Positions 1 to 64,000 of a DNA stretch of 64,000 bases are shown in pieces. The position numbers were made by a program, and so were the translations under genes. This stretch comes from a virus. Lineage: Duplodnaviria; Caudoviricetes. The stretch's first letter is position 1; each line of letters starts with the position of its first letter. The stretch lies in the IMG/VR virus record IMGVR_UViG_3300025915_000004, positions 1 through 64,000 of that record; one strand, 5' to 3'. The notes beneath the pieces were generated by a model. That model did not search any database, had not been told where the DNA came from, and was given only the letters and a program-made list of their open reading frames with translations.

Positions 1-234
1 TTCGGGCGGCATGGACATTACGACCTGCACGGCTGATTGCAGCGCTATGCGCTCGATGCCCGCCTGGAGGTAGAGCCGCGCCAGGAGCGCGGTGACGGCG
101 GGAACGGTGAGCGCGGCTCCGAGTGCCACGATCGACGCGTTCACCAGCTCCTCATCGCTTGGGCCCGCAGTCTGCTGTGCAGGCGGCGCGGGCTGCTGGA
201 CGGGTGCGGCGGGCTGGAACGTCGTGGTGGTCAT
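1..234 (-). CDS. 5' part of the gene downstream of portal, truncated by the window edge; possibly a MuF-like minor head protein
   Basis: Manual translation from ATG at 234 (MTTTTFQPAAPVQQ...ELVNASIVALGAAL...) is open to position 1 and overlaps the portal stop (ATGA). Product inferred from position only. Confidence 0.45.
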   Translation of the reverse strand, partial: MTTTTFQPAAPVQQPAPPAQQTAGPSDEELVNASIVALGAALTVPAVTALLARLYLQAGIERIALQSAVQVVMSMPPE

Positions 235-1820
235 GCCGGCCTCGGACCCGGCGGGTTGGCTCCGCCCGCGCCGAGGCGGGATGTCTGGTCCGGCGGGGAC
301 GGCGGGCCGGATACGCCGGGTGTGCTGCGCAGACCCTCGGGTACCCCTCCCTGCCGCTGCGCGGCCTGGCGGGTGAGGTTCTGCGCCGCGCCGACCAGGC
401 CCTGCACCTGTCCGAAGCCTGCGGCGGCCGAGGGCGGCATGCCGGGCGGAGGCTGGGCCGCCAGTTGCTCGGCGCGCTGCTGCGCGGTCGACACCAACGC
501 GGTGTGCACCTGGTCGATGTCGAGTTGCAGGATGGACGCCATGCGCTCGGTGATCAGGTCGAACACCGGCACGGGGATGTGCAGCACGGGAGCGGCGGCG
601 AGCTGGCCGAACAGGGTGATCAGCGATTGCAGCTGCTCGTCTTGCAGCGGCCCGAACCGCCAGTTCGGGAAGGCCGCGCCCGGCCCGAAGTTCAGCAGCA
701 CCAGCGGACGCAGCACATCGTAGGACAGGGATTCGGAGATCTCCTTGGCCACGGCCTGGCGGGACTTGAGGTAGAACGCACTCTGATCCTGGGAGAGCGC
801 GTACGCGCCGCGGCCGGCCGTGGCTCCGCCGACCAGGCCCATGAATCCGGCCAGGACGCTCTGCGTCTGCCAGCCTTCGAGGAACATCATGGCTTCGGAG
901 AAGAACTTGCCGGCGTCGGCGGGCTGCTGGATGACCTCGAACGCCTTCTTGCCGTCGGACGGGTGGACCAGGCCGACCACGCCCGCGCCCTTGAGCTGGG
1001 CGATGTCGTCGGCCCGGACGTTGGCTTCGGGTTGGTCGCCGCCGTAGGCGACGATGCGCTGCATCGCCTGGTTCTCCAGGAAGTAGTACCAGAGGAACAG
1101 CAGCTTCATCTTGGTCTGGTAGACCCAGTAGCTGACGTCCATCTCCGAGATGCCGCTGAGCGGTTCGCGGTGCTTTCCGTGCGTGTGGATGTAGGAGCGC
1201 ACCTTCGGGATGTCGACGTATCCGGGGACCTTCTGGTCTTTGGTCAGCATCAGGTTGCCGCCGAACAGCCAGACCTGCTGGCGGAAGCCGTTCGGGACCG
1301 CGGTGCGCGAGTTGTAACGGGCCTGGCAGGTGGCGGGCGGGCGGAACGCGATCTTGTCGTAGACGATCCGGCCGTCGGATTCGCGGACCTTCCAGACCTT
1401 CTCGAAGAACGCCCGGCGGTATACCTGCGCACTGGTGACCTGGCCGACCAGCTCGTGTGCCGGAGTGGACATGCCGCCGTCGGTGTCCGGAGTCAGCAGC
1501 ACGCTGCGTGCGAAGTCGGTCTCCCCGCTGTCGCCCTTGGCGGGCTCGATGGAGAAGTCGGCCTCGCGGATCGGCAGGGTCAGCACGGACTCCACCGCAG
1601 AGCAGATTCCGTCCCGGCGGAACATCGCCTTCATGTCTCGTGCGGTGTACTCGCCGTAGTCGAAGACGTCGCCTTCGCCGTACCAGGCGAACAGCCGCTG
1701 TCCGAGGTCGAACTGCGTGCCGAGCTCCTGGCCGAGCAGCTCGCGCTTCGACTTTGCCTTCAGGTCCGGGAACGCGTAGACGTTGTCTCCGAGTGCCGAA
1801 CTGCCGTTCGTCTTGGCCAC
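231..1820 (-). CDS. Phage portal protein (DUF935-like)
   Basis: Directly after terminase; about 530 aa with portal-like segments (LTLPIREADFSIEP, RAFFEKVW). GTG at 1820 has an AGGGAG SD; the 653-aa track ORF is over-extended. Confidence 0.85.
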   Translation of the reverse strand: MAKTNGSSALGDNVYAFPDLKAKSKRELLGQELGTQFDLGQRLFAWYGEGDVFDYGEYTARDMKAMFRRDGICSAVESVLTLPIREADFSIEPAKGDSGETDFARSVLLTPDTDGGMSTPAHELVGQVTSAQVYRRAFFEKVWKVRESDGRIVYDKIAFRPPATCQARYNSRTAVPNGFRQQVWLFGGNLMLTKDQKVPGYVDIPKVRSYIHTHGKHREPLSGISEMDVSYWVYQTKMKLLFLWYYFLENQAMQRIVAYGGDQPEANVRADDIAQLKGAGVVGLVHPSDGKKAFEVIQQPADAGKFFSEAMMFLEGWQTQSVLAGFMGLVGGATAGRGAYALSQDQSAFYLKSRQAVAKEISESLSYDVLRPLVLLNFGPGAAFPNWRFGPLQDEQLQSLITLFGQLAAAPVLHIPVPVFDLITERMASILQLDIDQVHTALVSTAQQRAEQLAAQPPPGMPPSAAAGFGQVQGLVGAAQNLTRQAAQRQGGVPEGLRSTPGVSGPPSPPDQTSRLGAGGANPPGPRPA

Positions 1821-1867
1821 GGCTCTCCCTCCCGGTGATCGCCTGTGTGCAGGGTAACGCCGAGCGG

Positions 1868-3589
1868 TCAGAACGGCGACGCCCCGTCGCCCCACGAGCG
1901 TACGTTGCCGCGCCGGCCGTGCTCGGGCGCGTCGTCGGGATCGCGCGGACCCCACGCGTCCAGATCGCCGAACCCTCCGGCGGTGGCGGCCTCTTGGAGC
2001 AGTCTGCGGCGCACAGCCCGAGGCACTGCGACGCGCTCGTCCTCGGGGTCCGGTGCGGCGATCGGATCCCCGCCGCGTTCGCGTTCGAGCGGTACGGCGG
2101 CGGCCAGGGCTCCGCCGTCGCGGGACCACTGTGCCACCAGCGCGCGCTGCACCGGTCCGAAGCTCATCTCCAGGAACGGGTGGCACGCCCACACCAGGGA
2201 GTCGAGCCGGTCGGGAGAGCGTTCGTTGGCGGCTCCAGTGAAGGTCGCCTGCTGGTCTTCCAGCTCGGTGAATCGCTCAGTATCCAGGCGCCATTCGGTC
2301 TTGCCGGTGTCCGGATCGAGTGCCTGGTATTTGGTCGTCTTCTGGCAGTGCTTGACGATGCCACGTTCGTACAAACCGGATATCGGTTCGGCGCGGGTGC
2401 GTTTGGCCTCTCCTGCGTGGATCTTCTCCACTTTCACACGCTTCTGGATTACGCCTTCCTTGAGCAAGGCCTTCTGGATCTGCTCGATCAAGTCCATCAT
2501 CCACTGGCCGCCGTGGTTCTTCTCCACGATGACTGTGGCGTCCAGCTGCGCGGCGCGGATCAGGAACCGACGGGCGAACGGGGCCGGGGCCTCCTGGCCG
2601 CCCCATGACTCGATGACGTAGACCTGGTCCCGCATCGGTCCGAGTCCGACGATCGTGTACGCCTGTTCGTCGGACTCCTCTGTGCCGTCGGACGGGTCCA
2701 CGCCGATTTTGATTGACGTCAGGTATTCGGGGCCGCCATCTTCGCCGACTCCCGGACACTGCGCGGCCTCGATCATCTGGCGTGTCCACAGCGCGTTGGC
2801 GACGTCGTCGAGCAGTTCGCCTTCAAGCTCCTGGCGCTCCAGCCGGGTGCCCTTGGCTGCGCCGACCACTGAGCGAAAGAACGATTCGGACAGGTTCTTG
2901 ATGTTGTCCAGAGTGCGCAGCCGGCGCAGGATCACCGGTCCGTCGCCGAACTCGTCGTCTCCTCGGCTGGCGCGGATCAACCGACGCACCAGCGCGCGGG
3001 CGGGACGGGACGCCTTCGGCGTACCGGTGAGGATGATCTTCGAGGAGCCTTTGCGGACGGCGAACCGGATCGACTCTTCCCAGGCGGTCTTCCAGCGCTT
3101 CCACAGGCCGACCTCGTCGCCCCAGGCCGCGCGCAGGTTCTTGCCCTGCACGCGCAGCGCGCCGTCGTCGGCCGAGTCGACGTAGATCACGTGTCCGCTG
3201 CGTAGGCCGATCTCGCCGTAGCTGCGGTAGGCGTAGTCGACGGTGCGCGACAGGCCGTGCTTGACCTCTCCAGCCGTGGTCCCCAGCGCCGCGAGGATGC
3301 CGGACTCACCCTCGACGCATACCGTCCAGGCGTCCCGGTAGGTGGGTGCGATGATGCCGTACTGGCCGGGCGGGTTGAATTCGAGGTCCGCTTCGATCAG
3401 CTCTGCCAGGCCGGCGGCGCCGGATCGAGTCTTGCCGCTGCCACGGCCGCCCTGGAAGTAGATGACGCGCCAGTCGCCTTCGGGCAGTCTCTGCTCCGGC
3501 CGGGCGTCACGGTGCCAGCGGGCGGTGGCGGACTCGACCACGACTCCGGGGTCGAGCCGCCGTGCCCACTCCTTCAGGATGTTGCCCAT
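1868..3589 (-). CDS. terL: Terminase large subunit
   Basis: Walker A GGRGSGKT, Walker B AAWGDE, motif III LTGTP, nuclease acidic motifs IGVDPS and DRLDSLVW. Confidence 0.95.
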   Translation of the reverse strand: MGNILKEWARRLDPGVVVESATARWHRDARPEQRLPEGDWRVIYFQGGRGSGKTRSGAAGLAELIEADLEFNPPGQYGIIAPTYRDAWTVCVEGESGILAALGTTAGEVKHGLSRTVDYAYRSYGEIGLRSGHVIYVDSADDGALRVQGKNLRAAWGDEVGLWKRWKTAWEESIRFAVRKGSSKIILTGTPKASRPARALVRRLIRASRGDDEFGDGPVILRRLRTLDNIKNLSESFFRSVVGAAKGTRLERQELEGELLDDVANALWTRQMIEAAQCPGVGEDGGPEYLTSIKIGVDPSDGTEESDEQAYTIVGLGPMRDQVYVIESWGGQEAPAPFARRFLIRAAQLDATVIVEKNHGGQWMMDLIEQIQKALLKEGVIQKRVKVEKIHAGEAKRTRAEPISGLYERGIVKHCQKTTKYQALDPDTGKTEWRLDTERFTELEDQQATFTGAANERSPDRLDSLVWACHPFLEMSFGPVQRALVAQWSRDGGALAAAVPLERERGGDPIAAPDPEDERVAVPRAVRRRLLQEAATAGGFGDLDAWGPRDPDDAPEHGRRGNVRSWGDGASPF

Positions 3590-3618
3590 AGCGGCAGGTT
3601 AGCGCGCTGCCGACGCGT

Positions 3619-3939
3619 TCAACTGTTGTCCGGGTCCGGGCCTGAGTCCGGCTCCGGCTCCGGCTCCATCTCCGCGACTTCGGGCGGTGGCGGAGGCGGG
3701 TACACCTCCTGAAGATACGGCTCGGGCCGGACGACCTTCACCTGGCGCATCGGCGTGAGGTGGTACTCCCACGCCGCTCCCTCCGGATTGCTCTCCAGCC
3801 AGCCGACGACCTGGCTTTCGAGGGTGAGCAGACCGACCGGCCACTCACCGCGGTTCTGCACGAGCCAGACGCGGCCGGTCAGCTGCTCGTTGGTCCGCTC
3901 CGGCTCGCTGCGCGCGATCTCGCCCTTGAGCGTCGTCAC
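3619..3939 (-). CDS. Hypothetical protein
   Basis: Tightly packed between neighbours (4-bp overlap); Pro/Glu-rich tail. Confidence 0.6.
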   Translation of the reverse strand: MTTLKGEIARSEPERTNEQLTGRVWLVQNRGEWPVGLLTLESQVVGWLESNPEGAAWEYHLTPMRQVKVVRPEPYLQEVYPPPPPPEVAEMEPEPEPDSGPDPDNS

Positions 3940-4295
3940 TCGCCGGCGCCGTCGTCGAGACTGATGGAGAGCAGCGGGTGCGTCTCCTGGTCATGCAGGT
4001 GCTGGCGCAGGAGGTAGCCCTCCAGCGCCCAGATCTCGGACCGTGCCTTGTCCTTGGCCAGCCTCTTGCCGATCTCGACGTCGAAATTGTCGGGACTGGC
4101 CGAGGCGGAGTGCCCGACGACGTGGAAGCCGTTGGCCAGGGTGAGCACGCACACGGTCAGCGACGTGCCGTCGGGCTGCCAGTACCGCTCATCGGCGATC
4201 AGCGCGTCGATGCGGTCGGGCGTGACGCGCGGCGCGGTGTGGCCGGTCGACTCGTGGTCGGCCTGGAGCTGTTCATCGGTGTATTGACCCGTCAC
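3936..4295 (-). CDS. Phage N4 Gp49 / Sf6 gp66 family protein
   Basis: Signature LTVCVLTLANGFHVVGHSASASPDNFDVEIG...IWALEGYLL. Confidence 0.85.
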   Translation of the reverse strand: MTGQYTDEQLQADHESTGHTAPRVTPDRIDALIADERYWQPDGTSLTVCVLTLANGFHVVGHSASASPDNFDVEIGKRLAKDKARSEIWALEGYLLRQHLHDQETHPLLSISLDDGAGE

Positions 4296-4307
4296 GGGTG
4301 TCTCCTC

Positions 4308-4868
4308 CTACTGCCATTGTCCGTTGAAGCGCCACCAGTCGGCGGGCGTGACCAGTTCGGTCCTGCTCATCGGCGGCGAGATGAGGCCCAGGTGGGCGTA
4401 GGCCCATGACGCCGCGCTGGAGCAGACCACGTGCGCAGGGCGGGCGACGCCGTCGTCCCAGCCCCACCAGTGATCGATCAGCTTGGCCAGTTCGACGGCG
4501 TGCAGCGCGACGTTGAAGTCGGCGAGGATGCCGCCCACCCAGTCGTATCGTGTGCCGAGCAGGCCCTCCATCAGCTTGCACACGGCCTGGCGCTGTTGGT
4601 CCGTCTTGGGCTGCCCGGTGTTGCCTCGGGCCGCGCGCAGCTGCGCCTTCGTCGAGAAGTACGTGGACATGTCCACCCACCCGACGCCGGACGGCCGTCC
4701 TTCGATGCCCCAGCACACGCCGTTCTTGTCCGTGTGGTGGACGACGACGACGTGGTCGACCGGAGCGTGGTGCCCGGTCAGCCATGAGCCGATGATGATC
4801 GGGATGCGCCCGAGTCCGGGGGCGTCGACCGCCCAGACGTCGCCGGGGTTGAATCCGAGACCGGTCAC
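4308..4868 (-). CDS. Permuted papain-like (YiiX/YebB-type NlpC/P60) amidase
   Basis: His before Cys arrangement: DHVVVV ... YDW ... VVCSSAASWAY. Confidence 0.65.
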   Translation of the reverse strand: MTGLGFNPGDVWAVDAPGLGRIPIIIGSWLTGHHAPVDHVVVVHHTDKNGVCWGIEGRPSGVGWVDMSTYFSTKAQLRAARGNTGQPKTDQQRQAVCKLMEGLLGTRYDWVGGILADFNVALHAVELAKLIDHWWGWDDGVARPAHVVCSSAASWAYAHLGLISPPMSRTELVTPADWWRFNGQWQ

Positions 4869-5785
4869 AGCGACTCAAGCCATTTCTTGATCTTGTCGAT
4901 CAGCCATTGGATGCAGCCGGGCGGCGGCGGGTCGGGCGGACTGGGATTCGGAACCGGTCCCGGAGACGGCGGATCCGGGACCGGCGGCACCGGAGCCGGG
5001 AACGGCTTGCCGGTGATCTCGGTGTAGTCCGCGGCGAGCTGCGCCAGGTTGACACCCTCCTGGAATTCCCGAGAGCCGAGGTGCTCGGGCCAGATCACGG
5101 CCCAGCACTCGCTGACCTGCTTGGTCCAGAAGCGGTCGGTGAACGAGGTCTCCTGCGCCCAGGTGATGAACTTCTCGTCTCCGCCGAGCTGCGGCGAGCT
5201 GCCGCCTGGTGCGGTGCCGTACCCGCCGACCAGCACCGAGTGGCCGCCGACGTCGGGGGAGCCGGAGACGTAGTCCCACTTCTGCCCGGCGTCGAACTGC
5301 TGCTCGTTGGCCTCCAGCACGTCGAAGCCGACCCACACCGCGCCGAAGATGGCGATGGCGGCCTTGACCTCGGCCGGGTTGGTGTGGTCGACGGCGGCGA
5401 AGCCAACCGCCTTGACACCGTCCGGGCCGCCGGTCTTGACCAGGTATTCGAGCAGCGTCTGGATGTCCATGCCGTCGTCGGCGCCGTTCGGGTTCTGCGT
5501 GGCGTAGACCTGCAAGACCTGGGCGATCGGCGGATAGAACTCGGTGCTCAGCGTGCTGGTGGTCACCCTGCGCAGATTCGCCCAGGTGACCGCGACGCAG
5601 TCGCCCAGCCTGTCGTTGCCGAGCATCTGCCACCGGTCGAGCGTGGCGAGATAGTCGGCGGCGCTCGGGTAGCTGGGTACGACCCCGGTCAGCGAGCGGG
5701 ATAGCCGGATCCGCGGCCGGGCGGGGTCGTTGGGCCGGCGCCCGTACTTGCCGCGCTGCCGCCCTGGCATGCCGTCATGAGTCAT
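4865..5785 (-). CDS. Papain-like (C1-type) cysteine peptidase
   Basis: QMLGNDRLGDCV (catalytic Cys), GGHSVLVGGY (His), FITWA; Pro-rich tail. Confidence 0.7.
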   Translation of the reverse strand: MTHDGMPGRQRGKYGRRPNDPARPRIRLSRSLTGVVPSYPSAADYLATLDRWQMLGNDRLGDCVAVTWANLRRVTTSTLSTEFYPPIAQVLQVYATQNPNGADDGMDIQTLLEYLVKTGGPDGVKAVGFAAVDHTNPAEVKAAIAIFGAVWVGFDVLEANEQQFDAGQKWDYVSGSPDVGGHSVLVGGYGTAPGGSSPQLGGDEKFITWAQETSFTDRFWTKQVSECWAVIWPEHLGSREFQEGVNLAQLAADYTEITGKPFPAPVPPVPDPPSPGPVPNPSPPDPPPPGCIQWLIDKIKKWLESL

Positions 5786-5795
5786 CTGATCCTTC

Positions 5796-6713
5796 TCACG
5801 TGAGGGGTGCGGTCCAGGACGCGCCCCAGGTCTTCGGGCCGACCTCGCCGTCGCGCGTCAGGCCCTTCTCGGACTGGAACTGCTCGCAGACGCCGAACGA
5901 CTGGTCGCCGAACCGGCCGTCCACGCTGATCGTCCAGCCTCGGTCCTTCATGCGCTGCTGCCACAGCGCGACCACGTGGTTGTCGACCGAGCTGTAGTAG
6001 CCCGAGTGGCAGTGCGGGTCCGAGCTCGGACGGCTGAGATAGTCGGCCGGGCCGAACGGCCAGGTCGGTACGTGCGTCACGGGCTTGGGCGGCACGGGCG
6101 GCTTCGGCGCCGGCGTGCCGGGCAGGAACGTGTTCAGCCAGCTGGTCAGGCCGACGTCGATGTCCTGCTGGGCCATCGCCAGTGTGACGTTCGTTCCGGG
6201 AACGAACGTGTTCGGGTTGCTGGCCGGGTCGCCGAACTGCACACCGCGCACGTCCGGGTGTGCGGCGATGAAGTTCTGCGCCGCCGCCAAAGACCAACTC
6301 CAGTTGGCGACGACGTAGTAGACGTCCTTCGGGTTGGCGATGGCCGCCTTGAGAGCAGGCCAGTCGCCGTATCCGACGTACAGGACGGACTCTTCGCCGC
6401 GGGACTGGCGGGCGGCCACGGCCCGGTGCGCCGCCGCGTTAGTGCCCGCCTGGAACTCCACATCTGCTACGGCGCAGGGCACGCCGAAGCGCGACTGCCC
6501 GGAGGCGAACAGGTCGAGCGTCGGCGTCTGGTCGATACCCATCAGGCCGACGCCGGCGGCGCGGGCCTGATCGACCTGCGCCTGGGTGATCTGAATGGTG
6601 GCGGTGCTGCCCAGCTGCGTGAGGTAGACCGCTCGGACGAAACCCTTCGCCAGGGGTGCGCGGCCGAAGTCGCCGCTGGTGACGTCGCTGTACTCGGTGA
6701 ACTGGCTGCTCAT
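5796..6713 (-). CDS. Endolysin: putative GH25-like glycoside hydrolase domain plus C-terminal peptidoglycan-binding domain
   Basis: C-terminal WQQRM...VDGRFG...FQSEKGLTRDGEVGPKTW is a typical PG-binding domain; N-terminal DVE motif and Pro linker. Catalytic family is tentative. Confidence 0.75.
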   Translation of the reverse strand: MSSQFTEYSDVTSGDFGRAPLAKGFVRAVYLTQLGSTATIQITQAQVDQARAAGVGLMGIDQTPTLDLFASGQSRFGVPCAVADVEFQAGTNAAAHRAVAARQSRGEESVLYVGYGDWPALKAAIANPKDVYYVVANWSWSLAAAQNFIAAHPDVRGVQFGDPASNPNTFVPGTNVTLAMAQQDIDVGLTSWLNTFLPGTPAPKPPVPPKPVTHVPTWPFGPADYLSRPSSDPHCHSGYYSSVDNHVVALWQQRMKDRGWTISVDGRFGDQSFGVCEQFQSEKGLTRDGEVGPKTWGASWTAPLT

Positions 6714-6715
6714 GG

Positions 6716-6997
6716 TCAGACTGCGTGTGCGAGCAGCGCCGCGAGCGCGGCTTCGACGTCGGCCTCCAGCTTGGCCGCCAAAGCGCCGGCCGCGGCCTTG
6801 ACCTCGGGTTCGGCCGCCGCGACGGCGTCCTCGATGTCGGCCTTGGCCTGCGAAATCAGTTCGGTGACCTCGCTGTGGACGTCGGCGGCCTTGGCCTCGA
6901 CGTCGGCCAGGGCCGCTTCCGCCTTGCGTGCCACTTCGCCGGTGATCTGGCCGAGCAGGTGCTTGGCCTCGGTGATCAGGCCGCTGAAACCGGACAT
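6716..6997 (-). CDS. Ala-rich helical hypothetical protein
   Basis: ATG at 6997 with GGGAG SD. Confidence 0.6.
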   Translation of the reverse strand: MSGFSGLITEAKHLLGQITGEVARKAEAALADVEAKAADVHSEVTELISQAKADIEDAVAAAEPEVKAAAGALAAKLEADVEAALAALLAHAV

Positions 6998-7080
6998 GAT
7001 GGATCTCCCGCTATCTGACGACAAGTGCTGACGCGGCACAGCGTACTGCGGACTACACGCGAGCCGCTATGCGGAGACGC

Positions 7081-7117
7081 CGAAGGCGCGGACGCCTGTA
7101 AGCGGTCCGCGCCTTCG
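7081..7117. terminator. Hairpin, probable terminator
   Basis: CGAAGGCGCGGAC ... GTCCGCGCCTTCG, 13-bp perfect stem. Confidence 0.7.
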
Positions 7118-7159
7118 TCCCTGCGGGTCTCACCTCGGTTGCCAGCCGGTTCCCAGCCA

Positions 7160-7435
7160 CTACCAGACTCGCCTGTCGTCGGTCGAGCGTAGCAGCGTGC
7201 CGATCGGCTCGGTATCGGCCTGCCGCAGGGTGATGATCCTTTCGCACTGCGCTCCGGTGGCGTGCAGCACCGACCGGTTCTCCATGACGGCCATCTCCTC
7301 GTGCAGCCGGTCGATCTCGGCGTCCTGCTCGGAGATGACCGCGGCGGCGAGCATGTAGACCTGCGCGGCCAGGGCATTGCCCTCGACTGCGGCGCGAAGC
7401 GTCCTCAGCCGGCTGCGGGCATCGGCTTCGGTCAC
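7160..7435 (-). CDS. Hypothetical protein
   Basis: Coupled ORF with 4-bp overlap. Confidence 0.55.
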   Translation of the reverse strand: MTEADARSRLRTLRAAVEGNALAAQVYMLAAAVISEQDAEIDRLHEEMAVMENRSVLHATGAQCERIITLRQADTEPIGTLLRSTDDRRVW

Positions 7436-7680
7436 GCCTTGACTTCTTCCCAGCCGTAGTCCTTCGCCAGGTCTCGGATCTCAGAGGCGATCAGGCCGTG
7501 GCAGGCGATGAAGGTGCGCGGCACCCGCCAGGCGGCCAGGCCGTTGCCGACCGGAACCGTGTCCGGCTTGCCGTTCACAGCGCGGCGGTATTTGTCCCAG
7601 GCGGTCTGCTTCATCCGGTGGCGCACACCGCAGCAGCAGTTCGTGATCTGCACGAACGAGACGTCGGATTTGTTGCCCAT
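7432..7680 (-). CDS. Hypothetical protein
   Basis: Coupled ORF with non-shadow amino-acid composition. Confidence 0.6.
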   Translation of the reverse strand: MGNKSDVSFVQITNCCCGVRHRMKQTAWDKYRRAVNGKPDTVPVGNGLAAWRVPRTFIACHGLIASEIRDLAKDYGWEEVKA

Positions 7681-7707
7681 CTCAGACCATCATCCTCTCC
7701 AGATCAA

Positions 7708-8589
7708 TCACGGTAACTTTGCGAGATCGTCGTCACTGCTCTGTTTCCTGTCCTGCCTCTCGGCACGCCGTGCGAGCAGGCGGCGCAGTGCTTCTGCGCC
7801 CTGCTGCGGAACCACGCCATTGCCGATGGCTTTGAGTTGGTGGTTGCGCGGGACGCCAGAAACTGCGGTGACCCAGCCCTCCGGCAGGCCCATCATCCAT
7901 TCCGGGAACCGTGTGGTCATGCGTGGCCCGTTGAGTCCGGGTTCGGTCGGCTCCGGGGCGGGATGGCCGAATACGCGCTCCCACCGCTGGACGGCGAGCG
8001 TGTACGGACCCCAGCTGTGTACCAGCAGATGCTCCACCTCATCCGCCAGGGTGGCCCCGTGGCCACCCTGGCGGCGCTTGTCCGGGTGCTGCGAGCCGCC
8101 GTTGATCGCGAGCTGCGCTGTCGGTGTCTTCAGCAGTCTGATAATGCGTGTCTGAAGATCGTCTTTCGATTCGGGCCGAGAGAGGGGGAACGCACCCTTC
8201 CCGTCTGTCGCTCTCGGCGTCGGGAGCATACGCATAACCGCTGAAGGCAGCATCAGATCCCCCGATGAGCCGCGCTGATTCGGGCCGCCTTTGGATCCGT
8301 CAGTCGCTCGGGGGGTCGGAAGAGGCTTCTGGTCGCCGAATAATGCCCGGATCATGCAAGCTTCCATGTCGCCTCCACCGCCGTTGGCCCGTGCCAAGCT
8401 GAGCGCCATGGCTTCGTCAAACGATCGGGGCGGATTAGCTGGTCGGCCAGGCGAGGAGAAAGATCCTGTTGCGAGGGTGGGGGGCGCCGACATCGGATGC
8501 GCGTACACACTCCCACTCCGCATCGAACCCGAGCGCGGCAAGATCTGCGAGAACGATTTCGAGGCCGCGCCTGACGAGGGCTGCGACAT
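7708..8589 (-). CDS. C5 cytosine DNA methyltransferase, C-terminal polypeptide (variable region plus motifs IX-X)
   Basis: Three (P/K)TP repeats, EWMMGLPEGW, LKAIGNGVVPQQ. The start is uncertain (8589 or 8664). Confidence 0.8.
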   Translation of the reverse strand: MSQPSSGAASKSFSQILPRSGSMRSGSVYAHPMSAPPTLATGSFSSPGRPANPPRSFDEAMALSLARANGGGGDMEACMIRALFGDQKPLPTPRATDGSKGGPNQRGSSGDLMLPSAVMRMLPTPRATDGKGAFPLSRPESKDDLQTRIIRLLKTPTAQLAINGGSQHPDKRRQGGHGATLADEVEHLLVHSWGPYTLAVQRWERVFGHPAPEPTEPGLNGPRMTTRFPEWMMGLPEGWVTAVSGVPRNHQLKAIGNGVVPQQGAEALRRLLARRAERQDRKQSSDDDLAKLP

Positions 8590-8968
8590 TCTCCAGCAGG
8601 ACGAGAGCAGGTCGTAATGCGCCAATGGCCCGTGCGACCTGCGGCCAGAGCCAGCGGTCATCATCCACCCCTTTTCGCAGCCCTGCGTCTGATATCGGCT
8701 GACATGGAAATCCCGCTATGAGCAAGTTGACGGGCTCTACCTGCGTGTAGTCGATGGCGCTGATGTTCCCGAGGTTCGGCACGCCTGGCCAGTGGCTCGC
8801 CATGATCTGGGCGGCGTACTGATTGGTGTCCGGTTTGCCTGTTTTGCTGTCCGGCGGCTCCCACTGGGCGTACCAAGCAAGACGGGAGTTCGGGAATACG
8901 TCCTCGACAGCCATGTCCAAGCCGCCGTATCCGCTGCACAGAGAGCCGACGACCAGTTCACCCATCAA
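8435..8968 (-). CDS. C5 cytosine DNA methyltransferase, N-terminal polypeptide (motifs I-VIII)
   Basis: SLCSGYGG (I), AGFPCQP (IV), LLENV (VI), PHPRNRIF (VIII), then stop. Confidence 0.9.
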   Translation of the reverse strand: MMGELVVGSLCSGYGGLDMAVEDVFPNSRLAWYAQWEPPDSKTGKPDTNQYAAQIMASHWPGVPNLGNISAIDYTQVEPVNLLIAGFPCQPISDAGLRKGVDDDRWLWPQVARAIGALRPALVLLENVAALVRRGLEIVLADLAALGFDAEWECVRASDVGAPHPRNRIFLLAWPTS

Positions 8969-9019
8969 GCACCTCGCAGATCCTCCCTGAACGCTCCTGC
9001 TGATGACAAGTGTAGCAGG

Positions 9020-9514
9020 CTAGGCGCTGGCCGCCAGTGCATCGGCGAGCATCCGCGCCCGGATCTCACGCTGAATCCCGGCCATCATCGCTGTCCCGCC
9101 CTCGGCGTACTGGCTCTCCAGGAGCATGGCATCGACGTCTCGGTCGCCGTTGACCCGCTTGCCGCGCATCCACTGCGACCACTTGACCATCTGGCCGTCG
9201 TCAAACGCCGACTTGTCCGTGACAAATTTGGTCAGGGCGGCCAGCCGGTCGTCGATCGAGCTCCAGAGCGTTTCGAAGCGCTCCTCCCACGTCGGCGGGC
9301 GCGGCACGGGCACCTCGCGCACGTCCGCCACGTGCCTGCGCTGCTCGGACGGGAGCATGGCCGGACCGGTGGGGATCGGCCTGCGCGTCATGAAGCCCGT
9401 GGCGGGCCGCAACTCGGCAGGAAGCTCGCGATCTGCGGGGAATCCGGACTCATCGACCACGCGGCGGACGGGCCGGCGCTGACGCCGACGGGGTGTCGGA
9501 AAGTGGAACGCCAT
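9020..9514 (-). CDS. Hypothetical protein
   Basis: ATG at 9514 with GAGGAAG SD. Confidence 0.6.
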   Translation of the reverse strand: MAFHFPTPRRRQRRPVRRVVDESGFPADRELPAELRPATGFMTRRPIPTGPAMLPSEQRRHVADVREVPVPRPPTWEERFETLWSSIDDRLAALTKFVTDKSAFDDGQMVKWSQWMRGKRVNGDRDVDAMLLESQYAEGGTAMMAGIQREIRARMLADALAASA

Positions 9515-9574
9515 GATCAGGTCTTCCTCTCCACGGTCCGCACCCGAGAGTTGCGCGCCCGTAGGATGGCGCAA

Positions 9575-9606
9575 GCGGGATTGCCGGGTGCGGCCGACAA
9601 TCCCGC
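9575..9606. terminator. Hairpin closing the korA-traB transcription unit
   Basis: GCGGGATTG ... CAATCCCGC just downstream of the 9623 stop. Confidence 0.55.
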
Positions 9607-9622
9607 CTAGTGTTACTTGGTA

Positions 9623-10081
9623 TCACTCTGTGTCGATCCTCGCACCCGTTTCGCGGGAAAGCAGGGCAACGCTCTCGGGGAAGCCGATCGATCCGCCGCC
9701 CGTGTCGACACCGGTCACGGTGATCGTGAACAGCTTCCCGACCAGCAGCTTGTCGACGTCGCTCGGGCCTGAGTTGCGCGCGACGCCGACCGCGAAAGCC
9801 TGTTCGTCCGCATAGGTGTAGACGGCCACCTGTTCGCCGTCGGCGAACTGCCCTACTGCGTACCGGTCGCCGTAGATGTCGACGTTTCCGTCAACCACAC
9901 CCGAGGGGATGGGGACGTGCATCCGCTGCAAGATCGGAACGGGGTTCGCGGCGTTCGCGGCCGTAGGCGCGGTCGCGGCGACGCTGCCGACCGAGCCTTC
10001 GACCCAGAACACGACGGATCCGGCCAGGGCCGCCGTCCCGACTGTGACCGCGATCACAGCTGTGCGTGTATCTATCCGCAC
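9623..10081 (-). CDS. Membrane-anchored or secreted hypothetical protein
   Basis: N-terminal hydrophobic stretch AVIAVTVGTAALAGSVVFWV. Confidence 0.6.
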   Translation of the reverse strand: MRIDTRTAVIAVTVGTAALAGSVVFWVEGSVGSVAATAPTAANAANPVPILQRMHVPIPSGVVDGNVDIYGDRYAVGQFADGEQVAVYTYADEQAFAVGVARNSGPSDVDKLLVGKLFTITVTGVDTGGGSIGFPESVALLSRETGARIDTE

Positions 10082-10093
10082 GGTTGCCGCCTC

Positions 10094-10357
10094 TTAGTTG
10101 GTGATGCCGCGATGCCACTGCGGCATCGGGACCTGCGTGCCCGGCTCGGCGGTTCCCGCGTCGGTGAAGTCGCTCTCGTTGGCGTCGCGCAGCTCGACGC
10201 GCGATGCCTGCGGCGCTCCTGCGGACACATCTCGGCTCACCGCGCTGTAGACGCTCGCGACGATGCCGGGGTGGATGCGGATGCGCAGAGTCACGTCCGG
10301 CCGCGGCGCGCGCACCGCGGCGCGCGGCGACGGAGGGCGGCGCGGGGTGAGCGCCAT
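10094..10357 (-). CDS. Hypothetical protein
   Basis: Coupled to the upstream gene (1-bp overlap). Confidence 0.5.
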   Translation of the reverse strand: MALTPRRPPSPRAAVRAPRPDVTLRIRIHPGIVASVYSAVSRDVSAGAPQASRVELRDANESDFTDAGTAEPGTQVPMPQWHRGITN

Positions 10358-10812
10358 CAGCTGTTCACCGCACCGGTGAAGGCGGTCCGCCGGTCCAAGT
10401 CCGTACCGATCTCGCGCACCATATAAGGGTCATTACCCGGTCCGTGGCTGGGCGCATAAGGACGCTCGCCGGCCACGACGAAATCCTCCATGCGCTCATG
10501 CGTGTCGACGTCGCCGAGCCGGTCGAACAGCCAGCGCTGCCAGCTGCGCCGGTCGTACGTTGCGGCCGGGACCGGGAAGTAGTGCGTGACGCGCATCATC
10601 CGGTCGTGGTGGTACGTGTCGCGGCCGTTCCGGGTGACGATGAGCGTCAGCCCTCCGGCCGCAGCAGTGTGCACGCCGTCGTGGTCGCGCTCGACGTCGT
10701 CCAGCCGCACGTCCCAGCCCAGGTCCTCGCGGTACTCCAGGTGTGCGACCAGGTAGTCGAGCTCGTCCGGGTACGGAGCGTACTGGCGCATGGTGCCCAT
10801 CACGGCCTCCAT
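10357..10812 (-). CDS. Hypothetical protein
   Basis: 151-aa ORF with typical high-GC coding pattern. Confidence 0.65.
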   Translation of the reverse strand: MEAVMGTMRQYAPYPDELDYLVAHLEYREDLGWDVRLDDVERDHDGVHTAAAGGLTLIVTRNGRDTYHHDRMMRVTHYFPVPAATYDRRSWQRWLFDRLGDVDTHERMEDFVVAGERPYAPSHGPGNDPYMVREIGTDLDRRTAFTGAVNS

Positions 10813-10961
10813 ATCCTCATCAGCCAGAAGAACGCGCGCACCACGCGACCGCGCGCTCCGTCGGCCGCTCCGATGTTCTCGTAGCGCAGCAGATCAGGGC
10901 ACAGGTGCTCTGGAGTGAGCAGCGTGCCGAAGGTCGCGGGTGACGTGGTTATCTGCTGCAT
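10800..10961 (-). CDS. Small hypothetical protein (MQQITTSP...)
   Basis: ATG at 10961 overlaps the upstream stop; fills the operon gap. Confidence 0.4.
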   Translation of the reverse strand: MQQITTSPATFGTLLTPEHLCPDLLRYENIGAADGARGRVVRAFFWLMRIWRP

Positions 10962-11212
10962 CAGTTGCTCACCGCCTTGTGCAGTCCGGGAATGCCGTCG
11001 AGCAGAAGAAGATCGTGGTGTGGATACGTGATCGGAGCTCCGGGGGCGGCGACGGCCGATCCGTTGCTGATCAGCCTGGCCGCGTTGACGTCGTCGGTGT
11101 CGTCCCATACGTCGCCGGGCACGATGTCCGGCCAGCGGGCCCGTTCGGTGCCGGCCCGGATCGTGGTCAGTGCCTGCAAACGGGTGGTCATGCCCCTCAA
11201 TGTAACGCTCAT
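10961..11212 (-). CDS. Small hypothetical protein
   Basis: ATG at 11212 overlaps the stop of 11209..12378 (ATGA). Confidence 0.55.
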   Translation of the reverse strand: MSVTLRGMTTRLQALTTIRAGTERARWPDIVPGDVWDDTDDVNAARLISNGSAVAAPGAPITYPHHDLLLLDGIPGLHKAVSN

Positions 11213-12378
11213 GTGCGCTGCCCTGGAGTCCTTCGGCCGGTCGCCAGCTCCCGCGCGGTGGGCCGGTGTGCCGCGCGCAGCTGCGTGCGCCCGAACCATG
11301 CTCCGGCGTGTTCGTCCGGCACGACGCCGAGCCCTCTGCACGCGCGGCAGCGGTCGTACGGGTAGGCGCGGGACGCGGCGGCGCGTAGCTTGCGGGCCGC
11401 CGGGACGCGGTTCTCGCTCGCCTCGGCCTGGCGGACCAGATCGGCGATGTACCGCTCGCGCAGCTGGTCGGTGAACGCCCGGTTGACGATGCCTTCGTCG
11501 CAGCTCCCGCATGCGACCGTCGGACCGGCGTAGCGGGCACGGCCGGACTGGCGCACGGCGCGTTCCTGCTTGCGGTCGAGGTTTCCGCGCGGACGGCGGT
11601 ACTTCGCGTCCAGCCAGCCGGCGATGCCGGGCAGTCCTGCATCGGTCATCGCCCGGCGGCTGAGTACCTTGCGCCCGCCGCGGGCGTTACGGCCGTGCAC
11701 AGGGCAGGAGACGGACCCGGCGACCAGCGTGACGCCATCGCGCTGCTCCACGGTGGCGATGCGTCCGGTGCCCTGGCACTTGCAGGTGGCGGCCAGGTAG
11801 ATGCCGCGCAGGCTCTTGCCGGGCTCAGGCGGCGGCGGAGGCGGCGGGGGAGCATTCTTCGCTGGAGCCTTCTTGCGCGGCGCGGTTTTCTTCGCTGGTG
11901 CAGGCGCCTTGGCCGATCGCTTGCGCGGTGCCCGCGCAGGTGCATCGGCCGGCTTCCCTGCGGCGATCCGGTCGGCGCGGGCATTCGCCTCTCGGTACGC
12001 CTTCATCGCCTGCGCCAGGGTGATCGGCTCGCCGGTGCGGGGGTTGGTCGCGATCACCGGACTCGGCGCGCGCTTGCGCGGCGGACGGGGTGCGGCCTTT
12101 TTCGCTGCGGCGGCCTTTTTGCGCGCCGCGGCGGCTTCGCGCTGTTCCCTGCGCCGGGCAGCCTGCTTCTCCCGTTGTTCGCGCCGCTTGCTCGCCTGGT
12201 ACTGCTTGCGCCGATTGCCCTTGTTTGTGATCGTTTTCGTGCGCAGCGGCGAGCGCGCGATGTCCGTAAACGTCTGGTGCTTGCCGCCGCTGATGAACCT
12301 GGCTGCGACCCGGTTCGGTTTCATCGCCCGTGCGGCCTGGCGCCACGGACTGCGTCGGCGCCTACGTCGGGCCATCAT
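11209..12378 (-). CDS. Very basic protein with histone-H1-like region and DnaJ-like Zn-finger motifs, coupled to traB
   Basis: Lys/Arg/Ala/Pro-rich N-half (PAKKTAPRKKAPAK); CKCQGTG, CPVH, CGSC, CRACRGLG; ATGA overlap with traB. Confidence 0.7.
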   Translation of the reverse strand: MMARRRRRRSPWRQAARAMKPNRVAARFISGGKHQTFTDIARSPLRTKTITNKGNRRKQYQASKRREQREKQAARRREQREAAAARKKAAAAKKAAPRPPRKRAPSPVIATNPRTGEPITLAQAMKAYREANARADRIAAGKPADAPARAPRKRSAKAPAPAKKTAPRKKAPAKNAPPPPPPPPEPGKSLRGIYLAATCKCQGTGRIATVEQRDGVTLVAGSVSCPVHGRNARGGRKVLSRRAMTDAGLPGIAGWLDAKYRRPRGNLDRKQERAVRQSGRARYAGPTVACGSCDEGIVNRAFTDQLRERYIADLVRQAEASENRVPAARKLRAAASRAYPYDRCRACRGLGVVPDEHAGAWFGRTQLRAAHRPTARELATGRRTPGQRT

Positions 12379-14696
12379 GCGTCCTTGCGCGCCAGTGCGC
12401 TCAGCCGGCGGCGCGCGGTCTCATCGTCGCGCCAATACCGGAAGTCGCGCCCTTCCCGCTCGCTGGTGACGTACTCTGCGGTGCGCCACTCGGCGCACAG
12501 CGTGCGCACCCACGACAGGGATCGGTCGTGGCCGGCGCGCTTGCCCGTGACACACAGCTCGGACACGGTCGCGCCGCGGTCGCCGAAGGTGGCCAGCAAC
12601 TCCCAGTACGCCAGGTGCTTGGCCTCGATCTCGGTCTCGTCCGGGTACCGGGGCACGACCCGCGGGATCCATCCGCCAGTGCCGCCGCGGGCCGGGGTGT
12701 CGTTGACGGCGGCGTCCTGCACGCCGTCTCCGTCTCCGTCCGGGTCGTCGAACGGCGGGGGCGTGGTGACGTCCGGCTCGACGCCGTTCATGATCGCCTG
12801 GAACGCGGCGTCCGACTCCTCGTCCAGTTCCGGCCGGCTGTTCTTGTACTCCTCGACCAGCTGCGCGATCCGCTCGTCGCCGAGCCAGAACCCCTTGCGC
12901 TCGACGGGGACGCGCTCGTCCAGAGTGACCATGTAGAACTTCCCCTTGGTATCCAGTTCGTTCGCCCTGAAGTTGTCGCCGTGCGCACCGTCGTACAGCA
13001 CGATGTTGGTCAGCCGCGGTCCGACGGTCGCCACGCAGATCCGGTTCTGCGCCTGGTCGGTGCCCGACTTGATACCACCGGTCGCCAGGGCGTCGGGCTT
13101 CTGCGTGGCCACCACGATCGTCACGTCGTAGGCTCGGCCGACCTGCATGATCCGCACGTAGTTGGTGGACATGCACGCGACCGCGCGCCGCAGCACCGGG
13201 TTCTTGTACTTTTTCAGGTCCGTCTGCCCCTGCTTGCGGAACAGCTCGGCGATCTCGTCGATGATCCCGACCAGCGCCGGGCCGTCCGCGGTGTCCCAGC
13301 CGCGCTCGGACTGGCCGGACTCCTGCCGCTTGCGCTTGAGGATCGCGCCGCGCGTGTTGATCACCGCGACCATGGCTTCGAGCAGCAGCGCGGCCTTCTC
13401 GAACGAGTCGGCCGAGGCGTAGGCGGCTTCCTCGTAGATCCCCAGCTCCAGCGAGCCGGGCTTGTTGTCGAGCAGGACCAGCAGCGCGTCGTCCATCGCC
13501 ATCACCTGAGTGGCGATCACGTTCACGACACCGCTTTTGCCGTTGTTCGTCGTGCCGCCGACCACCGTGTGATTGCGGTACAGCGGCAGGTACGTCATTT
13601 CTCCGGTGGCCGACGGGCCGAGCGGAATCGGGTTCTTGATCGAGCGGACCGTGATTCCCGGAAAAGGAATCTCCTCGGCCAGTTCGTCGATCTCCCCATA
13701 CCGCACGGTGAGGCGCACTTCGTTTCCGTTGCGGGTGCGCTGGGCGATGATCTGATTCGCGCCCAGAGCCGAACGCAATTCGTCGCGCCGCGCAATGATC
13801 GCGTCCGGGCCGACCCCCTTGGCCGGCGCCAGGCGCACGGTGATCCGGAACGAGGACTCGTTGATCCGCTCGAAGCCGTAGACGTCGGTGAGCTTGATCC
13901 CCAGGCCCTTGATCGCCGCGCCGTCGCCCTCGAACGCCTTCCAGACGACCGACTCCTCATGCGAAAGGATCTTGCCCGGCACGGCAGTTGCCGGGGCGGA
14001 AGTTCCGCCCGGCATTCCGAGGATTGCCGGGTTGGAGGCGGCAGTCTGGCCGACGATGAAGCCGCGCTGATCCTGAAGTCGGGAGTGCCGGTTCTCGAAC
14101 CAGGCGTAGAAACTTCCGGCAGTCAGCGGCATCGAAGTTCCGGCACTAAGCCACGACCGGCCGGTGATGCAGGCGGCTCCAAATGCCACCCCCCAGGCTC
14201 CGGCGAGGCCGACCACGTGTGCGCCGCGGGAGATCACACCGTCGTCTCCGTTGATCGCGTGGATCACGTGCACCGCGCCGTACGCCAGCAGTCCGACGAT
14301 CCCGAAGCCGAGGAAGACTGCGCCGAACCACGGGTGGTTGGGCTCGGTGGCCGCCGCGCCCCAGCCGCAGACGTCGCCAGCCAACACGCCGAGCGCGGGC
14401 ACCAGGTGGCGGTCCTGCATCCACTGGAACAGGGACCAGCCGGTGCGATCTGCCAAGCCGGGGGTCAGCTGATCCGCCACGTAGTCGGGGATGCCGGCCT
14501 GCTGGCCCCAAGGCTGCGTGGCGGATGGCTGAGACACAGTCGGGCGCTGGACCTGCGCGTTCGACATTGTTGCGAGTTGTTGCGCCACGCCACGCAGCAC
14601 AACTTCGCCGTCGCGGCGATCCGAAATCTCGATCGCGTCGATGATTTCGTCGAGTTCTTCTTCCTTGGCGTGGCGGATGGCGTGGCGTCGCATCAT
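12375..14696 (-). CDS. traB: TraB-type FtsK/SpoIIIE DNA translocase (actinomycete conjugal transfer protein)
   Basis: N-terminal TM segments, Walker A GGTTNNGKS, Walker B IIDE, VATQKP and QAQNRIC motifs, C-terminal winged helix; sits in a korA/spdA-like operon. Confidence 0.85.
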   Translation of the reverse strand: MMRRHAIRHAKEEELDEIIDAIEISDRRDGEVVLRGVAQQLATMSNAQVQRPTVSQPSATQPWGQQAGIPDYVADQLTPGLADRTGWSLFQWMQDRHLVPALGVLAGDVCGWGAAATEPNHPWFGAVFLGFGIVGLLAYGAVHVIHAINGDDGVISRGAHVVGLAGAWGVAFGAACITGRSWLSAGTSMPLTAGSFYAWFENRHSRLQDQRGFIVGQTAASNPAILGMPGGTSAPATAVPGKILSHEESVVWKAFEGDGAAIKGLGIKLTDVYGFERINESSFRITVRLAPAKGVGPDAIIARRDELRSALGANQIIAQRTRNGNEVRLTVRYGEIDELAEEIPFPGITVRSIKNPIPLGPSATGEMTYLPLYRNHTVVGGTTNNGKSGVVNVIATQVMAMDDALLVLLDNKPGSLELGIYEEAAYASADSFEKAALLLEAMVAVINTRGAILKRKRQESGQSERGWDTADGPALVGIIDEIAELFRKQGQTDLKKYKNPVLRRAVACMSTNYVRIMQVGRAYDVTIVVATQKPDALATGGIKSGTDQAQNRICVATVGPRLTNIVLYDGAHGDNFRANELDTKGKFYMVTLDERVPVERKGFWLGDERIAQLVEEYKNSRPELDEESDAAFQAIMNGVEPDVTTPPPFDDPDGDGDGVQDAAVNDTPARGGTGGWIPRVVPRYPDETEIEAKHLAYWELLATFGDRGATVSELCVTGKRAGHDRSLSWVRTLCAEWRTAEYVTSEREGRDFRYWRDDETARRRLSALARKDA
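13994..14010. repeat. Palindrome GGGCGGAA-G-TTCCGCCC inside traB
   Basis: Perfect 8-bp arms; nearly the same element recurs at 15099-15115. Confidence 0.75.
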
Positions 14697-15532
14697 CCCG
14701 CCTCCCAGCTGTCCGAAGCTGTCCGAAGCTGTCCGAGGCTGTTCGAGAGGCGTTCGACGTCGGCGCGCAGGTTGCGCTCCCAGCGATCCGAGGTGGGGAT
14801 CTTGAGCGTGGGGTGTGCGTGGCGCAACGCATCGGCCAGCTGCGTGGCGTTGGGTGCGCTACCCGTCTTCAGGACGTGGCGGGTCCACAGCGGTTCGGCG
14901 AGTTCGGCCCATACGGCGGCGGATTTGCGACCAGCCGAGCCAATGTCGACGACGTTGCCGGAATTACGGGTGGCAGCGGGGGGCGGAACGAGTGCGGCGC
15001 TGCCGCCCCCCGCTGCCGGGTCCGCTTCCGCCCGGCTGCCGGGTGCGGCCGGCGTCTTCAGGGCGGAAACGGACGTCTTGTGCCGGGCGGAAACTGCCGG
15101 GCGGAAGTTCCGCCTCGCCGCAGTCAGCTGCCGCCACAGCCAGGGGGCCAGAGAGCCCCAGCCGAGCAGGAGTACCGGGCCGACGCAGTCGACCGCCACC
15201 AGGCGCCAGTGGCTGTCGTGCAGCGCGACCGCGGTGTTGAGCCACACCATGATCAGGCCGCAGGCGAGTGCCGCCAGGTGCAGCGGCCAGTCGGCGCCCT
15301 CGTGCTCGTGCGTGGAGAGGTAGGACGCCGCGATCACCAGGACCATGACGGCCAGGTCGACGGCCGGGCCGGTCAGATATGCGATGCGGTGCTCGACGCC
15401 GAGGCTTTCCAGGAATGAGCCGACGTTCCCGAAGGAGAAGAAGAACACCAGCAGCGGAATCAGGGACAGGCCGATACCGACGATCCAGAACGTGATCGTC
15501 TCCACCGCGTCCGCAGACTTCCGGCCCGGCAT
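14693..15532 (-). CDS. SpdA-like (DUF2637-like) membrane protein of actinomycete mobile elements
   Basis: Four TM segments with the AVDLAVMV motif, low-complexity linker, helical C-terminal domain; lies between the GntR gene and traB. Confidence 0.65.
   Translation of the reverse strand: MPGRKSADAVETITFWIVGIGLSLIPLLVFFFSFGNVGSFLESLGVEHRIAYLTGPAVDLAVMVLVIAASYLSTHEHEGADWPLHLAALACGLIMVWLNTAVALHDSHWRLVAVDCVGPVLLLGWGSLAPWLWRQLTAARRNFRPAVSARHKTSVSALKTPAAPGSRAEADPAAGGGSAALVPPPAATRNSGNVVDIGSAGRKSAAVWAELAEPLWTRHVLKTGSAPNATQLADALRHAHPTLKIPTSDRWERNLRADVERLSNSLGQLRTASDSWEAG
14708..14747 (+). repeat. Four tandem 10-bp repeats, GCTGT(C/T)CGA(A/G)
   Basis: GCTGTCCGAA x2, GCTGTCCGAG, GCTGTTCGAG. Confidence 0.85.
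14981..15115. repeat. Cluster of GGGCGGAA 8-mers, candidate clt
   Basis: Direct copies at 14981, 15061, 15085, 15099; inverted at 15026; one-mismatch inverted at 15108. Confidence 0.7.
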
Positions 15533-16275
15533 TATTCCGCCTCCCCGATACGCAGGTCGTATTCCATGTCGAAGATTTCAGCGGACAGGATGATGACCAA
15601 TGCGTCGACAGGCCTGTCGTTGTCCGAGCGCGTGAGTCGCAGCACTCGCATCACCGGGATCCCCGCTGCGGCGATGCGCAGAATCCGCGCCTCTTCCGAG
15701 GTGGGCATGCGCGCCGAGACCCACTCGCGCGCCTTGCGCGGCGGGTAGCCGGCGCGTACCAGGGCTGCGGGCATGGCTCCGCGCAGACGCGCGGGACGCT
15801 CCAGCTCGGTGCCGCGGGCGATCGGGACCGGGATGTAGTCGATCGCGATCTGTGTCGGGGTGCCGTCTTCGTCGAACATGACGCGGCGCCGGCAGATCAC
15901 CGGCTCGCCGGGCTCGACCTCCAGCTTCTCGGCCACGTCGTCCGGCGGGACGATGCCGCCGACCTCCGGTTTGCTGGACCGGCCGTGGTTGATGGGCGCT
16001 CCGTCGGGGACCGGTGTCACGAAGTCGGCGGAGCGGCTGGAGCGGCGGCGCACTTCGCGCACATACACCCCTTTGCCGGAGACGGCCTGCACCAGTCCGG
16101 CCGCCTTCAGGGCGCGCACCGCCTTCTGCACGGTGTTGGACGACACGCCGTACTGCGCCACCAGCTCGGTGACCGAGGGGATCGCGCGGCCGGGCGGTAT
16201 CGTGCCTGATTCGATCTTTCCGCGCAGATCGTGCAGGACCCGCTGATACGCGGGAACGGTCCACTCGTCCGCCAT
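15532..16275 (-). CDS. GntR-family regulator with UTRA domain (KorA/TraR-like)
   Basis: GntR HTH (PSVTELVAQYGVSSNTVQKAVRAL...GKGVYV) plus UTRA-type C-terminus; first gene of the transfer operon. Confidence 0.9.
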   Translation of the reverse strand: MADEWTVPAYQRVLHDLRGKIESGTIPPGRAIPSVTELVAQYGVSSNTVQKAVRALKAAGLVQAVSGKGVYVREVRRRSSRSADFVTPVPDGAPINHGRSSKPEVGGIVPPDDVAEKLEVEPGEPVICRRRVMFDEDGTPTQIAIDYIPVPIARGTELERPARLRGAMPAALVRAGYPPRKAREWVSARMPTSEEARILRIAAAGIPVMRVLRLTRSDNDRPVDALVIILSAEIFDMEYDLRIGEAE

Positions 16276-16301
16276 CGGACGGCCTCCCTTCGGTGACTAT
16301 G

Positions 16302-16313
16302 GCGCTATAGCGC
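16302..16313. promoter_or_regulatory. Candidate GntR operator palindrome GCGCTATAGCGC
   Basis: Perfect 12-bp palindrome 27 bp upstream of the GntR start. Confidence 0.45.
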
Positions 16314-16400
16314 TTGACTTTCACAGTACACCGAAGGTGACGCATCGTGACAGGGGATCGGATGGCAAACTTGACTGAGTCCAGTTACGGCACACGACAG

Positions 16401-16436
16401 CGAAGGCGCCCGCGACCGTGTCGCAGAGCGCCTTCG
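16401..16436. terminator. Hairpin terminator after the secreted beta-helix gene
   Basis: CGAAGGCGC..GCGAC-CGT-GTCGC..GCGCCTTCG. Confidence 0.7.
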
Positions 16437-16452
16437 GAGTTTCTGGGTGCGG

Positions 16453-17712
16453 TCAGGGCTTGTTGATCGCGTGTCCGCTGCTGTCGACGTTGCCCGCCCA
16501 GGTGCCGTACGTGCCGGGGTAGCCGGACAGGTCGCCCACGTACCCCCACACGCCGGCGCCGAAGGTGTTGCCCTCGACGTCCACGCTGATCCCGGTCTGG
16601 TTGCGCAGCACGTACGCGCCGCCGCTCAGGTAGTTGCCCTTGACCGTGATACCGGTGTCGGTCGAGCCGCGGTCTTGGATGAACACCGCGGCCGTGGTGT
16701 CCGACCGGACCGGCGCGTCCACGTAATTGCCCTGGATCAGGATGTTGCCACCACCCTGGCTGAAGATGCCGTCCAGGTGCGTGGGGGTGCTGGAGGTGCC
16801 GTTCTGGAACAGGTTGTGTATCCAGTTGTTCAGCACCACCGAGTCCGCGCCGGGGTCCAGACCCTGCGGCATGCCGGAGATGTCGCTGCGCTCGACGTCG
16901 ATCCGGCCGCCGTACAGGCTCCAGACCGGACCCGCGTCCACCCCGGAGGGCATGCTCTTGCCGGGCAGCCAGCCGACGGTGGAGTCCTTGACCACCATCC
17001 CGGCGTTCGCCGAGTGCCCGAGCAGCGCGTACCACGCGCTTCCGGTGCCCCCCTGCACGATCGAGTCGGTGACCGTCATCGTGCCGGTGCCGGTCCAGTA
17101 GACCGAGCCCTTGATCCAGTCATGGTCGAAGACGAGGTTGGTGCTGTCGCAGCGCAGGCCGTAGGCCTGCCACGAGGAACAGCCAGCGGGCACCGCTCCA
17201 CCCGGCTGATACACGGTCAGGGCCGAGGTCGCGCCGAGGTAGCCGACCGTGCCGGGCTGCACGTAGGAGGTTCCGGTCGACGGCGACGCAGAGGGTGAGA
17301 CGCTCGCCGACGCGCTCGGGCTGGGCGATGTACTCGGCGACGGCGACGCGCTCGGACTCGGACTCGCCTCGGGCAGCACGGTGAGCGCGCCGTACCAGGT
17401 GCAGGTCGAGTAGACCGTGTAGGGCCCGGACATCCCGGTCAGGGACACCTGCGGCGGGGTCGCGCTGTACGCGTCGGTCTGCGACGTGGATGAGTTGCCG
17501 TCGTCCGAGACCGCAGACACGGCGGAGAGGTAGTAGCCGGTCGTACACGGATCCGTGTAGGTGTGTGACGGATCGGTGACGTGCTGGCTGTAGACGGTGG
17601 TGGGATTGGACGCGTCCGCGTTCGACGGCGCCGCCAGGAGGAAGGTCGCCAGCATGCCGGTCACCGCTACTGCGGCTGCGGATGCGCTGGTGATCAGTGT
17701 CTTTGCTCGCAT
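16453..17712 (-). CDS. Secreted protein with Ser/Pro linker and right-handed beta-helix (pectate-lyase-like) domain
   Basis: Signal peptide MRAKTLI...APSNADA, SPSPSASPSP linker, beta-helix repeats (NNWIHN, THLDGIFSQGGGNILIQGNY, ITVKGNY, VEGNTF). Confidence 0.7.
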   Translation of the reverse strand: MRAKTLITSASAAAVAVTGMLATFLLAAPSNADASNPTTVYSQHVTDPSHTYTDPCTTGYYLSAVSAVSDDGNSSTSQTDAYSATPPQVSLTGMSGPYTVYSTCTWYGALTVLPEASPSPSASPSPSTSPSPSASASVSPSASPSTGTSYVQPGTVGYLGATSALTVYQPGGAVPAGCSSWQAYGLRCDSTNLVFDHDWIKGSVYWTGTGTMTVTDSIVQGGTGSAWYALLGHSANAGMVVKDSTVGWLPGKSMPSGVDAGPVWSLYGGRIDVERSDISGMPQGLDPGADSVVLNNWIHNLFQNGTSSTPTHLDGIFSQGGGNILIQGNYVDAPVRSDTTAAVFIQDRGSTDTGITVKGNYLSGGAYVLRNQTGISVDVEGNTFGAGVWGYVGDLSGYPGTYGTWAGNVDSSGHAINKP

Positions 17713-17724
17713 AGAGCCGAGTGT

Positions 17725-18003
17725 CTACGCGCGGGACGGCGCTGGCAATCGCGTGGTGAAGGCGAGCACTGCGGCAGCCATGGCGGCGTACACACAGTCC
17801 CGGACCGCGTCGGCGGGGTGGTATCCGTAGCGCACCAGCACGACCAGTGCCAGTCCGGTGCACGCCTGGGCGACGCCGGCCAGCCATCGCGTGTACGCGC
17901 GGTCTTCGGCGGCTGCGGTCTCGCGGGTGATCAGGCCCATGAGCGTGGCGGCGATGCCGAGCAGCAGGCCGAGGGCGAACAGTCCGGCGGCGATAGCGGT
18001 CAT
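17725..18003 (-). CDS. Small membrane protein
   Basis: Three hydrophobic segments. Confidence 0.6.
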   Translation of the reverse strand: MTAIAAGLFALGLLLGIAATLMGLITRETAAAEDRAYTRWLAGVAQACTGLALVVLVRYGYHPADAVRDCVYAAMAAAVLAFTTRLPAPSRA

Positions 18004-18018
18004 GATCTGTGTCTCCTG

Positions 18019-18237
18019 TCAGTAGGGCAGTTCGTCGGGCTCCATGGAGAAGAACGTGACAACGACTTGGCTCCTCGACCAGCCTCTGTCCGTGCACATC
18101 TCGGCCAGGGTGTCGTTGAACACCTTGCTGCGGGTCGTCCTGGCGGGCGGGACGATGACCTTCGCGGTCGATCCGATCTCGTATCCGCTGTTGAAGCCCA
18201 CTCGCGTCGCGCTCATGGTCACGAAGTACTTCTTCAC
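18019..18237 (-). CDS. Hypothetical protein
   Basis: GGAGGAG SD, GTG start. Confidence 0.6.
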   Translation of the reverse strand: MKKYFVTMSATRVGFNSGYEIGSTAKVIVPPARTTRSKVFNDTLAEMCTDRGWSRSQVVVTFFSMEPDELPY

Positions 18238-18324
18238 GGCCGGCTCCTCCGGGTTCGGTCGGTCTGAGAGCTGCGCGCGGAAGCGATTCGCGCGCAGCTT
18301 TCGGCCCGGCCGGGCCTTTGTACG

Positions 18325-18546
18325 TCAGCTCTCTACGTCCGTGCGGAAGTCGTCTTCTGCATGCCGCAGTCGGTCCAGTCTGACCACCGCGCTGCCGTGT
18401 GTTGTGGTCTGCACATCGCTGACCATGAGATCAGCTTCGAACAGCCGGTCCCCACGGCGCTGCGACAGCAGTGCGATGGCGTCTTCGGTGAGCTGGTACT
18501 CGATCGGCATGTCGACGTTCTCGATCATCTCAGTGCCTTCCTTCAC
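18325..18546 (-). CDS. Hypothetical protein
   Basis: Acidic ORF in operon. Confidence 0.55.
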   Translation of the reverse strand: MKEGTEMIENVDMPIEYQLTEDAIALLSQRRGDRLFEADLMVSDVQTTTHGSAVVRLDRLRHAEDDFRTDVES

Positions 18547-18718
18547 GGTTCAGGCGCTCGGCGCGCTCGTTGGCCTCGGCTTTCGATCCGCGCCAGGTGT
18601 ACTCCATCCCGGTGATCTTCACATCGGCGCGCTCGACCCTGTCGAACACGCTGTACGTGTCGAAGGCGTGGCCGGGTACGGCGACGTAGCGGACAGCGGG
18701 CTCGGTCTCAGCGTCCAT
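18530..18718 (-). CDS. Hypothetical protein
   Basis: ATG at 18718 with GGGAG SD. Confidence 0.5.
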   Translation of the reverse strand: MDAETEPAVRYVAVPGHAFDTYSVFDRVERADVKITGMEYTWRGSKAEANERAERLNREGRH

Positions 18719-19229
18719 CGGTCTCTCCCAGTGCCTTGAGCAGGTCGGTACGGCTGATCGTCTTGCGCTTGTAGCTCTCGCGCGCCAGCTTGCGCACCTT
18801 GGCCAGGGCGATGGCGTCAGCCGAGGAACCGCCGTGCGCCCAGCTCGCAACTTCGAGATTGGTCAGCTTGGTGCCGCTGTTCAGCTCGTCCACGTTGTGC
18901 ACGGTGCCGATGTGGTCTAGCTCGGCGATGAAGCTGTCGGGCATGACGGCTGCGGCGATGTGCGCCATGCGGCTGTAGGCCTTCATGCGCGTCTCCAGCA
19001 GCGTGCGCGTCTCCACCGCGATCTTGAAAGCGCGCTGCTCGTCCTCCACGTCGCGCAGCAGGCCGGCGTCATCCAGCAGCTGGAGCACGCCGAGCAGGTA
19101 GTCGCGGGCGTGGAAGAGGATCCAGCGCTTCTGGTCGAACTTCGCCAGCACGCGCTGAACGAGCTCGGACACGCGATCCTCGTGCAGGTACTGTGCGGCT
19201 TCTGCGGAGTTGTCCTGGCCGACGGCCAT
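18708..19229 (-). CDS. Hypothetical protein
   Basis: ATG at 19229 preceded by GTTCAGGGAGGA. Confidence 0.7.
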   Translation of the reverse strand: MAVGQDNSAEAAQYLHEDRVSELVQRVLAKFDQKRWILFHARDYLLGVLQLLDDAGLLRDVEDEQRAFKIAVETRTLLETRMKAYSRMAHIAAAVMPDSFIAELDHIGTVHNVDELNSGTKLTNLEVASWAHGGSSADAIALAKVRKLARESYKRKTISRTDLLKALGETDGR

Positions 19230-19264
19230 GTTCCTTGATCCTCCCTGAACGAATCGTGCGGTTC

Positions 19265-19489
19265 TCAGCCTTCGAGGGCGGTCCAGCCGTACGCCTCGCC
19301 GAAGTAGAGGCGCTGGCGCCGTCCGCCGGTGCGGGCGCCGTTCTCGTCCACCGGCAGCAGCCACGCGAACGACGCCGGGGCGTCGTCGGTGCCCGCGTCC
19401 ACCATGGTGAACCGCTTGCCGGCCGGGGAGACCAGCACGGTGCCGAATTCGGTGTTGTCCAGATCAATCATGGCGACGGCGGCAGACAT
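19265..19489 (-). CDS. Hypothetical protein
   Basis: ATG at 19489 preceded by GTTCAGGGAGGA and the 13-bp motif. Confidence 0.65.
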   Translation of the reverse strand: MSAAVAMIDLDNTEFGTVLVSPAGKRFTMVDAGTDDAPASFAWLLPVDENGARTGGRRQRLYFGEAYGWTALEG

Positions 19490-19517
19490 CTCGATCCTCC
19501 CTGAACGGAACCTGTTA

Positions 19518-19530
19518 ACTGATGACAACT
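19518..19530 (-). promoter_or_regulatory. 13-bp early-gene motif AGTTGTCATCAGT, copy 1
   Basis: Exact copy overlapping a TATAGT -10-like hexamer. Confidence 0.8.
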
Positions 19531-19553
19531 ATAGCGCGTCCCAGCGGCCCGCA

Positions 19554-19700
19554 CTACGGCAGAGCGCCGGTGAATTTGCCGATCAGCCACAACGCGGCCG
19601 ATCCGCCTGCCCAAATGCCCAACGCCGCAAAGGTCAGTGCGATAAGCACCCCCGCGACGTTGGCCAGGCGGATCGGCAGCGATGTGCGGCGGCGGTTCAT
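19554..19700 (-). CDS. 48-aa membrane protein not in the ORF track
   Basis: MNRRRTSLPIRLANVAGVLIALTFAALGIWAGGSAALWLIGKFTGALP; start overlaps the MazG-like stop. Confidence 0.55.
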   Translation of the reverse strand: MNRRRTSLPIRLANVAGVLIALTFAALGIWAGGSAALWLIGKFTGALP

Positions 19701-20107
19701 CAGGCGTCTGTTGCCTGACGGGCCAGCACGGCGGTCACGTTCGGCTTGCGGTAATTCGGACCCTTGACGACCTTGCCGTCGATCACGATGGGCTGGCCGT
19801 CGTCGTCGAGCTTGGTCATGTTCGCGGCGTGCACCTCGGCGAGCACCGCATCCAGGTCGATCCCGTACGTCAGCGCAGTGCCGTAGAGCACATATACGCA
19901 GTCCGCCAGCTCCTGCGCCACACCGTCGAGGCTGCCGTGCAGCATCGCGTCGTAGACCTCGGTGACCTCGGACAGCAGCAACTGGTGGCGCTGCCTCGCC
20001 AATCCCGCGTCGACCAGCGCAGGCAGTTCGGCCATCGGCAGGCGGAACCTCTCGTGAAACTCGCGCACCAGGTCAGCCGGACTTCTGTTCATTCCCCCAC
20101 ACTCCAT
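19700..20107 (-). CDS. MazG-like / PRA-PH-family nucleotide pyrophosphohydrolase
   Basis: VREFH...SEVTE...QELADCVYV...EVHAANMTK...GKVVKGPNYRKP. Confidence 0.85.
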   Translation of the reverse strand: MECGGMNRSPADLVREFHERFRLPMAELPALVDAGLARQRHQLLLSEVTEVYDAMLHGSLDGVAQELADCVYVLYGTALTYGIDLDAVLAEVHAANMTKLDDDGQPIVIDGKVVKGPNYRKPNVTAVLARQATDA

Positions 20108-20409
20108 CTCGATCGTTCTGCTCCTTCACCCTGCTCCACGGTCCGAGAGCGCCGAGGGTGAACAGGCGGGCCTCCACCGTTCGGCGCCGATGCCTCCACA
20201 CAGCGCGCCGGATCCGTCTATCCGGCCGTGGCTGCCGCATCACCTGGTCGTGCTGCGCCCACTTCACCGCGGACGCCTACGCGACGGCTTCATGATCCGG
20301 AGCTGGGTCTTCCCGAATGCGACGTACAGGGAGTCATGGCCGCGCCAGATGATCCGGCGCCTGGACTCGCGTGCGCGCCAGATGCCGTTTTCCCTGTGCC
20401 TGCCCCACA

Positions 20410-20652
20410 TCATCGGCGCCGCTCCTTCTGCTGCGGCACCAGCGGATCCCAGCGCTGCATCCACCTGAACCCAGGCACGGCGGGCACCGTGATCAGGGTC
20501 ACCTGTGCCCATGACGTCAGATGCCAGAACTGGCGGCCGAGCCACTGCGTCAGGTGCCAGATCGCATTGAAATCCGCCGGGCTCAGGCGCACATGCGAGC
20601 CGCCTCCGCGCGAGCTGCCGCGCGCCTCGATGGCGACGAGGATCAGGTTCAC
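20410..20652 (-). CDS. Hypothetical protein
   Basis: GTG at 20652 overlaps the DUF4031 stop. Confidence 0.45.
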   Translation of the reverse strand: MNLILVAIEARGSSRGGGSHVRLSPADFNAIWHLTQWLGRQFWHLTSWAQVTLITVPAVPGFRWMQRWDPLVPQQKERRR

Positions 20653-20981
20653 CCGATCGCCGCCTTCGCCTTCTGCGCCGCCTCGAACCGCGCGTCGATG
20701 ATCGGGCCGATGTCCCGGATCCCGATCGGTTTCGCGCCGAGCCGGATCGCCAGCTCCCGCTTGCGATCGATCACGTCGTAGTGCCAGCTCTCCGCGGCGC
20801 GCGATCCCGGCGTGGCTTCCAGCTTGCCGTCCACACACGGGTCCTGGAACCACTCACGGCGCAGGCCGAGCCGCTCCGCGAACGCGTGCAGCTCCTCCGG
20901 CGTGTCCGCGATCAGGTGCGACCACCGGCCGGCCAGACCGCGCACCCGGGCCGGAATCCGCGCGTCGTCCACGTAGATCAT
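20649..20981 (-). CDS. DUF4031-family protein
   Basis: MIYVDD...WSHLIADTPEELHAFAERLGLRREWFQ...HYDV...AIRLGA. Confidence 0.85.
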   Translation of the reverse strand: MIYVDDARIPARVRGLAGRWSHLIADTPEELHAFAERLGLRREWFQDPCVDGKLEATPGSRAAESWHYDVIDRKRELAIRLGAKPIGIRDIGPIIDARFEAAQKAKAAIG

Positions 20982-21682
20982 TGGAACGCCACCCCGCCAT
21001 CGACCGTACCCACGAACGTGAATCCGGGCGGAGCCGGCTGCGCATCATGCCCGTCAGCCGGATGCGTGTGGTGCGACCACCAGGCATCCAGGACTTCGTA
21101 TTCGCCCGCGCCGCTGCCCTGCTGGTGCTCGACGTACTCGATCTCGCCGCCGCAGACCGCGCACACGCCGATGTCGCCGTGCTTCGGCTGGTCCACGTGC
21201 GAGACCTTCCAAGACGACGTGGCCGGGTCGAAGGGCTCGGTTTCGCTTCTGAGCACCGCATTGTGTGCGACGAGCGGCGGCTTCAGGTGCTCCCACCAGC
21301 GGGTGACCGCCACTCCGGTCGTACCTGCGGCCTCCTCGTGGAACTCGATCAGGCCGTCGCAGACCTTGCAGACACCCCGCCTGGCTGTCGGCTGCTGCTT
21401 CTCTTCGACCAGCGGCTCGATCGCCGACCACAGCGGTGACAGGTGTTTGATCGCGGCGTCCCACAGCGGCCTGATGACATTTGCCGCGGCCTTGACCGCC
21501 TCGGTCAGCTTGAGGTTGTCCTCGCGCAGCTGCTTGTTCTCGGCCGCCAGGGCGCGGATCGAGCCGATGGTGAGCGTGCTCTGCACGGCATCATCGTGGT
21601 ACGCACGGTCGATGGCATAGCTGTCGGGTATGTCCCGGGTCAGTTCAAGGTACCCCGGAAGATCTTCCCTGTCCCCTTTCAT
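20978..21682 (-). CDS. Hypothetical protein with two CxxC-containing repeats
   Basis: GVCKVCDGLIEF...WWEH and GVCAVCGGEIEY...WWSH internal duplication; coiled-coil N-half. Confidence 0.65.
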   Translation of the reverse strand: MKGDREDLPGYLELTRDIPDSYAIDRAYHDDAVQSTLTIGSIRALAAENKQLREDNLKLTEAVKAAANVIRPLWDAAIKHLSPLWSAIEPLVEEKQQPTARRGVCKVCDGLIEFHEEAAGTTGVAVTRWWEHLKPPLVAHNAVLRSETEPFDPATSSWKVSHVDQPKHGDIGVCAVCGGEIEYVEHQQGSGAGEYEVLDAWWSHHTHPADGHDAQPAPPGFTFVGTVDGGVAFQ

Positions 21683-22044
21683 CCGAACGGCCCTCCCCCG
21701 TTCATGCCCATCCCCGGAGGCATGCCTGCTCCGCCGGGGACCGGCAGGTGCAGGCCGCTGGTGGTCTTCAGCTGGATCGCGGTGATATGGCTCCAACACA
21801 GGTCCAGCACGCCGATCTGCAACAGGGATCCGTTGATGCCCTGCGCCACGGCGAGCGCGGGCTGCGGGACGTCGTCCTGCGTGCCGTCGATCACCGTGAC
21901 CGTTCCGTCCGGCGCGACGGCCGCCGCGGCGATGTCGGCCTGGTGCGCCTCGTTCACGGCGTTCTTCCAGGTGTAGGCGCACACGAAGCACCAGCGTTCG
22001 CCGGGCGGCGGCGTGGGGCCCTTGTAGACCACTTCTGCGACCAT
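21679..22044 (-). CDS. Hypothetical protein (CFVC ... CWSH)
   Basis: ATG at 22044 with GAGAGAAGG SD. Confidence 0.6.
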   Translation of the reverse strand: MVAEVVYKGPTPPPGERWCFVCAYTWKNAVNEAHQADIAAAAVAPDGTVTVIDGTQDDVPQPALAVAQGINGSLLQIGVLDLCWSHITAIQLKTTSGLHLPVPGGAGMPPGMGMNGGGPFG

Positions 22045-22430
22045 CAGTGTCCTTCTCTCATCAGTGTGTCCCGCCGTGCGGCGGTGGTCTGCGGTGTGTC
22101 GCCGTACCGCGCGGCGTAGTACTCGGCCAGCCAGTTCGGGCAGGCCAGCTCCCACGGGTGCAGCGGCTTCGGCTCGCGCGGGATGAAGACGGCCGGACAG
22201 TACAGAACCGGCAGCTTCGCCTTCTTGCGTCTGCGGCGGGTCACGGGTGACGCCAGGTGCTCAGCCGAGCCAGGTCCCGTGTCCTGTGCGTCGTCGGGTC
22301 GGCCGCTTCGCAGCCGGTGCAGGCGCGGTAGAAGCCGAGAGTGATGTGCCCTTTCACCCAGTCGGCGTACGGCGGCACCAACACCAGCTTCACGACGGTC
22401 GGGCGCACGGCCCGCACCTCCAGGGCGTGC

Positions 22431-22802
22431 TCAGCCATCGCTACCCTCCAGGCGCCGCCGCTCCATGTCGACCTGCGCCTGCGGGACTTCGTGCGGGAAG
22501 CGCGGCGTGGCGGAGGTGGCCGCCAGGCGTCGGCGGATCTCGTCGTCTGTCAGCGGCTTCGACGGCGCGTACTCCGCCACTTCCTTCTCCAGCTCGGTCC
22601 GCGGCAGCGGCCTCAGTGCGTCGATCACCGCCTGCTTGTTCTCCGCCGTGGGGTTGCGCTCATAGGCGCAGATCAGGCACTTGGACTTGTCTCCGGTGTC
22701 CACGCCCATCACGACCGCGCACTTGTCATGCCCGAGCAGCGAGTGCGCGGACGCGATGATCCACCCGACGCCGTCCATCACGCGCTCCGCAGGTGCGCGC
22801 AC
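22431..22802 (-). CDS. Hypothetical protein
   Basis: Coupled ORF. Confidence 0.55.
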   Translation of the reverse strand: MRAPAERVMDGVGWIIASAHSLLGHDKCAVVMGVDTGDKSKCLICAYERNPTAENKQAVIDALRPLPRTELEKEVAEYAPSKPLTDDEIRRRLAATSATPRFPHEVPQAQVDMERRRLEGSDG

Positions 22803-23098
22803 TGGCTCAGGCGCTTGACCTTGACCGCGCGCTGAGGGATGCCGCCTTCCTCAACCAACAGCGAGGCGAGGAACTCCGAGGCGTACTCATTGTCGCGGGC
22901 TACATGCACGGCAGCGTCCGTCAAGCGGGTCAGCCTGTTCTTGAACTCTTCGGTGGACCGGAAATCAAGCCACCACGCAACACCCTGTCCGGTCGCGTAG
23001 ATAGAAGCCTCGTTGACGTACACGCCCCAGTCGTCCACTGCGGCGGCAGCCCGCTCCGCACGCAGCAGCTCGGCCATGATCTCGTCCATCGCGGTCAT
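22778..23098 (-). CDS. Hypothetical protein
   Basis: ATG at 23098 overlaps the upstream stop. Confidence 0.55.
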   Translation of the reverse strand: MTAMDEIMAELLRAERAAAAVDDWGVYVNEASIYATGQGVAWWLDFRSTEEFKNRLTRLTDAAVHVARDNEYASEFLASLLVEEGGIPQRAVKVKRLSQCAHLRSA

Positions 23099-23694
23099 CA
23101 GGACCGCGCACGCTGTGTCAGAACGGCGCGCTCCAGCGCCGTGAGGTCCCACACGGCGGACACGGCCCACAGGTCGCCGCGGATGTACCGGATCAGAGCC
23201 GGATCCTTCGGGGGCGTGACCGGCTTCCACTCCTCGACCTCCCACAGGATGTGGAAGCCGTGCAGCCGGCGCGGCCGGGGCCGAATCGAGGGCGGGATGA
23301 CCGGCACGATCGTCGCGGCGATCCCGCCGACGTGGTGCGGCGGGGCGTCCTGCGGCTGACGCAGGCGCACCGACTTGCTTCCGACTGCGGCGCCTCGGTT
23401 GCTGCGCCAGTCGTTCTCGCTGGAGAAGACCAGGTCCCGCCAGTCCCACCAGCAGAAGCACGTCGGCGCGTCGGCTCGCACGACCGCGATCTTCGGCAGC
23501 CCGCTGTTCTCGAAGTAGCCGCCGAGTCGGATCGCCTCGGACAGCCGGATGACGCCGAGCCCGCGCGCTGCGGCGCGGTATCCGAGCCGGATCGCTTCGT
23601 CCTCCGTGGTGCGGTCGGACGCTAGCTGCGCTTCGTACTCGGCCAGCTTCTCGCGCGCCTCGGCCGGGTCGATGATCAATGTGCCGAGTTCCAT
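23098..23694 (-). CDS. Hypothetical protein, Trp-rich C-terminus
   Basis: Preceded by GTTCAGGGAGGA; C-terminal HILWEVEEW...PPKDPALI...WAVSAVWDLT. Confidence 0.75.
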   Translation of the reverse strand: MELGTLIIDPAEAREKLAEYEAQLASDRTTEDEAIRLGYRAAARGLGVIRLSEAIRLGGYFENSGLPKIAVVRADAPTCFCWWDWRDLVFSSENDWRSNRGAAVGSKSVRLRQPQDAPPHHVGGIAATIVPVIPPSIRPRPRRLHGFHILWEVEEWKPVTPPKDPALIRYIRGDLWAVSAVWDLTALERAVLTQRARS

Positions 23695-23765
23695 GTCCGT
23701 TCCTCCCTGAACTTGTCCTCAGACGAGCCTACAGCGGCCGGCGCGAGCCGACCACTGTAGACGCG

Positions 23766-24014
23766 CTACACCGGTGCCGGATCGCGCAGGTACTCCATGC
23801 GCACCCGGTCGAAGACCGCGGCTTCCCCGGAGGGCAGGGCGTTGGTCGCGTGCACGGGCAGGGCGAACAGCTGCGCGCCGTCGTAGGCGCCGATCGCTTC
23901 GAAGTCGCCGCGGTTGAGCCACAGCTCGCAGTCCTCGTGCACCCAGTAGTACGCCTGGATCCGGGTGTACGAGTCGAGCAGCTTGTACGCGACCGCGGGC
24001 AGTGGAGCCGACAC
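23766..24014 (-). CDS. Hypothetical protein
   Basis: In operon, directly after the Phd-like gene. Confidence 0.6.
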   Translation of the reverse strand: MSAPLPAVAYKLLDSYTRIQAYYWVHEDCELWLNRGDFEAIGAYDGAQLFALPVHATNALPSGEAAVFDRVRMEYLRDPAPV

Positions 24015-24015
24015 G

Positions 24016-24285
24016 TCAGTACCCGCCCCCGACGGCCCGGTTGATGTCGCCCACCACGTCGGCGTCCGGCTGCGTCCACGGCGTGTCGGTGCCGGGTACG
24101 GGGACGATCATCGCGACCCGCCGGCCGTCCTCGACCAGGTACACCGTCTCCGCGTCGTCGATAACCCGGTCGACCAGTTCAACGAGCTGGCCGGGCCAGT
24201 AGCCGGTGCGCCGGTCGATCACCACGCCTTCACTCGCCAGCTCGTTCAGTTCGCCGACCGGCCGGAACTGCTGTTCGTCGCTCAT
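24016..24285 (-). CDS. Phd/YefM-like antitoxin-domain protein
   Basis: QLVELVDRVIDDAETVYLVEDGRRVAMIVP matches the Phd/YefM pattern. Confidence 0.55.
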   Translation of the reverse strand: MSDEQQFRPVGELNELASEGVVIDRRTGYWPGQLVELVDRVIDDAETVYLVEDGRRVAMIVPVPGTDTPWTQPDADVVGDINRAVGGGY

Positions 24286-24494
24286 AGGTGTCCTCCTACG
24301 CTTTTCGTGGTCACGCTCGATGTGGTCAGTCCTGTGCGCTTGATCTTGCCGTTCGGCGAGCGCAGCGCGATGTGCTCGTCCAGCTGGACGAGCGCGCCGA
24401 TCACCTCGTCGAGCATCTCACCCTCGGTCGCGGTATCGGTGATCTCGAACTTCATTGTCACCTCGACCAGCGCGGTCCTCGCCGGCCCGCTCAT
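24282..24494 (-). CDS. Hypothetical protein
   Basis: 4-bp overlaps on both sides. Confidence 0.55.
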   Translation of the reverse strand: MSGPARTALVEVTMKFEITDTATEGEMLDEVIGALVQLDEHIALRSPNGKIKRTGLTTSSVTTKSVGGHL

Positions 24495-24706
24495 TGGTTC
24501 ACCTGGTAGAAGGGGACGATCTGCAAGTGGTCGGACACGCCCAGCTCTCCAAGCGACTCGACAGCGGTCTGTGCCGCTTCGTCGTCCGAATAGATGCCGT
24601 ACACGCCGAGGATCGCTGATCCGTCAGAGTATGCGCGCACGATGGCGCGCATGGGCTTCAGGTTGACACTGTTGATCGACGCTCTCCGCGTCGGCGGCTC
24701 GCTCAC
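24491..24706 (-). CDS. Hypothetical protein
   Basis: GTG at 24706 with GGAGG SD. Confidence 0.55.
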   Translation of the reverse strand: MSEPPTRRASINSVNLKPMRAIVRAYSDGSAILGVYGIYSDDEAAQTAVESLGELGVSDHLQIVPFYQVNQ

Positions 24707-24954
24707 GTCGTCACCTCCGTTATCTGCAAGTCGTAGTCGATCTCGAACGTCGCACCGTCCGGAGCGGCGGGTATGTGCACGTCGCTGCCCTGCCACACGC
24801 CGGTGCCGTCGTCGCCGAAGACGGTCAGCGGCCCGGACATGGCCTTGTGCGGACCGCGGATCTCGTACGACACGGTCAGCCGGCCGCCATGCAGACGCAC
24901 CGCGGTGATCTCGAACCGCTCTCCGTCGCACACCACGTGCCCGAGGCCGCTCAT
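24703..24954 (-). CDS. Hypothetical beta-rich protein
   Basis: ATG at 24954 overlaps the upstream stop. Confidence 0.6.
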   Translation of the reverse strand: MSGLGHVVCDGERFEITAVRLHGGRLTVSYEIRGPHKAMSGPLTVFGDDGTGVWQGSDVHIPAAPDGATFEIDYDLQITEVTT

Positions 24955-25307
24955 GCGTCCACCAGTTCGGGGAACGCTTCGTAGTTGTCGAACATCCGGA
25001 TGAACTCCTGGGTGGCCGAAGGGAATCCGACCCAAGCCTTCAGAGCCGGGCCGCCTTCGTCGTCGCACCCGCTGCGCCAGTCGAAGGCGGTCACGTTGTC
25101 CGCGCCGACCGACACGAACAGCGAGTTCCCGCCGTCCGGGTCGATGCGCTTGGCCACGAACCGCGCGACGGGGCATTGGCACGGCTCCAGGCGTTCCCCC
25201 TTGATCCCTTCCGCCGTCAGGAACGCGGCGACCGCTTCGGCGTCCTCGAACGCGCCCAGTTCGCGCACCGCGTCGAGCACCTTGCGTGCGAACTCCTCCG
25301 GCGTCAC
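24951..25307 (-). CDS. Hypothetical protein
   Basis: GAGGAG SD; C-x-CPVARF motif. Confidence 0.65.
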   Translation of the reverse strand: MTPEEFARKVLDAVRELGAFEDAEAVAAFLTAEGIKGERLEPCQCPVARFVAKRIDPDGGNSLFVSVGADNVTAFDWRSGCDDEGGPALKAWVGFPSATQEFIRMFDNYEAFPELVDA

Positions 25308-25310
25308 GGC

Positions 25311-25901
25311 CTACTCCTCGACTACGGCGAGATCGGCGCCGCGGTACAGCGCGTCCCAGTTCAGCCGACCGTCGGCCAGCAGCACGGGGACGGGCGCCGG
25401 CTCGGCGGCCGAGGTCTGCTCGAACCCTTCCACGTCGCGCAGCACCGGGTGGCCGAAGTCCAGCACGTACCGTCGGCCGGGGGTCAGTTCGTACTCGCGG
25501 CCGTCGACCACCAGCACGGCCATCTGCGGCGCGGCGGCGCGGACCGTCTTGTCGATGAACTCGGTGTATCCGGCGTCGGCCTGAACCGGCGCCGCGCCCC
25601 CAGGCAGGTCGAAGATCGTGCCCTGCCCCTCCTGCGTCCACGTCTCCGCGGCGCCCTCCAAGGAGGCGTTCCACTCCTTCTCCGCGGTGGAGATCACCTC
25701 ATCGCCGTTCAGCCGCTGCCAGTCCTCGCCGAGCCGGGCGGACAGAAGCTGGCCGATCGACTTGGCCGTGTGGACGCGGCCGTAGTTGTTCGTCTCCTTC
25801 AGCTGCTTCCAGGCGCGGGCCATGGCGCCGATCGCGTCCTGCCGCTCGGCCTGCTCCAGCAGCCACGGCCCGAACTTCTTCTTGCCGGTCTCGGTGCTCA
25901 T
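25311..25901 (-). CDS. Protein with an N-terminal YozE/SAM-like domain
   Basis: FGPWLLEQAERQDAIGAMAR resembles the YozE N-terminal pattern. Confidence 0.5.
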   Translation of the reverse strand: MSTETGKKKFGPWLLEQAERQDAIGAMARAWKQLKETNNYGRVHTAKSIGQLLSARLGEDWQRLNGDEVISTAEKEWNASLEGAAETWTQEGQGTIFDLPGGAAPVQADAGYTEFIDKTVRAAAPQMAVLVVDGREYELTPGRRYVLDFGHPVLRDVEGFEQTSAAEPAPVPVLLADGRLNWDALYRGADLAVVEE

Positions 25902-26347
25902 CGGTCTTCCTCCCTGGCGGACTCGGCCGCTGCGGTGATCTGGTGTCTCAGGTCGATGGCGTGCGCCCTCTCGAACTGGTCGAGCAGGACGGCCGCCATC
26001 CGGTGCGCGGCGCACAGGTTCCGGTACCGCTCCTCGTCCTGCTCGTCCAGCCGGGCCAGCGTCGTGTGGTGCCAGCTGATCAGCTCGGTGCGGTGCGCGG
26101 GGTCGTCGTCCCAGCGCACCAGGATGTTGCCGTCCCGGCCGGAGCCGACGCACACGCCGTGCCGGATGACGCCGCGGTCGTTGACCGTGAACGGAACCTC
26201 GACCTTGACGCCGAGCTGCGCCCGCACCTGGTGCCCGAGCGCCGCCAGGGTCTGCGCCTCGTGCAGCGTTCCCGCGACGGTGGTGCTGAAGACGCCCTGC
26301 TCGCTGACCTGGACGGGGTACTCGGCGCCGTGAACGGTGATCTTCAC
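25898..26347 (-). CDS. Hypothetical protein
   Basis: Coupled ORF. Confidence 0.6.
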   Translation of the reverse strand: MKITVHGAEYPVQVSEQGVFSTTVAGTLHEAQTLAALGHQVRAQLGVKVEVPFTVNDRGVIRHGVCVGSGRDGNILVRWDDDPAHRTELISWHHTTLARLDEQDEERYRNLCAAHRMAAVLLDQFERAHAIDLRHQITAAAESAREEDR

Positions 26348-26610
26348 TGGCCAGCCCTCGGGTACTCCAGCGCCAGCCCGCCGAGCTCCGCGACGTGCTT
26401 GACGTCGTAGAGCCAGGAGAAGGTCCCGACGGATACGGTCACGGTCGCCTCAAGGTGGTCGTTCTCCCACCCGGTCAGGTTGTTGCGGATACCGCCCGTC
26501 AGCATGTCCAGCACCTGCTCGGGCGTTGCACGGTCAAGCGGGACGTACTCACCGGTGATGCACTCGGTGCAGCCGCAGCCGAGCGGGTCGATGGCCGTGG
26601 GCTTCCTCAC
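26344..26610 (-). CDS. Hypothetical protein (CGCTEC)
   Basis: GTG at 26610 preceded by GTTCAGGGAAGAAGGAG. Confidence 0.6.
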   Translation of the reverse strand: MRKPTAIDPLGCGCTECITGEYVPLDRATPEQVLDMLTGGIRNNLTGWENDHLEATVTVSVGTFSWLYDVKHVAELGGLALEYPRAGQ

Positions 26611-26651
26611 TGAGCTCTCCTTCTTCCCTGAACTGTTCACTTGTCCGCAGT

Positions 26652-26966
26652 CTACCGTATCGGCGCCTCTTGCAGAAGCCGCATGTCCGGATGCGCCATG
26701 GCGCGGCGGAACTTCGGCCCGTGCGTCCCGCCGTGCGCATTGTCGTCGACCGGGACCCACGCCCGGCACCGCCCCGCGCACGCGTCGTCGCACACGATCA
26801 GCTCGTAGTGCTCCAGGTCCGACCCCCACGCCACGACGGACGTACCGCGGTGTTCGCAGATGTGCGGGCACGGCCCGGCCGCGATGAGCCGGCGCTGCTC
26901 CTGCGGGTAGCCGGCGAACCAGTGGATCACGGTGTCCGGGTGGTCGATGCTCACGTGGCTGCCCAT
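26652..26966 (-). CDS. Cys/His-rich hypothetical protein
   Basis: ATG at 26966; CPHICEH, CDDAC, CRAW. Confidence 0.6.
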   Translation of the reverse strand: MGSHVSIDHPDTVIHWFAGYPQEQRRLIAAGPCPHICEHRGTSVVAWGSDLEHYELIVCDDACAGRCRAWVPVDDNAHGGTHGPKFRRAMAHPDMRLLQEAPIR

Positions 26967-26968
26967 CG

Positions 26969-27622
26969 CTACTCCGTCCGAACGGCGGCGGTCTCCGTCC
27001 CGTCCTCGGCCGCCAGGATCTCGGCGCGCAGCACGGTGCGCACGGTGCGCTGCGCCTCCGCGGACACGCCGGCCTGCGCCAGGGCGGTGTCCAGCGCACG
27101 GTCCAGCAGTGCGATCTGCCGCTCTTGCAGGTCGAGGCCGCGCTGGTCCAGCCCGAGCCGCAGCGCCTTCTCCGCATGGACGCCGGCCTGGTCGGTCGCC
27201 TTGAGCAGCGCGCCGATCTCCGGGCGCAGGTGCAGGTTGCCGAAACCGTCGTAGTACGTCAGCTCCGGGTGCTCGGCCAGGGCGGCGTGCAGCCGGGAGG
27301 CCATGGCCCGGCTCAGCGCCATGATCCATTGCAGCGTCTCCCCCGGATTGCCGTACAGCTCGATCAGCTCGCGGTCGGTCAGCTCCAGCACGCTCTTGCG
27401 CGCCTCCATGATCGCCTGACGCTCGGCGGTGCGCCGCTGCGCCGCGCCCTGCGTGGTCGGCGCCAGCCCGCCGTGCATGCGGCAGACCGAGGCGCCCTCC
27501 ACCGGCCCGTTCGCGCACTGCTCGCCGGCCCGGTTGTGGGCCGTGCACCGGTGCGACGGCGGCTTGCCCAGCAGGTCGGCCATCACGTCGTCCATGTTCC
27601 GGCGCTGCTCCAGCTCATCCAT
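26969..27622 (-). CDS. HGGxSTG-like Zn-binding protein, candidate terminase small subunit
   Basis: RCTAHNRAGEQC...VCRMHGGLAP followed by a helical region; TATCGT 7 nt before the ATG suggests a leaderless mRNA. Confidence 0.5.
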   Translation of the reverse strand: MDELEQRRNMDDVMADLLGKPPSHRCTAHNRAGEQCANGPVEGASVCRMHGGLAPTTQGAAQRRTAERQAIMEARKSVLELTDRELIELYGNPGETLQWIMALSRAMASRLHAALAEHPELTYYDGFGNLHLRPEIGALLKATDQAGVHAEKALRLGLDQRGLDLQERQIALLDRALDTALAQAGVSAEAQRTVRTVLRAEILAAEDGTETAAVRTE

Positions 27623-27748
27623 GTCCGACACGATACGCCGACATGATCGGCCGTCCATAGGGCGAAAAGGATCATGGAATCGGCAGCCGATCGATCGGCG
27701 TCCCGGACAGTCCTGGACAGCCGTCAAAACAACTCTCTGACCTGCACC

Positions 27749-27918
27749 GACGTACGTCTCGCATGATCCATCTGTTCGATTTCCCGAACACGATGTCGAC
27801 CTAGAAAAGCGGATACGCTACTGACGTACATGGTGTTTGATCCATCTACACTGACGCACATCTCGCATGATCCATCTGATTTTGACGCACGTCTCGCCTT
27901 CCTCATCTGCTATGACGC
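27749..27918 (+). repeat. Iteron-like degenerate direct repeats, candidate replication origin
   Basis: 26-nt units GACG(T/C)AC...CATCT at 27749, 27823, 27853, 27884 and a partial unit at 27914; last spacings 30, 31, 30 bp; AT-rich tract at about 27960-27990. Confidence 0.7.
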
Positions 27919-28062
27919 TAACGAGATTGACACTAAAAACACATCCCTGTTCCCACTCCCTACTTTATCTGTTGTTGAAAAATAATAGGGAGAGGGGACC
28001 AGATACATAGGGGCCGAGTAGAGATTGTGCGTTCTAGCGTTAGTACCGTATACACTGCTGTC

Positions 28063-28416
28063 ATGGCTACCAAGTATGAGATCGAGAATCGGAACGCCCG
28101 TCAGGACGCCGTCACCCTCGCCGTGCAGGAGAAGATCACGAAACCGTGGTGGGGCACGATGACCGAGCTGGTCGAGTTCCTCGCGGTGCAGCTGCCGTTC
28201 CCCCACGTGCTGACGCCGCGCACGCTGTCCGCCACCCTGGCGAAGTTGGAGGACGGCGGCTGGATCGACCACACCGTCCGCCACTGGCACACCGGCAAGG
28301 CCCGCATGGTCGCCCTGATCCCGCCCGGATGGCGGTGGGACAACGAGCATCGGCAGTGGGTCGTCAACGGCTCTCCAGTCCCTACTCAGGAGCCGTCCCA
28401 GACTGTCCCGCAGTAG
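28063..28416 (+). CDS. Stand-alone winged-helix protein paralogous to the C-terminus of the ATPase at 28603..30009
   Basis: Shares WxGTxTEL, TPRxLSxxL, GW and GxxRxVxxxPP with the ATPase C-terminus; TACACT 6 nt before the ATG and no SD (leaderless). Confidence 0.75.
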   Translation: MATKYEIENRNARQDAVTLAVQEKITKPWWGTMTELVEFLAVQLPFPHVLTPRTLSATLAKLEDGGWIDHTVRHWHTGKARMVALIPPGWRWDNEHRQWVVNGSPVPTQEPSQTVPQ

Positions 28417-28523
28417 TTGCGGACATCTTCCCGCCCGTGCGACATTGAGAACGGCCCGTCTTCGCCACGAGTCCAGCGGCGTGTCAGCGCCATGGCCCCT
28501 GCGGACTGGACGCACCGGTGAAC

Positions 28524-28574
28524 GCGAAGTCCCCGCGACCGCGGTCCTGACAGACCCGATGGCGGGGACTTCGC
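28524..28574. terminator. Inverted repeat between convergent genes
   Basis: GCGAAGTCCCCGC ... GCGGGGACTTCGC, 13-bp arms. Confidence 0.65.
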
Positions 28575-28602
28575 TGTTGCCGCGGTCAGCCGCGCACCGC
28601 GG

Positions 28603-30009
28603 TCACGGCGGTGTCACCCGCACCACCCGCGAGCCGTCCCCCGCGCGCCCGCGCTCGATGCGCCACCCGATCGCGTTCAGGGCCTGCGTCGCGCGCTCCA
28701 GCCGGTCGGACAGCAGCCGGGGCGTCCAGTGCCGCCCCGGTTCGTCCTGAAGACCACCGTGCATCATCAAGTGCCCCAGCAGCTCGGTGGTGGTGCCCTG
28801 CCAGGTGCCGCGCACAGCCTGGCGCAGGGCGACGGCGACCGTGTCACCCTCGGCGATGTCCTCCAGCGCCGAGAACCGCCCCGCGCGCCACGCCCCCAGG
28901 GCGTTGGTGTGCCAGCGGCGGTCCACGGCCGCCACGATCTGCGAGAAGCGCGTGAGGCGGTCGGCGGCGTTGCTGCGCGGCAGCGAGAGCATGTCCCCGA
29001 AGATCTCCGCCGTGCGGTCCAGCAGCCACGCCAGGGCCGAGGGGTGCGCCAGTGCCCAGGTGGCCGCGACTTCGTCGTCGTTGCGCCAGGAGGTCAGCCG
29101 CGAGAGGCGGTGCATGGCGATCCGGTCCGCCAGGTCGCCCTCCAGCCCGCCGAGGGTGATGCCGTTGATCACGATCACGCTCTGGAACGCCGAGACGTAC
29201 AGGTCGCCGTCGGTATATAGCGCGCGGTCCACCCAGCCGTCCCCGGAGGCGGCCTTGCACAGGGCGTCCGACCACCAGCGCGCGATCCCGGAGACGTTGT
29301 CCATCGGCAGCACGTACCGCCCGCTGGCGTAGGCCGCCCAGGTCTTCCCGTCCCGCGGGACCGGGAGCATGGCGGGGGACGCGTCGATCCAGTTCGACGT
29401 GATCTTCGTGGCACCGGTCTTCGCCGAGCCGGGCGGTCCGCTGATCACCTCGATCGGGTGCGTGATGCCGGGGAAAAGGGACGCGATGCGGCAGGCGACG
29501 TACAGGGCCCAGTCATCCACAGACGCGATGTTGATCAGGTCGCGGACCAAGTCCATGCCGCCGTCGTCCGTCGGAAGGGGCAGCTCCGCCGTCAGGGACG
29601 TCCTGGTGAACAGGACGGGCGGGCGGTCCACCACGCACCAGCGGCCGGGCTCCAGCATGACCGCCTTGCCGTCCGTGCGCCCCAGGTCGAGGAACACCGC
29701 GCCCTCGTGCCCGGCGATGCGCAGGTTCGGCGTCACCCGGCGCCGGCTCATCGCCGCGCCCTCGGCCAGGTTCAGCACCGTGGTCAGCGCCTCGGAGTTC
29801 GCGGCCCGGCCGGTCTGCGCGTACATGTCCGCGGCGAGGCGCTGGCGCATGCCGTTCGTGCCGCGCATCGGGATCATGACGGACGGGGTGTCGTTGCGCA
29901 CCGCGAACAGCCGCCCGTCCGTGGCGCACGAGACGTAGTAGTCCCTTTGCAGGATCTGCATCAGCACGTCCACGGCCGCGATCTGGCCGTTCCCCCCTGC
30001 TCCGCTCAT
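28603..30009 (-). CDS. P-loop ATPase / helicase-like replication protein with C-terminal winged helix
   Basis: Walker A GPPGSAKT, MDNVS, acidic RALYTDGD segment, VINGI; resembles the helicase half of primase-helicases without the primase domain. Confidence 0.75.
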   Translation of the reverse strand: MSGAGGNGQIAAVDVLMQILQRDYYVSCATDGRLFAVRNDTPSVMIPMRGTNGMRQRLAADMYAQTGRAANSEALTTVLNLAEGAAMSRRRVTPNLRIAGHEGAVFLDLGRTDGKAVMLEPGRWCVVDRPPVLFTRTSLTAELPLPTDDGGMDLVRDLINIASVDDWALYVACRIASLFPGITHPIEVISGPPGSAKTGATKITSNWIDASPAMLPVPRDGKTWAAYASGRYVLPMDNVSGIARWWSDALCKAASGDGWVDRALYTDGDLYVSAFQSVIVINGITLGGLEGDLADRIAMHRLSRLTSWRNDDEVAATWALAHPSALAWLLDRTAEIFGDMLSLPRSNAADRLTRFSQIVAAVDRRWHTNALGAWRAGRFSALEDIAEGDTVAVALRQAVRGTWQGTTTELLGHLMMHGGLQDEPGRHWTPRLLSDRLERATQALNAIGWRIERGRAGDGSRVVRVTPP

Positions 30010-30314
30010 GCTGTCGCTCCCTGGCCGCGCAGTGCGGCGCGGCGGCGTTCCACCGCGCGCTTGAAGGTGTCGCCCGACATGTGCAGGGCGTTGGAGATCC
30101 GCGAGGTGACCGTGCCGGGCGTCTGCGCGACCAGGTCGACGATGTACGCGCGGTCCGCGTCGGTCACCGGCACCGCGTCGCCGTGCCAGATCCGCCAGAC
30201 GGCCACCAGGTCCACCGGGCCCCAGTCCGTGTCCAGGGTCAGGCCGTCCGAGGCGACGCCGGGGTCGTGGACCGGCGGCGTGTCCGTGTGGGTACCCGCT
30301 GTTATGGTGGACAT
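30006..30314 (-). CDS. HTH DNA-binding protein
   Basis: VDLVAVWRIWHG...TDADR...ISNALHMSGDTFKRAVER; GGAAAGGA SD. Confidence 0.55.
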   Translation of the reverse strand: MSTITAGTHTDTPPVHDPGVASDGLTLDTDWGPVDLVAVWRIWHGDAVPVTDADRAYIVDLVAQTPGTVTSRISNALHMSGDTFKRAVERRRAALRGQGATA

Positions 30315-30588
30315 CGAGCGTCCTTTCCGATCAAGAGGGCTACGCTCACCCGAAGATCGACGCGGGTCCGCTGCCAACGGGCCCGCTCGACGGATGGCGC
30401 GGGTCATGCCAAACTAGCGCGCGCCGCCGAGACGTACGAGGGCCGCGGGAGACCGGGCTCTCGTGTGCAGGATTCCCGACAGGGCTGCGGTCAAGGAGGG
30501 GATGGATCGGTCCCGAGCGTCACAGACGCGAGGCGCCGGCCGGTTGCGCCGAACCGCGAGAGGCGCCCTTGCAGCCCGCGCAACGAGC

Positions 30589-30629
30589 GCGAGCGCCCCG
30601 TCCGCCCAACAGCCGGTCGGGGCGCTCGC
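30589..30629. terminator. Hairpin terminator after the Top6A-like gene
   Basis: GCGAGCGCCCCG ... CGGGGCGCTCGC. Confidence 0.7.
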
Positions 30630-30643
30630 CGTGTGCGGACCGA

Positions 30644-31621
30644 TCACAGCAGGCCTTCGTCGACCAGGTGCTCGCGCACTGCGGCCCAGTTCTCCGAGAC
30701 CGCCGTCAGCTCCTCGCGCTCGCGCTCCTCGCGGGCCAGCCGCTCTTGCCGCAGCCCTTCGTCCAGGTGCTCGCGGATCTTGCCGTCCACCAGGTCCGTC
30801 AAGACCTGCGGTTCCAGCGCGTCCAGCTCCCAGCAGTCGGTGCCGTACTGCTCGACGTAGGCGGCGAAGCGGCTGTCCGTGGCTTTGGCGTAGTTCGGCG
30901 GCGGGTCGTACTGCCGCACCTGGTCCATGGTCAGCGCGATGCGCTCGACGTAGCAGGTGCTGCCGAACAGGTACAGGCGGTCCTGGATGTCGCGCGGGAT
31001 GTCAAGCCCGGTCGGGTCGTGGTCGCCCAGGTACAGGATCCGGGTCTTCACGCCGCGCCGCTCGAAGTGGCGCAGCCGCAGCGCGGCGTCGTGCACCAGC
31101 GAGTGCGAGGGGGAGCCCTTGCACGCGGTCCAGCTCACGTCCAGCGGCGCGGCGGCGCGGGCGACCACGTCGACCAGCGCGTCCTTCTCCACCCAAGCCT
31201 CGACGTGCTCGTTCTGCCCGTCCCAGTGCGTGATGCCGTACTGCGCCGCGATCGAGTCCAGCGCGTCGGCCGGGTCGCGCCAGCCGCCGTCGCCGCCCGC
31301 GCTCTCACGGCCGCGGTCCTCGATGTGGTCCCAGTCCACCAGGCCGGCCACGCGGCCGTCCGCGATCAGGTCGCCGAGCCACTTGTAGTTCTGCTGGCAG
31401 TTCTTCGTGCCGGTGCCGCTCGGGTTGCCGGGCGTGCGCTGCCCGTCGGTGAAGTACCGCGTGTCCGGGAACGCGTCGGTCGCGATGAACCGGTAGTACA
31501 GCTGCCGCAGCGTCAGGCGCAGCCCCTGCGCCGCGTAGGCCGCACAGATGGCGTCGGCCTGCCGCACGACCTCCAGCCCGGCGTCCGTGAACGACCGGTG
31601 CTCATATCTGATCTTGCTCAT
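30644..31621 (-). CDS. Top6A/Spo11-like TOPRIM protein
   Basis: TLRQLYY (candidate catalytic Tyr), VEKDAL, YLGDHDPTG (DxD), ELDAL. Confidence 0.75.
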   Translation of the reverse strand: MSKIRYEHRSFTDAGLEVVRQADAICAAYAAQGLRLTLRQLYYRFIATDAFPDTRYFTDGQRTPGNPSGTGTKNCQQNYKWLGDLIADGRVAGLVDWDHIEDRGRESAGGDGGWRDPADALDSIAAQYGITHWDGQNEHVEAWVEKDALVDVVARAAAPLDVSWTACKGSPSHSLVHDAALRLRHFERRGVKTRILYLGDHDPTGLDIPRDIQDRLYLFGSTCYVERIALTMDQVRQYDPPPNYAKATDSRFAAYVEQYGTDCWELDALEPQVLTDLVDGKIREHLDEGLRQERLAREEREREELTAVSENWAAVREHLVDEGLL

Positions 31622-31652
31622 CGTGCATCCTCCCTGAACCCCTGTCGTGCTC

Positions 31653-31665
31653 ACTGATGACAACT
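31653..31665 (-). promoter_or_regulatory. 13-bp early-gene motif, copy 2
   Basis: Exact copy overlapping TAAGTT, upstream of GTTCAGGGAGGA. Confidence 0.8.
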
Positions 31666-32591
31666 TAGTACGCGCCGCCTTGGCCGCGCAACCACGCTTC
31701 GCGCAGCCGCCGCTCGCGCTGCTTCTCCCCGTCGATGAATTTGCGGGCGCTCTCGCACAGGGTCAGCACCTCGCGCCACGGCATCCCGGAGGTGTCCCCC
31801 GCCTGCCAGATCGCGCGCAGCTCGCCCAGCACCTGCTCCGCAGGAAGGCGGCGGTGCAGCGAGCAGGCCGCGCGGTACAGCTCGCGGTTGCGCGCGCCGA
31901 CCGGTGCGCCGCGGGTCTTAAGCTCCTCCAGGTCGACGTCCTCGCCGCTGTACGCGCCGCCCGAGGACGCCGGCCCGGCCGAGGCGATCCACGCCAGCAG
32001 CCAGGGCGGCGCGTCCGGCGCCGAGCAGAAGCAGCCGTCCGTCCACCGGTAGGGCACCGGGACCTGCTCCCCGGAGCGGTCGGTCATCACCGCCATCGAC
32101 GGGGCGGCGACCACGAGGTTGCCGTCGCCGAGGATGTCCACGCCCGGCAGGATCCGGTTGCGCCCCGGCACCCGCATCCCGGCGGGCGTGCGCAGCCACA
32201 GGTGCACGCCGCCGGACGGGGTCGTGGACACGGCGGGCCCGCGCAGGCCGAGCCCGTGCTGCTGCATGAACCGCCACAGCTCGCCGGGCCCGTCGTCCCC
32301 GTGCTTCACGTCCAGGTCGAGCACGACCAGCCGGGACGGCGAGCCGCAGGCGACGCCGATGTTCGCGGCGCGGTCCTGCCCCCAGCTCCAGCGCACCGCG
32401 CGGTTGTCGATCGAGGCCCAGTGCACGCCGCCGGAGTCTCCCAGCATCCGGTGCGGGCGCTTGCGACCGCGGACCAGCGCCAGCACCGCATAGCCCTGGC
32501 CCTGGTAGCGCAGGGCGGCGGCGCCGAGCCCGAGCCGGCGCACCGCGGGATCGTCGGCGGCGAAATCCTGATGAGAACAGCGCATGTGCAC
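31665..32591 (-). CDS. Bifunctional DNA primase/polymerase (prim-pol) with a PriCT-like C-terminus
   Basis: ANIGVACG, VLDLDVKHG, TTPSGGVHLW, GVDIL, VVAAPS; GARNRELYRAAC. Confidence 0.9.
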   Translation of the reverse strand: MHMRCSHQDFAADDPAVRRLGLGAAALRYQGQGYAVLALVRGRKRPHRMLGDSGGVHWASIDNRAVRWSWGQDRAANIGVACGSPSRLVVLDLDVKHGDDGPGELWRFMQQHGLGLRGPAVSTTPSGGVHLWLRTPAGMRVPGRNRILPGVDILGDGNLVVAAPSMAVMTDRSGEQVPVPYRWTDGCFCSAPDAPPWLLAWIASAGPASSGGAYSGEDVDLEELKTRGAPVGARNRELYRAACSLHRRLPAEQVLGELRAIWQAGDTSGMPWREVLTLCESARKFIDGEKQRERRLREAWLRGQGGAY

Positions 32592-32659
32592 TTCCTCCCT
32601 GACCGTTCGTGCCTTTTCAGTGTACGCTCTAACTGCGGACTAGTTCAGGGAGGAAAGAC

Positions 32660-33211
32660 ATGATCGTCATCAAGGACCATCGCGGTGAGATCGTCCGGAA
32701 CGGCCAGTTCGAAGGCGAGCTGGTCGCCGAGGTGTCCACCGACGACGGCGAGCGCGCCCGGTGGATCGAGATCAAGCTCTACCGGCGCACTGACGCGGAC
32801 GGGTGGATCATCCACCGCATGTCCGACTCGGTGCTCTACCACCACATCGACACCACCTGCCGCACCCCGAAGAGCGCGCGTCCGGGCCAGCCGATGACCG
32901 CAGCCGACTTGCAGGATGGCGCCGAGCCGTGCGGCAACTGCCGTCCGCCGGAGCCGGACGACATGCCGCCGGACCACCCGATCCGCATCGAGGTGGCCAG
33001 GAACGTCGTGCACCCCTGGAACACCGAGAAGCAGGTTGTGGACGACCTGGTGATGGACCGGCGCACCGGCACGCCGTACTGGTCGGAGCCGGTCATCGAG
33101 CTGGTGACCGCGGCCGGCATGCAACACCGCGAGTTCCTAGCGCTGCTTCCGACGGTGGATGCAATGGCCCAGTCGTACATGGACCGCGCAGAGGCACGGA
33201 GGCAGCCGTGA
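32660..33211 (+). CDS. Hypothetical protein
   Basis: First gene of the plus-strand arm; GTTCAGGGAGGA SD. Confidence 0.7.
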   Translation: MIVIKDHRGEIVRNGQFEGELVAEVSTDDGERARWIEIKLYRRTDADGWIIHRMSDSVLYHHIDTTCRTPKSARPGQPMTAADLQDGAEPCGNCRPPEPDDMPPDHPIRIEVARNVVHPWNTEKQVVDDLVMDRRTGTPYWSEPVIELVTAAGMQHREFLALLPTVDAMAQSYMDRAEARRQP

Positions 33212-33551
33212 TTCGCTACCTGCTGCACCGCGTGCGCCGGCACGACGCGACCGTGAACCTGCACGGGTTCCTACACGTCTACCACTGCTGGACGTGCAGC
33301 CGGAACTGGAACGGGCTACTGCTGCGCGGCGGCAAGCCGTGGGCGGTGTGAGATGGCCGGACAGAGTCTAGCCTGGCCGTCCTCGACCAGGCTCGTGTAC
33401 GCGATTCCGAGCACCGAGGCACATCTGCTGCCGCTGTACGGAGACGGCAAGACCGTCATGTGCGGGAAGTACGTCACCTTTCTGCGGTGGCATGACGACG
33501 ACCACGCCAAAAGCCTGCCCGTGTGCAGGGTCTGTCAGAGAGCGGTGTGAC

Positions 33552-35336
33552 GTGTCCGGCGTACTCGACGGCGTGCAGCTGCGCCTTATCCGGTCGATCG
33601 ACGACCTGGCGGAGTGCAAGCGGTGGGCAGGCGAGCGGCGCGAAGGTCCGTTGTGCTTCGACACGGAGTCGGCGGGCCTCTCGCCGTATCGGGACGAGTG
33701 CCGCCTGATCCAGATCGGCGACCTGCACACCGGGTGGGCCGCACCCGCGAAGCTGTGGGGCGGCGGCATTCTGGAGATCCTGCGGGACTACCAGGGCGAG
33801 CTCGGCGCACACAACAGCCCGTACGACTGGCGGGTGGTCAAGCAGTTCTCCGGGCTCAAGCTCAACTGGACGAAGATCCACGACACGCTGATCGCCTGCC
33901 ACCTCTACGACTCGATCATGCCCCACGGCCTGAAGGCGGCGGGATCGCGCATGGTCGACCCGCGCGCCATGGCGGGGGAGAAGATCCTGAGCGAGGCGAT
34001 GGCGGCGAACCACTGGACGTGGGCCACGGTCCCGGTCGACTACCCCGGCTACTGGGCGTACGGCGCGCTGGACCCGGTCCTGACCGCACACCTGTGGCAG
34101 AAGGTCGGGCCGAGCGCGACCGGGGTGTACGCGCAGGCGTACGACCTGGAGCGCGCCACGGTGCGCATCGCCGCGCAGATGATGGACACCGGGATGATGC
34201 TCGACGTCCCCTACATCGAGCGCTCGATCGAGAAGCTGCTGGACTGGGAGAAGCAGGCCGTGGCGTGGCTGCGCGGCGAGTTCGGGATCACCTCGGTCAA
34301 CTCGGCCGCGCAGATCGAGCGCGCGTTCCACTCCCTCGGCATTCCGACGCTCGCGTGGACGAAGACCGGGCAGATGTCGATCGACAAGGACACGCTCAAG
34401 CTGTACGCCCACATGTTCCCGGCGCACCGCAGGCTCATCGAGACGATCTCCGGCGCGCGCAAGACCGACAAGATCGTCAATACGCACCTGCGCAAGTTCC
34501 TGGACCTGCGCGACGCCGACGACGTGATCCACCCGACGATGAACACGATCCAGGCGCGCACCTCCCGCCAGTCCGTGACCGACCCGCCGATGCAGACCTT
34601 CGACCGCGACGTGCCGATGATCCGCGGCGCGTACCGCCCCAGGCCCGGCAGCGCGTACGTGACGGTGGACGCCGACCAGATCGAGGCCCGGCTGTGCGCC
34701 CACTTCAGCAGCGACCCCGGCATGATCGAGATGTTCCACCACGCCGAGCAGACCGGCGTCGACTTCTTCCGGCTGATGGCCGGGCGCATCTTCCAGACCG
34801 AGCCGGAGAAGATCGACAAGAAGGACATCCGGCGCCAGCTGACCAAGAACTCCACCTACGCGAAGATCTACGGGTCCGGCCTGGAGAAGATGGCGCTCAC
34901 GGCCGGCGTGCCCGTCGATCAGGCACGCCCGGTGTACACCGCGTTCGGCCAGCTGTATCCGGGCCCGGACCGGCTGATGGCGGAGATCACGCGCAAGTGC
35001 CGCGCCGAGGAGAACGCCGGCCGCCGCGGCTTCGTGACCACGCCCACCGGCCGCGTGCTGTACACCGACCGCGGCAAGAGCTACGCGGGCCTGAACTACA
35101 AGATCCAGGGCCACGCGGCGGAGATCCTCAAGCAGAAGGTGGTCGAGCTCGACGCGGCCGGGTTCGGCCCGTATCTGCGCCTGACCATCCACGACGAGGT
35201 GCTCGCCGAGTTCCCCCGCGAACACGCGCTCGAAGGCCTGGCCGCGATGTCCCGGATTCTGACCGACCGCACCACGTACGCAGTCCCGATCACCTGGGAC
35301 GGGAAGGTTCTGGAGGAGCGATGGGTGAAGTCGTGA
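33552..35336 (+). CDS. polA: Family A DNA polymerase with 3'-5' exonuclease
   Basis: Exo FDTES, HNSPYD, HDT, YGALD; motif A VDADQIEAR, motif B RQLTKNSTYAKIYG, motif C IHDE. Start taken at GTG 33552. Confidence 0.95.
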   Translation: MSGVLDGVQLRLIRSIDDLAECKRWAGERREGPLCFDTESAGLSPYRDECRLIQIGDLHTGWAAPAKLWGGGILEILRDYQGELGAHNSPYDWRVVKQFSGLKLNWTKIHDTLIACHLYDSIMPHGLKAAGSRMVDPRAMAGEKILSEAMAANHWTWATVPVDYPGYWAYGALDPVLTAHLWQKVGPSATGVYAQAYDLERATVRIAAQMMDTGMMLDVPYIERSIEKLLDWEKQAVAWLRGEFGITSVNSAAQIERAFHSLGIPTLAWTKTGQMSIDKDTLKLYAHMFPAHRRLIETISGARKTDKIVNTHLRKFLDLRDADDVIHPTMNTIQARTSRQSVTDPPMQTFDRDVPMIRGAYRPRPGSAYVTVDADQIEARLCAHFSSDPGMIEMFHHAEQTGVDFFRLMAGRIFQTEPEKIDKKDIRRQLTKNSTYAKIYGSGLEKMALTAGVPVDQARPVYTAFGQLYPGPDRLMAEITRKCRAEENAGRRGFVTTPTGRVLYTDRGKSYAGLNYKIQGHAAEILKQKVVELDAAGFGPYLRLTIHDEVLAEFPREHALEGLAAMSRILTDRTTYAVPITWDGKVLEERWVKS

Positions 35337-35701
35337 ACGGCTTCGGACAGAAGCTGCCGTGGGGCTACGATCCGCAGATGTCGGCCGCCGTCGCCAAGGC
35401 GGAGGATGCGGTGAAGACCACCGGTCCGCGCAAGCTTCTGGAGTGGGCCATCGTTCAGTACATGGACGAGCACTACCCCAGCTACGGCGTCAAGCGCTGG
35501 TCACCGCCGCCGAACCTGCGGCTCGAACTGCACCCGAGCACGCATCATCTGATCAGACAGGACCCTGACTTCGAGTATCCGGGGTCCGAGATCTCCGAGA
35601 AGCTTCAGATACCTATGAAGATCAACCGAGATCTGGGCGAAGGCGAGTGGCGGCTTGTCGTCGTCACCGAGGATGTCAAGACCGAAGGAAGGCTCTCGTG
35701 A
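35321..35701 (+). CDS. Hypothetical protein
   Basis: ATG at 35321 with GGAGGAG SD. Confidence 0.6.
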   Translation: MGEVVNGFGQKLPWGYDPQMSAAVAKAEDAVKTTGPRKLLEWAIVQYMDEHYPSYGVKRWSPPPNLRLELHPSTHHLIRQDPDFEYPGSEISEKLQIPMKINRDLGEGEWRLVVVTEDVKTEGRLS

Positions 35702-35988
35702 AGTACCCCGGCGCGCAGACCGACATGAAGCTGCACGAGGGCGAGGAGTGGAAGGTTCCCGTCGACCCGCACGGCCAGCCCTTCAGCTACTGGGTCGAGG
35801 ACCAGGACGCGGACGGCGACGCGGTGCGGCTGATGGAGAAGGCGTGGAACGCCGCACCGCACCACTTCGCCACGCTGCGGCGCATCGGCTGGATCGACCA
35901 GAAAGGCCGGGTGTGGACGAAGATCCCGCCGTCCGACGGCTTCGACGGCGGATCGCTCACCCCGCTGCTGATCGACGCGAGGGACTGA
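35698..35988 (+). CDS. Hypothetical protein
   Basis: GTG at 35698 overlaps the upstream stop. Confidence 0.6.
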   Translation: MKYPGAQTDMKLHEGEEWKVPVDPHGQPFSYWVEDQDADGDAVRLMEKAWNAAPHHFATLRRIGWIDQKGRVWTKIPPSDGFDGGSLTPLLIDARD

Positions 35989-35989
35989 C

Positions 35990-36457
35990 ATGTTGCCGCC
36001 GGCTGTGATGTGGATCGATCCCGGCGGGATGACCGGCCTGGCGACGCTGACCGACGGACGGGACTTCTGGACGGACGAGTTCCCGCCCCAGCAGGCCGGG
36101 CACATCGTCGAGGCGTTCTGCGAGCGGTGGAACTACGGCGGCGTGATCGGATGGGAGAGGTTCCACATCGGTCCGCAGACGCACAAGCTCACTCAGGAGC
36201 CGGTCCACCAGGCCATCGAGATGATCGGCGTGGTCCGGTACCTGGCCACCGGGCGCCACGTGCGGATCCTCACCCCCGCCGCGCCGGACGACCGCAAGAG
36301 CGCCAGCCGGGCCATGCTCGGTGCCCTGGGCGTCTGGCCGGCCGGAAAGGACGATGCGCAGAGTGCGACACAGCACCTGGTCGCATGGCTTCTGCGGACG
36401 GGGAGCCTGCCGACCGCATGGCGTGCTACGCTCGCAACTGCTGACATCTTGAGGTAG
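35990..36457 (+). CDS. RuvC-like Holliday junction resolvase
   Basis: WIDPGGMTGLA, WERF, DDAQSA acidic motifs. Confidence 0.75.
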   Translation: MLPPAVMWIDPGGMTGLATLTDGRDFWTDEFPPQQAGHIVEAFCERWNYGGVIGWERFHIGPQTHKLTQEPVHQAIEMIGVVRYLATGRHVRILTPAAPDDRKSASRAMLGALGVWPAGKDDAQSATQHLVAWLLRTGSLPTAWRATLATADILR

Positions 36458-36492
36458 TCGGCACGCAGGATCAGGGAAGAGAGGCACGGCCG

Positions 36493-38409
36493 ATGGCGTG
36501 GGCTGAGATCATCAACGGCAAGCTGACGATCGGGTGCAGCCAGGTGGAGAACCACCTGGCCACCCAGGTTCCCGGCTGCAACTTCGACAAGAGCTCGAAC
36601 ACCTGGCACGCGCCGCTGTCCTGGGCGACCGTCGTCACGGTGCACATGCTGTGGCACGGCCAGGAGCTGGACGTCGGCCCGGACCTGGCGGCATGGTCCA
36701 AGAACGCGTACGAAGACGTCGTATACGCCTGGTCGCTGCGCAGCCAGCTCGGCGACCTGCTCCTCGACGACGCCGAGGCCGCGCTGCTCGACGAATTCGA
36801 CGACAAGAGCGAACCGTTCCCGGACGGCAGGCCGCGTACGCTCTATCCGTTTCAGCGCGCGGGCGCCTACTACCTGTACAACCGCCGGTCCGCGGTCCTC
36901 GGGGACGAGCAGGGCAACGGCAAGACGCCGCAGCTGATCCGCGCGCTGCAACTGGCCGAGGCCCTCGGCCCGGACCCGCTGCCCGCGCTGGTCGTGTGCT
37001 CGGTCGCGGCGATCCGCAACTGGGAGCGCGAGCTGAACCGGTGGGCACCGCAGCTGCGCACGGTGGTGGTCGACGGCACGGCGCTGCGCCGGCGCCAGGC
37101 GATCGAGCGCACCGACGCCGACGTGTGGATCATCGGGTGGCCGAATGTGAAGGCGCACACCCGGCTGGAGGCGTATCCGGGCACCCGGTTCATCCGGTGC
37201 AAGGCGTGCGGCGGTATCGACGAAGGCATCCCCGCGGCGCGCTGCGAAGTCCACCTGAAGGATCTGAACCAGACCGGCCGGCCGTGGCGCACGGTGATCG
37301 CCGACGAGGCGCACCGGATGCAGGACGCGCGCTCCAAGCAGACCCGCGCGCTGTGGTGGCTGCTACACCAGGCCGAATACCGCTGGCTGGCCACCGGGAC
37401 GCCGATCGCCGACAACATCGGCCAGCTCTGGCCGCTGCTGCACGGCTTGGACACCGCCACGGCTCCGTCCCGCAGCCGGTATCTGGACCTGTTCGCCGTC
37501 AAGGAGCACAACTTCCACGGCGGGGTCACCGTGCTGGGCATCCGGCCGGAGACCGCGGAGACGTTCCACTCCTTCGTGCAGCCGATGATCCGGCGCATCC
37601 CGCGCAAGGTCGCGCTGCCGTTCCTGCCCACGCGCCTGGAGCCAGTCTTCCGCTATCCGGCGATGAGCCCGGCCCAGAAGCGAACCTACGACGCGCTGCG
37701 GAAGCAGGCCGTCGTCGAGCTCGAAGGCCAGCTCATCGTTCCGCCGAACACGCTGGTGACCTTCTCCCGGCTGTGCCAGCTGGCATCCGCCATGCTGGAG
37801 GTCGTCGAGGGCGAGGACGCCGAGGGGTTCACCCTGCCTCTGCCGCGCATGACCATGCCGTCCTCGAAGGTCGCCGACCTGCTCGACTTCCTCGAAGACG
37901 AGGAAGGCCAGCTGGTCGTCGCGGCCAACTCCCCGCAGTTGGTGGCACTGGCCGAGAAGGCCCTGGCCGCCAAGAAGATCACACATTGCAAGATCGTCGG
38001 CGGGATGAGCGCGGACGACATGGACCAGGCGGTCACCTGGTTCCAGCGCGGCGACTGCCGCGTCATCTTCATCACCGCGGCCGGGGCGGAGTCGGTCACG
38101 CTCACCGCCGCACACACGATCTTCTTCATGCAGCCGGATCCGTCGTGGCGCTCGCGCGACCAGAAGATCTGCCGCATCGACCGGATCGGGCAAGAAGGCC
38201 ACCCGCAGGGCGGTGTGCGCATCGTCTACTCGATCACCCCCGGCACGGTCGAGGAACGGCTGTTCCAGCTCGGCGAGGAGAAGGGCGAGCGCGCCGCGCA
38301 GGTCACCCAGGACGCGAACCTGCTGCGCTGGCTGATCAAGGGCGAGGAGAGCACCGAGACGCAGGCGGAGCAGCTGACGATCCCGGAGACCGACGATGAG
38401 CAGCAGTGA
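36493..38409 (+). CDS. SNF2-family helicase
   Basis: GDEQGNGKT, IADEAH, LATGTP, GAESVTLT, DQKICRIDRIGQ. Confidence 0.9.
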   Translation: MAWAEIINGKLTIGCSQVENHLATQVPGCNFDKSSNTWHAPLSWATVVTVHMLWHGQELDVGPDLAAWSKNAYEDVVYAWSLRSQLGDLLLDDAEAALLDEFDDKSEPFPDGRPRTLYPFQRAGAYYLYNRRSAVLGDEQGNGKTPQLIRALQLAEALGPDPLPALVVCSVAAIRNWERELNRWAPQLRTVVVDGTALRRRQAIERTDADVWIIGWPNVKAHTRLEAYPGTRFIRCKACGGIDEGIPAARCEVHLKDLNQTGRPWRTVIADEAHRMQDARSKQTRALWWLLHQAEYRWLATGTPIADNIGQLWPLLHGLDTATAPSRSRYLDLFAVKEHNFHGGVTVLGIRPETAETFHSFVQPMIRRIPRKVALPFLPTRLEPVFRYPAMSPAQKRTYDALRKQAVVELEGQLIVPPNTLVTFSRLCQLASAMLEVVEGEDAEGFTLPLPRMTMPSSKVADLLDFLEDEEGQLVVAANSPQLVALAEKALAAKKITHCKIVGGMSADDMDQAVTWFQRGDCRVIFITAAGAESVTLTAAHTIFFMQPDPSWRSRDQKICRIDRIGQEGHPQGGVRIVYSITPGTVEERLFQLGEEKGERAAQVTQDANLLRWLIKGEESTETQAEQLTIPETDDEQQ

Positions 38410-38623
38410 GATGCAGGGCGGTTGGGTTCTGGACATCTCGTTTCCGCGTCCGTACAGCGGTGTTGACGTGCAGGTGTCCGCCAGTGGCTATCTGGTGATC
38501 ACTATTCCGTTTGAAAGTGAAGAGTCGGCGAATGCCGCCCGCAGCGAGATGGAAGTGAGCGTCGTCCCCGGATATCGGGTGATCGCCGGAGAAGTGGTGA
38601 AGGGAGAGCAGGGAAGATGTTGA
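38396..38623 (+). CDS. Hypothetical protein
   Basis: Fills the operon gap. Confidence 0.5.
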   Translation: MSSSEMQGGWVLDISFPRPYSGVDVQVSASGYLVITIPFESEESANAARSEMEVSVVPGYRVIAGEVVKGEQGRC

Positions 38624-39588
38624 TCTCGCAGTCGGAGATCTATGCGTGGACGCGGTGCCGTAGAAACTGGTATCTCACCTACTACCTGGGCTTCGTGCCC
38701 GCCGACGAACCCCCGGTCGGCAACCGCCAGCTCGGCACGCGGGTGCACACCGCGCTGGAGGCGTACTACGGCTACCAGCTCGACCCGGTCGCGGTGCTCG
38801 CGCTGCTGTACCGGATCGAGACCGCCAAGGCACCCGAGTTCGCGGCCGAGCTGTCGGCCGAGGCGAACCTGGCCGAGGCCATGGTCTCCGGCTACCTGGA
38901 GTGGCTGGCCGAAGAGGGGGCGGATGCCGACTTCGAGACGGTGGCCACCGAGACCGACATCCGCGTCGATCTGCCCGGCGTGCCCGGCGTGCAGCTGCGC
39001 GCCCGCATGGACCAGGTGGCCCGGCGCATCTCCGACGGCGCGCTGTTCTTCCGCGACTACAAGACCGGGTCGACGTTCGAGCTCGCCGAGCAGCTGCGGC
39101 TCAACCCGCAGATGAAGTTCTACACGCTGGTTCAGCACCTGGCCTCGCCGCCCGACGGTCCGAAGCTGGCCGGCTTCACGATCGACACGCTGCGCCGGGT
39201 CAAGCGGACCGCCAAGGCCGAGCCGCCGTTCTACCGGCGCGACCCGTTCGTCTACACCCCGGACGAGATCACCGCTACTCTGCGCCGGGTGCAGTCCGTT
39301 GCTTCGGAGATCGTGCAGCACCGCGCGATGCTGGACGACATGTACCGGCGCACCGGCGGCGCGCTGGACGTGGTCGACAGCGTGCAGCAGTCCGTGCTGC
39401 GACCCACGCCGATCCTGTCGGACTGCAAGTGGTGGTGCCCGGTGCGAGAAATCTGCCCGATGATGGATGACGGCAGCGACTGGTCTGGTAGTCTTGTCCG
39501 CAGTGGGAGGTTCCGCCAGGCGGACCCCTACGAGTACTACCGGGACGACGCGCTCCGCACGATCAGGGAAGAGATGGCGAAGATCTGA
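38617..39588 (+). CDS. Cas4/RecB-like PD-(D/E)XK exonuclease
   Basis: SQSE..CRR, GTRVH, ARMD, DYKT, C-terminal CKWWCPVREICP (Fe-S Cys pattern). Confidence 0.85.
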   Translation: MLISQSEIYAWTRCRRNWYLTYYLGFVPADEPPVGNRQLGTRVHTALEAYYGYQLDPVAVLALLYRIETAKAPEFAAELSAEANLAEAMVSGYLEWLAEEGADADFETVATETDIRVDLPGVPGVQLRARMDQVARRISDGALFFRDYKTGSTFELAEQLRLNPQMKFYTLVQHLASPPDGPKLAGFTIDTLRRVKRTAKAEPPFYRRDPFVYTPDEITATLRRVQSVASEIVQHRAMLDDMYRRTGGALDVVDSVQQSVLRPTPILSDCKWWCPVREICPMMDDGSDWSGSLVRSGRFRQADPYEYYRDDALRTIREEMAKI

Positions 39589-39824
39589 TGACTGAACCGA
39601 CAGCGGAATCCGGTTCCAAAGGCTGGCTCGTGGACGCCCTGGAGACCAGTGCCGAACGCCAGCGCCAGCTCTCGGACATCACGCTCCGCATGACCGCCGC
39701 AGAGGCCCGACACAAGCGGGTCCGTGACAGCATGTCGACGGCTCTCGCCGCGGTGTTCACCCTGGCCTTCCTCTTCGGCCTGGTTATGGGCGCCCTCGCG
39801 ATGTGGAACGCGGTCGTCGGATGA
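39588..39824 (+). CDS. Small membrane protein
   Basis: C-terminal TM segment. Confidence 0.55.
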   Translation: MTEPTAESGSKGWLVDALETSAERQRQLSDITLRMTAAEARHKRVRDSMSTALAAVFTLAFLFGLVMGALAMWNAVVG

Positions 39825-40612
39825 CCGTCCAGCCGTACCAGCAGCAACAAGTCGCCCCGGCCTTCAACCAGCAACCGATGCGGCAGCTGCGTCGCAGTGC
39901 TCAGGGCCTGTCGTTCCTGCTGCACGGTCTGCCGAAGGCCGGCAAGTCCAACTTCGCCGACTCCGGCCCGGCGCCGCGCTTCGTGCTCGACGTCGAGGGC
40001 TCCTCCTACTGGACCCCGTCCCGGAAGATCTACTGGGATCCGATGCGCGAGCCGGTGCCGCAGCCGGACGGGAGCTGGGAGACCGCGATCGTGCTCGTGC
40101 GCGAGGCGCGCGTCGTGATGGAGGTTTACCGGGTCCTCAACTCCGGCCAGCACCCCTTCAACTCCGGCGCCATGGACTCCGTCACCGAAGTGCAGCAGCG
40201 GGTCATCGACGATCTGGCCAGGGGCCAGCAGATGGACCGCGACAAGTGGGGTGCGCTGCTGCGCCAGGTCAACACCATGGTCCGGGCATACCGCGACCTG
40301 ATCACACACCCCGTCAAGCCGCTGTGGACGATGACCTTCGTCGCCGGCACGCACCTGAAAGAGGGCCGCTGGCGGCCGTTGGTCCAGGGCCAGGCGCAGG
40401 ACTACCTGCCCTACTACGTGGACGTGCTCGGATACCTGGGCGCGGAGCGGGACGGTACCCGGCTGATGTTCATCGGGCCGCACCCGCAGTACGAGACCGG
40501 TGAGCGCCTGGGAGGGCGTCTGCCGTACACCATGAGGATCGGGGATCCCTCCCACCCCGGCTACACCGCAGAGAGCATGCTCGCGCAGGTTCTCCAGGGA
40601 AGAAGGAGTTAG
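39821..40612 (+). CDS. AAA_24 / Sak4-like ATPase
   Basis: LHGLPKAGKS, LDVEG, MDSVTEVQ, YYVDVLGY; between the exonuclease and SSB genes. Confidence 0.8.
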   Translation: MTVQPYQQQQVAPAFNQQPMRQLRRSAQGLSFLLHGLPKAGKSNFADSGPAPRFVLDVEGSSYWTPSRKIYWDPMREPVPQPDGSWETAIVLVREARVVMEVYRVLNSGQHPFNSGAMDSVTEVQQRVIDDLARGQQMDRDKWGALLRQVNTMVRAYRDLITHPVKPLWTMTFVAGTHLKEGRWRPLVQGQAQDYLPYYVDVLGYLGAERDGTRLMFIGPHPQYETGERLGGRLPYTMRIGDPSHPGYTAESMLAQVLQGRRS

Positions 40613-40614
40613 AC

Positions 40615-41598
40615 GTGGCACAGTACGACTTCGGCACGCTGTACGGCCAGGCGGACAGCTCGATCTTCGTTTACGAGCCCGGTGAGGTGGACGCCGTGGT
40701 CGAGGCGTCCACGTGGGGTCGCACGAAGGACGGCACCAAGGGGCAGTGGGACGTGCGCTTCCGCACGACGACCGGCGCCAACGCCGGCCGCGCGCAGCTC
40801 AAGACGCCGATCACGATCAGCGCGGACAACCCCCAGGCGCTCGGGATCATGTTCCGCCACCTGGCGGCCATGGGCATCCCGGTTCCGGACCCGAACAACC
40901 CGCAGCAACAGCCGTTCTGGGCGCTGGGCTGGAACGAGGAGCAGGTGGCCCAGGCGATGATCGGCAAGCCGGTCCTGCTCAAGATCACCGTCGAGGAATG
41001 GGAGGGCGTCCAGCGCAACAAGGTGCGCGACATCCGGTCGCCGCGCCCCGGCGCCCCGACCACCTGGCCGCAGTTCCAGCAGCCGCAGGCCGCCGCGCCC
41101 GGCTACGGCGCGGCGCCGGGTTATGGACAGCAGCCGCAGTTCCCGCAGCAGCAGCCGCAGGCCTACGGTCAGCCGCAGTTCCCGCAGCCCGGATATCCGG
41201 CCGCCTCCGCGCCCTACGGCGGTCCGCAGCAGCCCGCTGCGGCGCCCGCGCCTTCCGCACCGTGGCAGCAGCCGCAAGGCGCTCCTGCGGTGAACGGTGG
41301 CCAGCCCGGAGGCAACCCGGCCCTGCCGCCGTGGGCTCAGCCGCCGGTTCCCGGCCAGGGCGGCGTCGGCGAGTTCACACAGCAGGGTCAGAGCTACCAG
41401 CCCTCCACCGCGCCGTTCCCCGGAGCGCCGCAGCAGAACGCGCCGCAGCCGCAGTACGCCGCGCCGCAGCCCTTCCAGCAGCAGCCGCAGGCCGCCGCGC
41501 CCGGCGCGATGCCCTGGAACGGACAACAGCCCGGAACCGCCCCGCAGGCCGGTCCCGCCGACCCGCAGGGGGCTCCTCCTCCGCCCTGGGCTCAGTGA
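40615..41598 (+). CDS. ssDNA-binding protein (DUF669-like) with a long Gln/Pro/Ala tail
   Basis: OB-like core ending ITVEEWEGVQRNKVRDI; low-complexity C-half. Confidence 0.7.
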   Translation: MAQYDFGTLYGQADSSIFVYEPGEVDAVVEASTWGRTKDGTKGQWDVRFRTTTGANAGRAQLKTPITISADNPQALGIMFRHLAAMGIPVPDPNNPQQQPFWALGWNEEQVAQAMIGKPVLLKITVEEWEGVQRNKVRDIRSPRPGAPTTWPQFQQPQAAAPGYGAAPGYGQQPQFPQQQPQAYGQPQFPQPGYPAASAPYGGPQQPAAAPAPSAPWQQPQGAPAVNGGQPGGNPALPPWAQPPVPGQGGVGEFTQQGQSYQPSTAPFPGAPQQNAPQPQYAAPQPFQQQPQAAAPGAMPWNGQQPGTAPQAGPADPQGAPPPPWAQ

Positions 41599-41719
41599 TA
41601 CTGGCCCTTGCGCGGGCACAGACCCGGCTGCGCGCGAGCTCCTCTCCTCCCCCGCCGAGGAGCCGCGCAGCCGGGGACGCCCGTCCCTCGCCTCTCCGGT
41701 AGTAGGCGATCGGACGGGC

Positions 41720-41765
41720 GAAGAGGGCCTTTCGTCGCTCTGGAGACGGCGAAAGGCCCTCTTTC
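41720..41765. terminator. Hairpin terminator after SSB
   Basis: AAGAGGGCCTTTCGTCG ... CGGCGAAAGGCCCTCTT. Confidence 0.75.
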
Positions 41766-41801
41766 GCGTTCGGGCTTGTGGGCACCTTCACCGGAATGCT
41801 A

Positions 41802-41814
41802 AGTTGTCATCAGT
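41802..41814 (+). promoter_or_regulatory. 13-bp early-gene motif, copy 3
   Basis: Exact copy in the context TG-C-TAAGTT (extended -10). Confidence 0.8.
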
Positions 41815-41857
41815 AAGGCACCGCACCGAGCGGCCCGAACGAAGGAGATCAGGGAAG

Positions 41858-43102
41858 ATGACCGTCCAGCTCACCGCCCGCAACGCCAGCGCCCAGGAAC
41901 TGCTGAACATCCTCAACTCGCAGAAGGCGCACAAGCTCGACGTCGTTGCGCCGTCCCGCGCGATCTGGAGCCGCAACGGCCAGCTGGTCGTCGGCGGCAC
42001 CGTCGCCGAGATCACCGAGGACGGCGTCACCCCGGTCGCGGGCACCTACAGCCTGACGGAGATCGCCGACCGCGGCCTGGCGGACAAGCTGGGCATCGGC
42101 CAGACGTACTTCCGCCGCATGCGCGAGGCGGGCCGCACCGACCTGATCGACGGCAACGTCAACGGCTGGCTGCACGGAAACAAGGTCGACGGCAACGTCG
42201 TGCACCCGGCCGACGACCGCGCGTTCCTGCTGCGCCTCTTCCGCGGCGACGAAGGGCAGCCGGGCGTGGCCCGCGCGATCCTGTCCGACCGGTTCAACCT
42301 GTCGATGGACAACCTCGACATGCTGATGGCCGTCACGCAGGGCATTCAGGCCGCCGGTGTGCAGCCGGTCGTCAACGTCTCGGACCTGTCCGAGTCCCGG
42401 ATGCGCGTGCGGTTCGAGTTCCCCGACGTGTACGCCCGCGCCGAGGGCCTGCTGGAGGGCTACCGCACCCCGTTCACCGGCACCGACCGCGGCCCGCAGC
42501 GCGCCGGACACCGCGACCTCGCGGCGCTGCGCGCCCAGTACGGCGACCACCACATCTTCAACCGCGGCGAGGAGCCGATCGCGTACATGGGCCTGGACTT
42601 CGACAACTCGGAGACCGGTTCCGGCGCCTACAACCTGACCCCCGTCGTCGTGCTGGTGCGCTGCACGAACGGCTGGACCGACGTACGCCAGGGCATCCGC
42701 AAGGTCCACCTGGGCAAGGTCCTGTCCGAGGGTGTCATCAAGCCGTCCGTCGACACCGTGCGCGCCGCCGGCCAGCTGATCAAGTCGGAGACCACCGACG
42801 CCGTCACGCAGTGGCTGACCACCGACTACCTCGCCGGTCTGATCAAGGGCTTCGAGGAGAAGGCCGCCGTCGAGATCGCCACCCCGACCGAGACCGTCCC
42901 CAAGGTCTGCACGGGCCTCGGCCTGACCGCTGACGAGGCCAAGAGCGTCCTGGACTTCTTCATCCTCTCCGGCCAGCCGACCGCGGGCGGCGTCGCCAAC
43001 GCCATCACCGCCTACGTGCAGACCGTGCAGGACCCGGACCGGGCGTACGAGCTGGAGCGTCTCGCCGTTCCCGCCCTGGAGGCCGTCGCCGCTCGGCGAT
43101 AG
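41858..43102 (+). CDS. DUF932-like protein
   Basis: RAFLLRL, ARAILSDRF..MDN, NSETGSGA, VLVRCTNG; ATCAGGGAAG SD before ATG 41858. Confidence 0.75.
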   Translation: MTVQLTARNASAQELLNILNSQKAHKLDVVAPSRAIWSRNGQLVVGGTVAEITEDGVTPVAGTYSLTEIADRGLADKLGIGQTYFRRMREAGRTDLIDGNVNGWLHGNKVDGNVVHPADDRAFLLRLFRGDEGQPGVARAILSDRFNLSMDNLDMLMAVTQGIQAAGVQPVVNVSDLSESRMRVRFEFPDVYARAEGLLEGYRTPFTGTDRGPQRAGHRDLAALRAQYGDHHIFNRGEEPIAYMGLDFDNSETGSGAYNLTPVVVLVRCTNGWTDVRQGIRKVHLGKVLSEGVIKPSVDTVRAAGQLIKSETTDAVTQWLTTDYLAGLIKGFEEKAAVEIATPTETVPKVCTGLGLTADEAKSVLDFFILSGQPTAGGVANAITAYVQTVQDPDRAYELERLAVPALEAVAARR

Positions 43103-43115
43103 CCTGTAGTTGACC

Positions 43116-43152
43116 GCAGGGCCGTCGTCTCCCCACGGGACGGCGGCCCTGC
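43116..43152. terminator. Hairpin terminator
   Basis: GCAGGGCCGTCGTC ... GACGGCGGCCCTGC. Confidence 0.75.
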
Positions 43153-43174
43153 ATGTACACGAGAGGACGACGCG

Positions 43175-43501
43175 ATGCCACCCGTCGGGAAGCTGTACGA
43201 GATCAGGGACGACCTGGCCGGATTCCAGGCCCTGGCGGACATCCTGACGGACAGGTACGCCATCGATCCGCCGCTGGACCGCCGGCGTATCCGCGACTGG
43301 TGGAACCGCGGCACGCTCAACGCCGCCGGCGAGCACTTCCCGCAGCCGGTGGAGACCACGCACAAGAACGAGGACTCCGGCCGGGCCTACCGGTGGTTCC
43401 GGGTCGCGGAGGTCGACGCCTGGTTCAGCCGCGGCGTGCCGGGGCCGCGAGGATCCGGCTGGAAGTTCTACACCGCGACCGAGAACTCTGCTAAGCTGTA
43501 G
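43175..43501 (+). CDS. MerR/AlpA/Xis-like HTH DNA-binding protein
   Basis: LAGFQALADIL...RIRDWWNRG...FPQPV...RWFRVAEVDAW. Confidence 0.6.
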   Translation: MPPVGKLYEIRDDLAGFQALADILTDRYAIDPPLDRRRIRDWWNRGTLNAAGEHFPQPVETTHKNEDSGRAYRWFRVAEVDAWFSRGVPGPRGSGWKFYTATENSAKL

Positions 43502-43512
43502 TTGTCATCAGT
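43500..43512 (+). promoter_or_regulatory. 13-bp early-gene motif, copy 4
   Basis: Exact copy, after TG-C-TAAGCT and before ATCAGGGAAGA. Confidence 0.8.
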
Positions 43513-43547
43513 TAGACCGCAGGACCGGATCAGGGAAGAAGATCGAG

Positions 43548-44018
43548 ATGACGTATAGCGAGACTGCCCGCAGCATCTGCCAGCCGCGCGACAAGCAGGC
43601 CAAGGCCGCGCCGGTGCGCACCGGCCGCGCCGCGCGGATCCGCGTCGGCACCTACGACAGCCCGGCCCGTCGCCGCGACGTCCTGCTGCGCCTGGCCGAC
43701 CGCGTCAACGCCGCGGCGGGCATGGTGACCGTGGCCGGCGAGCTGCGCGCCCGCGGCGCGAGTGACGACCTGGTGCGCCGCTACGCCAGCCCGGTCGGCC
43801 GCAAGACGGCCGAGGTGGCTCGGGCGACCGGTGTGCGGACCGAACAGACCGCCCTGGCCGTCGCCGGACGCAGGCTTGTCCCGGCGTTCGGATACTCGGC
43901 CGACTGCCGCGAGCTGGTCGAGGGCGTCATCGACGTCTACGAGCTGGCCGACCCGGACTCGCCCGTCAAGGGCCGCAAGGCTCCGCGCATCCACCTCACC
44001 GACCTGATCGGCGGCTGA
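43548..44018 (+). CDS. Hypothetical protein
   Basis: Strong SD and motif upstream. Confidence 0.7.
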   Translation: MTYSETARSICQPRDKQAKAAPVRTGRAARIRVGTYDSPARRRDVLLRLADRVNAAAGMVTVAGELRARGASDDLVRRYASPVGRKTAEVARATGVRTEQTALAVAGRRLVPAFGYSADCRELVEGVIDVYELADPDSPVKGRKAPRIHLTDLIGG

Positions 44019-44019
44019 G

Positions 44020-44217
44020 ATGTACGCCGAGACTCCGGCTGCTCAAAAGCTCAGGTACGCGAAGGCCCGTCATGCGGCTGTCGATAATCTGCGTGCGCAC
44101 GGACTGGTGATCGCACGTCCCTGGAGCCTGTCCGACCTGCACCTGTTCGCGGTCTCGCAGCTGCTGGACAAGCTCGACGCGATCGTCGAGGACGTCTCAC
44201 CGAGTTCAGGGAAGTGA
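44020..44217 (+). CDS. Hypothetical protein
   Basis: Operon spacing of 1 nt on both sides. Confidence 0.5.
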   Translation: MYAETPAAQKLRYAKARHAAVDNLRAHGLVIARPWSLSDLHLFAVSQLLDKLDAIVEDVSPSSGK

Positions 44218-44218
44218 T

Positions 44219-44905
44219 ATGAAGATCGGAATCAAGTTCGCCGCCGTCCTGCTGACGGCCGCTGTCAGCGCGGCATGTGCCTACGGTCCTTCCGGCGGCC
44301 ACCGCAACCCGGCTCCGGCGCCGTCGCAGGCGGCGCCCACGCAGAACAGCGACTGCCGCGGGTACACCTGGGATCCGCCCGGCTGCCCCGACTCCACCGC
44401 CGGCGCGCACCCCTCGGTCGCCGTATCGGCCAATCCGCAGCCGACCAACCCCGGCGTCGGCCAGGTGTCCGGCGACTGCCACTTCAGCATCAAGGCGCCG
44501 TCCGGAGACACCACGGGCGACACGGGACTGCGTCTCAAGAGGATGTCGTCGGTTCTGGTCGAGGTCGTGGGCATCGTGTACGGATGGTGCTCCGACACCG
44601 TCCACGATTTCACCATCGACCTGCACATCTACGCGGCGCCCACCGGCGACGCCAGCGGCGACTTCACCAAGGACCCGAAGGCTTTCGAGGTGAAAAGCAG
44701 GACTGGAGTCCGCACGCCGGTCCCCGGACCCGTCCCGGTCCCGTACGCCATCACCGCGCAGTGCCTGCCCGGCCTGGAGTACCAGCTGGTCTGGTTCGTC
44801 ACGGCGTACGACTCGGCGAACAACCTGATCGGCAGCCGGTCCCATCCGTACGGCGGCCGGGTAGCCGAGTTCACCGCCGAGCAGTGCGGCGTGCAGAGCC
44901 GCTAG
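44219..44905 (+). CDS. Putative lipoprotein
   Basis: MKIGIKFAAVLLTAAVSAA-C signal with lipobox-like Cys. Confidence 0.6.
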   Translation: MKIGIKFAAVLLTAAVSAACAYGPSGGHRNPAPAPSQAAPTQNSDCRGYTWDPPGCPDSTAGAHPSVAVSANPQPTNPGVGQVSGDCHFSIKAPSGDTTGDTGLRLKRMSSVLVEVVGIVYGWCSDTVHDFTIDLHIYAAPTGDASGDFTKDPKAFEVKSRTGVRTPVPGPVPVPYAITAQCLPGLEYQLVWFVTAYDSANNLIGSRSHPYGGRVAEFTAEQCGVQSR

Positions 44906-44918
44906 GACGTCCAGAGCG

Positions 44919-44958
44919 GAACCGGGTGGCGGCCTTCCTCCTGCCACCCGGTTCTTTT
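44919..44958 (+). terminator. Intrinsic terminator at the convergence of the two arms
   Basis: GAACCGGGTGGC ... GCCACCCGGTTC followed by TTTT. Confidence 0.85.
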
Positions 44959-45199
44959 ACGCCTTGCGCACGTAGCCGTGGCTGACCAGCTCGGATGCGT
45001 TGACCGAGGAGAGGCGCACCCTGTCGCCGACCATGCGCTGCTCGCCTTCGATCGCGATCGGCCGGATCACCTCGTACTCGGCGTCCGTCTCCACGCCTTC
45101 CTCGGCGTTCTCCTCAGCGGCCGTCTTAGCCGACGAAGCCCGCTCGGCGGCGGTGCGCCTCTTGTCCGGGGATGCTGTCGTCTTCTTCGCTGCGGTCAT
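44957..45199 (-). CDS. Small hypothetical protein
   Basis: AGGGAGG SD; YEV...GDRV.L...A.ELV..G.V pattern. Confidence 0.6.
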   Translation of the reverse strand: MTAAKKTTASPDKRRTAAERASSAKTAAEENAEEGVETDAEYEVIRPIAIEGEQRMVGDRVRLSSVNASELVSHGYVRKA

Positions 45200-45450
45200 C
45201 GGAACCTCCCTGTGCGCTTACCGGCAGGCAGCCGGTAAGCGGATCGGCGCGTGGATCGAGTGCAGGCGGTCTCTCGGCTACCCCGGCCGACGCCGGTACG
45301 TCGCGGCCGAGCAGCGCGAGCACGTGGCGCACCTCGACGTGCCGCACCCCAGAGGCGAGCAACGTCTCCATGGCCGCCGCAGTACGGTCGATCAACTGGC
45401 TGCTCTCTCGCCTGCTCATACCGGCCATGCTAGCCGCCGTCTACGCATTG

Positions 45451-45861
45451 TCATCTGTGCAGGCTCGCGTAGACACCCACCGCGGTCCCCGCAGCCACCG
45501 CCAGTGTCGTGATCACCGCGAGGAACTTCTGCCACGGCGACCATGATGCTTCACTCTTCGCCCGTGCATCCCGATCTGCTGTGCGCCGGGTGCTCTCCTG
45601 CTGCCGCAGCGCCTCGGCCGTCGCCACCACCGTGTCCGCCGCAGCCCGCGCAGTGGCGATGACCGTGTCCAGACTGGCCTGCATGTCGCTCGCCAGCTTC
45701 TGGAGCGACAGCTTCACCTCGGCGAGCCCGCCCACACCGCGGTCGATCGACCCGTTGATCGCTCTGAGGTGGTTCTCGTGCTCGACAAGCCGAGCCTCGA
45801 CTCCACCCTCACGCCGCCCGCGGTCGAACGCCTCCTGCGACGACTCACTCCCGGTGGTCAT
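45451..45861 (-). CDS. Coiled-coil protein with C-terminal TM segment (lysis region)
   Basis: C-terminal hydrophobic helix; follows the holin-like genes. Confidence 0.6.
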   Translation of the reverse strand: MTTGSESSQEAFDRGRREGGVEARLVEHENHLRAINGSIDRGVGGLAEVKLSLQKLASDMQASLDTVIATARAAADTVVATAEALRQQESTRRTADRDARAKSEASWSPWQKFLAVITTLAVAAGTAVGVYASLHR

Positions 45862-46231
45862 CGACTGTGTCCTTGTCCGCCCTGATCAGGTTGGTGTCAT
45901 CCCTTCGGCGCCCGCGCGGAGTGTCATGCTGCTGGACGCGGTAGATCCACCGGATGCGGTAGAGCTCGATCGACCCGGCCAGGTACAACGACCCGGTGTA
46001 GTACCAGGCGAAAAAGTTATTGCTGACGTTGATACCGAACAGTAGATGAAGAATGGTAGGCAGCAACAGCAGTGTGGTGGCGGAAGAGAATGCGATCATG
46101 CCGCGGCCCCAAGGGTTCCTCCACCAGGGTGCGAGCATGGTGTACACGGTGATGTAGGCGACCGAACAAATGAACGAGTAGTAGAAACCCGACTCCAAGA
46201 AGTCGATGACCACGCTGTCTCCCCCCTTCAT
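45845..46231 (-). CDS. Putative holin
   Basis: Three TM segments, APWWRNPWGRGM, charged C-terminus. Confidence 0.6.
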   Translation of the reverse strand: MKGGDSVVIDFLESGFYYSFICSVAYITVYTMLAPWWRNPWGRGMIAFSSATTLLLLPTILHLLFGINVSNNFFAWYYTGSLYLAGSIELYRIRWIYRVQQHDTPRGRRRDDTNLIRADKDTVDDHRE

Positions 46232-46470
46232 GCCTTTCGTCCCTCATACCCTTCACGCAGCGCTTGTGCCACACGCTCCCCAAGATGATTCACCCTTTGC
46301 ATCTCATGGAGCCTTACTATCAAACGCTGCACCTCAGGCTCTCGCGCCCTCGCCTCGGCCACCCTGAGCTTCGCGGACGCCTCGGCGTCCACGGCCTCCC
46401 GCAGGTTCTCCCGGTCCACCTCCTGCTGACCGGACTCGTCCTTTCTACTTCTCCGCAGACGCAGACGCAT
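46228..46470 (-). CDS. Small basic coiled-coil protein of the lysis region
   Basis: MRLRLRRSRKDES...VNHLGERVAQAL; start approximate. Confidence 0.5.
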   Translation of the reverse strand: MRLRLRRSRKDESGQQEVDRENLREAVDAEASAKLRVAEARAREPEVQRLIVRLHEMQRVNHLGERVAQALREGYEGRKA

Positions 46471-46768
46471 CCGGTTCCTCCTTGGGCGCGAGAGGGAGCG
46501 CGGAGATGATGCGGTTGCTGGCATAGCCCAGGTCAAGTAGGTGCTCGGCGTGCTTTGCATCAATTCTGCGTGCCTCCTCGCTGTACTCGTAGGCGCTGCG
46601 CCAACGCGAGGTTTCGGCGTTTGCCTGCGCCACTCGCTTCTCGGCATCCTCCCGGACGTCTTTGAGCTGCTTGTGCCAGACGAGCTTCCCAGTGACGATC
46701 AAAACCACGATTAAGGTGACCAGTGCGCCCGCACTGGCTTGGAGTGCGGAGGTTCCGAACCCGAACAT
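46445..46768 (-). CDS. Membrane protein with N-terminal TM segment (holin-like)
   Basis: MFGFGTSALQASAGALVTLIVVLIVTGKLVW... then a coiled coil; start approximate. Confidence 0.55.
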   Translation of the reverse strand: MFGFGTSALQASAGALVTLIVVLIVTGKLVWHKQLKDVREDAEKRVAQANAETSRWRSAYEYSEEARRIDAKHAEHLLDLGYASNRIISALPLAPKEEPDASASAEK

Positions 46769-46770
46769 CC

Positions 46771-48981
46771 TCAGTACACCTGCTGCACACCGGCGAACAG
46801 TGCCGGAATCTCGGGTGACCCCTGAATCTTCGACCACACGTCGTAGCTCTGTCCGGAGGTCAGCGTAACGACGCCGCCCGGACCCACAAGACACTGTGCG
46901 ACATAGCCCTTGATCGTGGTACCGGTCAGCCAGCTGGCCGTGTACCAGGTGACCGGTTGCGCGGGCATGGCCGGTACACCACTGGAGATCGGGAACGCCA
47001 TCTGCACGGCCAGAGGCGCCGTGGTCGGATTGATGGACGTGCCCGCCAGATCCGAGGTCCACAGGACGTTGACCTCTTGCAGGCTGATTGCGGCGATCGG
47101 CGTGAATCGGTCCATGAGCGCCACCCTCCATCTCGGGCCGGCCGCCTTAGCCGCCCATCTCGGTTGCTGTGGAACGGCACGCCACCGCGGCGGCATCTTG
47201 CCGACCCGCCAGGACACCGTGCCCGTGACACCGGGCGGAGGCAGGGCCAGTGCGTCGGCGCCATGGCCGGAGTCTGTTGCGGCCGTGCTGAGAACGACGA
47301 CGTCGAAACCGGATCCGGCATCCGTCAGCGTAAGGGACTGCGCGGTGACCGACAGGACGTCTGCGCCCGCGCCGGGCTGGGTGAAAGCCACGACGACCGC
47401 GGCCGAGTCGGCGCCTGCGGCCGTCTCGGCGAACACGGCCGCCGCCGCAGCCGACTCGGCTGCGGACCCCGCGTCGGCCAGCGTGACCGCAGTCGAGGCC
47501 GAATCGGCTCCGGATCCGCTGTCCGCCGACTGCACCGAGACGACGATCGTGTCCGATCCGGCGCCCGAGTCGGTCAACGAGACGGGCAGGGCCACCGCCA
47601 CCCCTGGCGAGAGCAGCTGCGGAGGGATCGCAGGCGCAGCGGCGGCTGGGCGCATCGGACTGAGGATCAGCGCACTGATCTGACCGGTGAGGGCGACCGA
47701 CAGTGTGTCGGCTCCCGTCCCGGTCTCGGACAGCCCGGCCGCCGCGGCGACGAACAGGGTATCGGATCCGGCTCCAGCGTCGGGCAGGGAGGGTGTACCC
47801 GGAGGAACGGCTGCCAGGGGTTGGATGAGGGGGGCGGGACCGGCTATCGGCGGGGTCGAGCCTCTCGGAGCGGTGATCAGCCCTGGCAGGAAGCTGGTGA
47901 GGACGGCCGCGAGCGCGTCCGACCCTGCGCCAGCGTCGAGTAGCGCAACGGTGTTCGCCTGCGTGTCCGTTCCGGACCCTGAGTCGGCGAGCGGTGTGAC
48001 GACGGAGAGCGCGTCAGATCCCGACCCCGCGTCGGGAAGGGCTGTCGGAACCGCCTGGGGCTGCATGAGCGCGGGCGGTGCGGCGGCAGATGACAGAGGT
48101 CTGCTCGGCGGAGTGACGAGCGGTTGGCGCAGCCACGGCAGGACGTTGAGGCTGTCCGATCCGGCGCCCGAGTCGGTCAACGAGACGTTGACTGCGGCTG
48201 CGTCGGACCCGGACCCGGTCTCGGTGAACGCGGGCGCCAGATTGCCTGGCGGCGGGAACAGCACGGGCTCGACGGGTGGCGTGACGAGCGCCTGTGTCGC
48301 GGGGGTGCGCAGGACCGGCAGCGCAACCGCCGGAGCGGACGCGGCGGGTTGGAAGGCCACCGAGACCGCGCCGCAGAACGTGGTCGAGCCTGTGGAGGTC
48401 CAGGCGTTCGTCTCTGCGCCGCCGGCGGAGTTGCCGTAGGCGACGACGACGTTTGCGTCGGCGTTGTTGTTGACGGACTTGTTGTCGACGCTCCAGCCAC
48501 CGGTGACGGAGGATGTTTCGGGTCCGCCGTCGTCGGCGAACACGGTGACGAAGAACTCGCCGGACGCGGTGTCCGAGTACGACGGGGTGCATGCGCCGGC
48601 GGATCCGAACGCACTGGCCGCACTGCCGTCGGTGGTTACCTGGATTCCGGAGACCTCGGCAATCCAGAGGCTGCCGACGACCGATGAGCTGAACTTGATC
48701 GTGATCGTGGGTTTGGTGCCCACGTCTCCGGACGGCGTGGCCACGGCGTAGAGCGCGCACTCGCCGTGGCTGTTGTTGTTGCCGAGGTTGACGACTTTGA
48801 TCAGGGAGAAGTTGTTCAGCGCGCCGTCTTGGACGCTGTTGATCGTGCCTGCGCCGGACTGTCCGACCGCGAACAGCAACACCGTGCCTGCGGTGAGGTT
48901 GGCGGTGGTGTACGAAAGCGTCCACGTGTTCGACGCGGCCGTGACGGTGTTGCTGTTGGATTGCAGGACTGACCAGGACAC
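46771..48981 (-). CDS. Large repeat-containing virion or fibre-like protein
   Basis: Beta-rich N-domain, many D(S/A)G(A/S)GSD repeats with Pro-rich spacers, C-terminal CLVGPGG...YDVW...PE domain. Confidence 0.65.
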   Translation of the reverse strand: MSWSVLQSNSNTVTAASNTWTLSYTTANLTAGTVLLFAVGQSGAGTINSVQDGALNNFSLIKVVNLGNNNSHGECALYAVATPSGDVGTKPTITIKFSSSVVGSLWIAEVSGIQVTTDGSAASAFGSAGACTPSYSDTASGEFFVTVFADDGGPETSSVTGGWSVDNKSVNNNADANVVVAYGNSAGGAETNAWTSTGSTTFCGAVSVAFQPAASAPAVALPVLRTPATQALVTPPVEPVLFPPPGNLAPAFTETGSGSDAAAVNVSLTDSGAGSDSLNVLPWLRQPLVTPPSRPLSSAAAPPALMQPQAVPTALPDAGSGSDALSVVTPLADSGSGTDTQANTVALLDAGAGSDALAAVLTSFLPGLITAPRGSTPPIAGPAPLIQPLAAVPPGTPSLPDAGAGSDTLFVAAAAGLSETGTGADTLSVALTGQISALILSPMRPAAAAPAIPPQLLSPGVAVALPVSLTDSGAGSDTIVVSVQSADSGSGADSASTAVTLADAGSAAESAAAAAVFAETAAGADSAAVVVAFTQPGAGADVLSVTAQSLTLTDAGSGFDVVVLSTAATDSGHGADALALPPPGVTGTVSWRVGKMPPRWRAVPQQPRWAAKAAGPRWRVALMDRFTPIAAISLQEVNVLWTSDLAGTSINPTTAPLAVQMAFPISSGVPAMPAQPVTWYTASWLTGTTIKGYVAQCLVGPGGVVTLTSGQSYDVWSKIQGSPEIPALFAGVQQVY

Positions 48982-49070
48982 GGCCGCCCCCGACTAGTTC
49001 AGCGATCCACGGTCAGCGGCGTACCCGCTTCCGCGCTCGGTACGTTCCGCTGAGCCATGGCCGGTCCTCC

Positions 49071-49394
49071 CTAGCTGAGAGGGCCGATGACGACGCGCTG
49101 GCTCGTCCCGAACTTGTACGTGCCCGGCGTGACGTATCCGGACGGCGGCGCCGTCAGCTGGCCCGTGTTGTACAGCTGGTAGAGCGCTTCGGCGTCGGCC
49201 GACGCGTTGAGGGCGGCTTGCGCGGATGCGGCGTCCATGCCCGCGGCCACCAGGTCAGCTGAGGAGTAAGCGCTGATCCATTGGTACAGGTTGTTGCAGT
49301 CGTCCAGCGCGTTGCGCAGTGCGAGCAGCTTGGACTGGACGTTGTTGACGATGTACTGCGCGGTGATTCCCTCGGGGAATCCGATGCCTGACAT
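49071..49394 (-). CDS. Hypothetical tail-region protein
   Basis: ATG with AGAAGAG SD; tail operon position. Confidence 0.6.
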   Translation of the reverse strand: MSGIGFPEGITAQYIVNNVQSKLLALRNALDDCNNLYQWISAYSSADLVAAGMDAASAQAALNASADAEALYQLYNTGQLTAPPSGYVTPGTYKFGTSQRVVIGPLS

Positions 49395-49430
49395 GGGCTC
49401 TCTTCTAACGGAGGGAGGAGCGCGGACGGC

Positions 49431-49901
49431 TTACTCGGCGACCTTGATGTAGCAGTCATAGGTGACTGCCTGTGCGGAGATTTGCCAGAGCACGATCGTG
49501 TTGATCGTCGCGCCGGCCCACATGGTGAACTCGCCGGGGTTCCAGGTCCAGATGATGCCGGCTCCGGCCACGGCCTGAAGGTCGGCGCGGCGCCGGAACG
49601 TGCCGGGTGCGGTCGGCGCGGTGCCCCAGGTGGCGGCGACCGTGGTGTTGCCCGCGATGGTGTCGAAGGTGTTGGTCGCCTGCACGGTGGAGATCGTGCC
49701 CGGCGTCACGCCGATGGCTGCGGGCTGGCCGAGGCCGATCTGCGCGACACCCGCACCAGGGGTGTTGAGGAAGACGCCGACTTCGCGGATCTCCGGCGGG
49801 CGCTTTCCGGCGGCGAGCGTCGCAGGGATGATCTCGATGAAGGGTGCTGCCGCGGCGCCGGTGGTCTTGGTCCACCCGACTTCGTAGAGGTGCTCTGCCA
49901 T
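49431..49901 (-). CDS. Hypothetical beta-rich tail-region protein
   Basis: AGGGAG SD. Confidence 0.65.
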   Translation of the reverse strand: MAEHLYEVGWTKTTGAAAAPFIEIIPATLAAGKRPPEIREVGVFLNTPGAGVAQIGLGQPAAIGVTPGTISTVQATNTFDTIAGNTTVAATWGTAPTAPGTFRRRADLQAVAGAGIIWTWNPGEFTMWAGATINTIVLWQISAQAVTYDCYIKVAE

Positions 49902-49913
49902 TGCCGTTTCTCC

Positions 49914-50597
49914 CTAGGTGAAGCTCAGCGTGACCGTGACGGTCCACGTGGTGCCAGCGCCCTTGGTGCCGGGGGTGGCCAGGCCGTGATTGACCATGTC
50001 GGCGACTGCGGCCGTGGTGTTCGAACCGCCGGTCGCGGTGCCGGAGTCGACGGCGAACTCCTGCCAGGCGGCTCCGGTGCCGAAGGCGGAGGTGAAGCTC
50101 GCGACGAAGGCGACGGTGACCGGCGCGGCGGTGTCGGTGATCGTCGGTGCTGCGCCGCACAGGACCCAGTTGCTCGTGCCGGTCAGGCCGGTGACCGACG
50201 TCAGCGCCGTGTCGCCAAAGGCCGGCGTGGTCGATCCGGTGCCGATGCCGATCCGGCCGACGGTGGCGGAGAACTGCGTGTTGTGCGTGCCGCCGTTCCA
50301 GTTGGCCGCGAGCAGGCAGTGGTCCCACCCCGCCTTGGTGATCAGATTGCAGTCGTCCTTGCTGTAGACGTCGCATGGCGCGACGCCGAGCCGCAGGAAT
50401 CGCCGCTTCGGCAGTTGCAGCCCTGGCACGTCGCCGAGCTTGACCGCGCCCAGGTGCCCGTACAGCTTCCGGGTCACCCAGTCGCTTTGATCCGCGTCCC
50501 ACTTCTCGACCAGGATGCTGCCCTGTTCCCGGCCGCCGTCCGTCAGCATAGAGCCGACACCCATTCCATCGCCCGCCTGTCCCTGGTCTCCGGCCAC
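49914..50597 (-). CDS. Hypothetical tail-region protein
   Basis: AGGGAGG SD; IGIGTGSTTPAFGDTAL and WQEF motifs. Confidence 0.65.
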   Translation of the reverse strand: MAGDQGQAGDGMGVGSMLTDGGREQGSILVEKWDADQSDWVTRKLYGHLGAVKLGDVPGLQLPKRRFLRLGVAPCDVYSKDDCNLITKAGWDHCLLAANWNGGTHNTQFSATVGRIGIGTGSTTPAFGDTALTSVTGLTGTSNWVLCGAAPTITDTAAPVTVAFVASFTSAFGTGAAWQEFAVDSGTATGGSNTTAAVADMVNHGLATPGTKGAGTTWTVTVTLSFT

Positions 50598-50654
50598 TGC
50601 CTGCCTCCCTGCGTTCTTGCGGTCATTGTGCTCTCTGCGGTCACACTGCGACAG

Positions 50655-53600
50655 CTATGTGATCCGGATGATGGCGTCCACGTTGAAGTTGGTGTTCGAT
50701 ACGGTCGGATTGTTGATCAATGACACGTTTCCGCTGGTATCGATGGTTCCGACGTTCGGGGTGATGGTCGTCGATTGCTGCCCGTTGACATTGAACCGCT
50801 GCGAGTTGACGGGGTTGTAGTACCCCGATGGCAGAACGAAGATCGTCGCGGCGGGCGTCGTGGACGTGTTGTGGAAGACCCCCGACAGGTGGACGTTGCC
50901 GTCCGGCAGCAGGCGGTACTGAAACGCCTCGACGTTGCCGCTGGATGGCCCGATGGCCCAGCCGGATCCCACACCGCCCGGCGTGTGCCAGACCTCTTCG
51001 ACTGCGGGCGATGATCCCGGCTGAACGGCCGCCAGTCCGTTGACCATGACACCGACCGGCACCGAGTTGCCGTACACGTCGGTGAAGGCCGTTCCGGAGA
51101 ATGACGCGATCAGGGCCACCGACGCGGTGTAGGTGACCTTCAGCTGGCCGGCCGCCCCGGCGCCGGACGAGACCGGGCTGGTTCCGGTGTGGCTGGTGAC
51201 GGACAGGTGGGGTGCGTTCCCTCCGGTACCGCCCTGGAAGTATCCGTAGTAGTTCAGGCTCTGGTTGGGTGCGTGGAAGTACAGGCTCTGCGCCGACCCG
51301 CTCTGGAACGCTGATCCGACGCTGTTCGGGACGGAGAAGGTCGCCGTCTTTCCTTCCCCGATCGCGTAGCTTCCGATGTGTGTGGAGGACGGGATGGAGA
51401 TGGGTGAGGGGAACGAGCTGACCCCGGAGTAGTCGAGGTAGACCGTCATCCCGGAGTTGTACCAGGAGTGCAGGCAGTCCACGGTGATGCTGACGGAGTC
51501 GATCGTCCGACCGCTCAGCGCGCTGACGATGGCCGATGAGTTGAAGTGCGCGAAGCTGAAGAACGTGCCCAGGCTCGGGTCGTTCGCGCAGCCCTGCTGC
51601 ATGTTGCCGTTGGTGTTGCTCAGGGTGCGCGGGAAACCCTCGGTGTTGTCGGCGCCGTAGTAGGAGTAGGTCCCGGTCGGGTAGAAGGTGTCCGTCCGGC
51701 TGCTGGATCCTCCGTTGTCTCCCGAGCCGCCGCCGCCTCCACCAGGTGCGGTGCCGCCTGATCCTGCGGCTCCGAAGTTGCCGCCTGTGCCTCCATTGCC
51801 TCCGCCGGCCGGCGCGGTACCGCCTCCGCCGCCGCTGCTGTTGTGCGGTGAGTCGCTGCCGTCTCCGCCGACCGCGGCCGGGCCCGCCGAACTGCCTCCG
51901 CCTCCGCCGCCGCCGTTGGGTCCGTATCCGTTGCCGCCGTTGCCGCCGTGGTTGCGGATGGTGTTGGTGGATCCTGCTCCGCCGAGGCCGCCGATCCAGA
52001 AGCCCGACGGATTGGTACCGCCGCCTTGGCCGCCGTACGCGTAGACGCTGCGTGCGTCGAACCAGGTGTCGTTACCCTTGCCGCCCCTGCCGTTGGTTGT
52101 CCCGGCGCCTCCGGCGCCCACGTTGTATGTGTAGTCCTGGCCTTCGACGATCGGGTAGTTGGGTTCGCAGGCGTACTCGCCTCCGCCGCCTCCGCCGCCG
52201 CCTGACGCGGAGGTGTTGTTGCCTCCGCCGCCGCCGCCGCCCCAGCATTCGATCTTCGCGGTGCCGGTGGACCCCGCCGGCGCCGTCCATGTGCCTTCGC
52301 CGGAGAGCGTGGTCGTGGCTGTGGTCTTCGCGTAGATCAGCAGTCTGCCGCCGACTGTGTCGAAGACGATGTCCGTCTCCAGGATGGTGCCGCCGACCAC
52401 GCTGGGGTTGTTGATCGTTGAGTTGTCGATGTTGCTGAAGTTGATCTCGCTTTGTTCGATGTCGGCGTTGGAGATGCCGATACCCGTCAGCTGGCCCTGT
52501 GTCGCAGTCAGCCCGGCCTCGTAGGGGTTGCCGAAGACGTCCACGCCGTCGGCCGCCGCCCATGATCCGATCAGGTTGCCGAACGTGCCGATGCCGTTGT
52601 AGATGAACGCGCCTGAACCCGAGCCGGAAGTGTCGAGGATCAGCGTCGCGGTCTCGACGATCGTGCCGTCGATGATTCCGGCGACGACCGTGCCGGCCGC
52701 GATTTGGATCGCGGTGACCGTCCCCGCCTGGATCAGCGCGCCGGGTACCTGCGGCAGCGCGACGACGGCCTGGCCGTACATCGTGTACTGGCTGCCCATT
52801 CCCGGCGTGAAGAAGACGGGCCCGGCCGAGTTGACTCCGGACGGCGCGGTGATGACCGAGGTGACCTGCGTCCAGGTGTTCGCGGACACCGGGGTCACCT
52901 CGGTGACATCGGCGATCCACACGCCGTTGAGCAGGAACGACAGACCGAGGGACACCGACGTCCCCGGTGTGTAGAACAGGCCGGTGACCAGGTACTGCTG
53001 TCCGGGGACGACGGGGAAAGCAGGCGGGCCCGGCTCGTACGCGGTGCCGCCGCCGGTGACGTTGGATATCAGGCGCAGCGCATACGTGTAAGGCGACCCG
53101 GCCGGCTGGTTGGTGACGACGCTGACCACGCCAGGGGTGCCGAGGAAACCCGCCCCCGCCAGAGGCATCAGCGATGGTGCGGCGGACGGCTGCAAGGTCG
53201 GCGATTGGAACGCCGTGCCGACGACCCGTGACGCGGCGGATCCTCCGACGATGTCCGAGGTCGGCTGCTGCGGATAGGGGTAGGGAGAGGCGGAGTCCTG
53301 GCTGGCGACGGTGATCGAGGCGCCGGGTGTGCCGCCTCCGCTCGCCCAACCCGCGCCGTCGCCGCCGGTGAGGTACGGATTGGCGTTGAGGACGCCGATG
53401 TATCCGATCTCGCTGGCGGTGATCGGCGAGATCAGCGCTGCCTGGGGTATGCCGGGTACCTCGGTGCTGACCGCGCTCTTGTTGCCGGAGGTGTTCACCG
53501 CCACCAGGCCGATATAGAAGGTGGTGGTGGACGCCAATGGCTGAATGGTGATCTGGCCGGCTTTGAGCAGCGTCCCGCGCAGCGTGGTTCCGCTGGGTGT

Positions 53601-53966
53601 GAATCCGGGGGTCGCAGAGAGGTGCACTTCGATATCGGCGAAGTCGGCCGGCTGCGCCGCTCCGCCGGTGAACGTGCCATCCCAGATGGCCGTCAGACCG
53701 CCCGGAGCGGGGACCACACCGGGTGCCGAGGGGACCGGTGGTGCCGGGCCGTTCTGGTCGACCGTGGTGACGGTGCCGTCGGGCTGGACGCCGATCGTCT
53801 GGCGCACCGTGCCGCCGCTCAGGACGAGAAGTGTTCCGTCGTCGATGCTGGATCGGCCGAGCTGGCTGCGGGTCTGCCCCTGCTGGATCAGCCGGACCTT
53901 CTGTTGGAGCTTGGCCAGCTCCTTGTTGATGGCGGCGACCGCTCTAGCCAGCTGCGGATCGATCAT
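50655..53966 (-). CDS. Large minor tail / tail-tip fibre protein
   Basis: ATG at 53966 overlaps the upstream stop; FnIII-like, CBM-like and Gly-rich segments. The 1608-aa track ORF is over-extended. Confidence 0.8.
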   Translation of the reverse strand: MIDPQLARAVAAINKELAKLQQKVRLIQQGQTRSQLGRSSIDDGTLLVLSGGTVRQTIGVQPDGTVTTVDQNGPAPPVPSAPGVVPAPGGLTAIWDGTFTGGAAQPADFADIEVHLSATPGFTPSGTTLRGTLLKAGQITIQPLASTTTFYIGLVAVNTSGNKSAVSTEVPGIPQAALISPITASEIGYIGVLNANPYLTGGDGAGWASGGGTPGASITVASQDSASPYPYPQQPTSDIVGGSAASRVVGTAFQSPTLQPSAAPSLMPLAGAGFLGTPGVVSVVTNQPAGSPYTYALRLISNVTGGGTAYEPGPPAFPVVPGQQYLVTGLFYTPGTSVSLGLSFLLNGVWIADVTEVTPVSANTWTQVTSVITAPSGVNSAGPVFFTPGMGSQYTMYGQAVVALPQVPGALIQAGTVTAIQIAAGTVVAGIIDGTIVETATLILDTSGSGSGAFIYNGIGTFGNLIGSWAAADGVDVFGNPYEAGLTATQGQLTGIGISNADIEQSEINFSNIDNSTINNPSVVGGTILETDIVFDTVGGRLLIYAKTTATTTLSGEGTWTAPAGSTGTAKIECWGGGGGGGNNTSASGGGGGGGGEYACEPNYPIVEGQDYTYNVGAGGAGTTNGRGGKGNDTWFDARSVYAYGGQGGGTNPSGFWIGGLGGAGSTNTIRNHGGNGGNGYGPNGGGGGGGSSAGPAAVGGDGSDSPHNSSGGGGGTAPAGGGNGGTGGNFGAAGSGGTAPGGGGGGSGDNGGSSSRTDTFYPTGTYSYYGADNTEGFPRTLSNTNGNMQQGCANDPSLGTFFSFAHFNSSAIVSALSGRTIDSVSITVDCLHSWYNSGMTVYLDYSGVSSFPSPISIPSSTHIGSYAIGEGKTATFSVPNSVGSAFQSGSAQSLYFHAPNQSLNYYGYFQGGTGGNAPHLSVTSHTGTSPVSSGAGAAGQLKVTYTASVALIASFSGTAFTDVYGNSVPVGVMVNGLAAVQPGSSPAVEEVWHTPGGVGSGWAIGPSSGNVEAFQYRLLPDGNVHLSGVFHNTSTTPAATIFVLPSGYYNPVNSQRFNVNGQQSTTITPNVGTIDTSGNVSLINNPTVSNTNFNVDAIIRIT

Positions 53967-55258
53967 GACGCCACCGTAGTGCCGGACGGCTCGTAGGTGA
54001 ACGAGTCGCTTCGGGCCATGGTCAGTGTTCCGGTCCTGGTGGCCGGCTGGTACGTGTAGGAGGTGATCCGGTGCCAGATGTCCTGTCCGGCCAGCCAGCC
54101 GTTGCGGACCGACACCAGGATGTCGTCGCCCTGGGCGAAGCTGCCCAGCGGTGCGTCCGGATGGTTCACCCACGTGCAGCTGTCGATCTGCCCGGCCAGG
54201 GGGGACTTGAGCGCGGTGAGCACGCGCTGGGCGAGTACCGAGAGCTGCCCCGCGTCGGTGACGGTCTGGTTGACGACGGAGCCGCACCGGCGCAGCCGGT
54301 TCGCGTCGGGAGCTCCGATCGAGGCGCGCACCGCGGTCGACCCGGTGCCCGCGCCTACCCCGAGCAGCTCGTTGGCGTAGCTGGTCCCGTTGCGGGACGT
54401 CGTGGCCAGCTGGCTGATGTTCTGGCCTTCGACGAACCGCAGGTTCTGCTGCCGGGTGCCGATCCGCGGATAGCCGAGAATCAACCGGTGGGAGACGGCA
54501 TTCTGCGTCGAGTCCGTCCACGCGTGCGATTCGGACATGTCGAACGGTGTGCCCTGTGCGAGATCGGACAGCGTCTGGCCGCAGTCGGAGGCGTTGTACC
54601 AGGCCAGAGTGTAAGGAGCCAGGGCCGTGATGACGGGGGCTCCGGCGGGTACGTTGCCGGTGGCGGGCAGCACCTGGAGTGTGTATCCGTTGGCCTGGCG
54701 GTTGGCCGTGGTGTTCAGCGTCTGGATCTGGGCCAGGGTCAGGTTGTTCGCCGTCGCGATCTGCGTCAACGTCTGGTTGCCGGGCGCTACGACATATTGG
54801 GCTGCACCGACTCGGGATGTGCTGGCCGTGGTGTCGACGGACAGCCCGAGGTTCCCGTTCGGTTGAGATTGCAAGTAAGACCAGAGGTAGCGCACCACGT
54901 TGAGGGGGTCGACGGCGTTCTGCGAGTAGACGGCGCCGTTGTAGATGTTGCCGTTCGGGTAGCCGCGGAAGCCGACCGCGTTCAGGACCCAGCCGGGCCC
55001 GGTGAAGTCGGAGTCCACGAGCAGGCCGCCCCAGCGGATGACGCCGGACTCGACGGCGTAGAGCGCGGTGGACCATTCGTCGAAGATCGGCCGTCCGTCG
55101 CTGCCGATGCGCTCCTTGTCCTGCGGGGTGATCGTCCCCTGGAACTGGTCGGTCGACAGGTCCCAGGTCATCGTGACGCCCGACATCTGGGCGCCGACCC
55201 GGTCCAGCCAGGTGCCGTCCAGGATGCGCTGAGCGATGATCTGCCAGTTCTCTGCCAT
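53963..55258 (-). CDS. Minor tail (hub/Tal-like) protein with a LysM-like insertion
   Basis: RWGGLL, GYPRIG, FVEGQNI; insert YVVAPGNQTLTQIATANNLTLAQIQTLN. Confidence 0.75.
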   Translation of the reverse strand: MAENWQIIAQRILDGTWLDRVGAQMSGVTMTWDLSTDQFQGTITPQDKERIGSDGRPIFDEWSTALYAVESGVIRWGGLLVDSDFTGPGWVLNAVGFRGYPNGNIYNGAVYSQNAVDPLNVVRYLWSYLQSQPNGNLGLSVDTTASTSRVGAAQYVVAPGNQTLTQIATANNLTLAQIQTLNTTANRQANGYTLQVLPATGNVPAGAPVITALAPYTLAWYNASDCGQTLSDLAQGTPFDMSESHAWTDSTQNAVSHRLILGYPRIGTRQQNLRFVEGQNISQLATTSRNGTSYANELLGVGAGTGSTAVRASIGAPDANRLRRCGSVVNQTVTDAGQLSVLAQRVLTALKSPLAGQIDSCTWVNHPDAPLGSFAQGDDILVSVRNGWLAGQDIWHRITSYTYQPATRTGTLTMARSDSFTYEPSGTTVAS

Positions 55259-55263
55259 GCCGC

Positions 55264-56238
55264 CTACTGCGGGGCTTCGAGGAAGTGGCACTGGAGCGTG
55301 AGTGTGCTCCAGGTGTTGATGGAGATCGACCCCTGCACGTTGGCGATGTTCGCGATGCGGGCCTGCGGCTGCACGGTGACGGTCTGGCCTTGCAGCGAGG
55401 AGACATTGATGTTGTCGCCGAGGATGCCGGTCGCGTTGTAGCCGGTTGTCGTCGCGCCGGTGCCTGGGTCGCCCATGCCACCCGGCTGGCTGAGGATCGA
55501 CGATCCGATCTTCAGCTGGAGTGCGATGGACACTCCGTAGGTGACGCCGCCGACCGCCGTGGCCGCAACCATGAACACCACTCGCATCGTCACCGCCCAT
55601 GAGGGGATGGCGACGGCGGGGAACGCGGGGCCCCAGTTGCGGTACACGGTCTTGCTGTCCGTCCCGACGACCATCGAGTCCGTGGACACTGGTGTCAGGA
55701 CGTAGAGGTCGTTCTGGCGGATCGGGTTGGCCAGCGCTCGCAGATCGGTGATCATCGCGTTGGTGATCGCCGAGGTGCTGGCCGGGATGTCGATGCGGGC
55801 CAGGGGGATGCCGGTCGTTCCGGCGGGCACGGTCGTCGTGCTGCCCGACACGCCCGAGATGTTCCGTGAATAGATCAGGTTGTTCACGGCGGGGTTCCAG
55901 GTCCACGGGGATCCGCTGAACGTGGGGTCCTCTACGCGGGCGATGATCAGATCGGATCGGGGCGAGCCGCCGGTGGCGGACACCGACACGGTGTCGGTTC
56001 CATTGTTGAAGCCGTAGTAGCTGCCTTGCTGGCCGCCGGAGAGCTCCTGCCCGGCGATGACGCAGGACCCGCCGGCGATGTTGACCCCCGCACCGGGTGT
56101 GCCGAACGCCGTGACCTTCAGGTCGGTCGGAGCCATGATGCCGGACTTCTTCAGAGTGCCGGAGTACAGCTGCTGGCGCCAAACTGTCGCGTCAAGGGTG
56201 TTACCGTCGACAGCCCACAGGCCTTGGACCCACGTCAT
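55264..56238 (-). CDS. Minor tail protein
   Basis: ATG at 56238 (ATGA overlap); RSDLIIARVED, IPLARIDIP. Confidence 0.75.
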   Translation of the reverse strand: MTWVQGLWAVDGNTLDATVWRQQLYSGTLKKSGIMAPTDLKVTAFGTPGAGVNIAGGSCVIAGQELSGGQQGSYYGFNNGTDTVSVSATGGSPRSDLIIARVEDPTFSGSPWTWNPAVNNLIYSRNISGVSGSTTTVPAGTTGIPLARIDIPASTSAITNAMITDLRALANPIRQNDLYVLTPVSTDSMVVGTDSKTVYRNWGPAFPAVAIPSWAVTMRVVFMVAATAVGGVTYGVSIALQLKIGSSILSQPGGMGDPGTGATTTGYNATGILGDNINVSSLQGQTVTVQPQARIANIANVQGSISINTWSTLTLQCHFLEAPQ

Positions 56239-57656
56239 GCGACCGAGCCTCCGATCATCTTGAAAGCATTGCGCCAGGAGACCGTACAGCGCGAGTTCCC
56301 GGTCAGATCCTGCGCCGAGTAGGCGACCGGGACCACCAGTCCGGCGGGGATCATCAGCTGGTCCAGCGAACTGCCGCGCACGACTCCGGACAGGGACGCG
56401 GCGACCGGCGTCGAGCCGTAGGGGTCGGCGCCGATCGAGCTGGTGATTCCGACGTAGCGGTTCCAGGGCACGGTGGAGATGACGGCCGTCTGGTTGGGCG
56501 CCAGTGTCGTCTGCAATGTCAGGGACGCGGATCTGCCCTGGTACTTGATCGAGGGGTTGACGCACGGCCCGGTGATGGTGATCACAGGCCAGGTGTCGGT
56601 GGTGCCGGCGTTCAGGATCGCGCTGGACTGGTACTGGCCCTGGGTGACGATGACGTCGTCCACGTAGAAGCTGACGGCGCCGGAAGCGCCGTAGCTGACG
56701 GAGAGGGACAGCCACGCCGCTCCGGCCGGGGCTGTCTGTGATCCGCCGGCCTGCGCTCCGGTGCCTGTGCTGCTTGTCGTCGCCGTCGCCGAGCCGAAGG
56801 TGACCGGCGAACCGATGGGCGCGAGGGCGCCATTGAGCCACTGGCCGGTCACCGTGGCGGTCCCGCTGCCCGAGCTGACGCGCACGTACAGACTGGCCTG
56901 GTACGACAGTCCGGCGAGCACGGAGAGGTTCACGTACTTGACGACCGCGTTTCCGGCTCCGGTGATTGCGGCTTTCATCGAGTAGGAGCCGGTCAGCGCC
57001 CAGTCCGTCGACTGGCCGAGGGAGGAGATCAGGTTCTGCGCCGTCCAGTTCCCGGTCCAGGGCAGCTCGAAGTCGGAGTCCGCCGCGGCCACCATGTTGT
57101 CGGCGGTCTGCACTGCGGCCAGCGCCACCGGCGGTGTGAGCGGCGGTGCGACGCCGCCTCCGGTGAACGCGAAGGCCGTGCCGACTGTGAAGGACTGGAG
57201 CACGTCGCCGTAGAACGCGTTGTCGGCGCAGTCGAACTCGGCGGTGAAGGGGATGTACCCCTGGGTGATCATTCCGAGGACGGGCGTGCAGTTGCGGCCA
57301 CGGCCGTAGACACGGCGGGTGACCGTGCTGCCCGGATACTTCATCCGCAGCGTGCTGACCGCTCCGGGCGACCACCGTGCGGTCTTGTTCTCCCAGGCGG
57401 CTGCGAAGCTGTCGTAAGCAGCCATCTGCGCCGCTCCGGTGCCGCCCTGCTGGAACGCCTGGCCGGTGAAGGCGATGGCCATGCCGGGCAGCACGTCGAA
57501 GCCGAACCGCCGTCCGTCGTTGTTGACCAGTTGGATGTCCTGGTTCACGCCGGCGCCGGGCTGGATCTCGGTCTTGGCGATGGACACCGTCTGGCCGGCG
57601 CCGAAGACCAGGCCGTCGATCGAGTATTGGCCGGAGGAGAGGACGGGGTCGCTCAT
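56235..57656 (-). CDS. Distal tail protein with an inserted carbohydrate-binding-like module
   Basis: Follows the tape measure (ATGA overlap); WPVITITGPCVNP; DSDFE...GSYSMK...YQASLYVR insert. Confidence 0.75.
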   Translation of the reverse strand: MSDPVLSSGQYSIDGLVFGAGQTVSIAKTEIQPGAGVNQDIQLVNNDGRRFGFDVLPGMAIAFTGQAFQQGGTGAAQMAAYDSFAAAWENKTARWSPGAVSTLRMKYPGSTVTRRVYGRGRNCTPVLGMITQGYIPFTAEFDCADNAFYGDVLQSFTVGTAFAFTGGGVAPPLTPPVALAAVQTADNMVAAADSDFELPWTGNWTAQNLISSLGQSTDWALTGSYSMKAAITGAGNAVVKYVNLSVLAGLSYQASLYVRVSSGSGTATVTGQWLNGALAPIGSPVTFGSATATTSSTGTGAQAGGSQTAPAGAAWLSLSVSYGASGAVSFYVDDVIVTQGQYQSSAILNAGTTDTWPVITITGPCVNPSIKYQGRSASLTLQTTLAPNQTAVISTVPWNRYVGITSSIGADPYGSTPVAASLSGVVRGSSLDQLMIPAGLVVPVAYSAQDLTGNSRCTVSWRNAFKMIGGSVA

Positions 57657-60600
57657 GGGCCTGCCACCGCCGCTTGGAGCTCTAGAAGGCGCAGGGTGCG
57701 GGTCAGTTCGCGCAGTGCGTACGCGGTGTCCCCGGTGCCGTAGTAGGCCGTCTGGTAGGTGCCGATCAGCGGCCGGTCCTTGCCGAGCGCGTCGATGAGC
57801 CTGGAGAGGTCGCTGCGCCGCCCGGTCAGGGATGCCAGCGGTGTGACGCTGACAGCCTCGGGGCCGCGCTCCCCGACTCCGATCATCGTCGGGTGGCTGA
57901 AGACGGCGTTCAGGCCGCTGCCGTACCACCCGTAGGCCAGCTCGTGTGCCCACGCTCCCGAGGGGCTGCCGTAGCGGCCGAGGATGTAGGAGACCATCCA
58001 CATGATCTGTGTGGCCGGATCCGCGGAGCCGCCCGCAGACGGCGGCCAGCCGGCCTTCGGGTACTTGGTGTAGGGCAGCGCCTGCGCGATGCCGTACGCA
58101 CCGGAGGACGGATTCATCGCGGTGTTGGACCAGCCGGACTCGCGTGTCGCGACGTTGTTCCAGTCGAGCCAGGGCTGTCCGACCGACCATGCCGGGTACA
58201 GCCGCTTGGCCAGGGCCGCGTTCGCACCCGTCGCGCCGCCGGCGTACGCGCCGCCGGTGCTGCCCTGAGTGCTGAACTGGCCGCCAAGCAGACCGCTGAA
58301 GAACTTCGACGCCCAGCTGACTGCGCTTCCGATCATCTTCTTCGGAATGCCGGTGAGCATCTGCGCCAGGTCGCCCGACGCGTTCGGGATGCCGATCAGG
58401 TCGGTCAGGGCGCTGGTCAGGGCGCTGGTGTCGCCGGTGATCAGGGACCAGACCACCTTGCCCACGTCGGCGGCTCCGCCGGTGAGGGATCCGACCAGGC
58501 CGCCGTTGGCGTATCCGGGGATGCCGACCGCGGCGAACAGCGGCGCGAGTATGGCCGAGTGCGCGGCCGAGACGACGGTCTCGCCGCGGCTGGCGCGGAT
58601 CAGGACGTCGTCGGACTTCGGTCCCGTACCGGTCAGGATCTTGCCGCCCGCGGCGAAGGTGCCGATGTTCGGCAGGTCGAGCTTGCCCAGGCCGATGGCG
58701 TCCATCACGTCGTTCCAGAACCGGCGGATGCCGTTGTCGTACACGGTGCCGATCAGGAAGTTGACCGGGACTTTGAAGACGTCCTCGACTTTGTTCCACG
58801 CGGTCTTGATCGCATCGACGCCGGTGTCGAACCAGCTCGGCACGGTCTTGGTGATGAAGTCGGCGATCTTGGCTCCGAAGTCCTTCCAGATCCACTGGTA
58901 GAAGTCTGATGCAACCTGCTTGATATCGCCCCAGATCTGCGACCAGTGCTTGTACAGCTCGATAGCGCCGAGGGCGATCAGGCCGACCGGCCCGAGCAGC
59001 GGCAGCAGGAACTTGCCGAAGCCGTTCCAGATGAAGTCCCAGGCATCTTTCGCCCACTGCTTGATATCGCCCCAGATCCGCTGCCAGTGCTCGGCGAGGT
59101 AGCCGATCGCCAGCCCTATCAGGCCGATCGCGGTGGGGATGGGGTCGATGGCCAGCAGCAGCAGCCCGAGGACGGGCAGCAGCAGGTGCGTCGAGTTGAG
59201 CCAGTTGACCACGTTGACGATCAGCTTCGCGATCAACAGCAGCAAGGGGGTGAGCACATTGACGATCCCGACGATCGCGTCTCCCAGGCCGCGCGCCATC
59301 AGGTCCGCCAGATGCTCGATCGTCGGGGTGAGTGCTATCAGGACCTTGAGTAGCGGCGGCAGCAGAGCCATCACGAGCTGGGTCAGCGACGGCAGCAGGG
59401 TCAAGATCGCCTTAGTGAATATCTCTATTCCGGCGTTGATCAGAGCCTGGAAAATCTGAAGCAGCGGCGGTACGAACGGTGCGAGCTGCTTCACCAGCAT
59501 ATTGATAAAGGTGGCGAGGGGTCCGACGACGTTCTCCAGGGCGTCGCCGAGCACCTGGAAGACCCCCGCGTTCTCCAGCACGTTGAAGACGTCGCCGAGC
59601 ACCTTGGAGAGCAGGGCGAAGGACGGTGCCAGGGCGCCGATCAGCTGGACGAGCGGCTGGAGGATGCCGACTAGGTCGGCCAGCACGGCGCCCGCCAGCT
59701 CGGCGAGGATCTTGCCGATGGGGATCAGCACGGGTTCGAGCTGCTTGAGCAGGCCCGCGAACAGCTGGAAGGCGGGAGCCAGGGATGTGGCCATGATCCC
59801 TGCGAGCTGGCCGATGAGCGGCAGGAAGCCGAGCACAAGATCGAGAAGTGCCTTCAGCAGCACGGCCGCCGGCTTCATCACGGGGGCGAAGGCGGCGAAC
59901 ATCTTGCCCAGCTCGGTGCCGACGGTGCCGAGTACACCCTCCAGCGTGCTCAAGATCGGCTGGACGGCCTTGAACATGGCCAGCAGTCCGGGCAGCAGGT
60001 TCTTGAACAGCTGGCCGATGGAGGAGAGGAACGGCTCCATCAGCGGCGCCACGGCGCGGAAGGCCTGGCCGAGCCCTGGCAACACGTCCTTCGCCAGCTC
60101 GGTGATCCCCTTGACGAACGGTTGGATCAAGGTCGCGGCGCCGGCGAACAGCTGGGTCAGCGGCCCGGTCAGACTCTTCATCAGCGCCGGAACCTGGGAG
60201 AATACCTGCTCCAGCGGTTTGAGCAGCGGCTGCGCCGACTTCTGCAATCCGGCTTGCAGCGATCCGAGGGCCTTCTGCGCCGGATCGTAGAGCTGTCCTG
60301 GGCTGTCCTTCGTGCCGATCAGCTGCTTGGCGCCCAGGGCGACCACGCCCGCGCCGACGCCACCGAAGCCGAGCGCCGCCGTCGGGCCCAGCAGCGCGGG
60401 CAAGGCGCCGAGCGCCGAGGCACCGAGGCCGATCTGTGTCGCCCTCTTCGCGGAGAGGCCGAGGATGCCCGGCCCGGCTGCCGATCCCAGCTTGCCGAAG
60501 AAGCTCTTGAACCCCTCGGCGGTCGGCTTCAGCGCCGCTATGACGTCGTCCGCCTTTTTGTTGCTGCCCAGCATCTGAGAGAGCAGTCGGTACAGCAGGC

Positions 60601-61153
60601 TGTTGTTGCTGCTTCCGCCTCCGCCTGCACCGCCAGGACTGGTGAACTGCCCCTTGGCGTTCCTCGGCTGCCCTGAAGACCCGCCGCCGCCCGGAACGGT
60701 GCCTCCCGGACCGACACCCCCAGGACCCGGCGCCGGGCCCGGAGCGGACACCGTGGGACGTTGCTGTGCGGATCCGGGTGCCGGACCGCCCGCCCCGCCT
60801 CCGGCGCTGGGCGTGTTGAACATCTTGCCGAGCAAGCCGCCCTGTGCGGCCTGCTGCGCGGACGGAGAGCCGGTCACGGGGTGCGGAGAGAACAGTGCGT
60901 TCAGAGAGCCCAGGACTGAGCCCTGCGGGCTGGTGCGCAGCCGCATGGCGGCGTCGCGGGAGATCTGCTGGTCCAGGTCCGCGAACATCTTGCGAGCGCG
61001 AGTCATCGACGCGGTGTCGAAGACGGCGGAGATCTTCACGACGTGCTTCTGCGACTCGAAGTCGCGCACCCGCTGCTCGGCCCGGTCCATGTCGCGGTCG
61101 AACTGATCGAGCCGGACGGTCAGGGTGGCTTCGATGGCTCCAGCATCGAACAT
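57653..61153 (-). CDS. Tape measure protein with a C-terminal lytic transglycosylase-like domain
   Basis: MFDAGAIEATL start, long amphipathic repeats, RESGW...NPSSGAYGIAQAL...YILGRYG. Confidence 0.92.
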   Translation of the reverse strand: MFDAGAIEATLTVRLDQFDRDMDRAEQRVRDFESQKHVVKISAVFDTASMTRARKMFADLDQQISRDAAMRLRTSPQGSVLGSLNALFSPHPVTGSPSAQQAAQGGLLGKMFNTPSAGGGAGGPAPGSAQQRPTVSAPGPAPGPGGVGPGGTVPGGGGSSGQPRNAKGQFTSPGGAGGGGSSNNSLLYRLLSQMLGSNKKADDVIAALKPTAEGFKSFFGKLGSAAGPGILGLSAKRATQIGLGASALGALPALLGPTAALGFGGVGAGVVALGAKQLIGTKDSPGQLYDPAQKALGSLQAGLQKSAQPLLKPLEQVFSQVPALMKSLTGPLTQLFAGAATLIQPFVKGITELAKDVLPGLGQAFRAVAPLMEPFLSSIGQLFKNLLPGLLAMFKAVQPILSTLEGVLGTVGTELGKMFAAFAPVMKPAAVLLKALLDLVLGFLPLIGQLAGIMATSLAPAFQLFAGLLKQLEPVLIPIGKILAELAGAVLADLVGILQPLVQLIGALAPSFALLSKVLGDVFNVLENAGVFQVLGDALENVVGPLATFINMLVKQLAPFVPPLLQIFQALINAGIEIFTKAILTLLPSLTQLVMALLPPLLKVLIALTPTIEHLADLMARGLGDAIVGIVNVLTPLLLLIAKLIVNVVNWLNSTHLLLPVLGLLLLAIDPIPTAIGLIGLAIGYLAEHWQRIWGDIKQWAKDAWDFIWNGFGKFLLPLLGPVGLIALGAIELYKHWSQIWGDIKQVASDFYQWIWKDFGAKIADFITKTVPSWFDTGVDAIKTAWNKVEDVFKVPVNFLIGTVYDNGIRRFWNDVMDAIGLGKLDLPNIGTFAAGGKILTGTGPKSDDVLIRASRGETVVSAAHSAILAPLFAAVGIPGYANGGLVGSLTGGAADVGKVVWSLITGDTSALTSALTDLIGIPNASGDLAQMLTGIPKKMIGSAVSWASKFFSGLLGGQFSTQGSTGGAYAGGATGANAALAKRLYPAWSVGQPWLDWNNVATRESGWSNTAMNPSSGAYGIAQALPYTKYPKAGWPPSAGGSADPATQIMWMVSYILGRYGSPSGAWAHELAYGWYGSGLNAVFSHPTMIGVGERGPEAVSVTPLASLTGRRSDLSRLIDALGKDRPLIGTYQTAYYGTGDTAYALRELTRTLRLLELQAAVAGP

Positions 61154-61420
61154 CAGCCGCCGCCACCCTTCCGCGCGTTGCGCGCCGCCTCCAGATCCTT
61201 ACGCATGGCGTTGATGTCCAGCACATCCGCGCCGGTGTCCACGTTCTCCCGGACCGTGGGTCCGACCTGCCCCGACGACTCGCTGAGCGGTGCTGTGTCG
61301 ACACTGAACGGGACTTCTTCGTCCTCGCTCAGCATCTCCAGGTACATCCGCTGGTAGTCCCAGCGCAGTGCGTTCCACTCGGCCGGCCCGATGTTTAGAT
61401 ACCGGCGGACGACATAGAGG
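61153..61420 (-). CDS. Post-chaperone ORF (gpT-like), start undefined
   Basis: Protein-like sequence (VILYVVRRYLNIGPAEWNALRWDYQRMYLE) begins at the chaperone stop in the -1 frame. Confidence 0.5.
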
Positions 61421-61421
61421 A

Positions 61422-61874
61422 TTACCCGGCGGCTGCGGATCGCAGAGGAGTCACTACCGCTACTCCACCGCCGGTCTCGGCTTCCGGGGAAACCACCTCC
61501 TGCTGGAGCCACGCGAAGAACCGGACCCGGATCCGCATCGGCAGGTCGGAGATTTCTTCGGTCGAGGGTCGTCCCGAGCACAGCTTGGAGCAGGCTGCGG
61601 CCATGCCCCGGTACACGTTCAGAAGCTGCTCGGGGTCGTATCCGTCGAGCTGCTGGAAGAACTCCTGCGGGTTGGCCAGGTCCAGTCCGGCCACGTCCCC
61701 GACGATCGCCCCGGCCTCCTTCATCAAGTCGCGCAGATCGGCGATGAAGGAGGTGATCATCTCATCGGAGGGTTCTGCGATCGTCCCCTTGGCGCTCTTG
61801 TGCGGATAGCCCTTCACCGTGGTGAAGTCGTAGTCGAGGGGATCGACTACGGATCCGGCGTCGAATTTGGGCAT
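61422..61874 (-). CDS. Tail assembly chaperone
   Basis: Position before the tape measure; ISDLPMRIRVRFFAWL. Confidence 0.7.
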   Translation of the reverse strand: MPKFDAGSVVDPLDYDFTTVKGYPHKSAKGTIAEPSDEMITSFIADLRDLMKEAGAIVGDVAGLDLANPQEFFQQLDGYDPEQLLNVYRGMAAACSKLCSGRPSTEEISDLPMRIRVRFFAWLQQEVVSPEAETGGGVAVVTPLRSAAAG

Positions 61875-61884
61875 CGTGCGGCTC

Positions 61885-62373
61885 CTACGGCTGGACGGGG
61901 ATCAACTGGTAGGCACGGACCGACAGGTTCGTGATCGTGGTGAATTCGACCACCACGCAGCCTTGTGCCGCCGCGGGAATCGATCCGCCGATCGTGCCCG
62001 TGTACGTCGCGCTCGGATTCTGGATGTTGTAGGTGGCCGGGCTCCACGGGCCGAGATACCCGTACGACGTGGCGCCGAGCGTCACCGTCTCGGTGCTGGC
62101 AGGCGGATAGAGTCCGGTGTTCCCGATGGCGTCTCCGACCAGCACGTTGGTGACCCCGGCACCTGCGGCGCCGCAGTAGTACCACAGGATCACCTGGCCG
62201 TTGTTCGGAACGTAGATGCTGTTGTTCGTGCTCCAGGCCGTGAAGGTGCCGCCCGGCGAGCCGGTGTCGTACCCGGCGGACGGTGCGGTGGGCAGGATGC
62301 CGTTCAACGTCCCGCTCAAGGCGCCTAGCCCGCTGTTGAACGGGACTGCCTGAATTGCCACTCGTCCGGCCAT
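61885..62373 (-). CDS. Beta-rich structural or hypothetical protein
   Basis: ATG at 62373 overlaps the upstream TAA. Confidence 0.65.
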   Translation of the reverse strand: MAGRVAIQAVPFNSGLGALSGTLNGILPTAPSAGYDTGSPGGTFTAWSTNNSIYVPNNGQVILWYYCGAAGAGVTNVLVGDAIGNTGLYPPASTETVTLGATSYGYLGPWSPATYNIQNPSATYTGTIGGSIPAAAQGCVVVEFTTITNLSVRAYQLIPVQP

Positions 62374-62726
62374 TACGCGATCACCCTCCACCAGCGGACT
62401 TCGGTTTGTGTGCCGGGCGATGTGAGCCAATAGAAGTACTTGGCTTGTCCGCCGGACTCGCTCCACCCGTCCGGAACGAGATATGTCCCGGCGGACGGCA
62501 ACAGACTGTCGGTCTCTCCAGGCCAGAGAGTACTTCCTGATCCATCTTCCGGGGGAGTGTCCGACCAGTCGGTATTCGCGTATGGACCGGATGCGGTAAC
62601 GCAGTAGGCGCCGAGGTCCATGACAGTGACGCCGTCCGTCTCGCCACCGGTGATCCATTCTCGCGCGGACACGACCCCGTTCGAGTCGGCGTTCTCGGCG
62701 TCGCTTCGCCACTGGACAGTCGTCAC
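62373..62726 (-). CDS. Hypothetical structural-region protein
   Basis: Operon position. Confidence 0.55.
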   Translation of the reverse strand: MTTVQWRSDAENADSNGVVSAREWITGGETDGVTVMDLGAYCVTASGPYANTDWSDTPPEDGSGSTLWPGETDSLLPSAGTYLVPDGWSESGGQAKYFYWLTSPGTQTEVRWWRVIA

Positions 62727-62727
62727 G

Positions 62728-63138
62728 TCACACTCCCGCGATCATGATGTAGTCCGCTGTGAATTCGAACCGGCGGTCTTCCGGGTCCAGTGGCAGCGGT
62801 TGGGGTCTTGCCGACATTCGGTGCACGTGCTGGATCTGCACACCGTCGATGTTGACCGGGAAGGGTGCGCCGAGGATCAGTGCGTCGAGCTGCTGAGCGG
62901 CTTCCTCGGCGGCCAGGGGGTTGTTGGAGGGGCCGCGGACTCGCGCCTGGAAGCTCCAGCCGTCGGTGGCCGGCTCCTCGGTGGTGTATCCCGGACCTCC
63001 GGTCCCGGTGATGTGTACGATCTTGTCCGGTTCGGACACGATCTCCGGCCCGGCGCGCAGCGGGTATCCCGCCTCTTGCCGGGTGTCCCAACCCAGGGAG
63101 GTGATCCAGTCCATGATGACCTGAGTCTGCGCGGTCAC
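62728..63138 (-). CDS. Tail terminator-like protein
   Basis: GGPGY...FQARVRG...AQQLD...DRRFEFTADY; GTGA overlap. Confidence 0.65.
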   Translation of the reverse strand: MTAQTQVIMDWITSLGWDTRQEAGYPLRAGPEIVSEPDKIVHITGTGGPGYTTEEPATDGWSFQARVRGPSNNPLAAEEAAQQLDALILGAPFPVNIDGVQIQHVHRMSARPQPLPLDPEDRRFEFTADYIMIAGV

Positions 63139-63665
63139 AGCCGCCCTCGCAGTGCGTGCGGCTCGTTCTTGCCGGGGATGCGGACGACCTTGCCGCGGCG
63201 CATGAAGTAGACCGTCAGACCCGCCGCCAGCCGGGCGCGCAGGATGGCGCGGCTCTTGATCCGCAGTTCTTCCTTGGTCAGCCGGTGCACCTTCGGCGAC
63301 CGGTCGTAGATCTCGTGTTCTCCCAGGTGCACCTGCGGATGGCCGGACTTGAGCAGGTCGCCCCACTCGCGTGGCGCTGTGATCTCTACCTGGCCTGACA
63401 GGTGCTCGACCGAACGGCGCATCGCGGCGTGGCCGCCGTCGCGCAGCACGCTGCGCGCGTAGTCGTCCAGGTAATCGCGATAGTTGGCCATCAGCGGCCT
63501 TTGAAGGAACTTCGCCATGCCGCCGCGCGGGTGGTGCAGCTCCAGATGCTCGTGCTGGAAATGGGCGTACACCTGGTCCACGACAACGGTTCCGCGCAAG
63601 TGTCCCTCGCGGCTGCCGGTCATCTCCCGCAGCTGTGCGATCCGCTCGGCGAATGCGGCGGCCAT
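63135..63665 (-). CDS. Head-tail / neck protein
   Basis: VYAHFQHE...AKFLQRPL...TAPREWGDLLKSG. Confidence 0.6.
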   Translation of the reverse strand: MAAAFAERIAQLREMTGSREGHLRGTVVVDQVYAHFQHEHLELHHPRGGMAKFLQRPLMANYRDYLDDYARSVLRDGGHAAMRRSVEHLSGQVEITAPREWGDLLKSGHPQVHLGEHEIYDRSPKVHRLTKEELRIKSRAILRARLAAGLTVYFMRRGKVVRIPGKNEPHALRGRL

Positions 63666-64000
63666 CACTGGTACCAGGCGCTTCCGCCGCCGAACTGCTC
63701 GGCGATGTCGGCCAGGCCCGGCCGCCACATGTCCGAGGGGACGTCCGCCTGCAACGCGCCGGTCATCGGGTTGGTCGCGGTGTTCGAGTCGTCCGGCGTG
63801 AAGACCGGCGGCAGCGGGTTGACGACGTGGCCGGTTTCCTGGCCGACGCCTCCGGGCGCGACGACGTCCAGGCGCAGCTTGCCGTCGCGCACGGCGTTGA
63901 GCAGGGCCTGTGCGTCGTTGTAGCGCAGCCGGACCGGATCGTCCGCCGCCATGGCCTTGCTCTTGCGGTAGGTGACGGTCGCCCAGAACGCCGCCAGGTC
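63665..64000 (-). CDS. Head-tail adaptor-like protein, 5' truncated
   Basis: Frame is open to the window end (DLAAFWATVTYRK...YNDAQALL). Confidence 0.55.
   Translation of the reverse strand, partial: DLAAFWATVTYRKSKAMAADDPVRLRYNDAQALLNAVRDGKLRLDVVAPGGVGQETGHVVNPLPPVFTPDDSNTATNPMTGALQADVPSDMWRPGLADIAEQFGGGSAWYQ

Follow-up and report, generated by a model that had tools for sequence, protein, structure and literature searches.

The early region of an uncultured siphovirus-type phage of an actinomycete carries a four-gene operon that, by analogy, appears to be built like the conjugative dsDNA-transfer apparatus of Streptomyces. The phage is probably a virulent actinophage, in which this optional Tra/Spd-like dsDNA-transfer cassette would carry phage DNA from one hyphal cell to another with no need for virions; we assign this reading a probability of about 50%. 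Only tentatively do we propose the more specific scheme in which a conjugation-type pump, a partner with four transmembrane helices (4-TM) and a clt-like array pass naked phage dsDNA from one hyphal compartment to the next or between hyphae in contact, while the specificity of pump and site diversifies between sister phages.

The window analysed is a stretch of 64 kb from a closed 74.5-kb IMG/VR phage genome, denoted here G0 (or G000). The full-length sequence comprises 74,596 bp, and circularising the contig, as had been suggested, was successful: its ends overlap by exactly 99 bp, leaving 74,497 bp of unique sequence. The genome is complete (100% according to CheckV). The original prediction took little of it to be missing, which was an underestimate, since the off-window part measures 10.6 kb (14%). 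This part contains only head and tail genes (capsid, tail tube and a Mu gp36-like gene) of the same minus-strand operon. The phage genes within the window are the following.

1 to 6713, minus strand: portal, large terminase and lysis genes in one region
231 to 1820, minus strand: Mu-type portal (packaging/head)
1868 to 3589, minus strand: TerL, large terminase (Terminase_6; packaging)
5796 to 6713, minus strand: PG_binding_1 lysin (lysis)
30644 to 44905, no strand assigned: replication/recombination genes, namely topoisomerase-like (PHROG match), Prim-Pol, PolA, SNF2 helicase, PD-(D/E)XK nuclease and AAA_24
31665 to 32543, minus strand: Prim-Pol (replication)
33552 to 35336, plus strand: PolA with 3'-5' exonuclease (replication)
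46771 to 64000, minus strand: tail genes, a Gly-rich fibre-like protein included; the operon runs off the window into tail tube and capsid genes
53963 to 57656, minus strand: minor tail proteins
57653 to 61153, minus strand: tape measure protein of 1166 aa

Virion, packaging and lysis genes, by which the phage side of a phage-plasmid is recognised, are thus all present in G0, and the reported coexistence of packaging, tail, lysis and PolA genes with a traB operon and an iteron-like array was confirmed. Partition genes, the corresponding mark of the plasmid side, gave no match (ParB_N, AAA_31, CbiA) in a six-frame search of the whole genome. The same search found no match to Phage_integrase (PF00589), Resolvase (PF00239) or HTH_3 (cI/Cro-type repressor), and no plasmid Rep is recognisable in G0. 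The earlier failure to recognise a recombinase or ParA/ParB therefore extends to the complete genome, including the off-window part, where an integrase or ParAB had been named as the finding that would speak against the prediction. PF00589 and AAA_31 are likewise without match in the sister genomes G001, G004 and G007. With genes for integration, partition and repression all missing from G0, the phage is most likely virulent; a genome with neither integrase nor ParAB has the look of a virulent phage and provides no evidence for an episome. An integrating temperate phage or AICE is not supported, as the profiles of tyrosine and serine recombinases (PF00589, PF00239) gave no match in G0. Most early genes of G0 are without known function.

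The cassette operon (11.2–16.3 kb) encodes, in order, a GntR regulator, a 4-TM DUF2637-like protein, an FtsK-TraB-like translocase and a basic zinc-finger protein. It lies in a wider variable block, the borders of which are at 11.2–18.7 kb rather than at 9.6–16.3 kb as originally proposed.

15532 to 16275, minus strand: GntR/UTRA (HutC-type) regulator, first cassette gene (Pfam GntR 66 bits, UTRA 71 bits)
14693 to 15532, minus strand: 4-TM membrane protein of 279 aa, four TM helices (hydropathy) being joined by a disordered linker to a three-helix domain at the C-terminus
12375 to 14696, minus strand: FtsK/SpoIIIE/TraB-like dsDNA translocase of 773 aa, with TM helices at the N-terminus, a motor domain and a winged helix at the C-terminus
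11209 to 12324, minus strand: basic Lys/Arg/Ala/Pro-rich protein with four CxxC motifs, as read from the sequence
16453 to 18718, minus strand: rest of the variable block, a beta-helix protein and four small genes, missing in G001 and G004
16453 to 17664, minus strand: secreted Ser/Pro-linker beta-helix protein (weak Beta_helix match, signal-like N-terminus, 54% identity in L023)

The stop of the GntR/UTRA gene overlaps the start of the 4-TM gene, pointing to translational coupling. GntR homologues adjoin the translocase gene in L023, G007, L013, L005 and L012, and linkage to tra is seen in six relatives; by analogy, the regulator appears to occupy a TraR/KorA-like position. In the AF2 model of the 4-TM protein, TM helices (residues 5–142) are followed by a disordered stretch (144–200) and a helical domain (205–278; pLDDT >90). 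The protein scores 14.3 bits against PF10935, under the cut-off; DUF2637 is matched weakly by 7 of the 15 members of its family, and of its 30 nearest Atlas clusters, 29 consist of DUF2637 proteins from Actinomycetota. DUF2637 genes occur on 348 plasmids, 327 of which are from Streptomyces, and on one plasmid such a gene is located immediately upstream of a conjugative coupling protein gene. Judging from these similarities, the 4-TM protein is probably a divergent DUF2637-like protein in an SpdB2-like position.

The translocase matches PF01580 (FtsK_SpoIIIE) with 27.5 bits (cut-off 24), and 24 homologues show no variation in Walker A (GxTxxGKS), Walker B (DE) or a TQxP motif. Its AF2 model comprises N-terminal helices (98–221, with hydrophobic segments at 122–177) and, at residues 692–755, a predicted winged helix of helix-helix-helix-strand-strand arrangement (pLDDT roughly 83–92). 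The best Foldseek matches were the FtsK motor on dsDNA (6t8b, E 2e-15) and the conjugative coupling protein TcpA. Against the NCBIfam profile plasmid_TraB (NF041214) the protein reaches 22 bits, the cut-off being 800, with residues 351–492 alone aligned; it would accordingly be placed outside the curated TraB family, its likeness to TraB apparently confined to the P-loop level. In cultured collections the sole matches are gp10 of Gilgamesh and five ~130-kb Streptomyces plasmids (26–30% identity). Homologues of the basic CxxC protein (38–63% identity) directly follow the translocase gene in L005, L012, L013, L023 and L024; family and profile searches gave no family match for it.

The cassette is associated with a cluster of short repeats.

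14981 to 15115, no strand assigned: 8-mer array TTCCGCCC/GGGCGGAA, five exact and two one-mismatch copies in both orientations
13994 to 14010, no strand assigned: perfect 17-bp palindrome GGGCGGAAcTTCCGCCC of the same 8-mer, in the disordered-linker part of the translocase gene (codons about 230–235)

The array is positioned 285–420 bp upstream of the translocase start, in the codons for the disordered linker of the 4-TM protein, and its copies occupy three codon phases. Exact copies of the 8-mer number eight in the window, against 3.4 expected, and seven of them fall within 1.1 kb (13994–15106; P about 1e-10); low-complexity repeats aside, no 8-mer cluster anywhere in the G0 genome ranks above the TTCCGCCC array. 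An equivalent array is the top 8-mer cluster in five related loci (L023, G007/L024, L013, L005 and L004), 250–500 bp upstream of the translocase start; across cassette loci the motifs are TTCCGCCC, TGCCGCCC, GGTGACGG and TTCGGCTG. The palindrome recurs at an equal offset (about 680 nt into the translocase ORF) in L023, L024 and L013, and its motif covaries with that of the upstream array (TGCCGCCC in L024 and L013). No array was found in the cassette-less genomes G001 and G004. As judged from sequence, array and palindrome present what characterises a clt, short direct and inverted repeats beside or inside tra, and the array is a candidate cis-acting locus of transfer. This candidate cis-acting 8-mer element is a new result. 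Regarding its reader, the C-terminal winged helix, including the putative recognition helix, is near-identical in G0 and L005, whereas their 8-mer motifs are wholly different, so the array may have a reader other than the motor. What the motif does track is the 4-TM gene in which the array resides.

A search for relatives with and without the block had been suggested as a check, and both forms of the backbone do occur. The group compared consists of four (near-)complete genomes, G0 included, sharing ~77% nucleotide identity; two carry the cassette and two (G001 and G004) lack it. Since two sister phages do without it, the cassette is dispensable, an integral yet optional part of this phage, and since the backbone occurs in both forms, the block is not a maintenance function.

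These features can be joined into a provisional sequence of events. After infection the early-region cassette would be switched on, with the GntR/UTRA regulator exerting Kor/TraR-like control. The 8-mer array would serve, as clt does for TraB, as the site at which one of the cassette's DNA-binding domains marks the phage genome, and the membrane-anchored, FtsK/TraB-like motor of hexameric type would then drive unpackaged phage dsDNA across septal walls or into hyphae in contact. The infection could then spread inside the mycelium without virions; a mycelial host is an assumption of this scheme.

A doubtful alternative is that the cassette acts on the host or on competitors, by taking over septation or sporulation, by pumping the phage genome into prespore compartments so that spores carry it, or by excluding superinfecting or conjugating DNA. 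FtsK-like, WhiB-like and Lsr2-like mimics of host development are common in Streptomyces phages, and PHROGs classes phage FtsK-like proteins as 'moron / host takeover'. The dispensability of the cassette is consistent with such a role, as is the divergence of the translocase, the alleles of which share 37% identity between sister phages compared with 60–70% for the cassette neighbours, as in genes under conflict. However, the cis arrays are located on the phage genome itself and are missing from cassette-less relatives, which argues for action on the phage's own DNA, with which the loading of spores is also compatible; moreover, comparison of the cassette with known defence systems gave no match beyond the P-loop level.

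The original prediction favoured a conjugative phage-plasmid, an extrachromosomal replicon that would use the iteron-like origin and, like pZL12, spread in virions as well as through TraB-type transfer. What stands of it is a Streptomyces-type transfer module with a clt-like array in a complete tailed-phage genome; plasmid or episomal persistence does not. The region of the supposed origin is made up as follows.

27742 to 28062, no strand assigned: iteron-like array (four units) followed by an AT-rich tract, probably where phage replication starts or is regulated
28063 to 30009: gene for a 117-aa protein on the plus strand, convergent with that for a 468-aa protein; the small product resembles the C-terminus of the large one

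The four units, of about 31–33 nt, lie at 27742–27909, the last three ~30 nt apart, in an intergenic region of 51% GC (about 68% genome-wide). Encoded beside the array are a Prim-Pol and proteins that match no known family; the 117-aa and 468-aa proteins share 27% identity over 96 aa (BLASTP, E 2e-4), and the latter has no Pfam, PHROG or PDB sequence match. The proximity of iterons to replication genes, the Tra-like cassette with its clt-like array, and the assembly of the genome as a circle are all in line with a phage-plasmid, and this lifestyle exists in Streptomyces: pZL12, which has a GntR regulator and a tra gene of FtsK-like type, is a sound precedent as far as conjugation of a plasmid-phage is concerned. 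The precedent does not extend to maintenance, because pZL12 has ParA, ParB and a recombinase, all absent from G0, which moreover shows no recognisable plasmid Rep or repressor-type HTH_3; the overlap between the two is confined to tail genes, part of TerL and GntR. The iteron core GACGCAC...ATCCATCT is kept in the matching intergenic region of G001 and G004, so that the supposed plasmid-type origin is a backbone feature common to relatives without the cassette. Contig ends that overlap by 99 and 127 bp would be normal for circularly permuted phage DNA packaged by the headful mechanism; they may be overlaps from assembly. Unlike what would be anticipated for a resident replicon, the translocase clade has a single distant relative among representative genomes that cover 185,579 species of bacteria and archaea, and at the DNA level the cassette region (9–17 kb) has no match in 72,556 plasmids, the host possibly being unsampled. 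We therefore regard a phage-plasmid as unlikely, and the label itself is unsupported.

Still less probable is a selfish cassette, left over from a conjugative element of actinomycetes (AICE or plasmid) and hitch-hiking in phage genomes with no role for the phage. Its patchiness among sister phages could be so explained, and the module is also found in unrelated settings, namely two viruses, of 116 kb (G005, which has an integrase) and 60 kb (G006), and two contigs, one with KilB (L004) and the other with GntR, HTH_17 and NUDIX genes (L005). On the other hand, neither integrase, Rep nor repeats flank the block borders in G0, the arrays are maintained, and the four genes are intact, translationally coupled and syntenic down to 37–60% identity within the phage group. 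An assembly chimera, conceivable for a single metagenome contig and named beforehand as a refuting outcome, is rejected, as two independent assemblies, L023 (SRA contig, 21 kb) and G007 (complete, 72.9 kb), carry the cassette at the same place with the same gene order and both block junctions, and GC content and coding strand are unbroken across the block in G0.

A virulent actinophage with an optional transfer cassette is thus the reading that we prefer. It gives a testable context, a conserved four-gene operon with cis 8-mer arrays varying between relatives, to the FtsK-like genes of Streptomyces phages, often reported without function, and the natural cassette-plus and cassette-minus sister phages offer a ready-made comparison. 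It also corrects the tempting step from 'no integrase, no ParAB' to a phage-plasmid. Should the cassette indeed carry phage DNA across septa, a virus of multicellular bacteria could pass from cell to cell independently of virions and without an extracellular stage, which would bear on the ecology of phages in soil mycelia, on abortive defence at the level of compartments and on the boundary between phages and conjugative elements.

Transfer in Streptomyces requires only TraB and a clt of direct and/or inverted repeats, and TraB and TraR form a Kil-Kor pair. Like pSVH1 (TraB/TraR/SpdB2/clt), pWTY27 (TraA/clt) and pIJ101 (Tra/KorA), G0 encodes just one FtsK-like motor, predicted to be anchored in the membrane, with TM helices towards its N-terminus and a winged helix at its C-terminus. 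Next to it are a GntR-type regulator and a partner protein of 4-TM topology, and a cluster of short direct/inverted repeats lies nearby, partly in coding sequence, all as in these systems (PMC4447253, PMC3583192). In contrast to these systems, the array of G0 lies upstream of the motor gene, within the membrane-protein gene, the carrier is a tailed phage without plasmid replication or partition genes, and the motor resembles curated TraB at the P-loop level only. A conjugative Streptomyces plasmid-phage is already known, and the present phage is a variant of that kind: pZL12/phiZL12 (GQ919031) likewise combines a tailed-phage genome with an FtsK/SpoIIIE-type tra gene, adjacent membrane-protein genes and a GntR regulator, and for conjugal transfer it reportedly depends on the major tra gene together with two genes next to it (PMC3583192). 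Its tail proteins are 25–40% identical to those of G0, and the GntR/UTRA regulator is 32% identical to GntR pZL12.80, whereas the translocases are related in the motor domain only (hhalign 94.6%, 21% identity) and the replication genes differ. The Streptomyces phages Gilgamesh (gp10), Geonosis, Mandalore and Naboo, some of them lytic, also have FtsK-like genes of unassigned role; only that of Gilgamesh matches the G0 translocase (28% identity over 63% of the query), and in the surveyed literature none is described with a conserved GntR/4-TM/zinc-finger operon or cis repeat arrays. Finally, phiC31 and VWB encode SpdB2 homologues proposed to help spread phage DNA (PMC4447253). G0 would share with them an actinophage-encoded membrane protein of the spread type, its likeness to SpdB2 residing in 4-TM topology and position; a translocase or clt-like array goes unmentioned for these phages in PMC4447253.

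The phage record in IMG/VR is a single contig of 74,596 bp, of which the window covers bases 1-64000. Its first 99 bp are the same as its last 99 bp, leaving 74,497 bp of unique sequence, and completeness was estimated by CheckV at 100%. The original prediction that little of the genome lies beyond the window holds insofar as nothing relevant is found there, the off-window 10.6 kb carrying no genes other than those for head and tail in the same operon, but 14% of the genome is not little. The GC content is 65-71% all along the window, in which no tRNA genes were found, and a codon-usage gene call distributed 110 genes over three blocks.

Gene blocks of the phage genome (codon-usage gene call)
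7-32.5 kb, minus strand: early region
32.6-45 kb, plus strand: replication block
From 64 kb via the contig end into 7 kb, minus strand: single long structural, lysis and packaging operon

Family searches identified genes for packaging (TerL of the Terminase_6 family and a Mu-type portal), head and tail (Phage_capsid_4, tail tube, a Mu gp36-like protein, a 1166-aa tape measure and minor tail proteins), lysis (a PG_binding_1 lysin) and replication (PolA with exonuclease, Prim-Pol, SNF2 helicase, a PD-(D/E)XK nuclease and AAA_24). These searches detected no sheath protein, which suggests a siphovirus. No close cultured relative was recovered, the best identities to known phages being ≤33% for TerL and ≤40% for PolA; at the DNA level, no match came from 50,697 phage records (megablast of 1-25 kb) or from 72,556 plasmids (blastn of 9-17 kb). 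Two further features were observed. The 175-aa product of 7708-8235 (minus strand) aligns with phage DNA methyltransferases over their C-terminal part only (positions 133-324 of the 329 in phrog_1008) and is followed by ~780 bp (8236-9019) with hardly any convincing gene; it may be a truncated methylase. The sequence AGTTGTCATCAGT occurs in four exact copies (0.01 expected), at 19518-19530 (minus), 31653-31665 (minus), 41802-41814 (plus) and 43500-43512 (plus), each located 29-44 nt upstream of, and on the same strand as, a gene start (19489, 31621, 41858 and 43548), and resembles a promoter or operator motif of the phage.

The transfer-like cassette consists of four minus-strand genes that are translationally coupled or closely spaced.

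Genes of the cassette
15532-16275, minus strand: GntR+UTRA regulator (family match)
14693-15532, minus strand: 279-aa membrane protein; predicted four TM helices, disordered linker and confident three-helix C-terminal domain
12375-14696, minus strand: 773-aa FtsK/SpoIIIE-type protein, the translocase (family match, predicted model)
11209-12324, minus strand: 371-aa basic protein with four CxxC motifs (sequence)

In the translocase homologues Walker A, Walker B and TQxP are invariant. In the predicted structure, membrane helices at the N-terminus precede a motor and, at the C-terminus, a winged helix; FtsK on dsDNA and TcpA, a conjugative coupling protein, are the best structural matches of the modelled motor. 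Assignment to TraB by sequence was rejected (22 bits against a cut-off of 800 for NCBIfam plasmid_TraB). Translocase matches in cultured collections, all at 26-30% identity, were limited to gp10 of Gilgamesh, a temperate phage, and to five Streptomyces plasmids of ~130 kb. The latter five circular 'plasmids' of 129.6-132.6 kb (including NZ_CP070374) share an FtsK-like clade with the 129.1-kb Gilgamesh genome, and may themselves be Gilgamesh-like phages resident as episomes.

The 279-aa membrane protein is a putative divergent DUF2637-like protein. Its match to PF10935 (14.3 bits) is under the cut-off and matches of the four-TM family to DUF2637 are weak (7 of 15 members), while DUF2637 proteins of Actinomycetota make up 29 of the 30 Atlas clusters nearest to it. 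No PDB match to the fold was obtained at E ≤0.001, and hhalign of the family against the DUF2637 protein of metagenome contig L004 and against pZL12.73c was not significant. Of the 348 plasmids found to carry DUF2637 genes, 327 come from Streptomyces, and on one plasmid such a gene lies directly upstream of that for a conjugative coupling protein. The basic zinc-finger protein gave no lead in Pfam, PHROG, NCBIfam or Atlas. PADLOC matches were at the P-loop level only, and a defence system was rejected; a scan of 7-20 kb for promoters and terminators returned none exceeding shuffled controls. Elsewhere in the variable block, the 403-aa product of 16453-17664 (minus strand) starts with a signal-like segment, has a long linker rich in Ser and Pro, matches the right-handed beta-helix weakly and is predicted to be secreted and non-virion; its homologue on L023, a 21-kb SRA contig of the same phage group, is 54% identical.

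The present genome is syntenic with those of three sister phages, G001 (complete, 71.9 kb), G004 (68.8 kb) and G007 (complete, 72.9 kb; its ends overlap by 127 bp), at ~66-86% nucleotide identity over aligned segments (mean 76.7% for G007), with capsid proteins 95-97% and TerL 75-85% identical. Relatives both with and without the variable block were found. The genes at 11209-18718 are missing from G001 and G004, the slot being filled by other small ORFs, whereas in G007 and the independent L023 the cassette occupies the same position with both junctions intact. The cassette is thus an optional part of the phage. No direct repeats ≥10 nt flank the block and the G001 slot holds other small ORFs, so site-specific insertion was rejected. 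The translocases of G007 and the present phage are 37% identical, whereas the cassette neighbours share 60-70% and the capsids 95%, which suggests that the motor may have undergone allele replacement or fast divergence between the sisters; the 8-mer motif described below changes from TT here to TG in G007.

The cassette also carries a repeat array. The 8-mer GGGCGGAA/TTCCGCCC is present in 8 copies in the window (3.4 expected), 7 of which fall within 13994-15106 (P ~1e-10 under random placement). Five exact and two one-mismatch copies, in both orientations and three codon phases, form the array at 14981-15115, in codons of the membrane protein's disordered linker, 285-420 bp upstream of the translocase start; two further copies make up a perfect 17-bp palindrome (13994-14010) within the translocase's disordered linker. 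In an unbiased scan the array ranked first among the non-low-complexity 8-mer clusters of the genome, and in five related loci the same scan placed the top cluster at the equivalent position every time. The array is absent from the cassette-less sister phages.

Top 8-mer clusters in related loci
L023 (SRA contig): TTCCGCCC ×5 and the dyad
G007/L024: TGCCGCCC ×8 and the dyad
L013 (locus with related translocase): overlapping GGCGGCAG ×7 and TGCCGCCC ×4 exact (more with one mismatch), with inverted copies at the same offset
L005 (metagenome contig): GGTGACGG ×8
L004 (metagenome contig): TTCGGCTG ×5

Since the translocase winged helix is nearly identical in the present phage and L005 despite their unrelated 8-mer motifs, the array may be read by another protein, candidates being the membrane protein's C-terminal domain, the zinc-finger protein and GntR. 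Two other repeats were set aside. CGCCACGC/GCGTGGCG, considered as a conserved binding site, recurs in 3-4 direct and inverted copies within ~200 nt of the 5' end of the translocase gene, in each of four relatives that have diverged from one another (window 14516-14687; L004 2802-2928; L013 9998-10169; L023 10007-10111), but it encodes the invariant peptides RHA, RHA and GVA, in codons that are reverse complements of each other, and its conservation may therefore be driven by coding rather than binding. Directly ahead of the start codon of the translocase, the 10-mer AGCTGTCCGA is repeated four times in tandem (14707-14746); this repeat is not conserved in L023 and was therefore given no role.

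Taken together, we read the genome, with a probability of roughly 0.5, as that of an actinophage of virulent type, in which the optional cassette of the early region is a Tra/Spd-like apparatus for dsDNA translocation; by way of the 8-mer array, this apparatus would act on the genome of the phage itself, and it would spread infection within the mycelium. A role of the cassette in host takeover, spore loading or exclusion is possible, if doubtful.

That the element is a true phage-plasmid, as originally predicted, is improbable. Six-frame HMM searches of the whole genome gave no match to Phage_integrase, Resolvase, ParB_N, AAA_31, CbiA or HTH_3 (positive controls matched in 11 to 14 of 14 control genomes), extending the lack of integrase and ParAB to the part outside the window; integrase and AAA_31-type ParA are absent from all four sister genomes, the present one included. 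The predicted iteron-like array is real, its four units spanning 27742-27909 with an AT-rich tract after them, but it belongs to the phage replication backbone, because G001 and G004, which lack the cassette, keep its core in the corresponding intergenic region. Moreover, among 185,579 species of bacteria and archaea, searched through representative genomes, the translocase clade had a single distant relative. The 468-aa protein encoded beside the iterons (28603-30009, minus strand) has no Pfam, PHROG or PDB sequence match. Convergent with its gene, a lone plus-strand gene adjoining the iterons (28063-28416) encodes a 117-aa protein similar to the C-terminal ~95 aa of its larger neighbour (27% identity, E 2e-4), with a homologue in G004 and apparently none in G001.

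The module is present in unrelated viral contigs as well, one of which (G005, 116 kb) has a tyrosine integrase. Near translocases of the same clade, L005 carries GntR, HTH_17 and NUDIX genes (1954-4720), which we take to be a pSAM2-like set, and L004 a KilB-family gene (6945-7409). KilB, and NUDIX with HTH_17, are typical of actinomycete conjugative elements, and these neighbours link the clade to such elements. That the cassette is a selfish remnant of a conjugative element is very unlikely. An assembly chimera is ruled out, because the independent G007 and L023 keep position and junctions, and its probability is negligible.

The conjugative Streptomyces plasmid-phage is a known concept, and in this respect pZL12 (GQ919031) is a valid precedent. 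It encodes ParA, ParB, a recombinase, GntR and an FtsK-like tra gene with adjacent membrane-protein genes; transfer reportedly requires the tra gene and two neighbours (PMC3583192). The present genome shares with it tail genes, part of TerL and GntR, nothing else, and is without the plasmid half represented by ParA, ParB and the recombinase. The predicted architecture of the cassette agrees with that of the published TraB, TraR and SpdB2 (PMC4447253, PMC3583192), whereas the translocase sequence does not. Published clt loci, the cis-acting loci of transfer in Streptomyces conjugation, are varied clusters of direct and inverted repeats, partly within tra (PMC3583192), and the cassette arrays resemble them in being varied clusters of repeats in both orientations.

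Follow-up and report, generated by a model that had tools for sequence, protein, structure and literature searches.

Streptomyces plasmids of the TraB/Tra/TraA-clt type, such as pSVH1, pIJ101, pJV1 and pWTY27, rely on a transfer protein, TraB, that combines membrane helices with a winged helix-turn-helix domain and is accompanied by 8-bp clt repeats, a GntR-type regulator (TraR) and a coupled spd operon (PMC4447253, PMC3583192). Among the Spd proteins, SpdB2 of pSVH1 is a four-helix integral membrane protein; it oligomerises, makes pores, and binds both DNA and peptidoglycan (PMC4447253). SpdB2 homologues have been reported in the actinophages phiC31 and VWB, and virion-free spread by actinophages has already been proposed on their account (Thoma et al. 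2015, PMC4447253). A precedent for tra genes in a genome that makes virions is pZL12/phiZL12, a plasmid-phage first described by Zhong et al. (2010, J Bacteriol 192:3747; cited through PMC3583192, PMC4487206 and PMC7157519), which has tra genes (PMC3583192) and is placed among the temperate actinophages that replicate extrachromosomally (PMC7157519). AICEs, for their part, are defined as having Rep and Tra along with an integrase, either of PF00589 or a serine recombinase (Ghinet et al. 2011, PMC3218068).

Here we analysed a window of 64,000 nucleotides, positions 1 to 64,000 of virus record IMGVR_UViG_3300025915_000004 (Duplodnaviria; Caudoviricetes), the high-GC genome of a soil phage that measures 74,596 bp, has a 99-bp terminal repeat and is rated 100% complete. 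Its own replication genes and its virion and lysis genes are encoded by the same record as the locus of interest, with a Mu-type portal, a large terminase, a PG-binding lysin, PolA, a Prim-Pol and an SNF2 helicase found elsewhere in the genome. The locus is a block of nine minus-strand genes, running from 16275 to 9623 and flanked by two strong hairpins, with the following features:

16401-16436, minus strand: hairpin, stem of ~16 bp, -35.4 kcal/mol, z -3.19
16276-16400, minus strand: leader, probable promoter/operator region read from the sequence; fold -45.3 kcal/mol, z -3.07
15532-16275, minus strand: g1, 247 aa, HutC-type GntR regulator (Pfam GntR and UTRA)
14693-15532, minus strand: g2, 279 aa, four-helix membrane protein (hydropathy; remote DUF2637 homology)
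14981-15106, no strand assigned: 8-mer array of GGGCGGAA/TTCCGCCC, 126 bp with five exact copies
12375-14696, minus strand: g3, 773 aa, predicted FtsK/TraB-like dsDNA translocase (Pfam, PHROG, PDB, tree)
13994-14010, no strand assigned: dyad GGGCGGAAGTTCCGCCC, 17 bp and perfect, two inverted copies of the GGGCGGAA 8-mer; repeat family D5
11209-12378, minus strand: g4, 389 aa, very basic zinc-cluster protein (24% Lys+Arg; conserved Cys motifs)
10961-11212, minus strand: g5, 83 aa (frame plot), ATGA-coupled to g4; 78% identity in relative L008
10800-10964, minus strand: g6, ~54 aa, ATGA-coupled to g5; the weakest gene call
10357-10812, minus strand: g7, 151 aa, acidic; phage family phrog_1540 (9.8e-16)
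10094-10357, minus strand: g8, 87 aa (frame plot); 60% identity in L008
9623-10081, minus strand: g9, 152 aa, last gene of the block; 60% identity in L008
9575-9606, minus strand: hairpin, 16-bp stem, -27.8 kcal/mol, z -3.75; repeat I18

This make-up, a GntR-UTRA regulator, a 4-TM protein, an FtsK ATPase, a basic zinc protein and five small genes on one strand, agrees with the original prediction, as does the close spacing of the genes, which overlap by 1-13 nt or are separated by 12 nt and are translationally coupled. The five small genes (83, 54, 151, 87 and 152 aa) are backed by a third-position GC frame plot, which for g6 supports the frame only over ~10780-10990, and g9 has a single N-terminal hydrophobic segment (a membrane anchor or signal). 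The hairpins had been predicted too, at 9575 and 16401, and neither was matched in folding strength by any of 200 shuffles (0/200 for each). The one at 16401-16436 sits 17 nt past the stop codon, at 16453, of the 419-aa gene before the block and is probably a terminator that shields the block from transcription upstream; its counterpart begins 17 nt beyond the g9 stop and is the probable terminator of the block itself. Both are without a T tail and were therefore not listed by a consensus terminator scan. The leader between the first hairpin and g1 holds a perfect palindrome, GCGCTATAGCGC, at 16302-16313, flanked by the inverted repeat CCTTCGGTG/CACCGAAGG; the ATG at 16275 is preceded by the ribosome-binding site GGGAGG, and a search of this region for a sigma-70 consensus found none. 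The leader may function as an operator.

Hairpins at both ends, together with gene types held in common with AICEs (GntR, Tra and, in relative L006, a Nudix gene), could be taken to mean that the block is foreign, either a recently inserted fragment of an AICE or plasmid or an assembly chimera, and without function for the virus. We consider this highly improbable, because nucleotide composition is uniform throughout the block, which has neither an integrase nor repeat boundaries of its own, and because assemblies obtained independently from other samples have the same genes in the same place, flanked by a MazG-type gene and the lysis genes, with 26 full-length relatives of g3 at 38-80% identity. 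A scan of one genome per species across 185,579 species, moreover, returned a single related locus. Rather than a plasmid operon inserted in a phage, as had been supposed, the block is, by sequence comparison, a conserved and syntenic backbone module of a metagenomic lineage of high-GC soil phages.

As for the class of replicon, neither PF00589 nor PF00239 (integrase) matched in the 74.6-kb genome, nor did PF13614 (ParA) or PF02195 (ParB), although other maintenance systems may be present. An AICE was rejected on the first of these results, Tra and Prim-Pol being present and a full virion encoded; a pZL12-type phage-plasmid, as judged by ParA/ParB, was rejected on the second. pZL12 resembles this phage in that a virion-making genome also has a main tra gene of plasmid type, beside which pZL12 has genes required for conjugal transfer, but it encodes both ParA and ParB (pZL12.17c, pZL12.16c). 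A tblastn search with g3 at 1e-5 in phage and plasmid collections returned no pZL12-type record.

The regulator g1 scores above both Pfam cut-offs (GntR 66.3 bits, UTRA 70.8 bits), as expected from the original call, and matches phrog_10724 at 1e-46. With a winged-helix DNA-binding domain and a UTRA effector domain it falls within the definition of the GntR family, HutC subfamily, and, as read from the gene order, it occupies the position of TraR/KorA/KorSA. GntR-like genes also adjoin the cellular TraB loci L016 and L023.

The neighbouring protein, g2, has an N-terminal membrane domain with four hydrophobic segments within residues 9-129 (hydropathy). A linker of low complexity connects this to a small C-terminal domain that is conserved and also occurs in the L081 protein (E 5e-5). 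PF10935 (DUF2637; gathering cut-off 22.8 bits) left g2 unmatched in two scans, even at E 10. Profile comparison of the g2 family with DUF2637 by hhalign gave 74.5% (E 2.7e-5) with invariant Ser, Asp and Asn aligned; of the 52 homologues that the g2 profile retrieved, 24 matched PF10935; and 29 of 30 Atlas feature matches in the g2 search were to DUF2637. Positional equivalents of g2 in relatives reached 68.9, 26.5 and 17.2 bits on PF10935, with L007 and L081 exceeding the cut-off. From these comparisons, g2 is best described as a divergent DUF2637 member whose topology is nearer to SpdB2 than to SpdA. Of the label "SpdA-like" that it had been given, the four helices were found and the name was not upheld, since SpdA has been described as a DNA-binding stability protein. 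The connection of g2 to Spd proteins that have been studied by experiment is indirect, and this, like the missing Pfam match, was counted against reading the block as a transfer system.

In 6 of 18 cases across five actinomycete genomes, a DUF2637 gene stood no more than 2 kb from a TraB/FtsK-like gene; these cases include a canonical TraB as well as the upstream order of the phage block. The DUF2637 proteins in such positions are, like g2, built from a membrane domain, a linker and a small domain at the C-terminus. We infer that g2 is the partner of the pump, with an Spd-type role.

The pump itself, g3, matches PF01580 (FtsK/SpoIIIE) at 27.5 bits (cut-off 24), phrog_1358 at 79 bits (2.9e-22) and, in the PDB, FtsK and TcpA-type motors at ~1e-14. 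Its ~120 cytoplasmic residues are followed by two membrane helices (residues 122-148 and 159-179, from a hydropathy window only), a linker, the ATPase motor at ~340-625 with Walker A GTTNNGKS and a Walker B containing DE, an acidic linker and a winged helix at ~690-770. The last 112 residues are predicted to form H-H-H-strand-strand (pLDDT 82), and the best PDB matches to this model are the winged helices of ArsR/SmtB, Fur and MecI (TM 0.50-0.58, Foldseek E ~3e-3), so that the protein is predicted to end in a winged-helix fold as TraB-type pumps do. The FtsK ATPase with TM and winged-helix domains foreseen from the sequence is thus recovered, its last domain as a model.

In a tree of the ATPases, the phage proteins form a clade (SH-aLRT 98) apart from chromosomal FtsK, EccC and TcpA and sister to cellular TraB-like proteins (SH-aLRT 84), so that the original prediction was not refuted in the phylogenetic check against FtsK and ESX proteins that it had proposed; a grouping of g3 with chromosomal FtsK was rejected (AU p 0.0013). 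The value of 84 gives the sister relation moderate support. In line with this placement, the core profile scored 83-146 bits on TraB-like proteins (L018, L019, L023, L024, L025), 49-60 bits on chromosomal FtsK and 18-48 bits on EccC, and the chromosomal region around one TraB-like gene of that set contains a homologue of g2 (tblastn 3e-12) and a Nudix gene as well. The claim of TraB identity holds as far as this grouping: TraB is the sole NCBIfam family that g3 matches, but at 22 bits against the cut-off of 800 for NF041214 (plasmid_TraB equivalog), for which reason we do not file it as a canonical TraB equivalog. Canonical NF041214 TraB forms a separate long-branch clade, and the link of g3 therefore reaches the TraB-like subgroup only.

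Like the Streptomyces systems, the phage block has one FtsK-like ATPase anchored in the membrane (~690-770 aa), whose N-terminal part holds two membrane helices (at 68-124 in pWTY27 TraA) and whose C-terminus is a winged helix (predicted in g3). Both have an adjoining GntR-family regulator, coupled accessory membrane and small proteins, and 7-9-bp repeats clustered within or next to the tra region, so that the plasmid/AICE dsDNA-transfer architecture that had been proposed is found here with its regulator, membrane partner and TraB-like pump. They differ in replicon, here a tailed phage of 74.6 kb and not a plasmid, and in that the phage pump, unlike plasmid TraB, lies far under the curated TraB model in a clade of its own that occurs almost exclusively on phage-like contigs. 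The repeats, too, are placed differently: at the 3' end of tra in the plasmids, and upstream of the pump, within the membrane-protein gene, in the phage.

These repeats are copies of an 8-mer, GGGCGGAA, of which there are eight in the 64-kb window, five of them in the array at 14981-15106 (four in one orientation, one inverted) and two at 13994-14010. The array falls in the linker-coding part of g2, directly upstream of g3. None of 100 Markov-simulated genomes contained such a cluster, and, as a positive control, canonical traB genes were put through the same script, which picked out 8-mer arrays at their 3' ends. The copies occupy codon phases 0, 1 and 2, and the peptides that they encode differ. 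Relatives bear arrays of their own at the same position, with a motif that varies between pump clades; in L080, where the recognition helix is identical to that of g3, the motif is identical too. No clear array was seen in L004. In L006 and L008 most copies are in one codon phase, and those arrays could partly reflect peptide repeats. The position of the GGGCGGAA array in a low-complexity coding linker was counted against a function in transfer. We regard the array as a candidate cis-acting, clt-like loading site for the pump, though it could alternatively be a site for the GntR regulator. The dyad GGGCGGAAGTTCCGCCC lies inside the pump gene, has a near copy at 15099-15115, and might serve as another site for the pump or as one for a regulator.

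Directly after the pump, and always so in this clade, comes g4, a basic zinc-cluster protein not previously described. The basic Zn-finger protein of the original prediction is borne out by the Lys+Arg content and by two conserved zinc-type clusters in the C-terminal domain (C199, C201, C225, H228; C290, C293, C344, C347), with the invariant motifs CxC...CPxH and CxxC...CxxC; a conserved N-terminal motif and Lys/Ala/Pro-rich spacers precede this domain. It matched nothing in Pfam, PHROG or NCBIfam and nothing among deposited phages, and a search with its structure model (pLDDT 63) gave no convincing fold. Its 11 relatives are all on contigs of the pump clade, and this restriction to the phage clade is a further difference from the plasmid tra systems.

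FtsK-like genes are widespread in phages: a cellular TraB-like query matches 354 phage records, 94 of them from Streptomyces phages. The deposited sequences nearest to g3, Streptomyces phage Gilgamesh gp10 and five Streptomyces "plasmids" of ~130 kb, group with its clade in the tree, and such genes in cultured actinophages (Gilgamesh gp10; Karimacvirus, e.g. LukeCage gp110) are 28-34% identical to g3. Their neighbourhoods yielded no GntR regulator, no DUF2637 match and no g4. That lone FtsK-like genes are common in cultured actinophages without a known transfer role was counted against transfer.

The many cultured actinophages with a single FtsK-like gene and no partners would be compatible with a module that moves no phage DNA and serves instead for host takeover or exclusion, derived from a plasmid Kil-Kor pair. 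Its pump and membrane proteins, expressed under regulation, would arrest or permeabilise the host, comparable to pock formation and the pores of SpdB2, or would block incoming plasmids and phages. Unregulated traB is toxic, traB-traR form Kil-Kor pairs and SpdB2 makes pores (PMC4447253), and the category that PHROGs gives to FtsK-like proteins of phages is host takeover and morons. Yet toxicity or exclusion needs no conserved winged helix that reads a sequence, Walker A and B are intact across the whole clade, and a self-encoded 8-mer array that varies by pump clade would be left unexplained. We judge this explanation unlikely.

A membrane-anchored pump with a predicted winged helix and a cis 8-mer array would serve equally well for vertical movement across sporulation or division septa, as with SpoIIIE or SffA, the array marking the genome for the pump, such that spores or daughter compartments hold phage DNA in a carrier state and neighbouring hyphae are not invaded. 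That no integrase and no ParA/ParB was found also speaks for this reading, as a persisting genome would need another means of inheritance. Against it, the nearest cellular relatives of the pump are TraB-like proteins in a mobile-element-like setting, not chromosomal septal translocases, DUF2637, the family of its partner, adjoins tra genes, and the reading has to assume that the phage persists in cells. We therefore give vertical movement a low probability.

On balance, we lean towards reading the block as a phage-resident version of the actinomycete TraB-type dsDNA transfer system, kept as a backbone module. Where phiC31 and VWB are reported with the membrane protein alone, this phage has a four-helix membrane protein accompanied by its own regulator, pump and candidate cis site, and, having a plasmid-type regulator, membrane partner, pump and probable loading site, it may therefore spread its DNA without virions and, as the original prediction further supposed, might bypass receptor-level resistance. 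In such a scheme, the GntR regulator would repress the pump until a signal arrives, like plasmid Kil-Kor pairs; the pump would assemble as a hexameric membrane pore at septal cross-walls or hyphal contacts, its winged helix would recognise the phage's 8-mer array in the way that TraB recognises clt, and ATP hydrolysis would push replicating phage dsDNA into the adjacent compartment or cell. Spd-like helper functions would fall to g2, to the basic and putatively DNA-binding g4 and to the five small proteins, and infection would spread through the mycelium without virions. A mycelial host is assumed here, the phage being known from metagenomes only, and this was counted against the reading.

That an actinophage lineage without recognisable lysogeny genes pumps its replicating genome out of an infected hyphal compartment into adjoining compartments or cells, by way of plasmid-type TraB, DUF2637 and clt functions together with a zinc-cluster protein, is put forward more tentatively, as a possibility that we ourselves still doubt. 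If true, it would give a virus of bacteria a second route of infection, independent of both virions and receptors.

The block (9575-16436, minus strand) is carried by a tailed phage whose virus record totals 74,596 bp at a GC content of ~68%, with a direct terminal repeat of 99 bp and a completeness rating of 100% (IMG/VR); the window covers its initial 64 kb. This phage encodes virion and lysis functions: a portal of the Mu type, the large terminase, a lysin carrying a peptidoglycan-binding domain and a 1,166-aa product that is probably the tape measure. Genes for replication and metabolism are also present (Prim-Pol, PolA, an SNF2 helicase, a PD-(D/E)XK nuclease and a MazG-type pyrophosphatase). 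Profile searches of the 74.6-kb genome found no tyrosine recombinase, serine recombinase, ParA or ParB, and recognisable lysogeny genes appear to be absent. Two DNA sequencing runs match the phage with small shares (0.20 and 0.06) and no RNA run is listed, which is uninformative on habitat or expression.

Using third-position GC frame analysis together with ORF lists, we identified nine minus-strand genes in the block (g1 to g9, from 16275 down to 9623), with junctions that overlap by 1-13 nt and one junction with a 12-nt gap. This gene content agrees with the original prediction of a terminator-bounded actinomycete conjugation operon inside a phage: a regulator (g1), a four-helix membrane protein (g2), an FtsK ATPase (g3, the pump), a basic zinc-cluster protein (g4) and five small genes (g5-g9), coupled or closely spaced. 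The regulator is a GntR protein of the HutC type (Pfam GntR 66 bits, UTRA 71 bits), g7 is a member of phrog_1540, and a hydrophobic anchor lies at the N terminus of g9. The expected hairpins were likewise confirmed at both ends of the block:

16401-16436, minus strand: hairpin with a ~16-bp stem, just past the stop of the gene preceding the block; folds better than 200 of 200 shuffles
9575-9606, minus strand: hairpin with a 16-bp stem, just past the last block gene; folds better than 200 of 200 shuffles

A consensus promoter/terminator scan found no sigma-70-like site, and did not list the two bounding hairpins because they are without T tails. Directly upstream of the block lies a 419-aa gene (16453-17712) with an unusual codon-position GC (0.56/0.58/0.91) and no Pfam, PHROG or NCBIfam match; the same place in a related locus, L080, is taken by a 435-aa gene.

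The pump is a 773-aa FtsK/SpoIIIE ATPase with intact Walker motifs and two hydrophobic helices within residues 122-179, and its last 112 residues are predicted to form three helices and a beta-hairpin (pLDDT 82), for which the best structural matches are winged-helix repressors. To place it, we set it against TraB-like genes, both canonical and weaker, taken from 301 genomes of the class, against FtsK and EccC-like genes on the chromosomes of five genomes, a Clostridium perfringens TcpA-type gene and deposited relatives.

Scores of the motor profile of the phage clade (g3 and its mostly phage-contig relatives)
Streptosporangiaceae MAG contig: 304 bits
Gilgamesh and a 130-kb Streptomyces plasmid: 210-230 bits
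Subgroup of cellular TraB-like proteins: 83-146 bits
Chromosomal FtsK: 49-60 bits
EccC: 18-48 bits
Canonical TraB: 15-36 bits

By maximum likelihood, the phage clade (support 98) has the TraB-like subgroup as its sister (84) and stands apart from FtsK, EccC and TcpA. A grouping with chromosomal FtsK or ESX proteins, which would have spoken against the proposed conjugation operon, was thus not found, and a single clade of the pump and chromosomal FtsK is rejected (AU p 0.0013). The identification of g3 as TraB holds at the level of this subgroup, and TraB is the sole NCBIfam family match, but g3 scores only 22 bits with the curated TraB equivalog model, whose cut-off is 800; on its sequence, g3 should be named TraB-like, not TraB. 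For one TraB-like member of the subgroup, the surrounding chromosomal region includes a Nudix gene, an IS110 transposase and a homologue of g2.

In g2, four hydrophobic helices (residues 9-129) are followed by a low-complexity linker and then by a small conserved C-terminal domain, a three-part layout whose last element is also present in the protein of the related locus L081. By itself g2 matched no Pfam model, and tblastn against phage records gave 0 matches. Of the 30 clusters nearest to g2 in a language-model atlas, however, 29 are DUF2637, and the g2-family profile aligns with the DUF2637 profile (probability 74.5%, E 2.7e-5) in a way that matches up the three residues, Ser, Asp and Asn, that are invariant in each family. 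An exhaustive profile search returned 791 relatives, with PF10935 matched by 24 of 52 sampled and an informative name for none of the 10 clusters of distant relatives looked up. Genes at the position of g2 in related loci score 68.9 (L007), 26.5 (L081) and 17.2 bits (L082) against PF10935; pairwise BLAST between g2 and the L007 DUF2637 protein gave no significant match, the link being visible by profiles only. Of 18 DUF2637 genes in five actinomycete genomes, 6 have a TraB/FtsK-like gene no more than 2 kb away, one adjoining canonical TraB and one showing the upstream order of the block, and the three-part layout is also seen in DUF2637 proteins near such genes. These several indirect lines of evidence suggest that g2 belongs to DUF2637, a family for which a literature search gave no more than two passing mentions. 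The label 'SpdA-like' given to g2 is therefore wrong, since published work describes SpdA as a stability protein that binds DNA, and SpdB2 as the Spd protein with four helices (PMC4447253), while the idea of a partner for the pump stands.

The 8-mer GGGCGGAA occurs eight times in the 64-kb window, with five copies within 126 bp (14981-15106) in the linker-coding part of g2 and two forming a perfect 17-bp dyad (13994-14010) inside g3. Because the five array copies span all three codon phases, encode different peptides and include one inverted copy, selection on the array appears to act at the level of DNA. A qualifying 8-mer cluster (at least four copies in 200 bp, holding at least half of the copies of that 8-mer) was absent from all 100 second-order Markov genomes. 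As a positive control, the same script picked up 8-mer arrays at five loci, each immediately at the 3' end of a canonical traB gene, matching the pattern of published clt sites, the loading sites read by TraB, which are 7-9-bp direct and inverted repeats adjoining or overlapping tra (PMC3583192). The array in the phage differs from these in lying inside the partner gene.

The top-ranked 8-mer cluster of each related locus sits in the same gene segment with a differing motif, CTGCCGCC in L005 and L008, CAGCCGAA in L007 and CCGTCACC in L006, with weaker clusters in L081 and L082 and no clear array in L004. For most copies in L006 and L008 the codon phase is the same, and peptide repeats may partly explain them. 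L080, in which the recognition helix of the winged helix is identical to that of g3, carries GGGCGGAA five times. The arrays, differing between pump clades and identical where the recognition helix is identical, would form a natural specificity series. A cis site for the pump is the probable assignment; the array could belong to the GntR regulator instead.

Two further repeats lie nearby. The 10-nt tandem repeat AGCTGTCCGA (four copies, 14707-14746) occupies the last codons of g2 just ahead of the pump start codon, with three full copies in frame; it was rejected as a clt candidate, being unconserved there in five relatives, with its motif unclustered elsewhere. Seven of the 15 window copies of CGCCACGC fall within 334 bp (14516-14849) across the g2/g3 junction in both orientations, and the motif is also clustered at this junction in L005, L007, L008, L080 and L082. 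Some copies code for a conserved Arg-His-Ala peptide, and the cluster may reflect coding conservation, a second cis element, or both.

The g4 protein (389 aa, of which 24% are Lys or Arg) carries two invariant clusters, CxC...CPxH and CxxC...CxxC, with no family match and no relative outside the clade of the pump. Its C-terminal half gave 0 tblastn matches in phage records, an Atlas feature search gave no usable match, and its AlphaFold model (pLDDT 63) returned only helical hairpins in an exhaustive structural search (best Z 5.5), allowing no fold assignment. We regard g4 as a putative new conserved basic zinc protein.

We found 26 full-length relatives of the pump (38-80% identity), all metagenomic and many on 55-99-kb contigs. 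L005, L006, L008, L080, L081 and L082 share the g2-g3-g4 core, in most cases with an upstream GntR gene; L004 retains g3-g4, and L007 combines the pump and an upstream DUF2637 gene with a shorter gene matching g4 over a short stretch only. The order MazG, GntR, g2, pump, g4, g5, g8, g9, lysin is common to the window, L008 and a separate Logan contig, and the block belongs to the phage genome rather than being inserted into it. A megablast search of 50,697 phage records with the block gave 0 matches, and a scan of one genome per species (185,579 species) gave only one related locus. The only genome-collection relative of the pump, on a 95-kb Streptosporangiaceae MAG contig (L058, CAYPQM010000002.1), lies at the contig end adjoining a TROVE/VWA (Ro-like) gene; binning of a phage or prophage may account for this contig.

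Some relatives are more AICE-like: upstream of the module in L006 (contig Ga0310811_10000322, 1-4000) are two GntR/UTRA genes, an Xis-like HTH_17 gene and a Nudix gene, types typical of AICEs such as pSAM2 (KorSA, Pif). The closest pump relative (80% identity; P0002, contig from JGI 3300047160) lies ~2 kb from a gene with weak Phage_integrase matches, and part of the lineage may be temperate, unlike the phage studied here. Between L008 and the window the pump is only 38% identical, against 60-78% for its neighbours g1, g2, g4, g5, g8 and g9, and the 8-mer motifs differ at a single base, which suggests that the pump, perhaps with its site, has been exchanged between lineages.

Hundreds of phages, 94 Streptomyces phage records among them, have annotated FtsK-like translocases, but these genes stand alone and have no assigned role, whereas the pump described here has a regulator, a partner and a candidate site. 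This phage contributes the complete set, an array sited inside the partner gene, the new basic zinc protein and a genome that lacks recognisable lysogeny genes. The nearest deposited pump is that of Gilgamesh, a 129-kb temperate phage cultured on Streptomyces lividans. Its pump type also occurs in five Streptomyces 'plasmids' of 129.7-132.6 kb in PLSDB (L003; CP108533.1, NZ_CP122459.1, NZ_CP107821.1, NZ_CP070374.1, which is circular, and NZ_CP108441.1), which may be extrachromosomal forms of Gilgamesh-like phages.

That the block is a TraB-type dsDNA translocation module is well supported. Its most likely role would be the spread of phage DNA without virions, as was originally proposed; a similar contribution was suggested for the SpdB2 homologues of phiC31 and VWB by Thoma et al. 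2015 (PMC4447253). The main rivals are that the pump serves segregation of phage DNA into spores, or that the block acts in host takeover or exclusion.

If the pump does move phage DNA, infection of mycelial bacteria would go beyond particle adsorption, and a single successful entry could spread through a colony, possibly into receptor-less neighbours. This would change the view of plaque formation, phage resistance and gene flow in soil actinomycetes, and would make phages and conjugative elements still harder to tell apart than pZL12 does, since no plasmid-maintenance or integration genes are seen in this phage genome. The conserved pump and its 8-mer array offer a protein-DNA pair open to direct testing, with Gilgamesh as a laboratory entry point.

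Follow-up and report, generated by a model that had tools for sequence, protein, structure and literature searches.

The SaPI Rep proteins recognise their iterons through a C-terminal winged helix, and these iterons, located directly downstream of rep, flank an AT-rich region with opposite orientations (PMC9371898). In phage P4, the SF3 helicase-initiator alpha binds the origin with its C-terminal winged helix (PMC2777425), and the plasmid copy number is controlled by a protein of about 106 aa, Cnr or ORF106 (PMC8628076). In the P4 record, crr, with type-1 repeats in both orientations, directly follows the alpha gene. To our knowledge, self-loading SF3 helicase-initiators (P4 alpha, SaPI Rep, D5-like) are usually described as acting alone at origins, and P4 is the only case known to us in which the limitation of their firing is understood in detail. 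Yeo et al. are said to have proposed in 2002 that Cnr is a winged helix that pairs with the origin-binding domain of alpha.

In the present study, we analyzed a stretch of 64,000 nucleotides (the window) from a soil actinobacterial phage, in which a gene for a 117-aa protein (the small gene) is located between the gene of a 468-aa ATPase and a candidate replication origin (Table 1). The ATPase has a P-loop core of the SF3 helicase-initiator type with a Walker A motif, GPPGSAKT, at residues 191-198; G194, K197, T198, D237, N238, N282 and R296 were invariant or nearly so in 28 homologues (N282 near-invariant), and D237, N282 and R296 would, by their positions, be motif B, motif C (sensor Asn) and the arginine finger. 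In its model (pLDDT 78, with low confidence at residues 229-285), residues 390-466 have winged-helix topology, with helices at 390-398, 407-417 and 430-446 and strands at 403-405, 450-455 and 461-466. A Foldseek search of the PDB with the model gave 57 matches at E<=1e-3; those listed included ASFV PrimPol, poxvirus D5/E5, NrS-1, SaPI5 PriRep and SCCmec Cch (TM 0.3-0.46), with E from 1e-5 to 4e-4 for ASFV PrimPol, D5, Cch, NrS-1 and SaPI5 PriRep. As modelled, the ATPase folds like the SF3 self-loading helicases D5, ASFV PrimPol, NrS-1 and SaPI5 PriRep. The best query TM-score in the ESM Atlas, taken as a lead only, belonged to a phage DUF5906 helicase cluster (TM 0.52). By sequence, the ATPase gave no Pfam, PHROG or meaningful NCBIfam match and, with a profile, no PDB match. 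It does not belong to a curated family (D5_N, DUF5906, Pox_D5, VirE and the like), and its remote homologues gave only faint hints of DUF5906, Toprim and RepB_primase_C. A Prim-Pol primase gene heads the operon of the helicase, and this gene order was also found in relatives.

Table 1. Features of the helicase, small gene and candidate origin region in the window
Feature	Position	Strand	Basis or remark
HGGxSTG-domain protein, first gene of the leftward operon	26969..27622	-	NCBIfam NF041373, E 6e-8
Four direct repeats of ~30 nt (27742-27909) and a partial fifth, candidate iterons	27742..27922	.	core TGACGYACRT
AT-richest 40 nt of the intergenic region, candidate DNA-unwinding element	27948..27987	.	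GC 0.33 vs ~0.68 in the genome
Degenerate inverted copies of the repeat core (TTGTGCGTTC, TAGCGTTAG)	28025..28043	.	helicase side of the AT-rich core
TACACT, TANNNT-type -10 hexamer of the small gene, -12 to -7 relative to the A of ATG	28051..28056	+	orthologue comparison
Small gene, 117-aa stand-alone winged-helix protein	28063..28416	+	ORF and translation; homology; model
C-terminal tail of the small protein, GW.WD...W beta-hairpin			model
Hairpin with a 13-bp perfect stem, between the convergent small gene and helicase gene	28524..28574	.	
468-aa SF3-type helicase/initiator	28603..30009	-	invariant columns, model, Foldseek
Helicase C-terminal winged-helix domain, residues ~376-468, parent-type copy	28606..28884	-	model and alignments
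Prim-Pol primase, heads the operon of the helicase	31665..32591	-	PF09250, E 5e-28

The intergenic region has the architecture of the SaPI and P4 crr origins and is a probable replication origin, in line with the original prediction, which had placed the small gene beside one. The direct repeats, with start-to-start spacings of 74, 30, 31 and 31 nt, form an array found nowhere else in the window. In all relatives examined, the region 3' of the helicase gene has a few inverted sites, an AT-rich core and four to six direct repeats about 30 bp apart, and contigs with and without the small gene alike have equivalent arrays; many of these relatives have GTGCGTC in common as repeat core. The AT-rich core of the window is conserved in contigs L001 and L010. 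The inverted copies on its helicase side overlap the upstream part of the small gene's promoter, and L010, L001, L007, L016 and L023 have one to three clear inverted sites at the homologous position. As in SaPI Rep and PriRep, an SF3 helicase with a C-terminal winged helix is thus combined with candidate iterons directly downstream of its gene, flanking an AT-rich region in opposite orientations, and with a primase gene upstream within the same operon. However, sequence similarity to the SaPI proteins is undetectable (no Pfam match and no PDB sequence match), the repeats with their 8-10-nt core are spaced by about 30 nt, unlike the SaPI penta- and hexanucleotides, and a free-standing copy of the winged helix is not described for SaPIs in PMC9371898.

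The small protein and the last ~93 residues of the convergent ATPase are true paralogues. The original prediction had aligned the two by eye, and the pairwise and profile comparisons are significant: BLASTP gave 27% identity over 96 columns with ATPase residues 376-468 (E 2e-4), and hhalign matched seven small proteins with 13 helicase C-termini (probability 98%, E 1.6e-13) and with 28 full helicases (probability 98%, E 1.3e-14). Furthermore, tblastn with the small protein as query hit the helicase C-terminus in about 20 related contigs (E 1e-7 to 1e-3), and a search of 1.84 billion representatives with an HMM built from the small family found only 17 proteins, among them full-length helicases matched at their extreme C-termini with library-wide E of 4e-4 to 9e-4. 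The small protein had no match in Pfam, PHROG or NCBIfam, and a megablast search of the phage collection with the region yielded a single 47-nt match. In the small protein, the domain is followed by a tail motif, PPGW.WD....W; this motif is absent from the window's own helicase and occurs at the C-terminus of more distant helicases, and the small protein retains this ancestral tail. An alternative GTG start at 28027 was ruled out, as the orthologues align from the ATG at 28063.

The fold shared by the small protein and the helicase C-terminus, also part of the original prediction, is found in the models, in which both are winged helices with the same order of elements. The small-protein model (m47eda71537d7, pLDDT 79) has the winged-helix topology H1-S1-H2-H3-S2-wing-S3, as H1-b-H2-H3-b-b with an extra hairpin: helices at 4-24, 33-40 and 52-64, strands at 29-32, 71-76 and 81-86, and the hairpin at 90-93/98-101. 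All leading matches in the structural search were winged-helix domains (TFIIIC eWH, Cdt1, the C-terminal WH of MCM4 and Cdc6/Orc1, PadR/MarR/Fur), with Z of 5-6.7, rmsd of 2.5-3.9 A and 70-92 aligned residues; because these Z values are only middling, the matches back the fold class and no specific family.

The same gene pair was found elsewhere: at least seven further contigs have an orthologue of the small gene in the same convergent arrangement, and the synteny with the helicase gene persists at helicase identities as low as 55-58%. The small proteins group in a single clade (split supported 99/99), which indicates that the gene arose by one old duplication; its position and orientation are conserved. 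A scan of genome contigs yielded a single MAG contig (Streptosporangiaceae), and this contig ends 114 bp past the helicase gene. Since the small gene covers only part of its parent, one could regard it as a functionless, decaying relic of a partial duplication of the 3' end of the helicase gene. We consider this very improbable and rejected it on conservation: across phages with helicases that are only 55-58% identical, the orthologues are intact and retain a start of their own and a conserved -10, they make up a separate clade with a conserved family-specific N-terminal motif and tail, the codon composition is of the coding type (GC3 0.85 vs GC2 0.47), and dN/dS is below 1 (0.4-0.6, above that of the helicase). 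The small gene is, however, optional and was lost repeatedly without change to the repeats. It is absent from close relatives with 75-87% identical helicases, in which the origin layout is retained; the relative with the 87%-identical helicase is without the gene and the adjoining spacer and keeps the repeats.

One possible explanation, which we favour tentatively, is that the product of the small gene modulates initiation at the neighbouring iteron origin as an accessory, dispensable factor, most likely by inhibition; we infer that it probably adjusts how the origin fires. If SaPI Rep and P4 alpha are taken as models, the helicase would bind the repeats with its winged helix and load itself. 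The free domain, without the ATPase and oligomerisation parts, could occupy the same sites or pair with the winged helix of the helicase, by which helicase loading would be damped or timed, and occupancy of the helicase-proximal sites would feed back on the small gene's own promoter. The retention of the repeats regardless of the small gene is consistent with such a modulator, and the absence of the gene where the same repeats are kept argues against an essential loader, one of the roles originally suggested. An alternative possibility could be a positive origin factor, which marks or bends the origin or recruits the helicase by winged-helix pairing and so aids loading. Its homology and position would be the same as for a modulator, and the conserved tail, common to distant helicases, could be a protein-contact element. 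This alternative is improbable in our view, as the gene is dispensable in the relatives with the same origin layout and as SaPI Reps are reported to load themselves without any identified helper (PMC9371898).

Several observations count against the modulator. The recognition helix reads TPR.LSERLER..QAL in helicases and TPR.LSA.L..LE, with fewer basic residues, in small proteins, and its mean identity is 0.37 among the small proteins vs 0.56 among the helicases; therefore the two winged helices may not read the same DNA sequence. In the few lineages compared, the recognition helices did not co-vary in any clear pattern with the repeat core (GTGCGTCAG, GTGCGTCCGC, GCGCCACCG, TGCGTCACCC). In addition, the helicase-proximal sites are degenerate in the window itself, two of the small proteins have a near-neutral pI, and dN/dS exceeds that of the helicase. 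A variable recognition helix, faster evolution than the helicase and an optional, patchy distribution could also be expected of an inter-phage weapon that blocks the iterons or the helicase of related co-infecting phages and stands outside the phage's own control, and the common repeat core would offer it targets in many relatives. However, the phage's own origin, with the same core, would be hit equally, and a promoter inside that origin suggests self-regulation; we regard a weapon as quite unlikely.

The promoter of the small gene bears on both a modulator and a transcription regulator. In all seven orthologues compared, namely those of the window, L001, L004, L006, L009, L016 and L023, a TANNNT hexamer precedes the ATG by 6 nt (by 7 nt in two of them) and leaves no space for a Shine-Dalgarno sequence; the mRNA is therefore probably leaderless, and a promoter of its own and of this type, as originally proposed, is supported. 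A scan for E. coli-type consensus promoters and terminators found nothing; the -10 was found instead through the orthologue comparison. The hairpin between the convergent genes is likely a bidirectional terminator without a U tract. The HGGxSTG-domain gene, with a probable start ATG at 27622 preceded by a conserved -10, TATCGT (27630-27635), is, from the position of this -10, probably leaderless as well.

It is possible, if doubtful, that the small protein is a transcription regulator, a repressor-like switch or timing factor for its own promoter and/or the leftward early operon, in which case loss of the gene would mark regulatory or virulent variants. The small gene is the only plus-strand gene within a minus-strand block of about 32 kb, its leaderless promoter lies in a repeat-rich intergenic region between divergent promoters, PadR/MarR/BlaI-type regulators are among the best structural neighbours, the recognition helix is unlike that of the helicase, and the distribution is patchy, as for phage repressors. 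However, the repeats adjoin the small gene's promoter but sit 120-290 nt upstream of that of the leftward operon, and they persist unchanged where the small gene is absent and therefore serve another protein; the only detectable relatives of the small protein are origin-binding-type domains of helicases. Furthermore, neither a tyrosine or serine recombinase (integrase, resolvase) nor ParB was found in four genomes rated 94-100% complete, and nothing therefore points to a maintained prophage state. The same result gives little support to a switch between plasmid and lytic replication, which the original prediction had also considered. TraB occurs in a genome that lacks the small gene and is missing from another that has it, and we saw no link of the small gene to these plasmid or lysogeny markers (TraB, integrase, resolvase, ParB).

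The original prediction knew of no described equivalent of the gene pair. This was too strong, as P4 Cnr, the Mu repressor and transposase, and the papillomavirus E2 repressors use related logic. As in P4, in which crr follows alpha, the iteron region here comes directly after the gene of an SF3 helicase-initiator with a C-terminal winged helix, for which origin binding is predicted. Whereas Cnr and alpha have no detectable similarity (BLASTP E 14), paralogy of the small protein and the helicase is demonstrable here. The small family did not match P4 ORF106 (Cnr, DUF5375; hhalign probability 0.4%, and no Pfam match either), and the combined winged-helix family did not match the alpha C-terminus by hhalign with a single-sequence template. 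PDB 1KA8, the origin-binding domain of alpha, was not among the 50 matches listed in either structural search, and may be present further down. Moreover, cnr lies upstream of alpha in the same direction, whereas the small gene is downstream and convergent with its own promoter inside the candidate origin, and the primase is of the DnaG type in P4 but a separate Prim-Pol here.

In phage Mu, the repressor and the MuA transposase act on overlapping sites (operator/enhancer). Homology of their DNA-binding domains is the subject of references listed in PMC3820752, and a passage of PMC3362531 describes the winged HTH of MuA I-alpha. In Mu as here, one element encodes both a large DNA-processing enzyme and a small regulator with homologous DNA-binding domains of the winged-helix type, which in Mu are N-terminal. 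However, Mu uses them in transposition instead of helicase loading, and its repressor has additional dimerisation and regulatory parts and is essential for lysogeny, whereas the small protein is little more than the domain and is optional. The papillomavirus proteins E2-TR and E8-E2 consist essentially of the DNA-binding/dimerisation domain and antagonise the full-length factor at shared sites near the origin. A domain-only protein opposing the full-length factor is also the logic proposed here, but E2-TR and E8-E2 are made from one and the same gene, by use of internal promoters or by splicing, and are not ancient separate paralogues, and E2 is a helicase loader, whereas the parent protein here is the helicase.

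A more specific form of the modulator, which we put forward with considerable reserve, is a self-contained negative-feedback governor of helicase self-loading, in which the free domain would pair with the winged helix of the helicase, in the manner proposed for Cnr and alpha, or occupy the iterons, and the leaderless promoter within the candidate origin would be sensitive to occupancy. If true, the governor would represent a novel kind of replication control in SF3-helicase replicons, operating through a duplicate of the DNA-reading domain of the initiator. The helicase family, without a Pfam or PHROG match, is a previously unclassified SF3 family, and its candidate origin is now defined in soil actinophages of about 70 kb that are known only from metagenomes. 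The relatives without the small gene are natural knock-outs, and an origin-binding domain that was duplicated long ago and is transcribed separately would provide a simple means of regulation.

The 468-aa ATPase encoded convergently to the 117-aa small gene had no match in Pfam, PHROG or the PDB sequences. Its model (pLDDT 78) resembles the SF3 helicases ASFV PrimPol, poxvirus D5/E5, NrS-1, SCCmec Cch and SaPI5 PriRep (E 1e-5 to 4e-4), and its Walker A motif and invariant D237, N282 and R296 are consistent with SF3 motifs. Its 68 homologues are almost all of soil-metagenome origin; one belongs to a Streptosporangiaceae MAG. The original prediction, made by eye, that the small protein is a copy of the C-terminal domain of this helicase now stands on stronger evidence, since BLASTP, tblastn, profile-profile comparison and HMM search all agree. 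Helicase residues 376-468 align significantly with the small protein (27% identity, BLASTP E 2e-4), which also matched helicase C-termini in about 20 of 22 related contigs (tblastn, E 1e-7 to 1e-3). A profile of seven small proteins matched that of 13 helicase C-termini (E 1.6e-13) and that of 28 whole helicases (E 1.3e-14), each with 98% probability. Searched against 1.84 billion representatives, the small-family HMM returned only 17 proteins, among them full-length helicases whose matching part was the last ~80 residues (library-wide E <1e-3). The modelled folds agree as well: both AlphaFold models follow the order helix, strand, helix, helix, two-strand wing, and structural searches with the small model gave, among the matches listed, winged-helix domains only, with middling Z values (<=6.7) and with MCM4, Cdt1 and Cdc6/Orc1 among the replication ones.

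The small proteins extend beyond the terminal PP of the helicase with a conserved tail, PPGW.WD(D/E)...W.V.G.P, modelled as an additional beta-hairpin. This tail is missing from the window's own helicase clade, and the same motif, PPGW(T/M/R).(W/H)D..(A/E).W, ends the helicases of the distant contigs L014, L016, L017 and L019. As the tail is common to the small proteins and these distant helicases, the duplicate keeps an ancestral C-terminus, which the window's helicase clade has lost. In a joint tree, small proteins and helicase domains formed two clades (split support 99/99; the L016 branch is long), which fits a single duplication before the divergence of these phages.

Orthologues of the small gene (33-70% identity) were found in the related contigs L001, L004/L011, L006, L009, L016 and L023/L024 and in a 4165-bp contig, and the convergent position of the gene pair is kept down to 55-58% helicase identity. 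A leaderless promoter had been proposed for the small gene, and a TANNNT hexamer indeed precedes the ATG in 7/7 orthologues, by 6 nt or, in L016 and L023, by 7 nt; such spacing is expected in leaderless actinobacterial mRNAs. The dN/dS of the small gene was 0.4-0.6 against ~0.3 for the helicase, both values probably being inflated by extreme GC3. The gene is absent from L010 (helicase 87% identical), L002/L005 (80%) and L007/L008/L012/L013 (75%). In L010, a gap of ~520 aligned columns takes out the small gene together with the spacer of the convergent pair, and the AT-rich core, inverted sites and direct repeats are retained in place. By these comparisons the small gene is real, old and optional; that it is a mere relic is very improbable. 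In the window, 186 bp with a hairpin separate the 3' ends of the two genes, and in L023 these ends overlap by 4 bp (5321-5324). Convergent transcription itself could couple their expression.

The repeat beside the small gene (Table) occurs nowhere else in the window, and an equivalent array lies at the same place in every relative examined. From the helicase gene outward, the relatives have one to three inverted sites, an AT-rich stretch of 40-60 bp and then four to six direct sites ~30 bp apart; L023 has two mirrored arrays flanking a stretch of 25% GC. In SaPI origins, the iterons lie directly downstream of rep, half on either side of an AT-rich region and in opposite orientations, and are read by the C-terminal winged helix of Rep (PMC9371898). 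The layout in the window and its relatives is the one described for SaPI origins (PMC9371898), and also recalls P4 crr, which directly follows the alpha gene. The repeats have the look of an origin, and they are present whether or not the small gene is. The leftward operon, whose first gene encodes an HGGxSTG-domain protein, has a hexamer (TATCGT/TATGGT) 7 nt before its ATG, conserved in the window (TATCGT; 27622-27635, minus strand; ATG at 27622), L001 and L010, and its start seems leaderless as well; two putative divergent leaderless promoters would therefore flank the candidate origin. A simple operator role of the direct repeats for the leftward promoter is unlikely, because they lie 120-290 nt upstream of it. 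In L002 (5404-5800), the repeat core differs (..GCGCCACCG in place of GTGCGTC..) and the helicase recognition helix begins TPQ, not TPR; co-variation of the two is possible, as a single anecdote.

Features of the replication region and other segments of the window
Feature	Position	Strand	Remarks
FtsK/SpoIIIE-type (TraB-like) translocase and GntR-UTRA regulator	12375-16275	-	inside tailed-phage genome
DUF4031 protein	20649-20981	-	PF13223, E 3e-23; among small early genes
Four ~30-nt direct repeats and partial fifth	27742-27922		core TGACGYACRT; start-to-start spacing 74/30/31/31
AT-richest stretch	27948-27987		GC 0.33; after direct repeats
Degenerate inverted core copies	28025-28043		just upstream of small gene
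Small gene	28063-28416	+	sole plus-strand gene within ~32-kb minus-strand block
Hairpin, 13-bp stem	28524-28574		between convergent small gene and ATPase gene
468-aa P-loop ATPase	28603-30009	-	end of replication gene series
133-aa ORF		-	between Top6A-like and helicase genes
Top6A-like protein, 339 aa	30644-31663	-	phrog_6247 'DNA topoisomerase', E 1e-88; between primase and helicase
Prim-Pol	31665-32591	-	replication region
PolA, SNF2 helicase, PD-(D/E)XK nuclease, AAA_24 protein	from 32660	+	

The virus record (74.6 kb, of which the window covers 64 kb) has a 99-bp terminal direct repeat and is rated complete. It is a tailed phage that encodes a portal of the Mu type, a large terminase and a lysin carrying a PG-binding domain. 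The Top6A-like protein had no match in a Pfam search, and L002 and L004 have a short ORF or nothing at its position. G001, a complete relative of 72.9 kb, has a TraB 40% identical to the window's, and none was found in G002 (71.9 kb) or G003 (68.8 kb); the translocase module is therefore optional too. The original prediction also offered, as one option, that the small protein switches between plasmid and lytic replication. This part found no support: no tyrosine recombinase, serine recombinase or ParB (ParB_N) was found in the four ~70-kb genomes G000-G003 (rated 94-100% complete), and TraB occurrence does not follow that of the small gene. The part that stood is a duplicated winged helix beside origin-like repeats, with a leaderless-type promoter of its own.

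If it works as SaPI Rep and P4 alpha do, the helicase would read the repeats through its winged helix and load itself. A free copy, with neither ATPase nor ring-forming part, would be expected to sit on the same sites as the tethered domain or to pair with it; either would damp or time helicase loading. Because the small-gene promoter adjoins the helicase-proximal sites, occupancy could also feed back on synthesis of the small protein. This role as a modulator of loading is the likeliest reading, but we hold it only tentatively: the small-family recognition helix differs from that of the helicase and is more variable, and the helicase-proximal sites of the window are degenerate, both of which raise doubt. 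A transcription regulator unconnected with loading is somewhat unlikely. The dispensability of the gene suits a modulator rather than a loader, and a positive origin factor is improbable; exclusion of related phages by the small protein is quite improbable.

The closest functional precedent for such a modulator is P4 Cnr, which controls copy number (PMC8628076). The cnr gene precedes alpha in their shared operon, whereas the small gene lies downstream of, and convergent with, the helicase gene; Cnr has no detectable relationship to alpha or to the small family. Yeo et al. 2002 reportedly proposed that Cnr is a winged helix pairing with the alpha origin-binding domain. The Mu repressor and transposase, and the repressor forms of papillomavirus E2, follow the same logic of an antagonist consisting of the DNA-binding domain only. 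The new element is a stand-alone paralogue of an SF3 helicase's putative origin-binding domain: the paralogy can be demonstrated, the separation is ancient, and the gene has a promoter of its own within the candidate origin.
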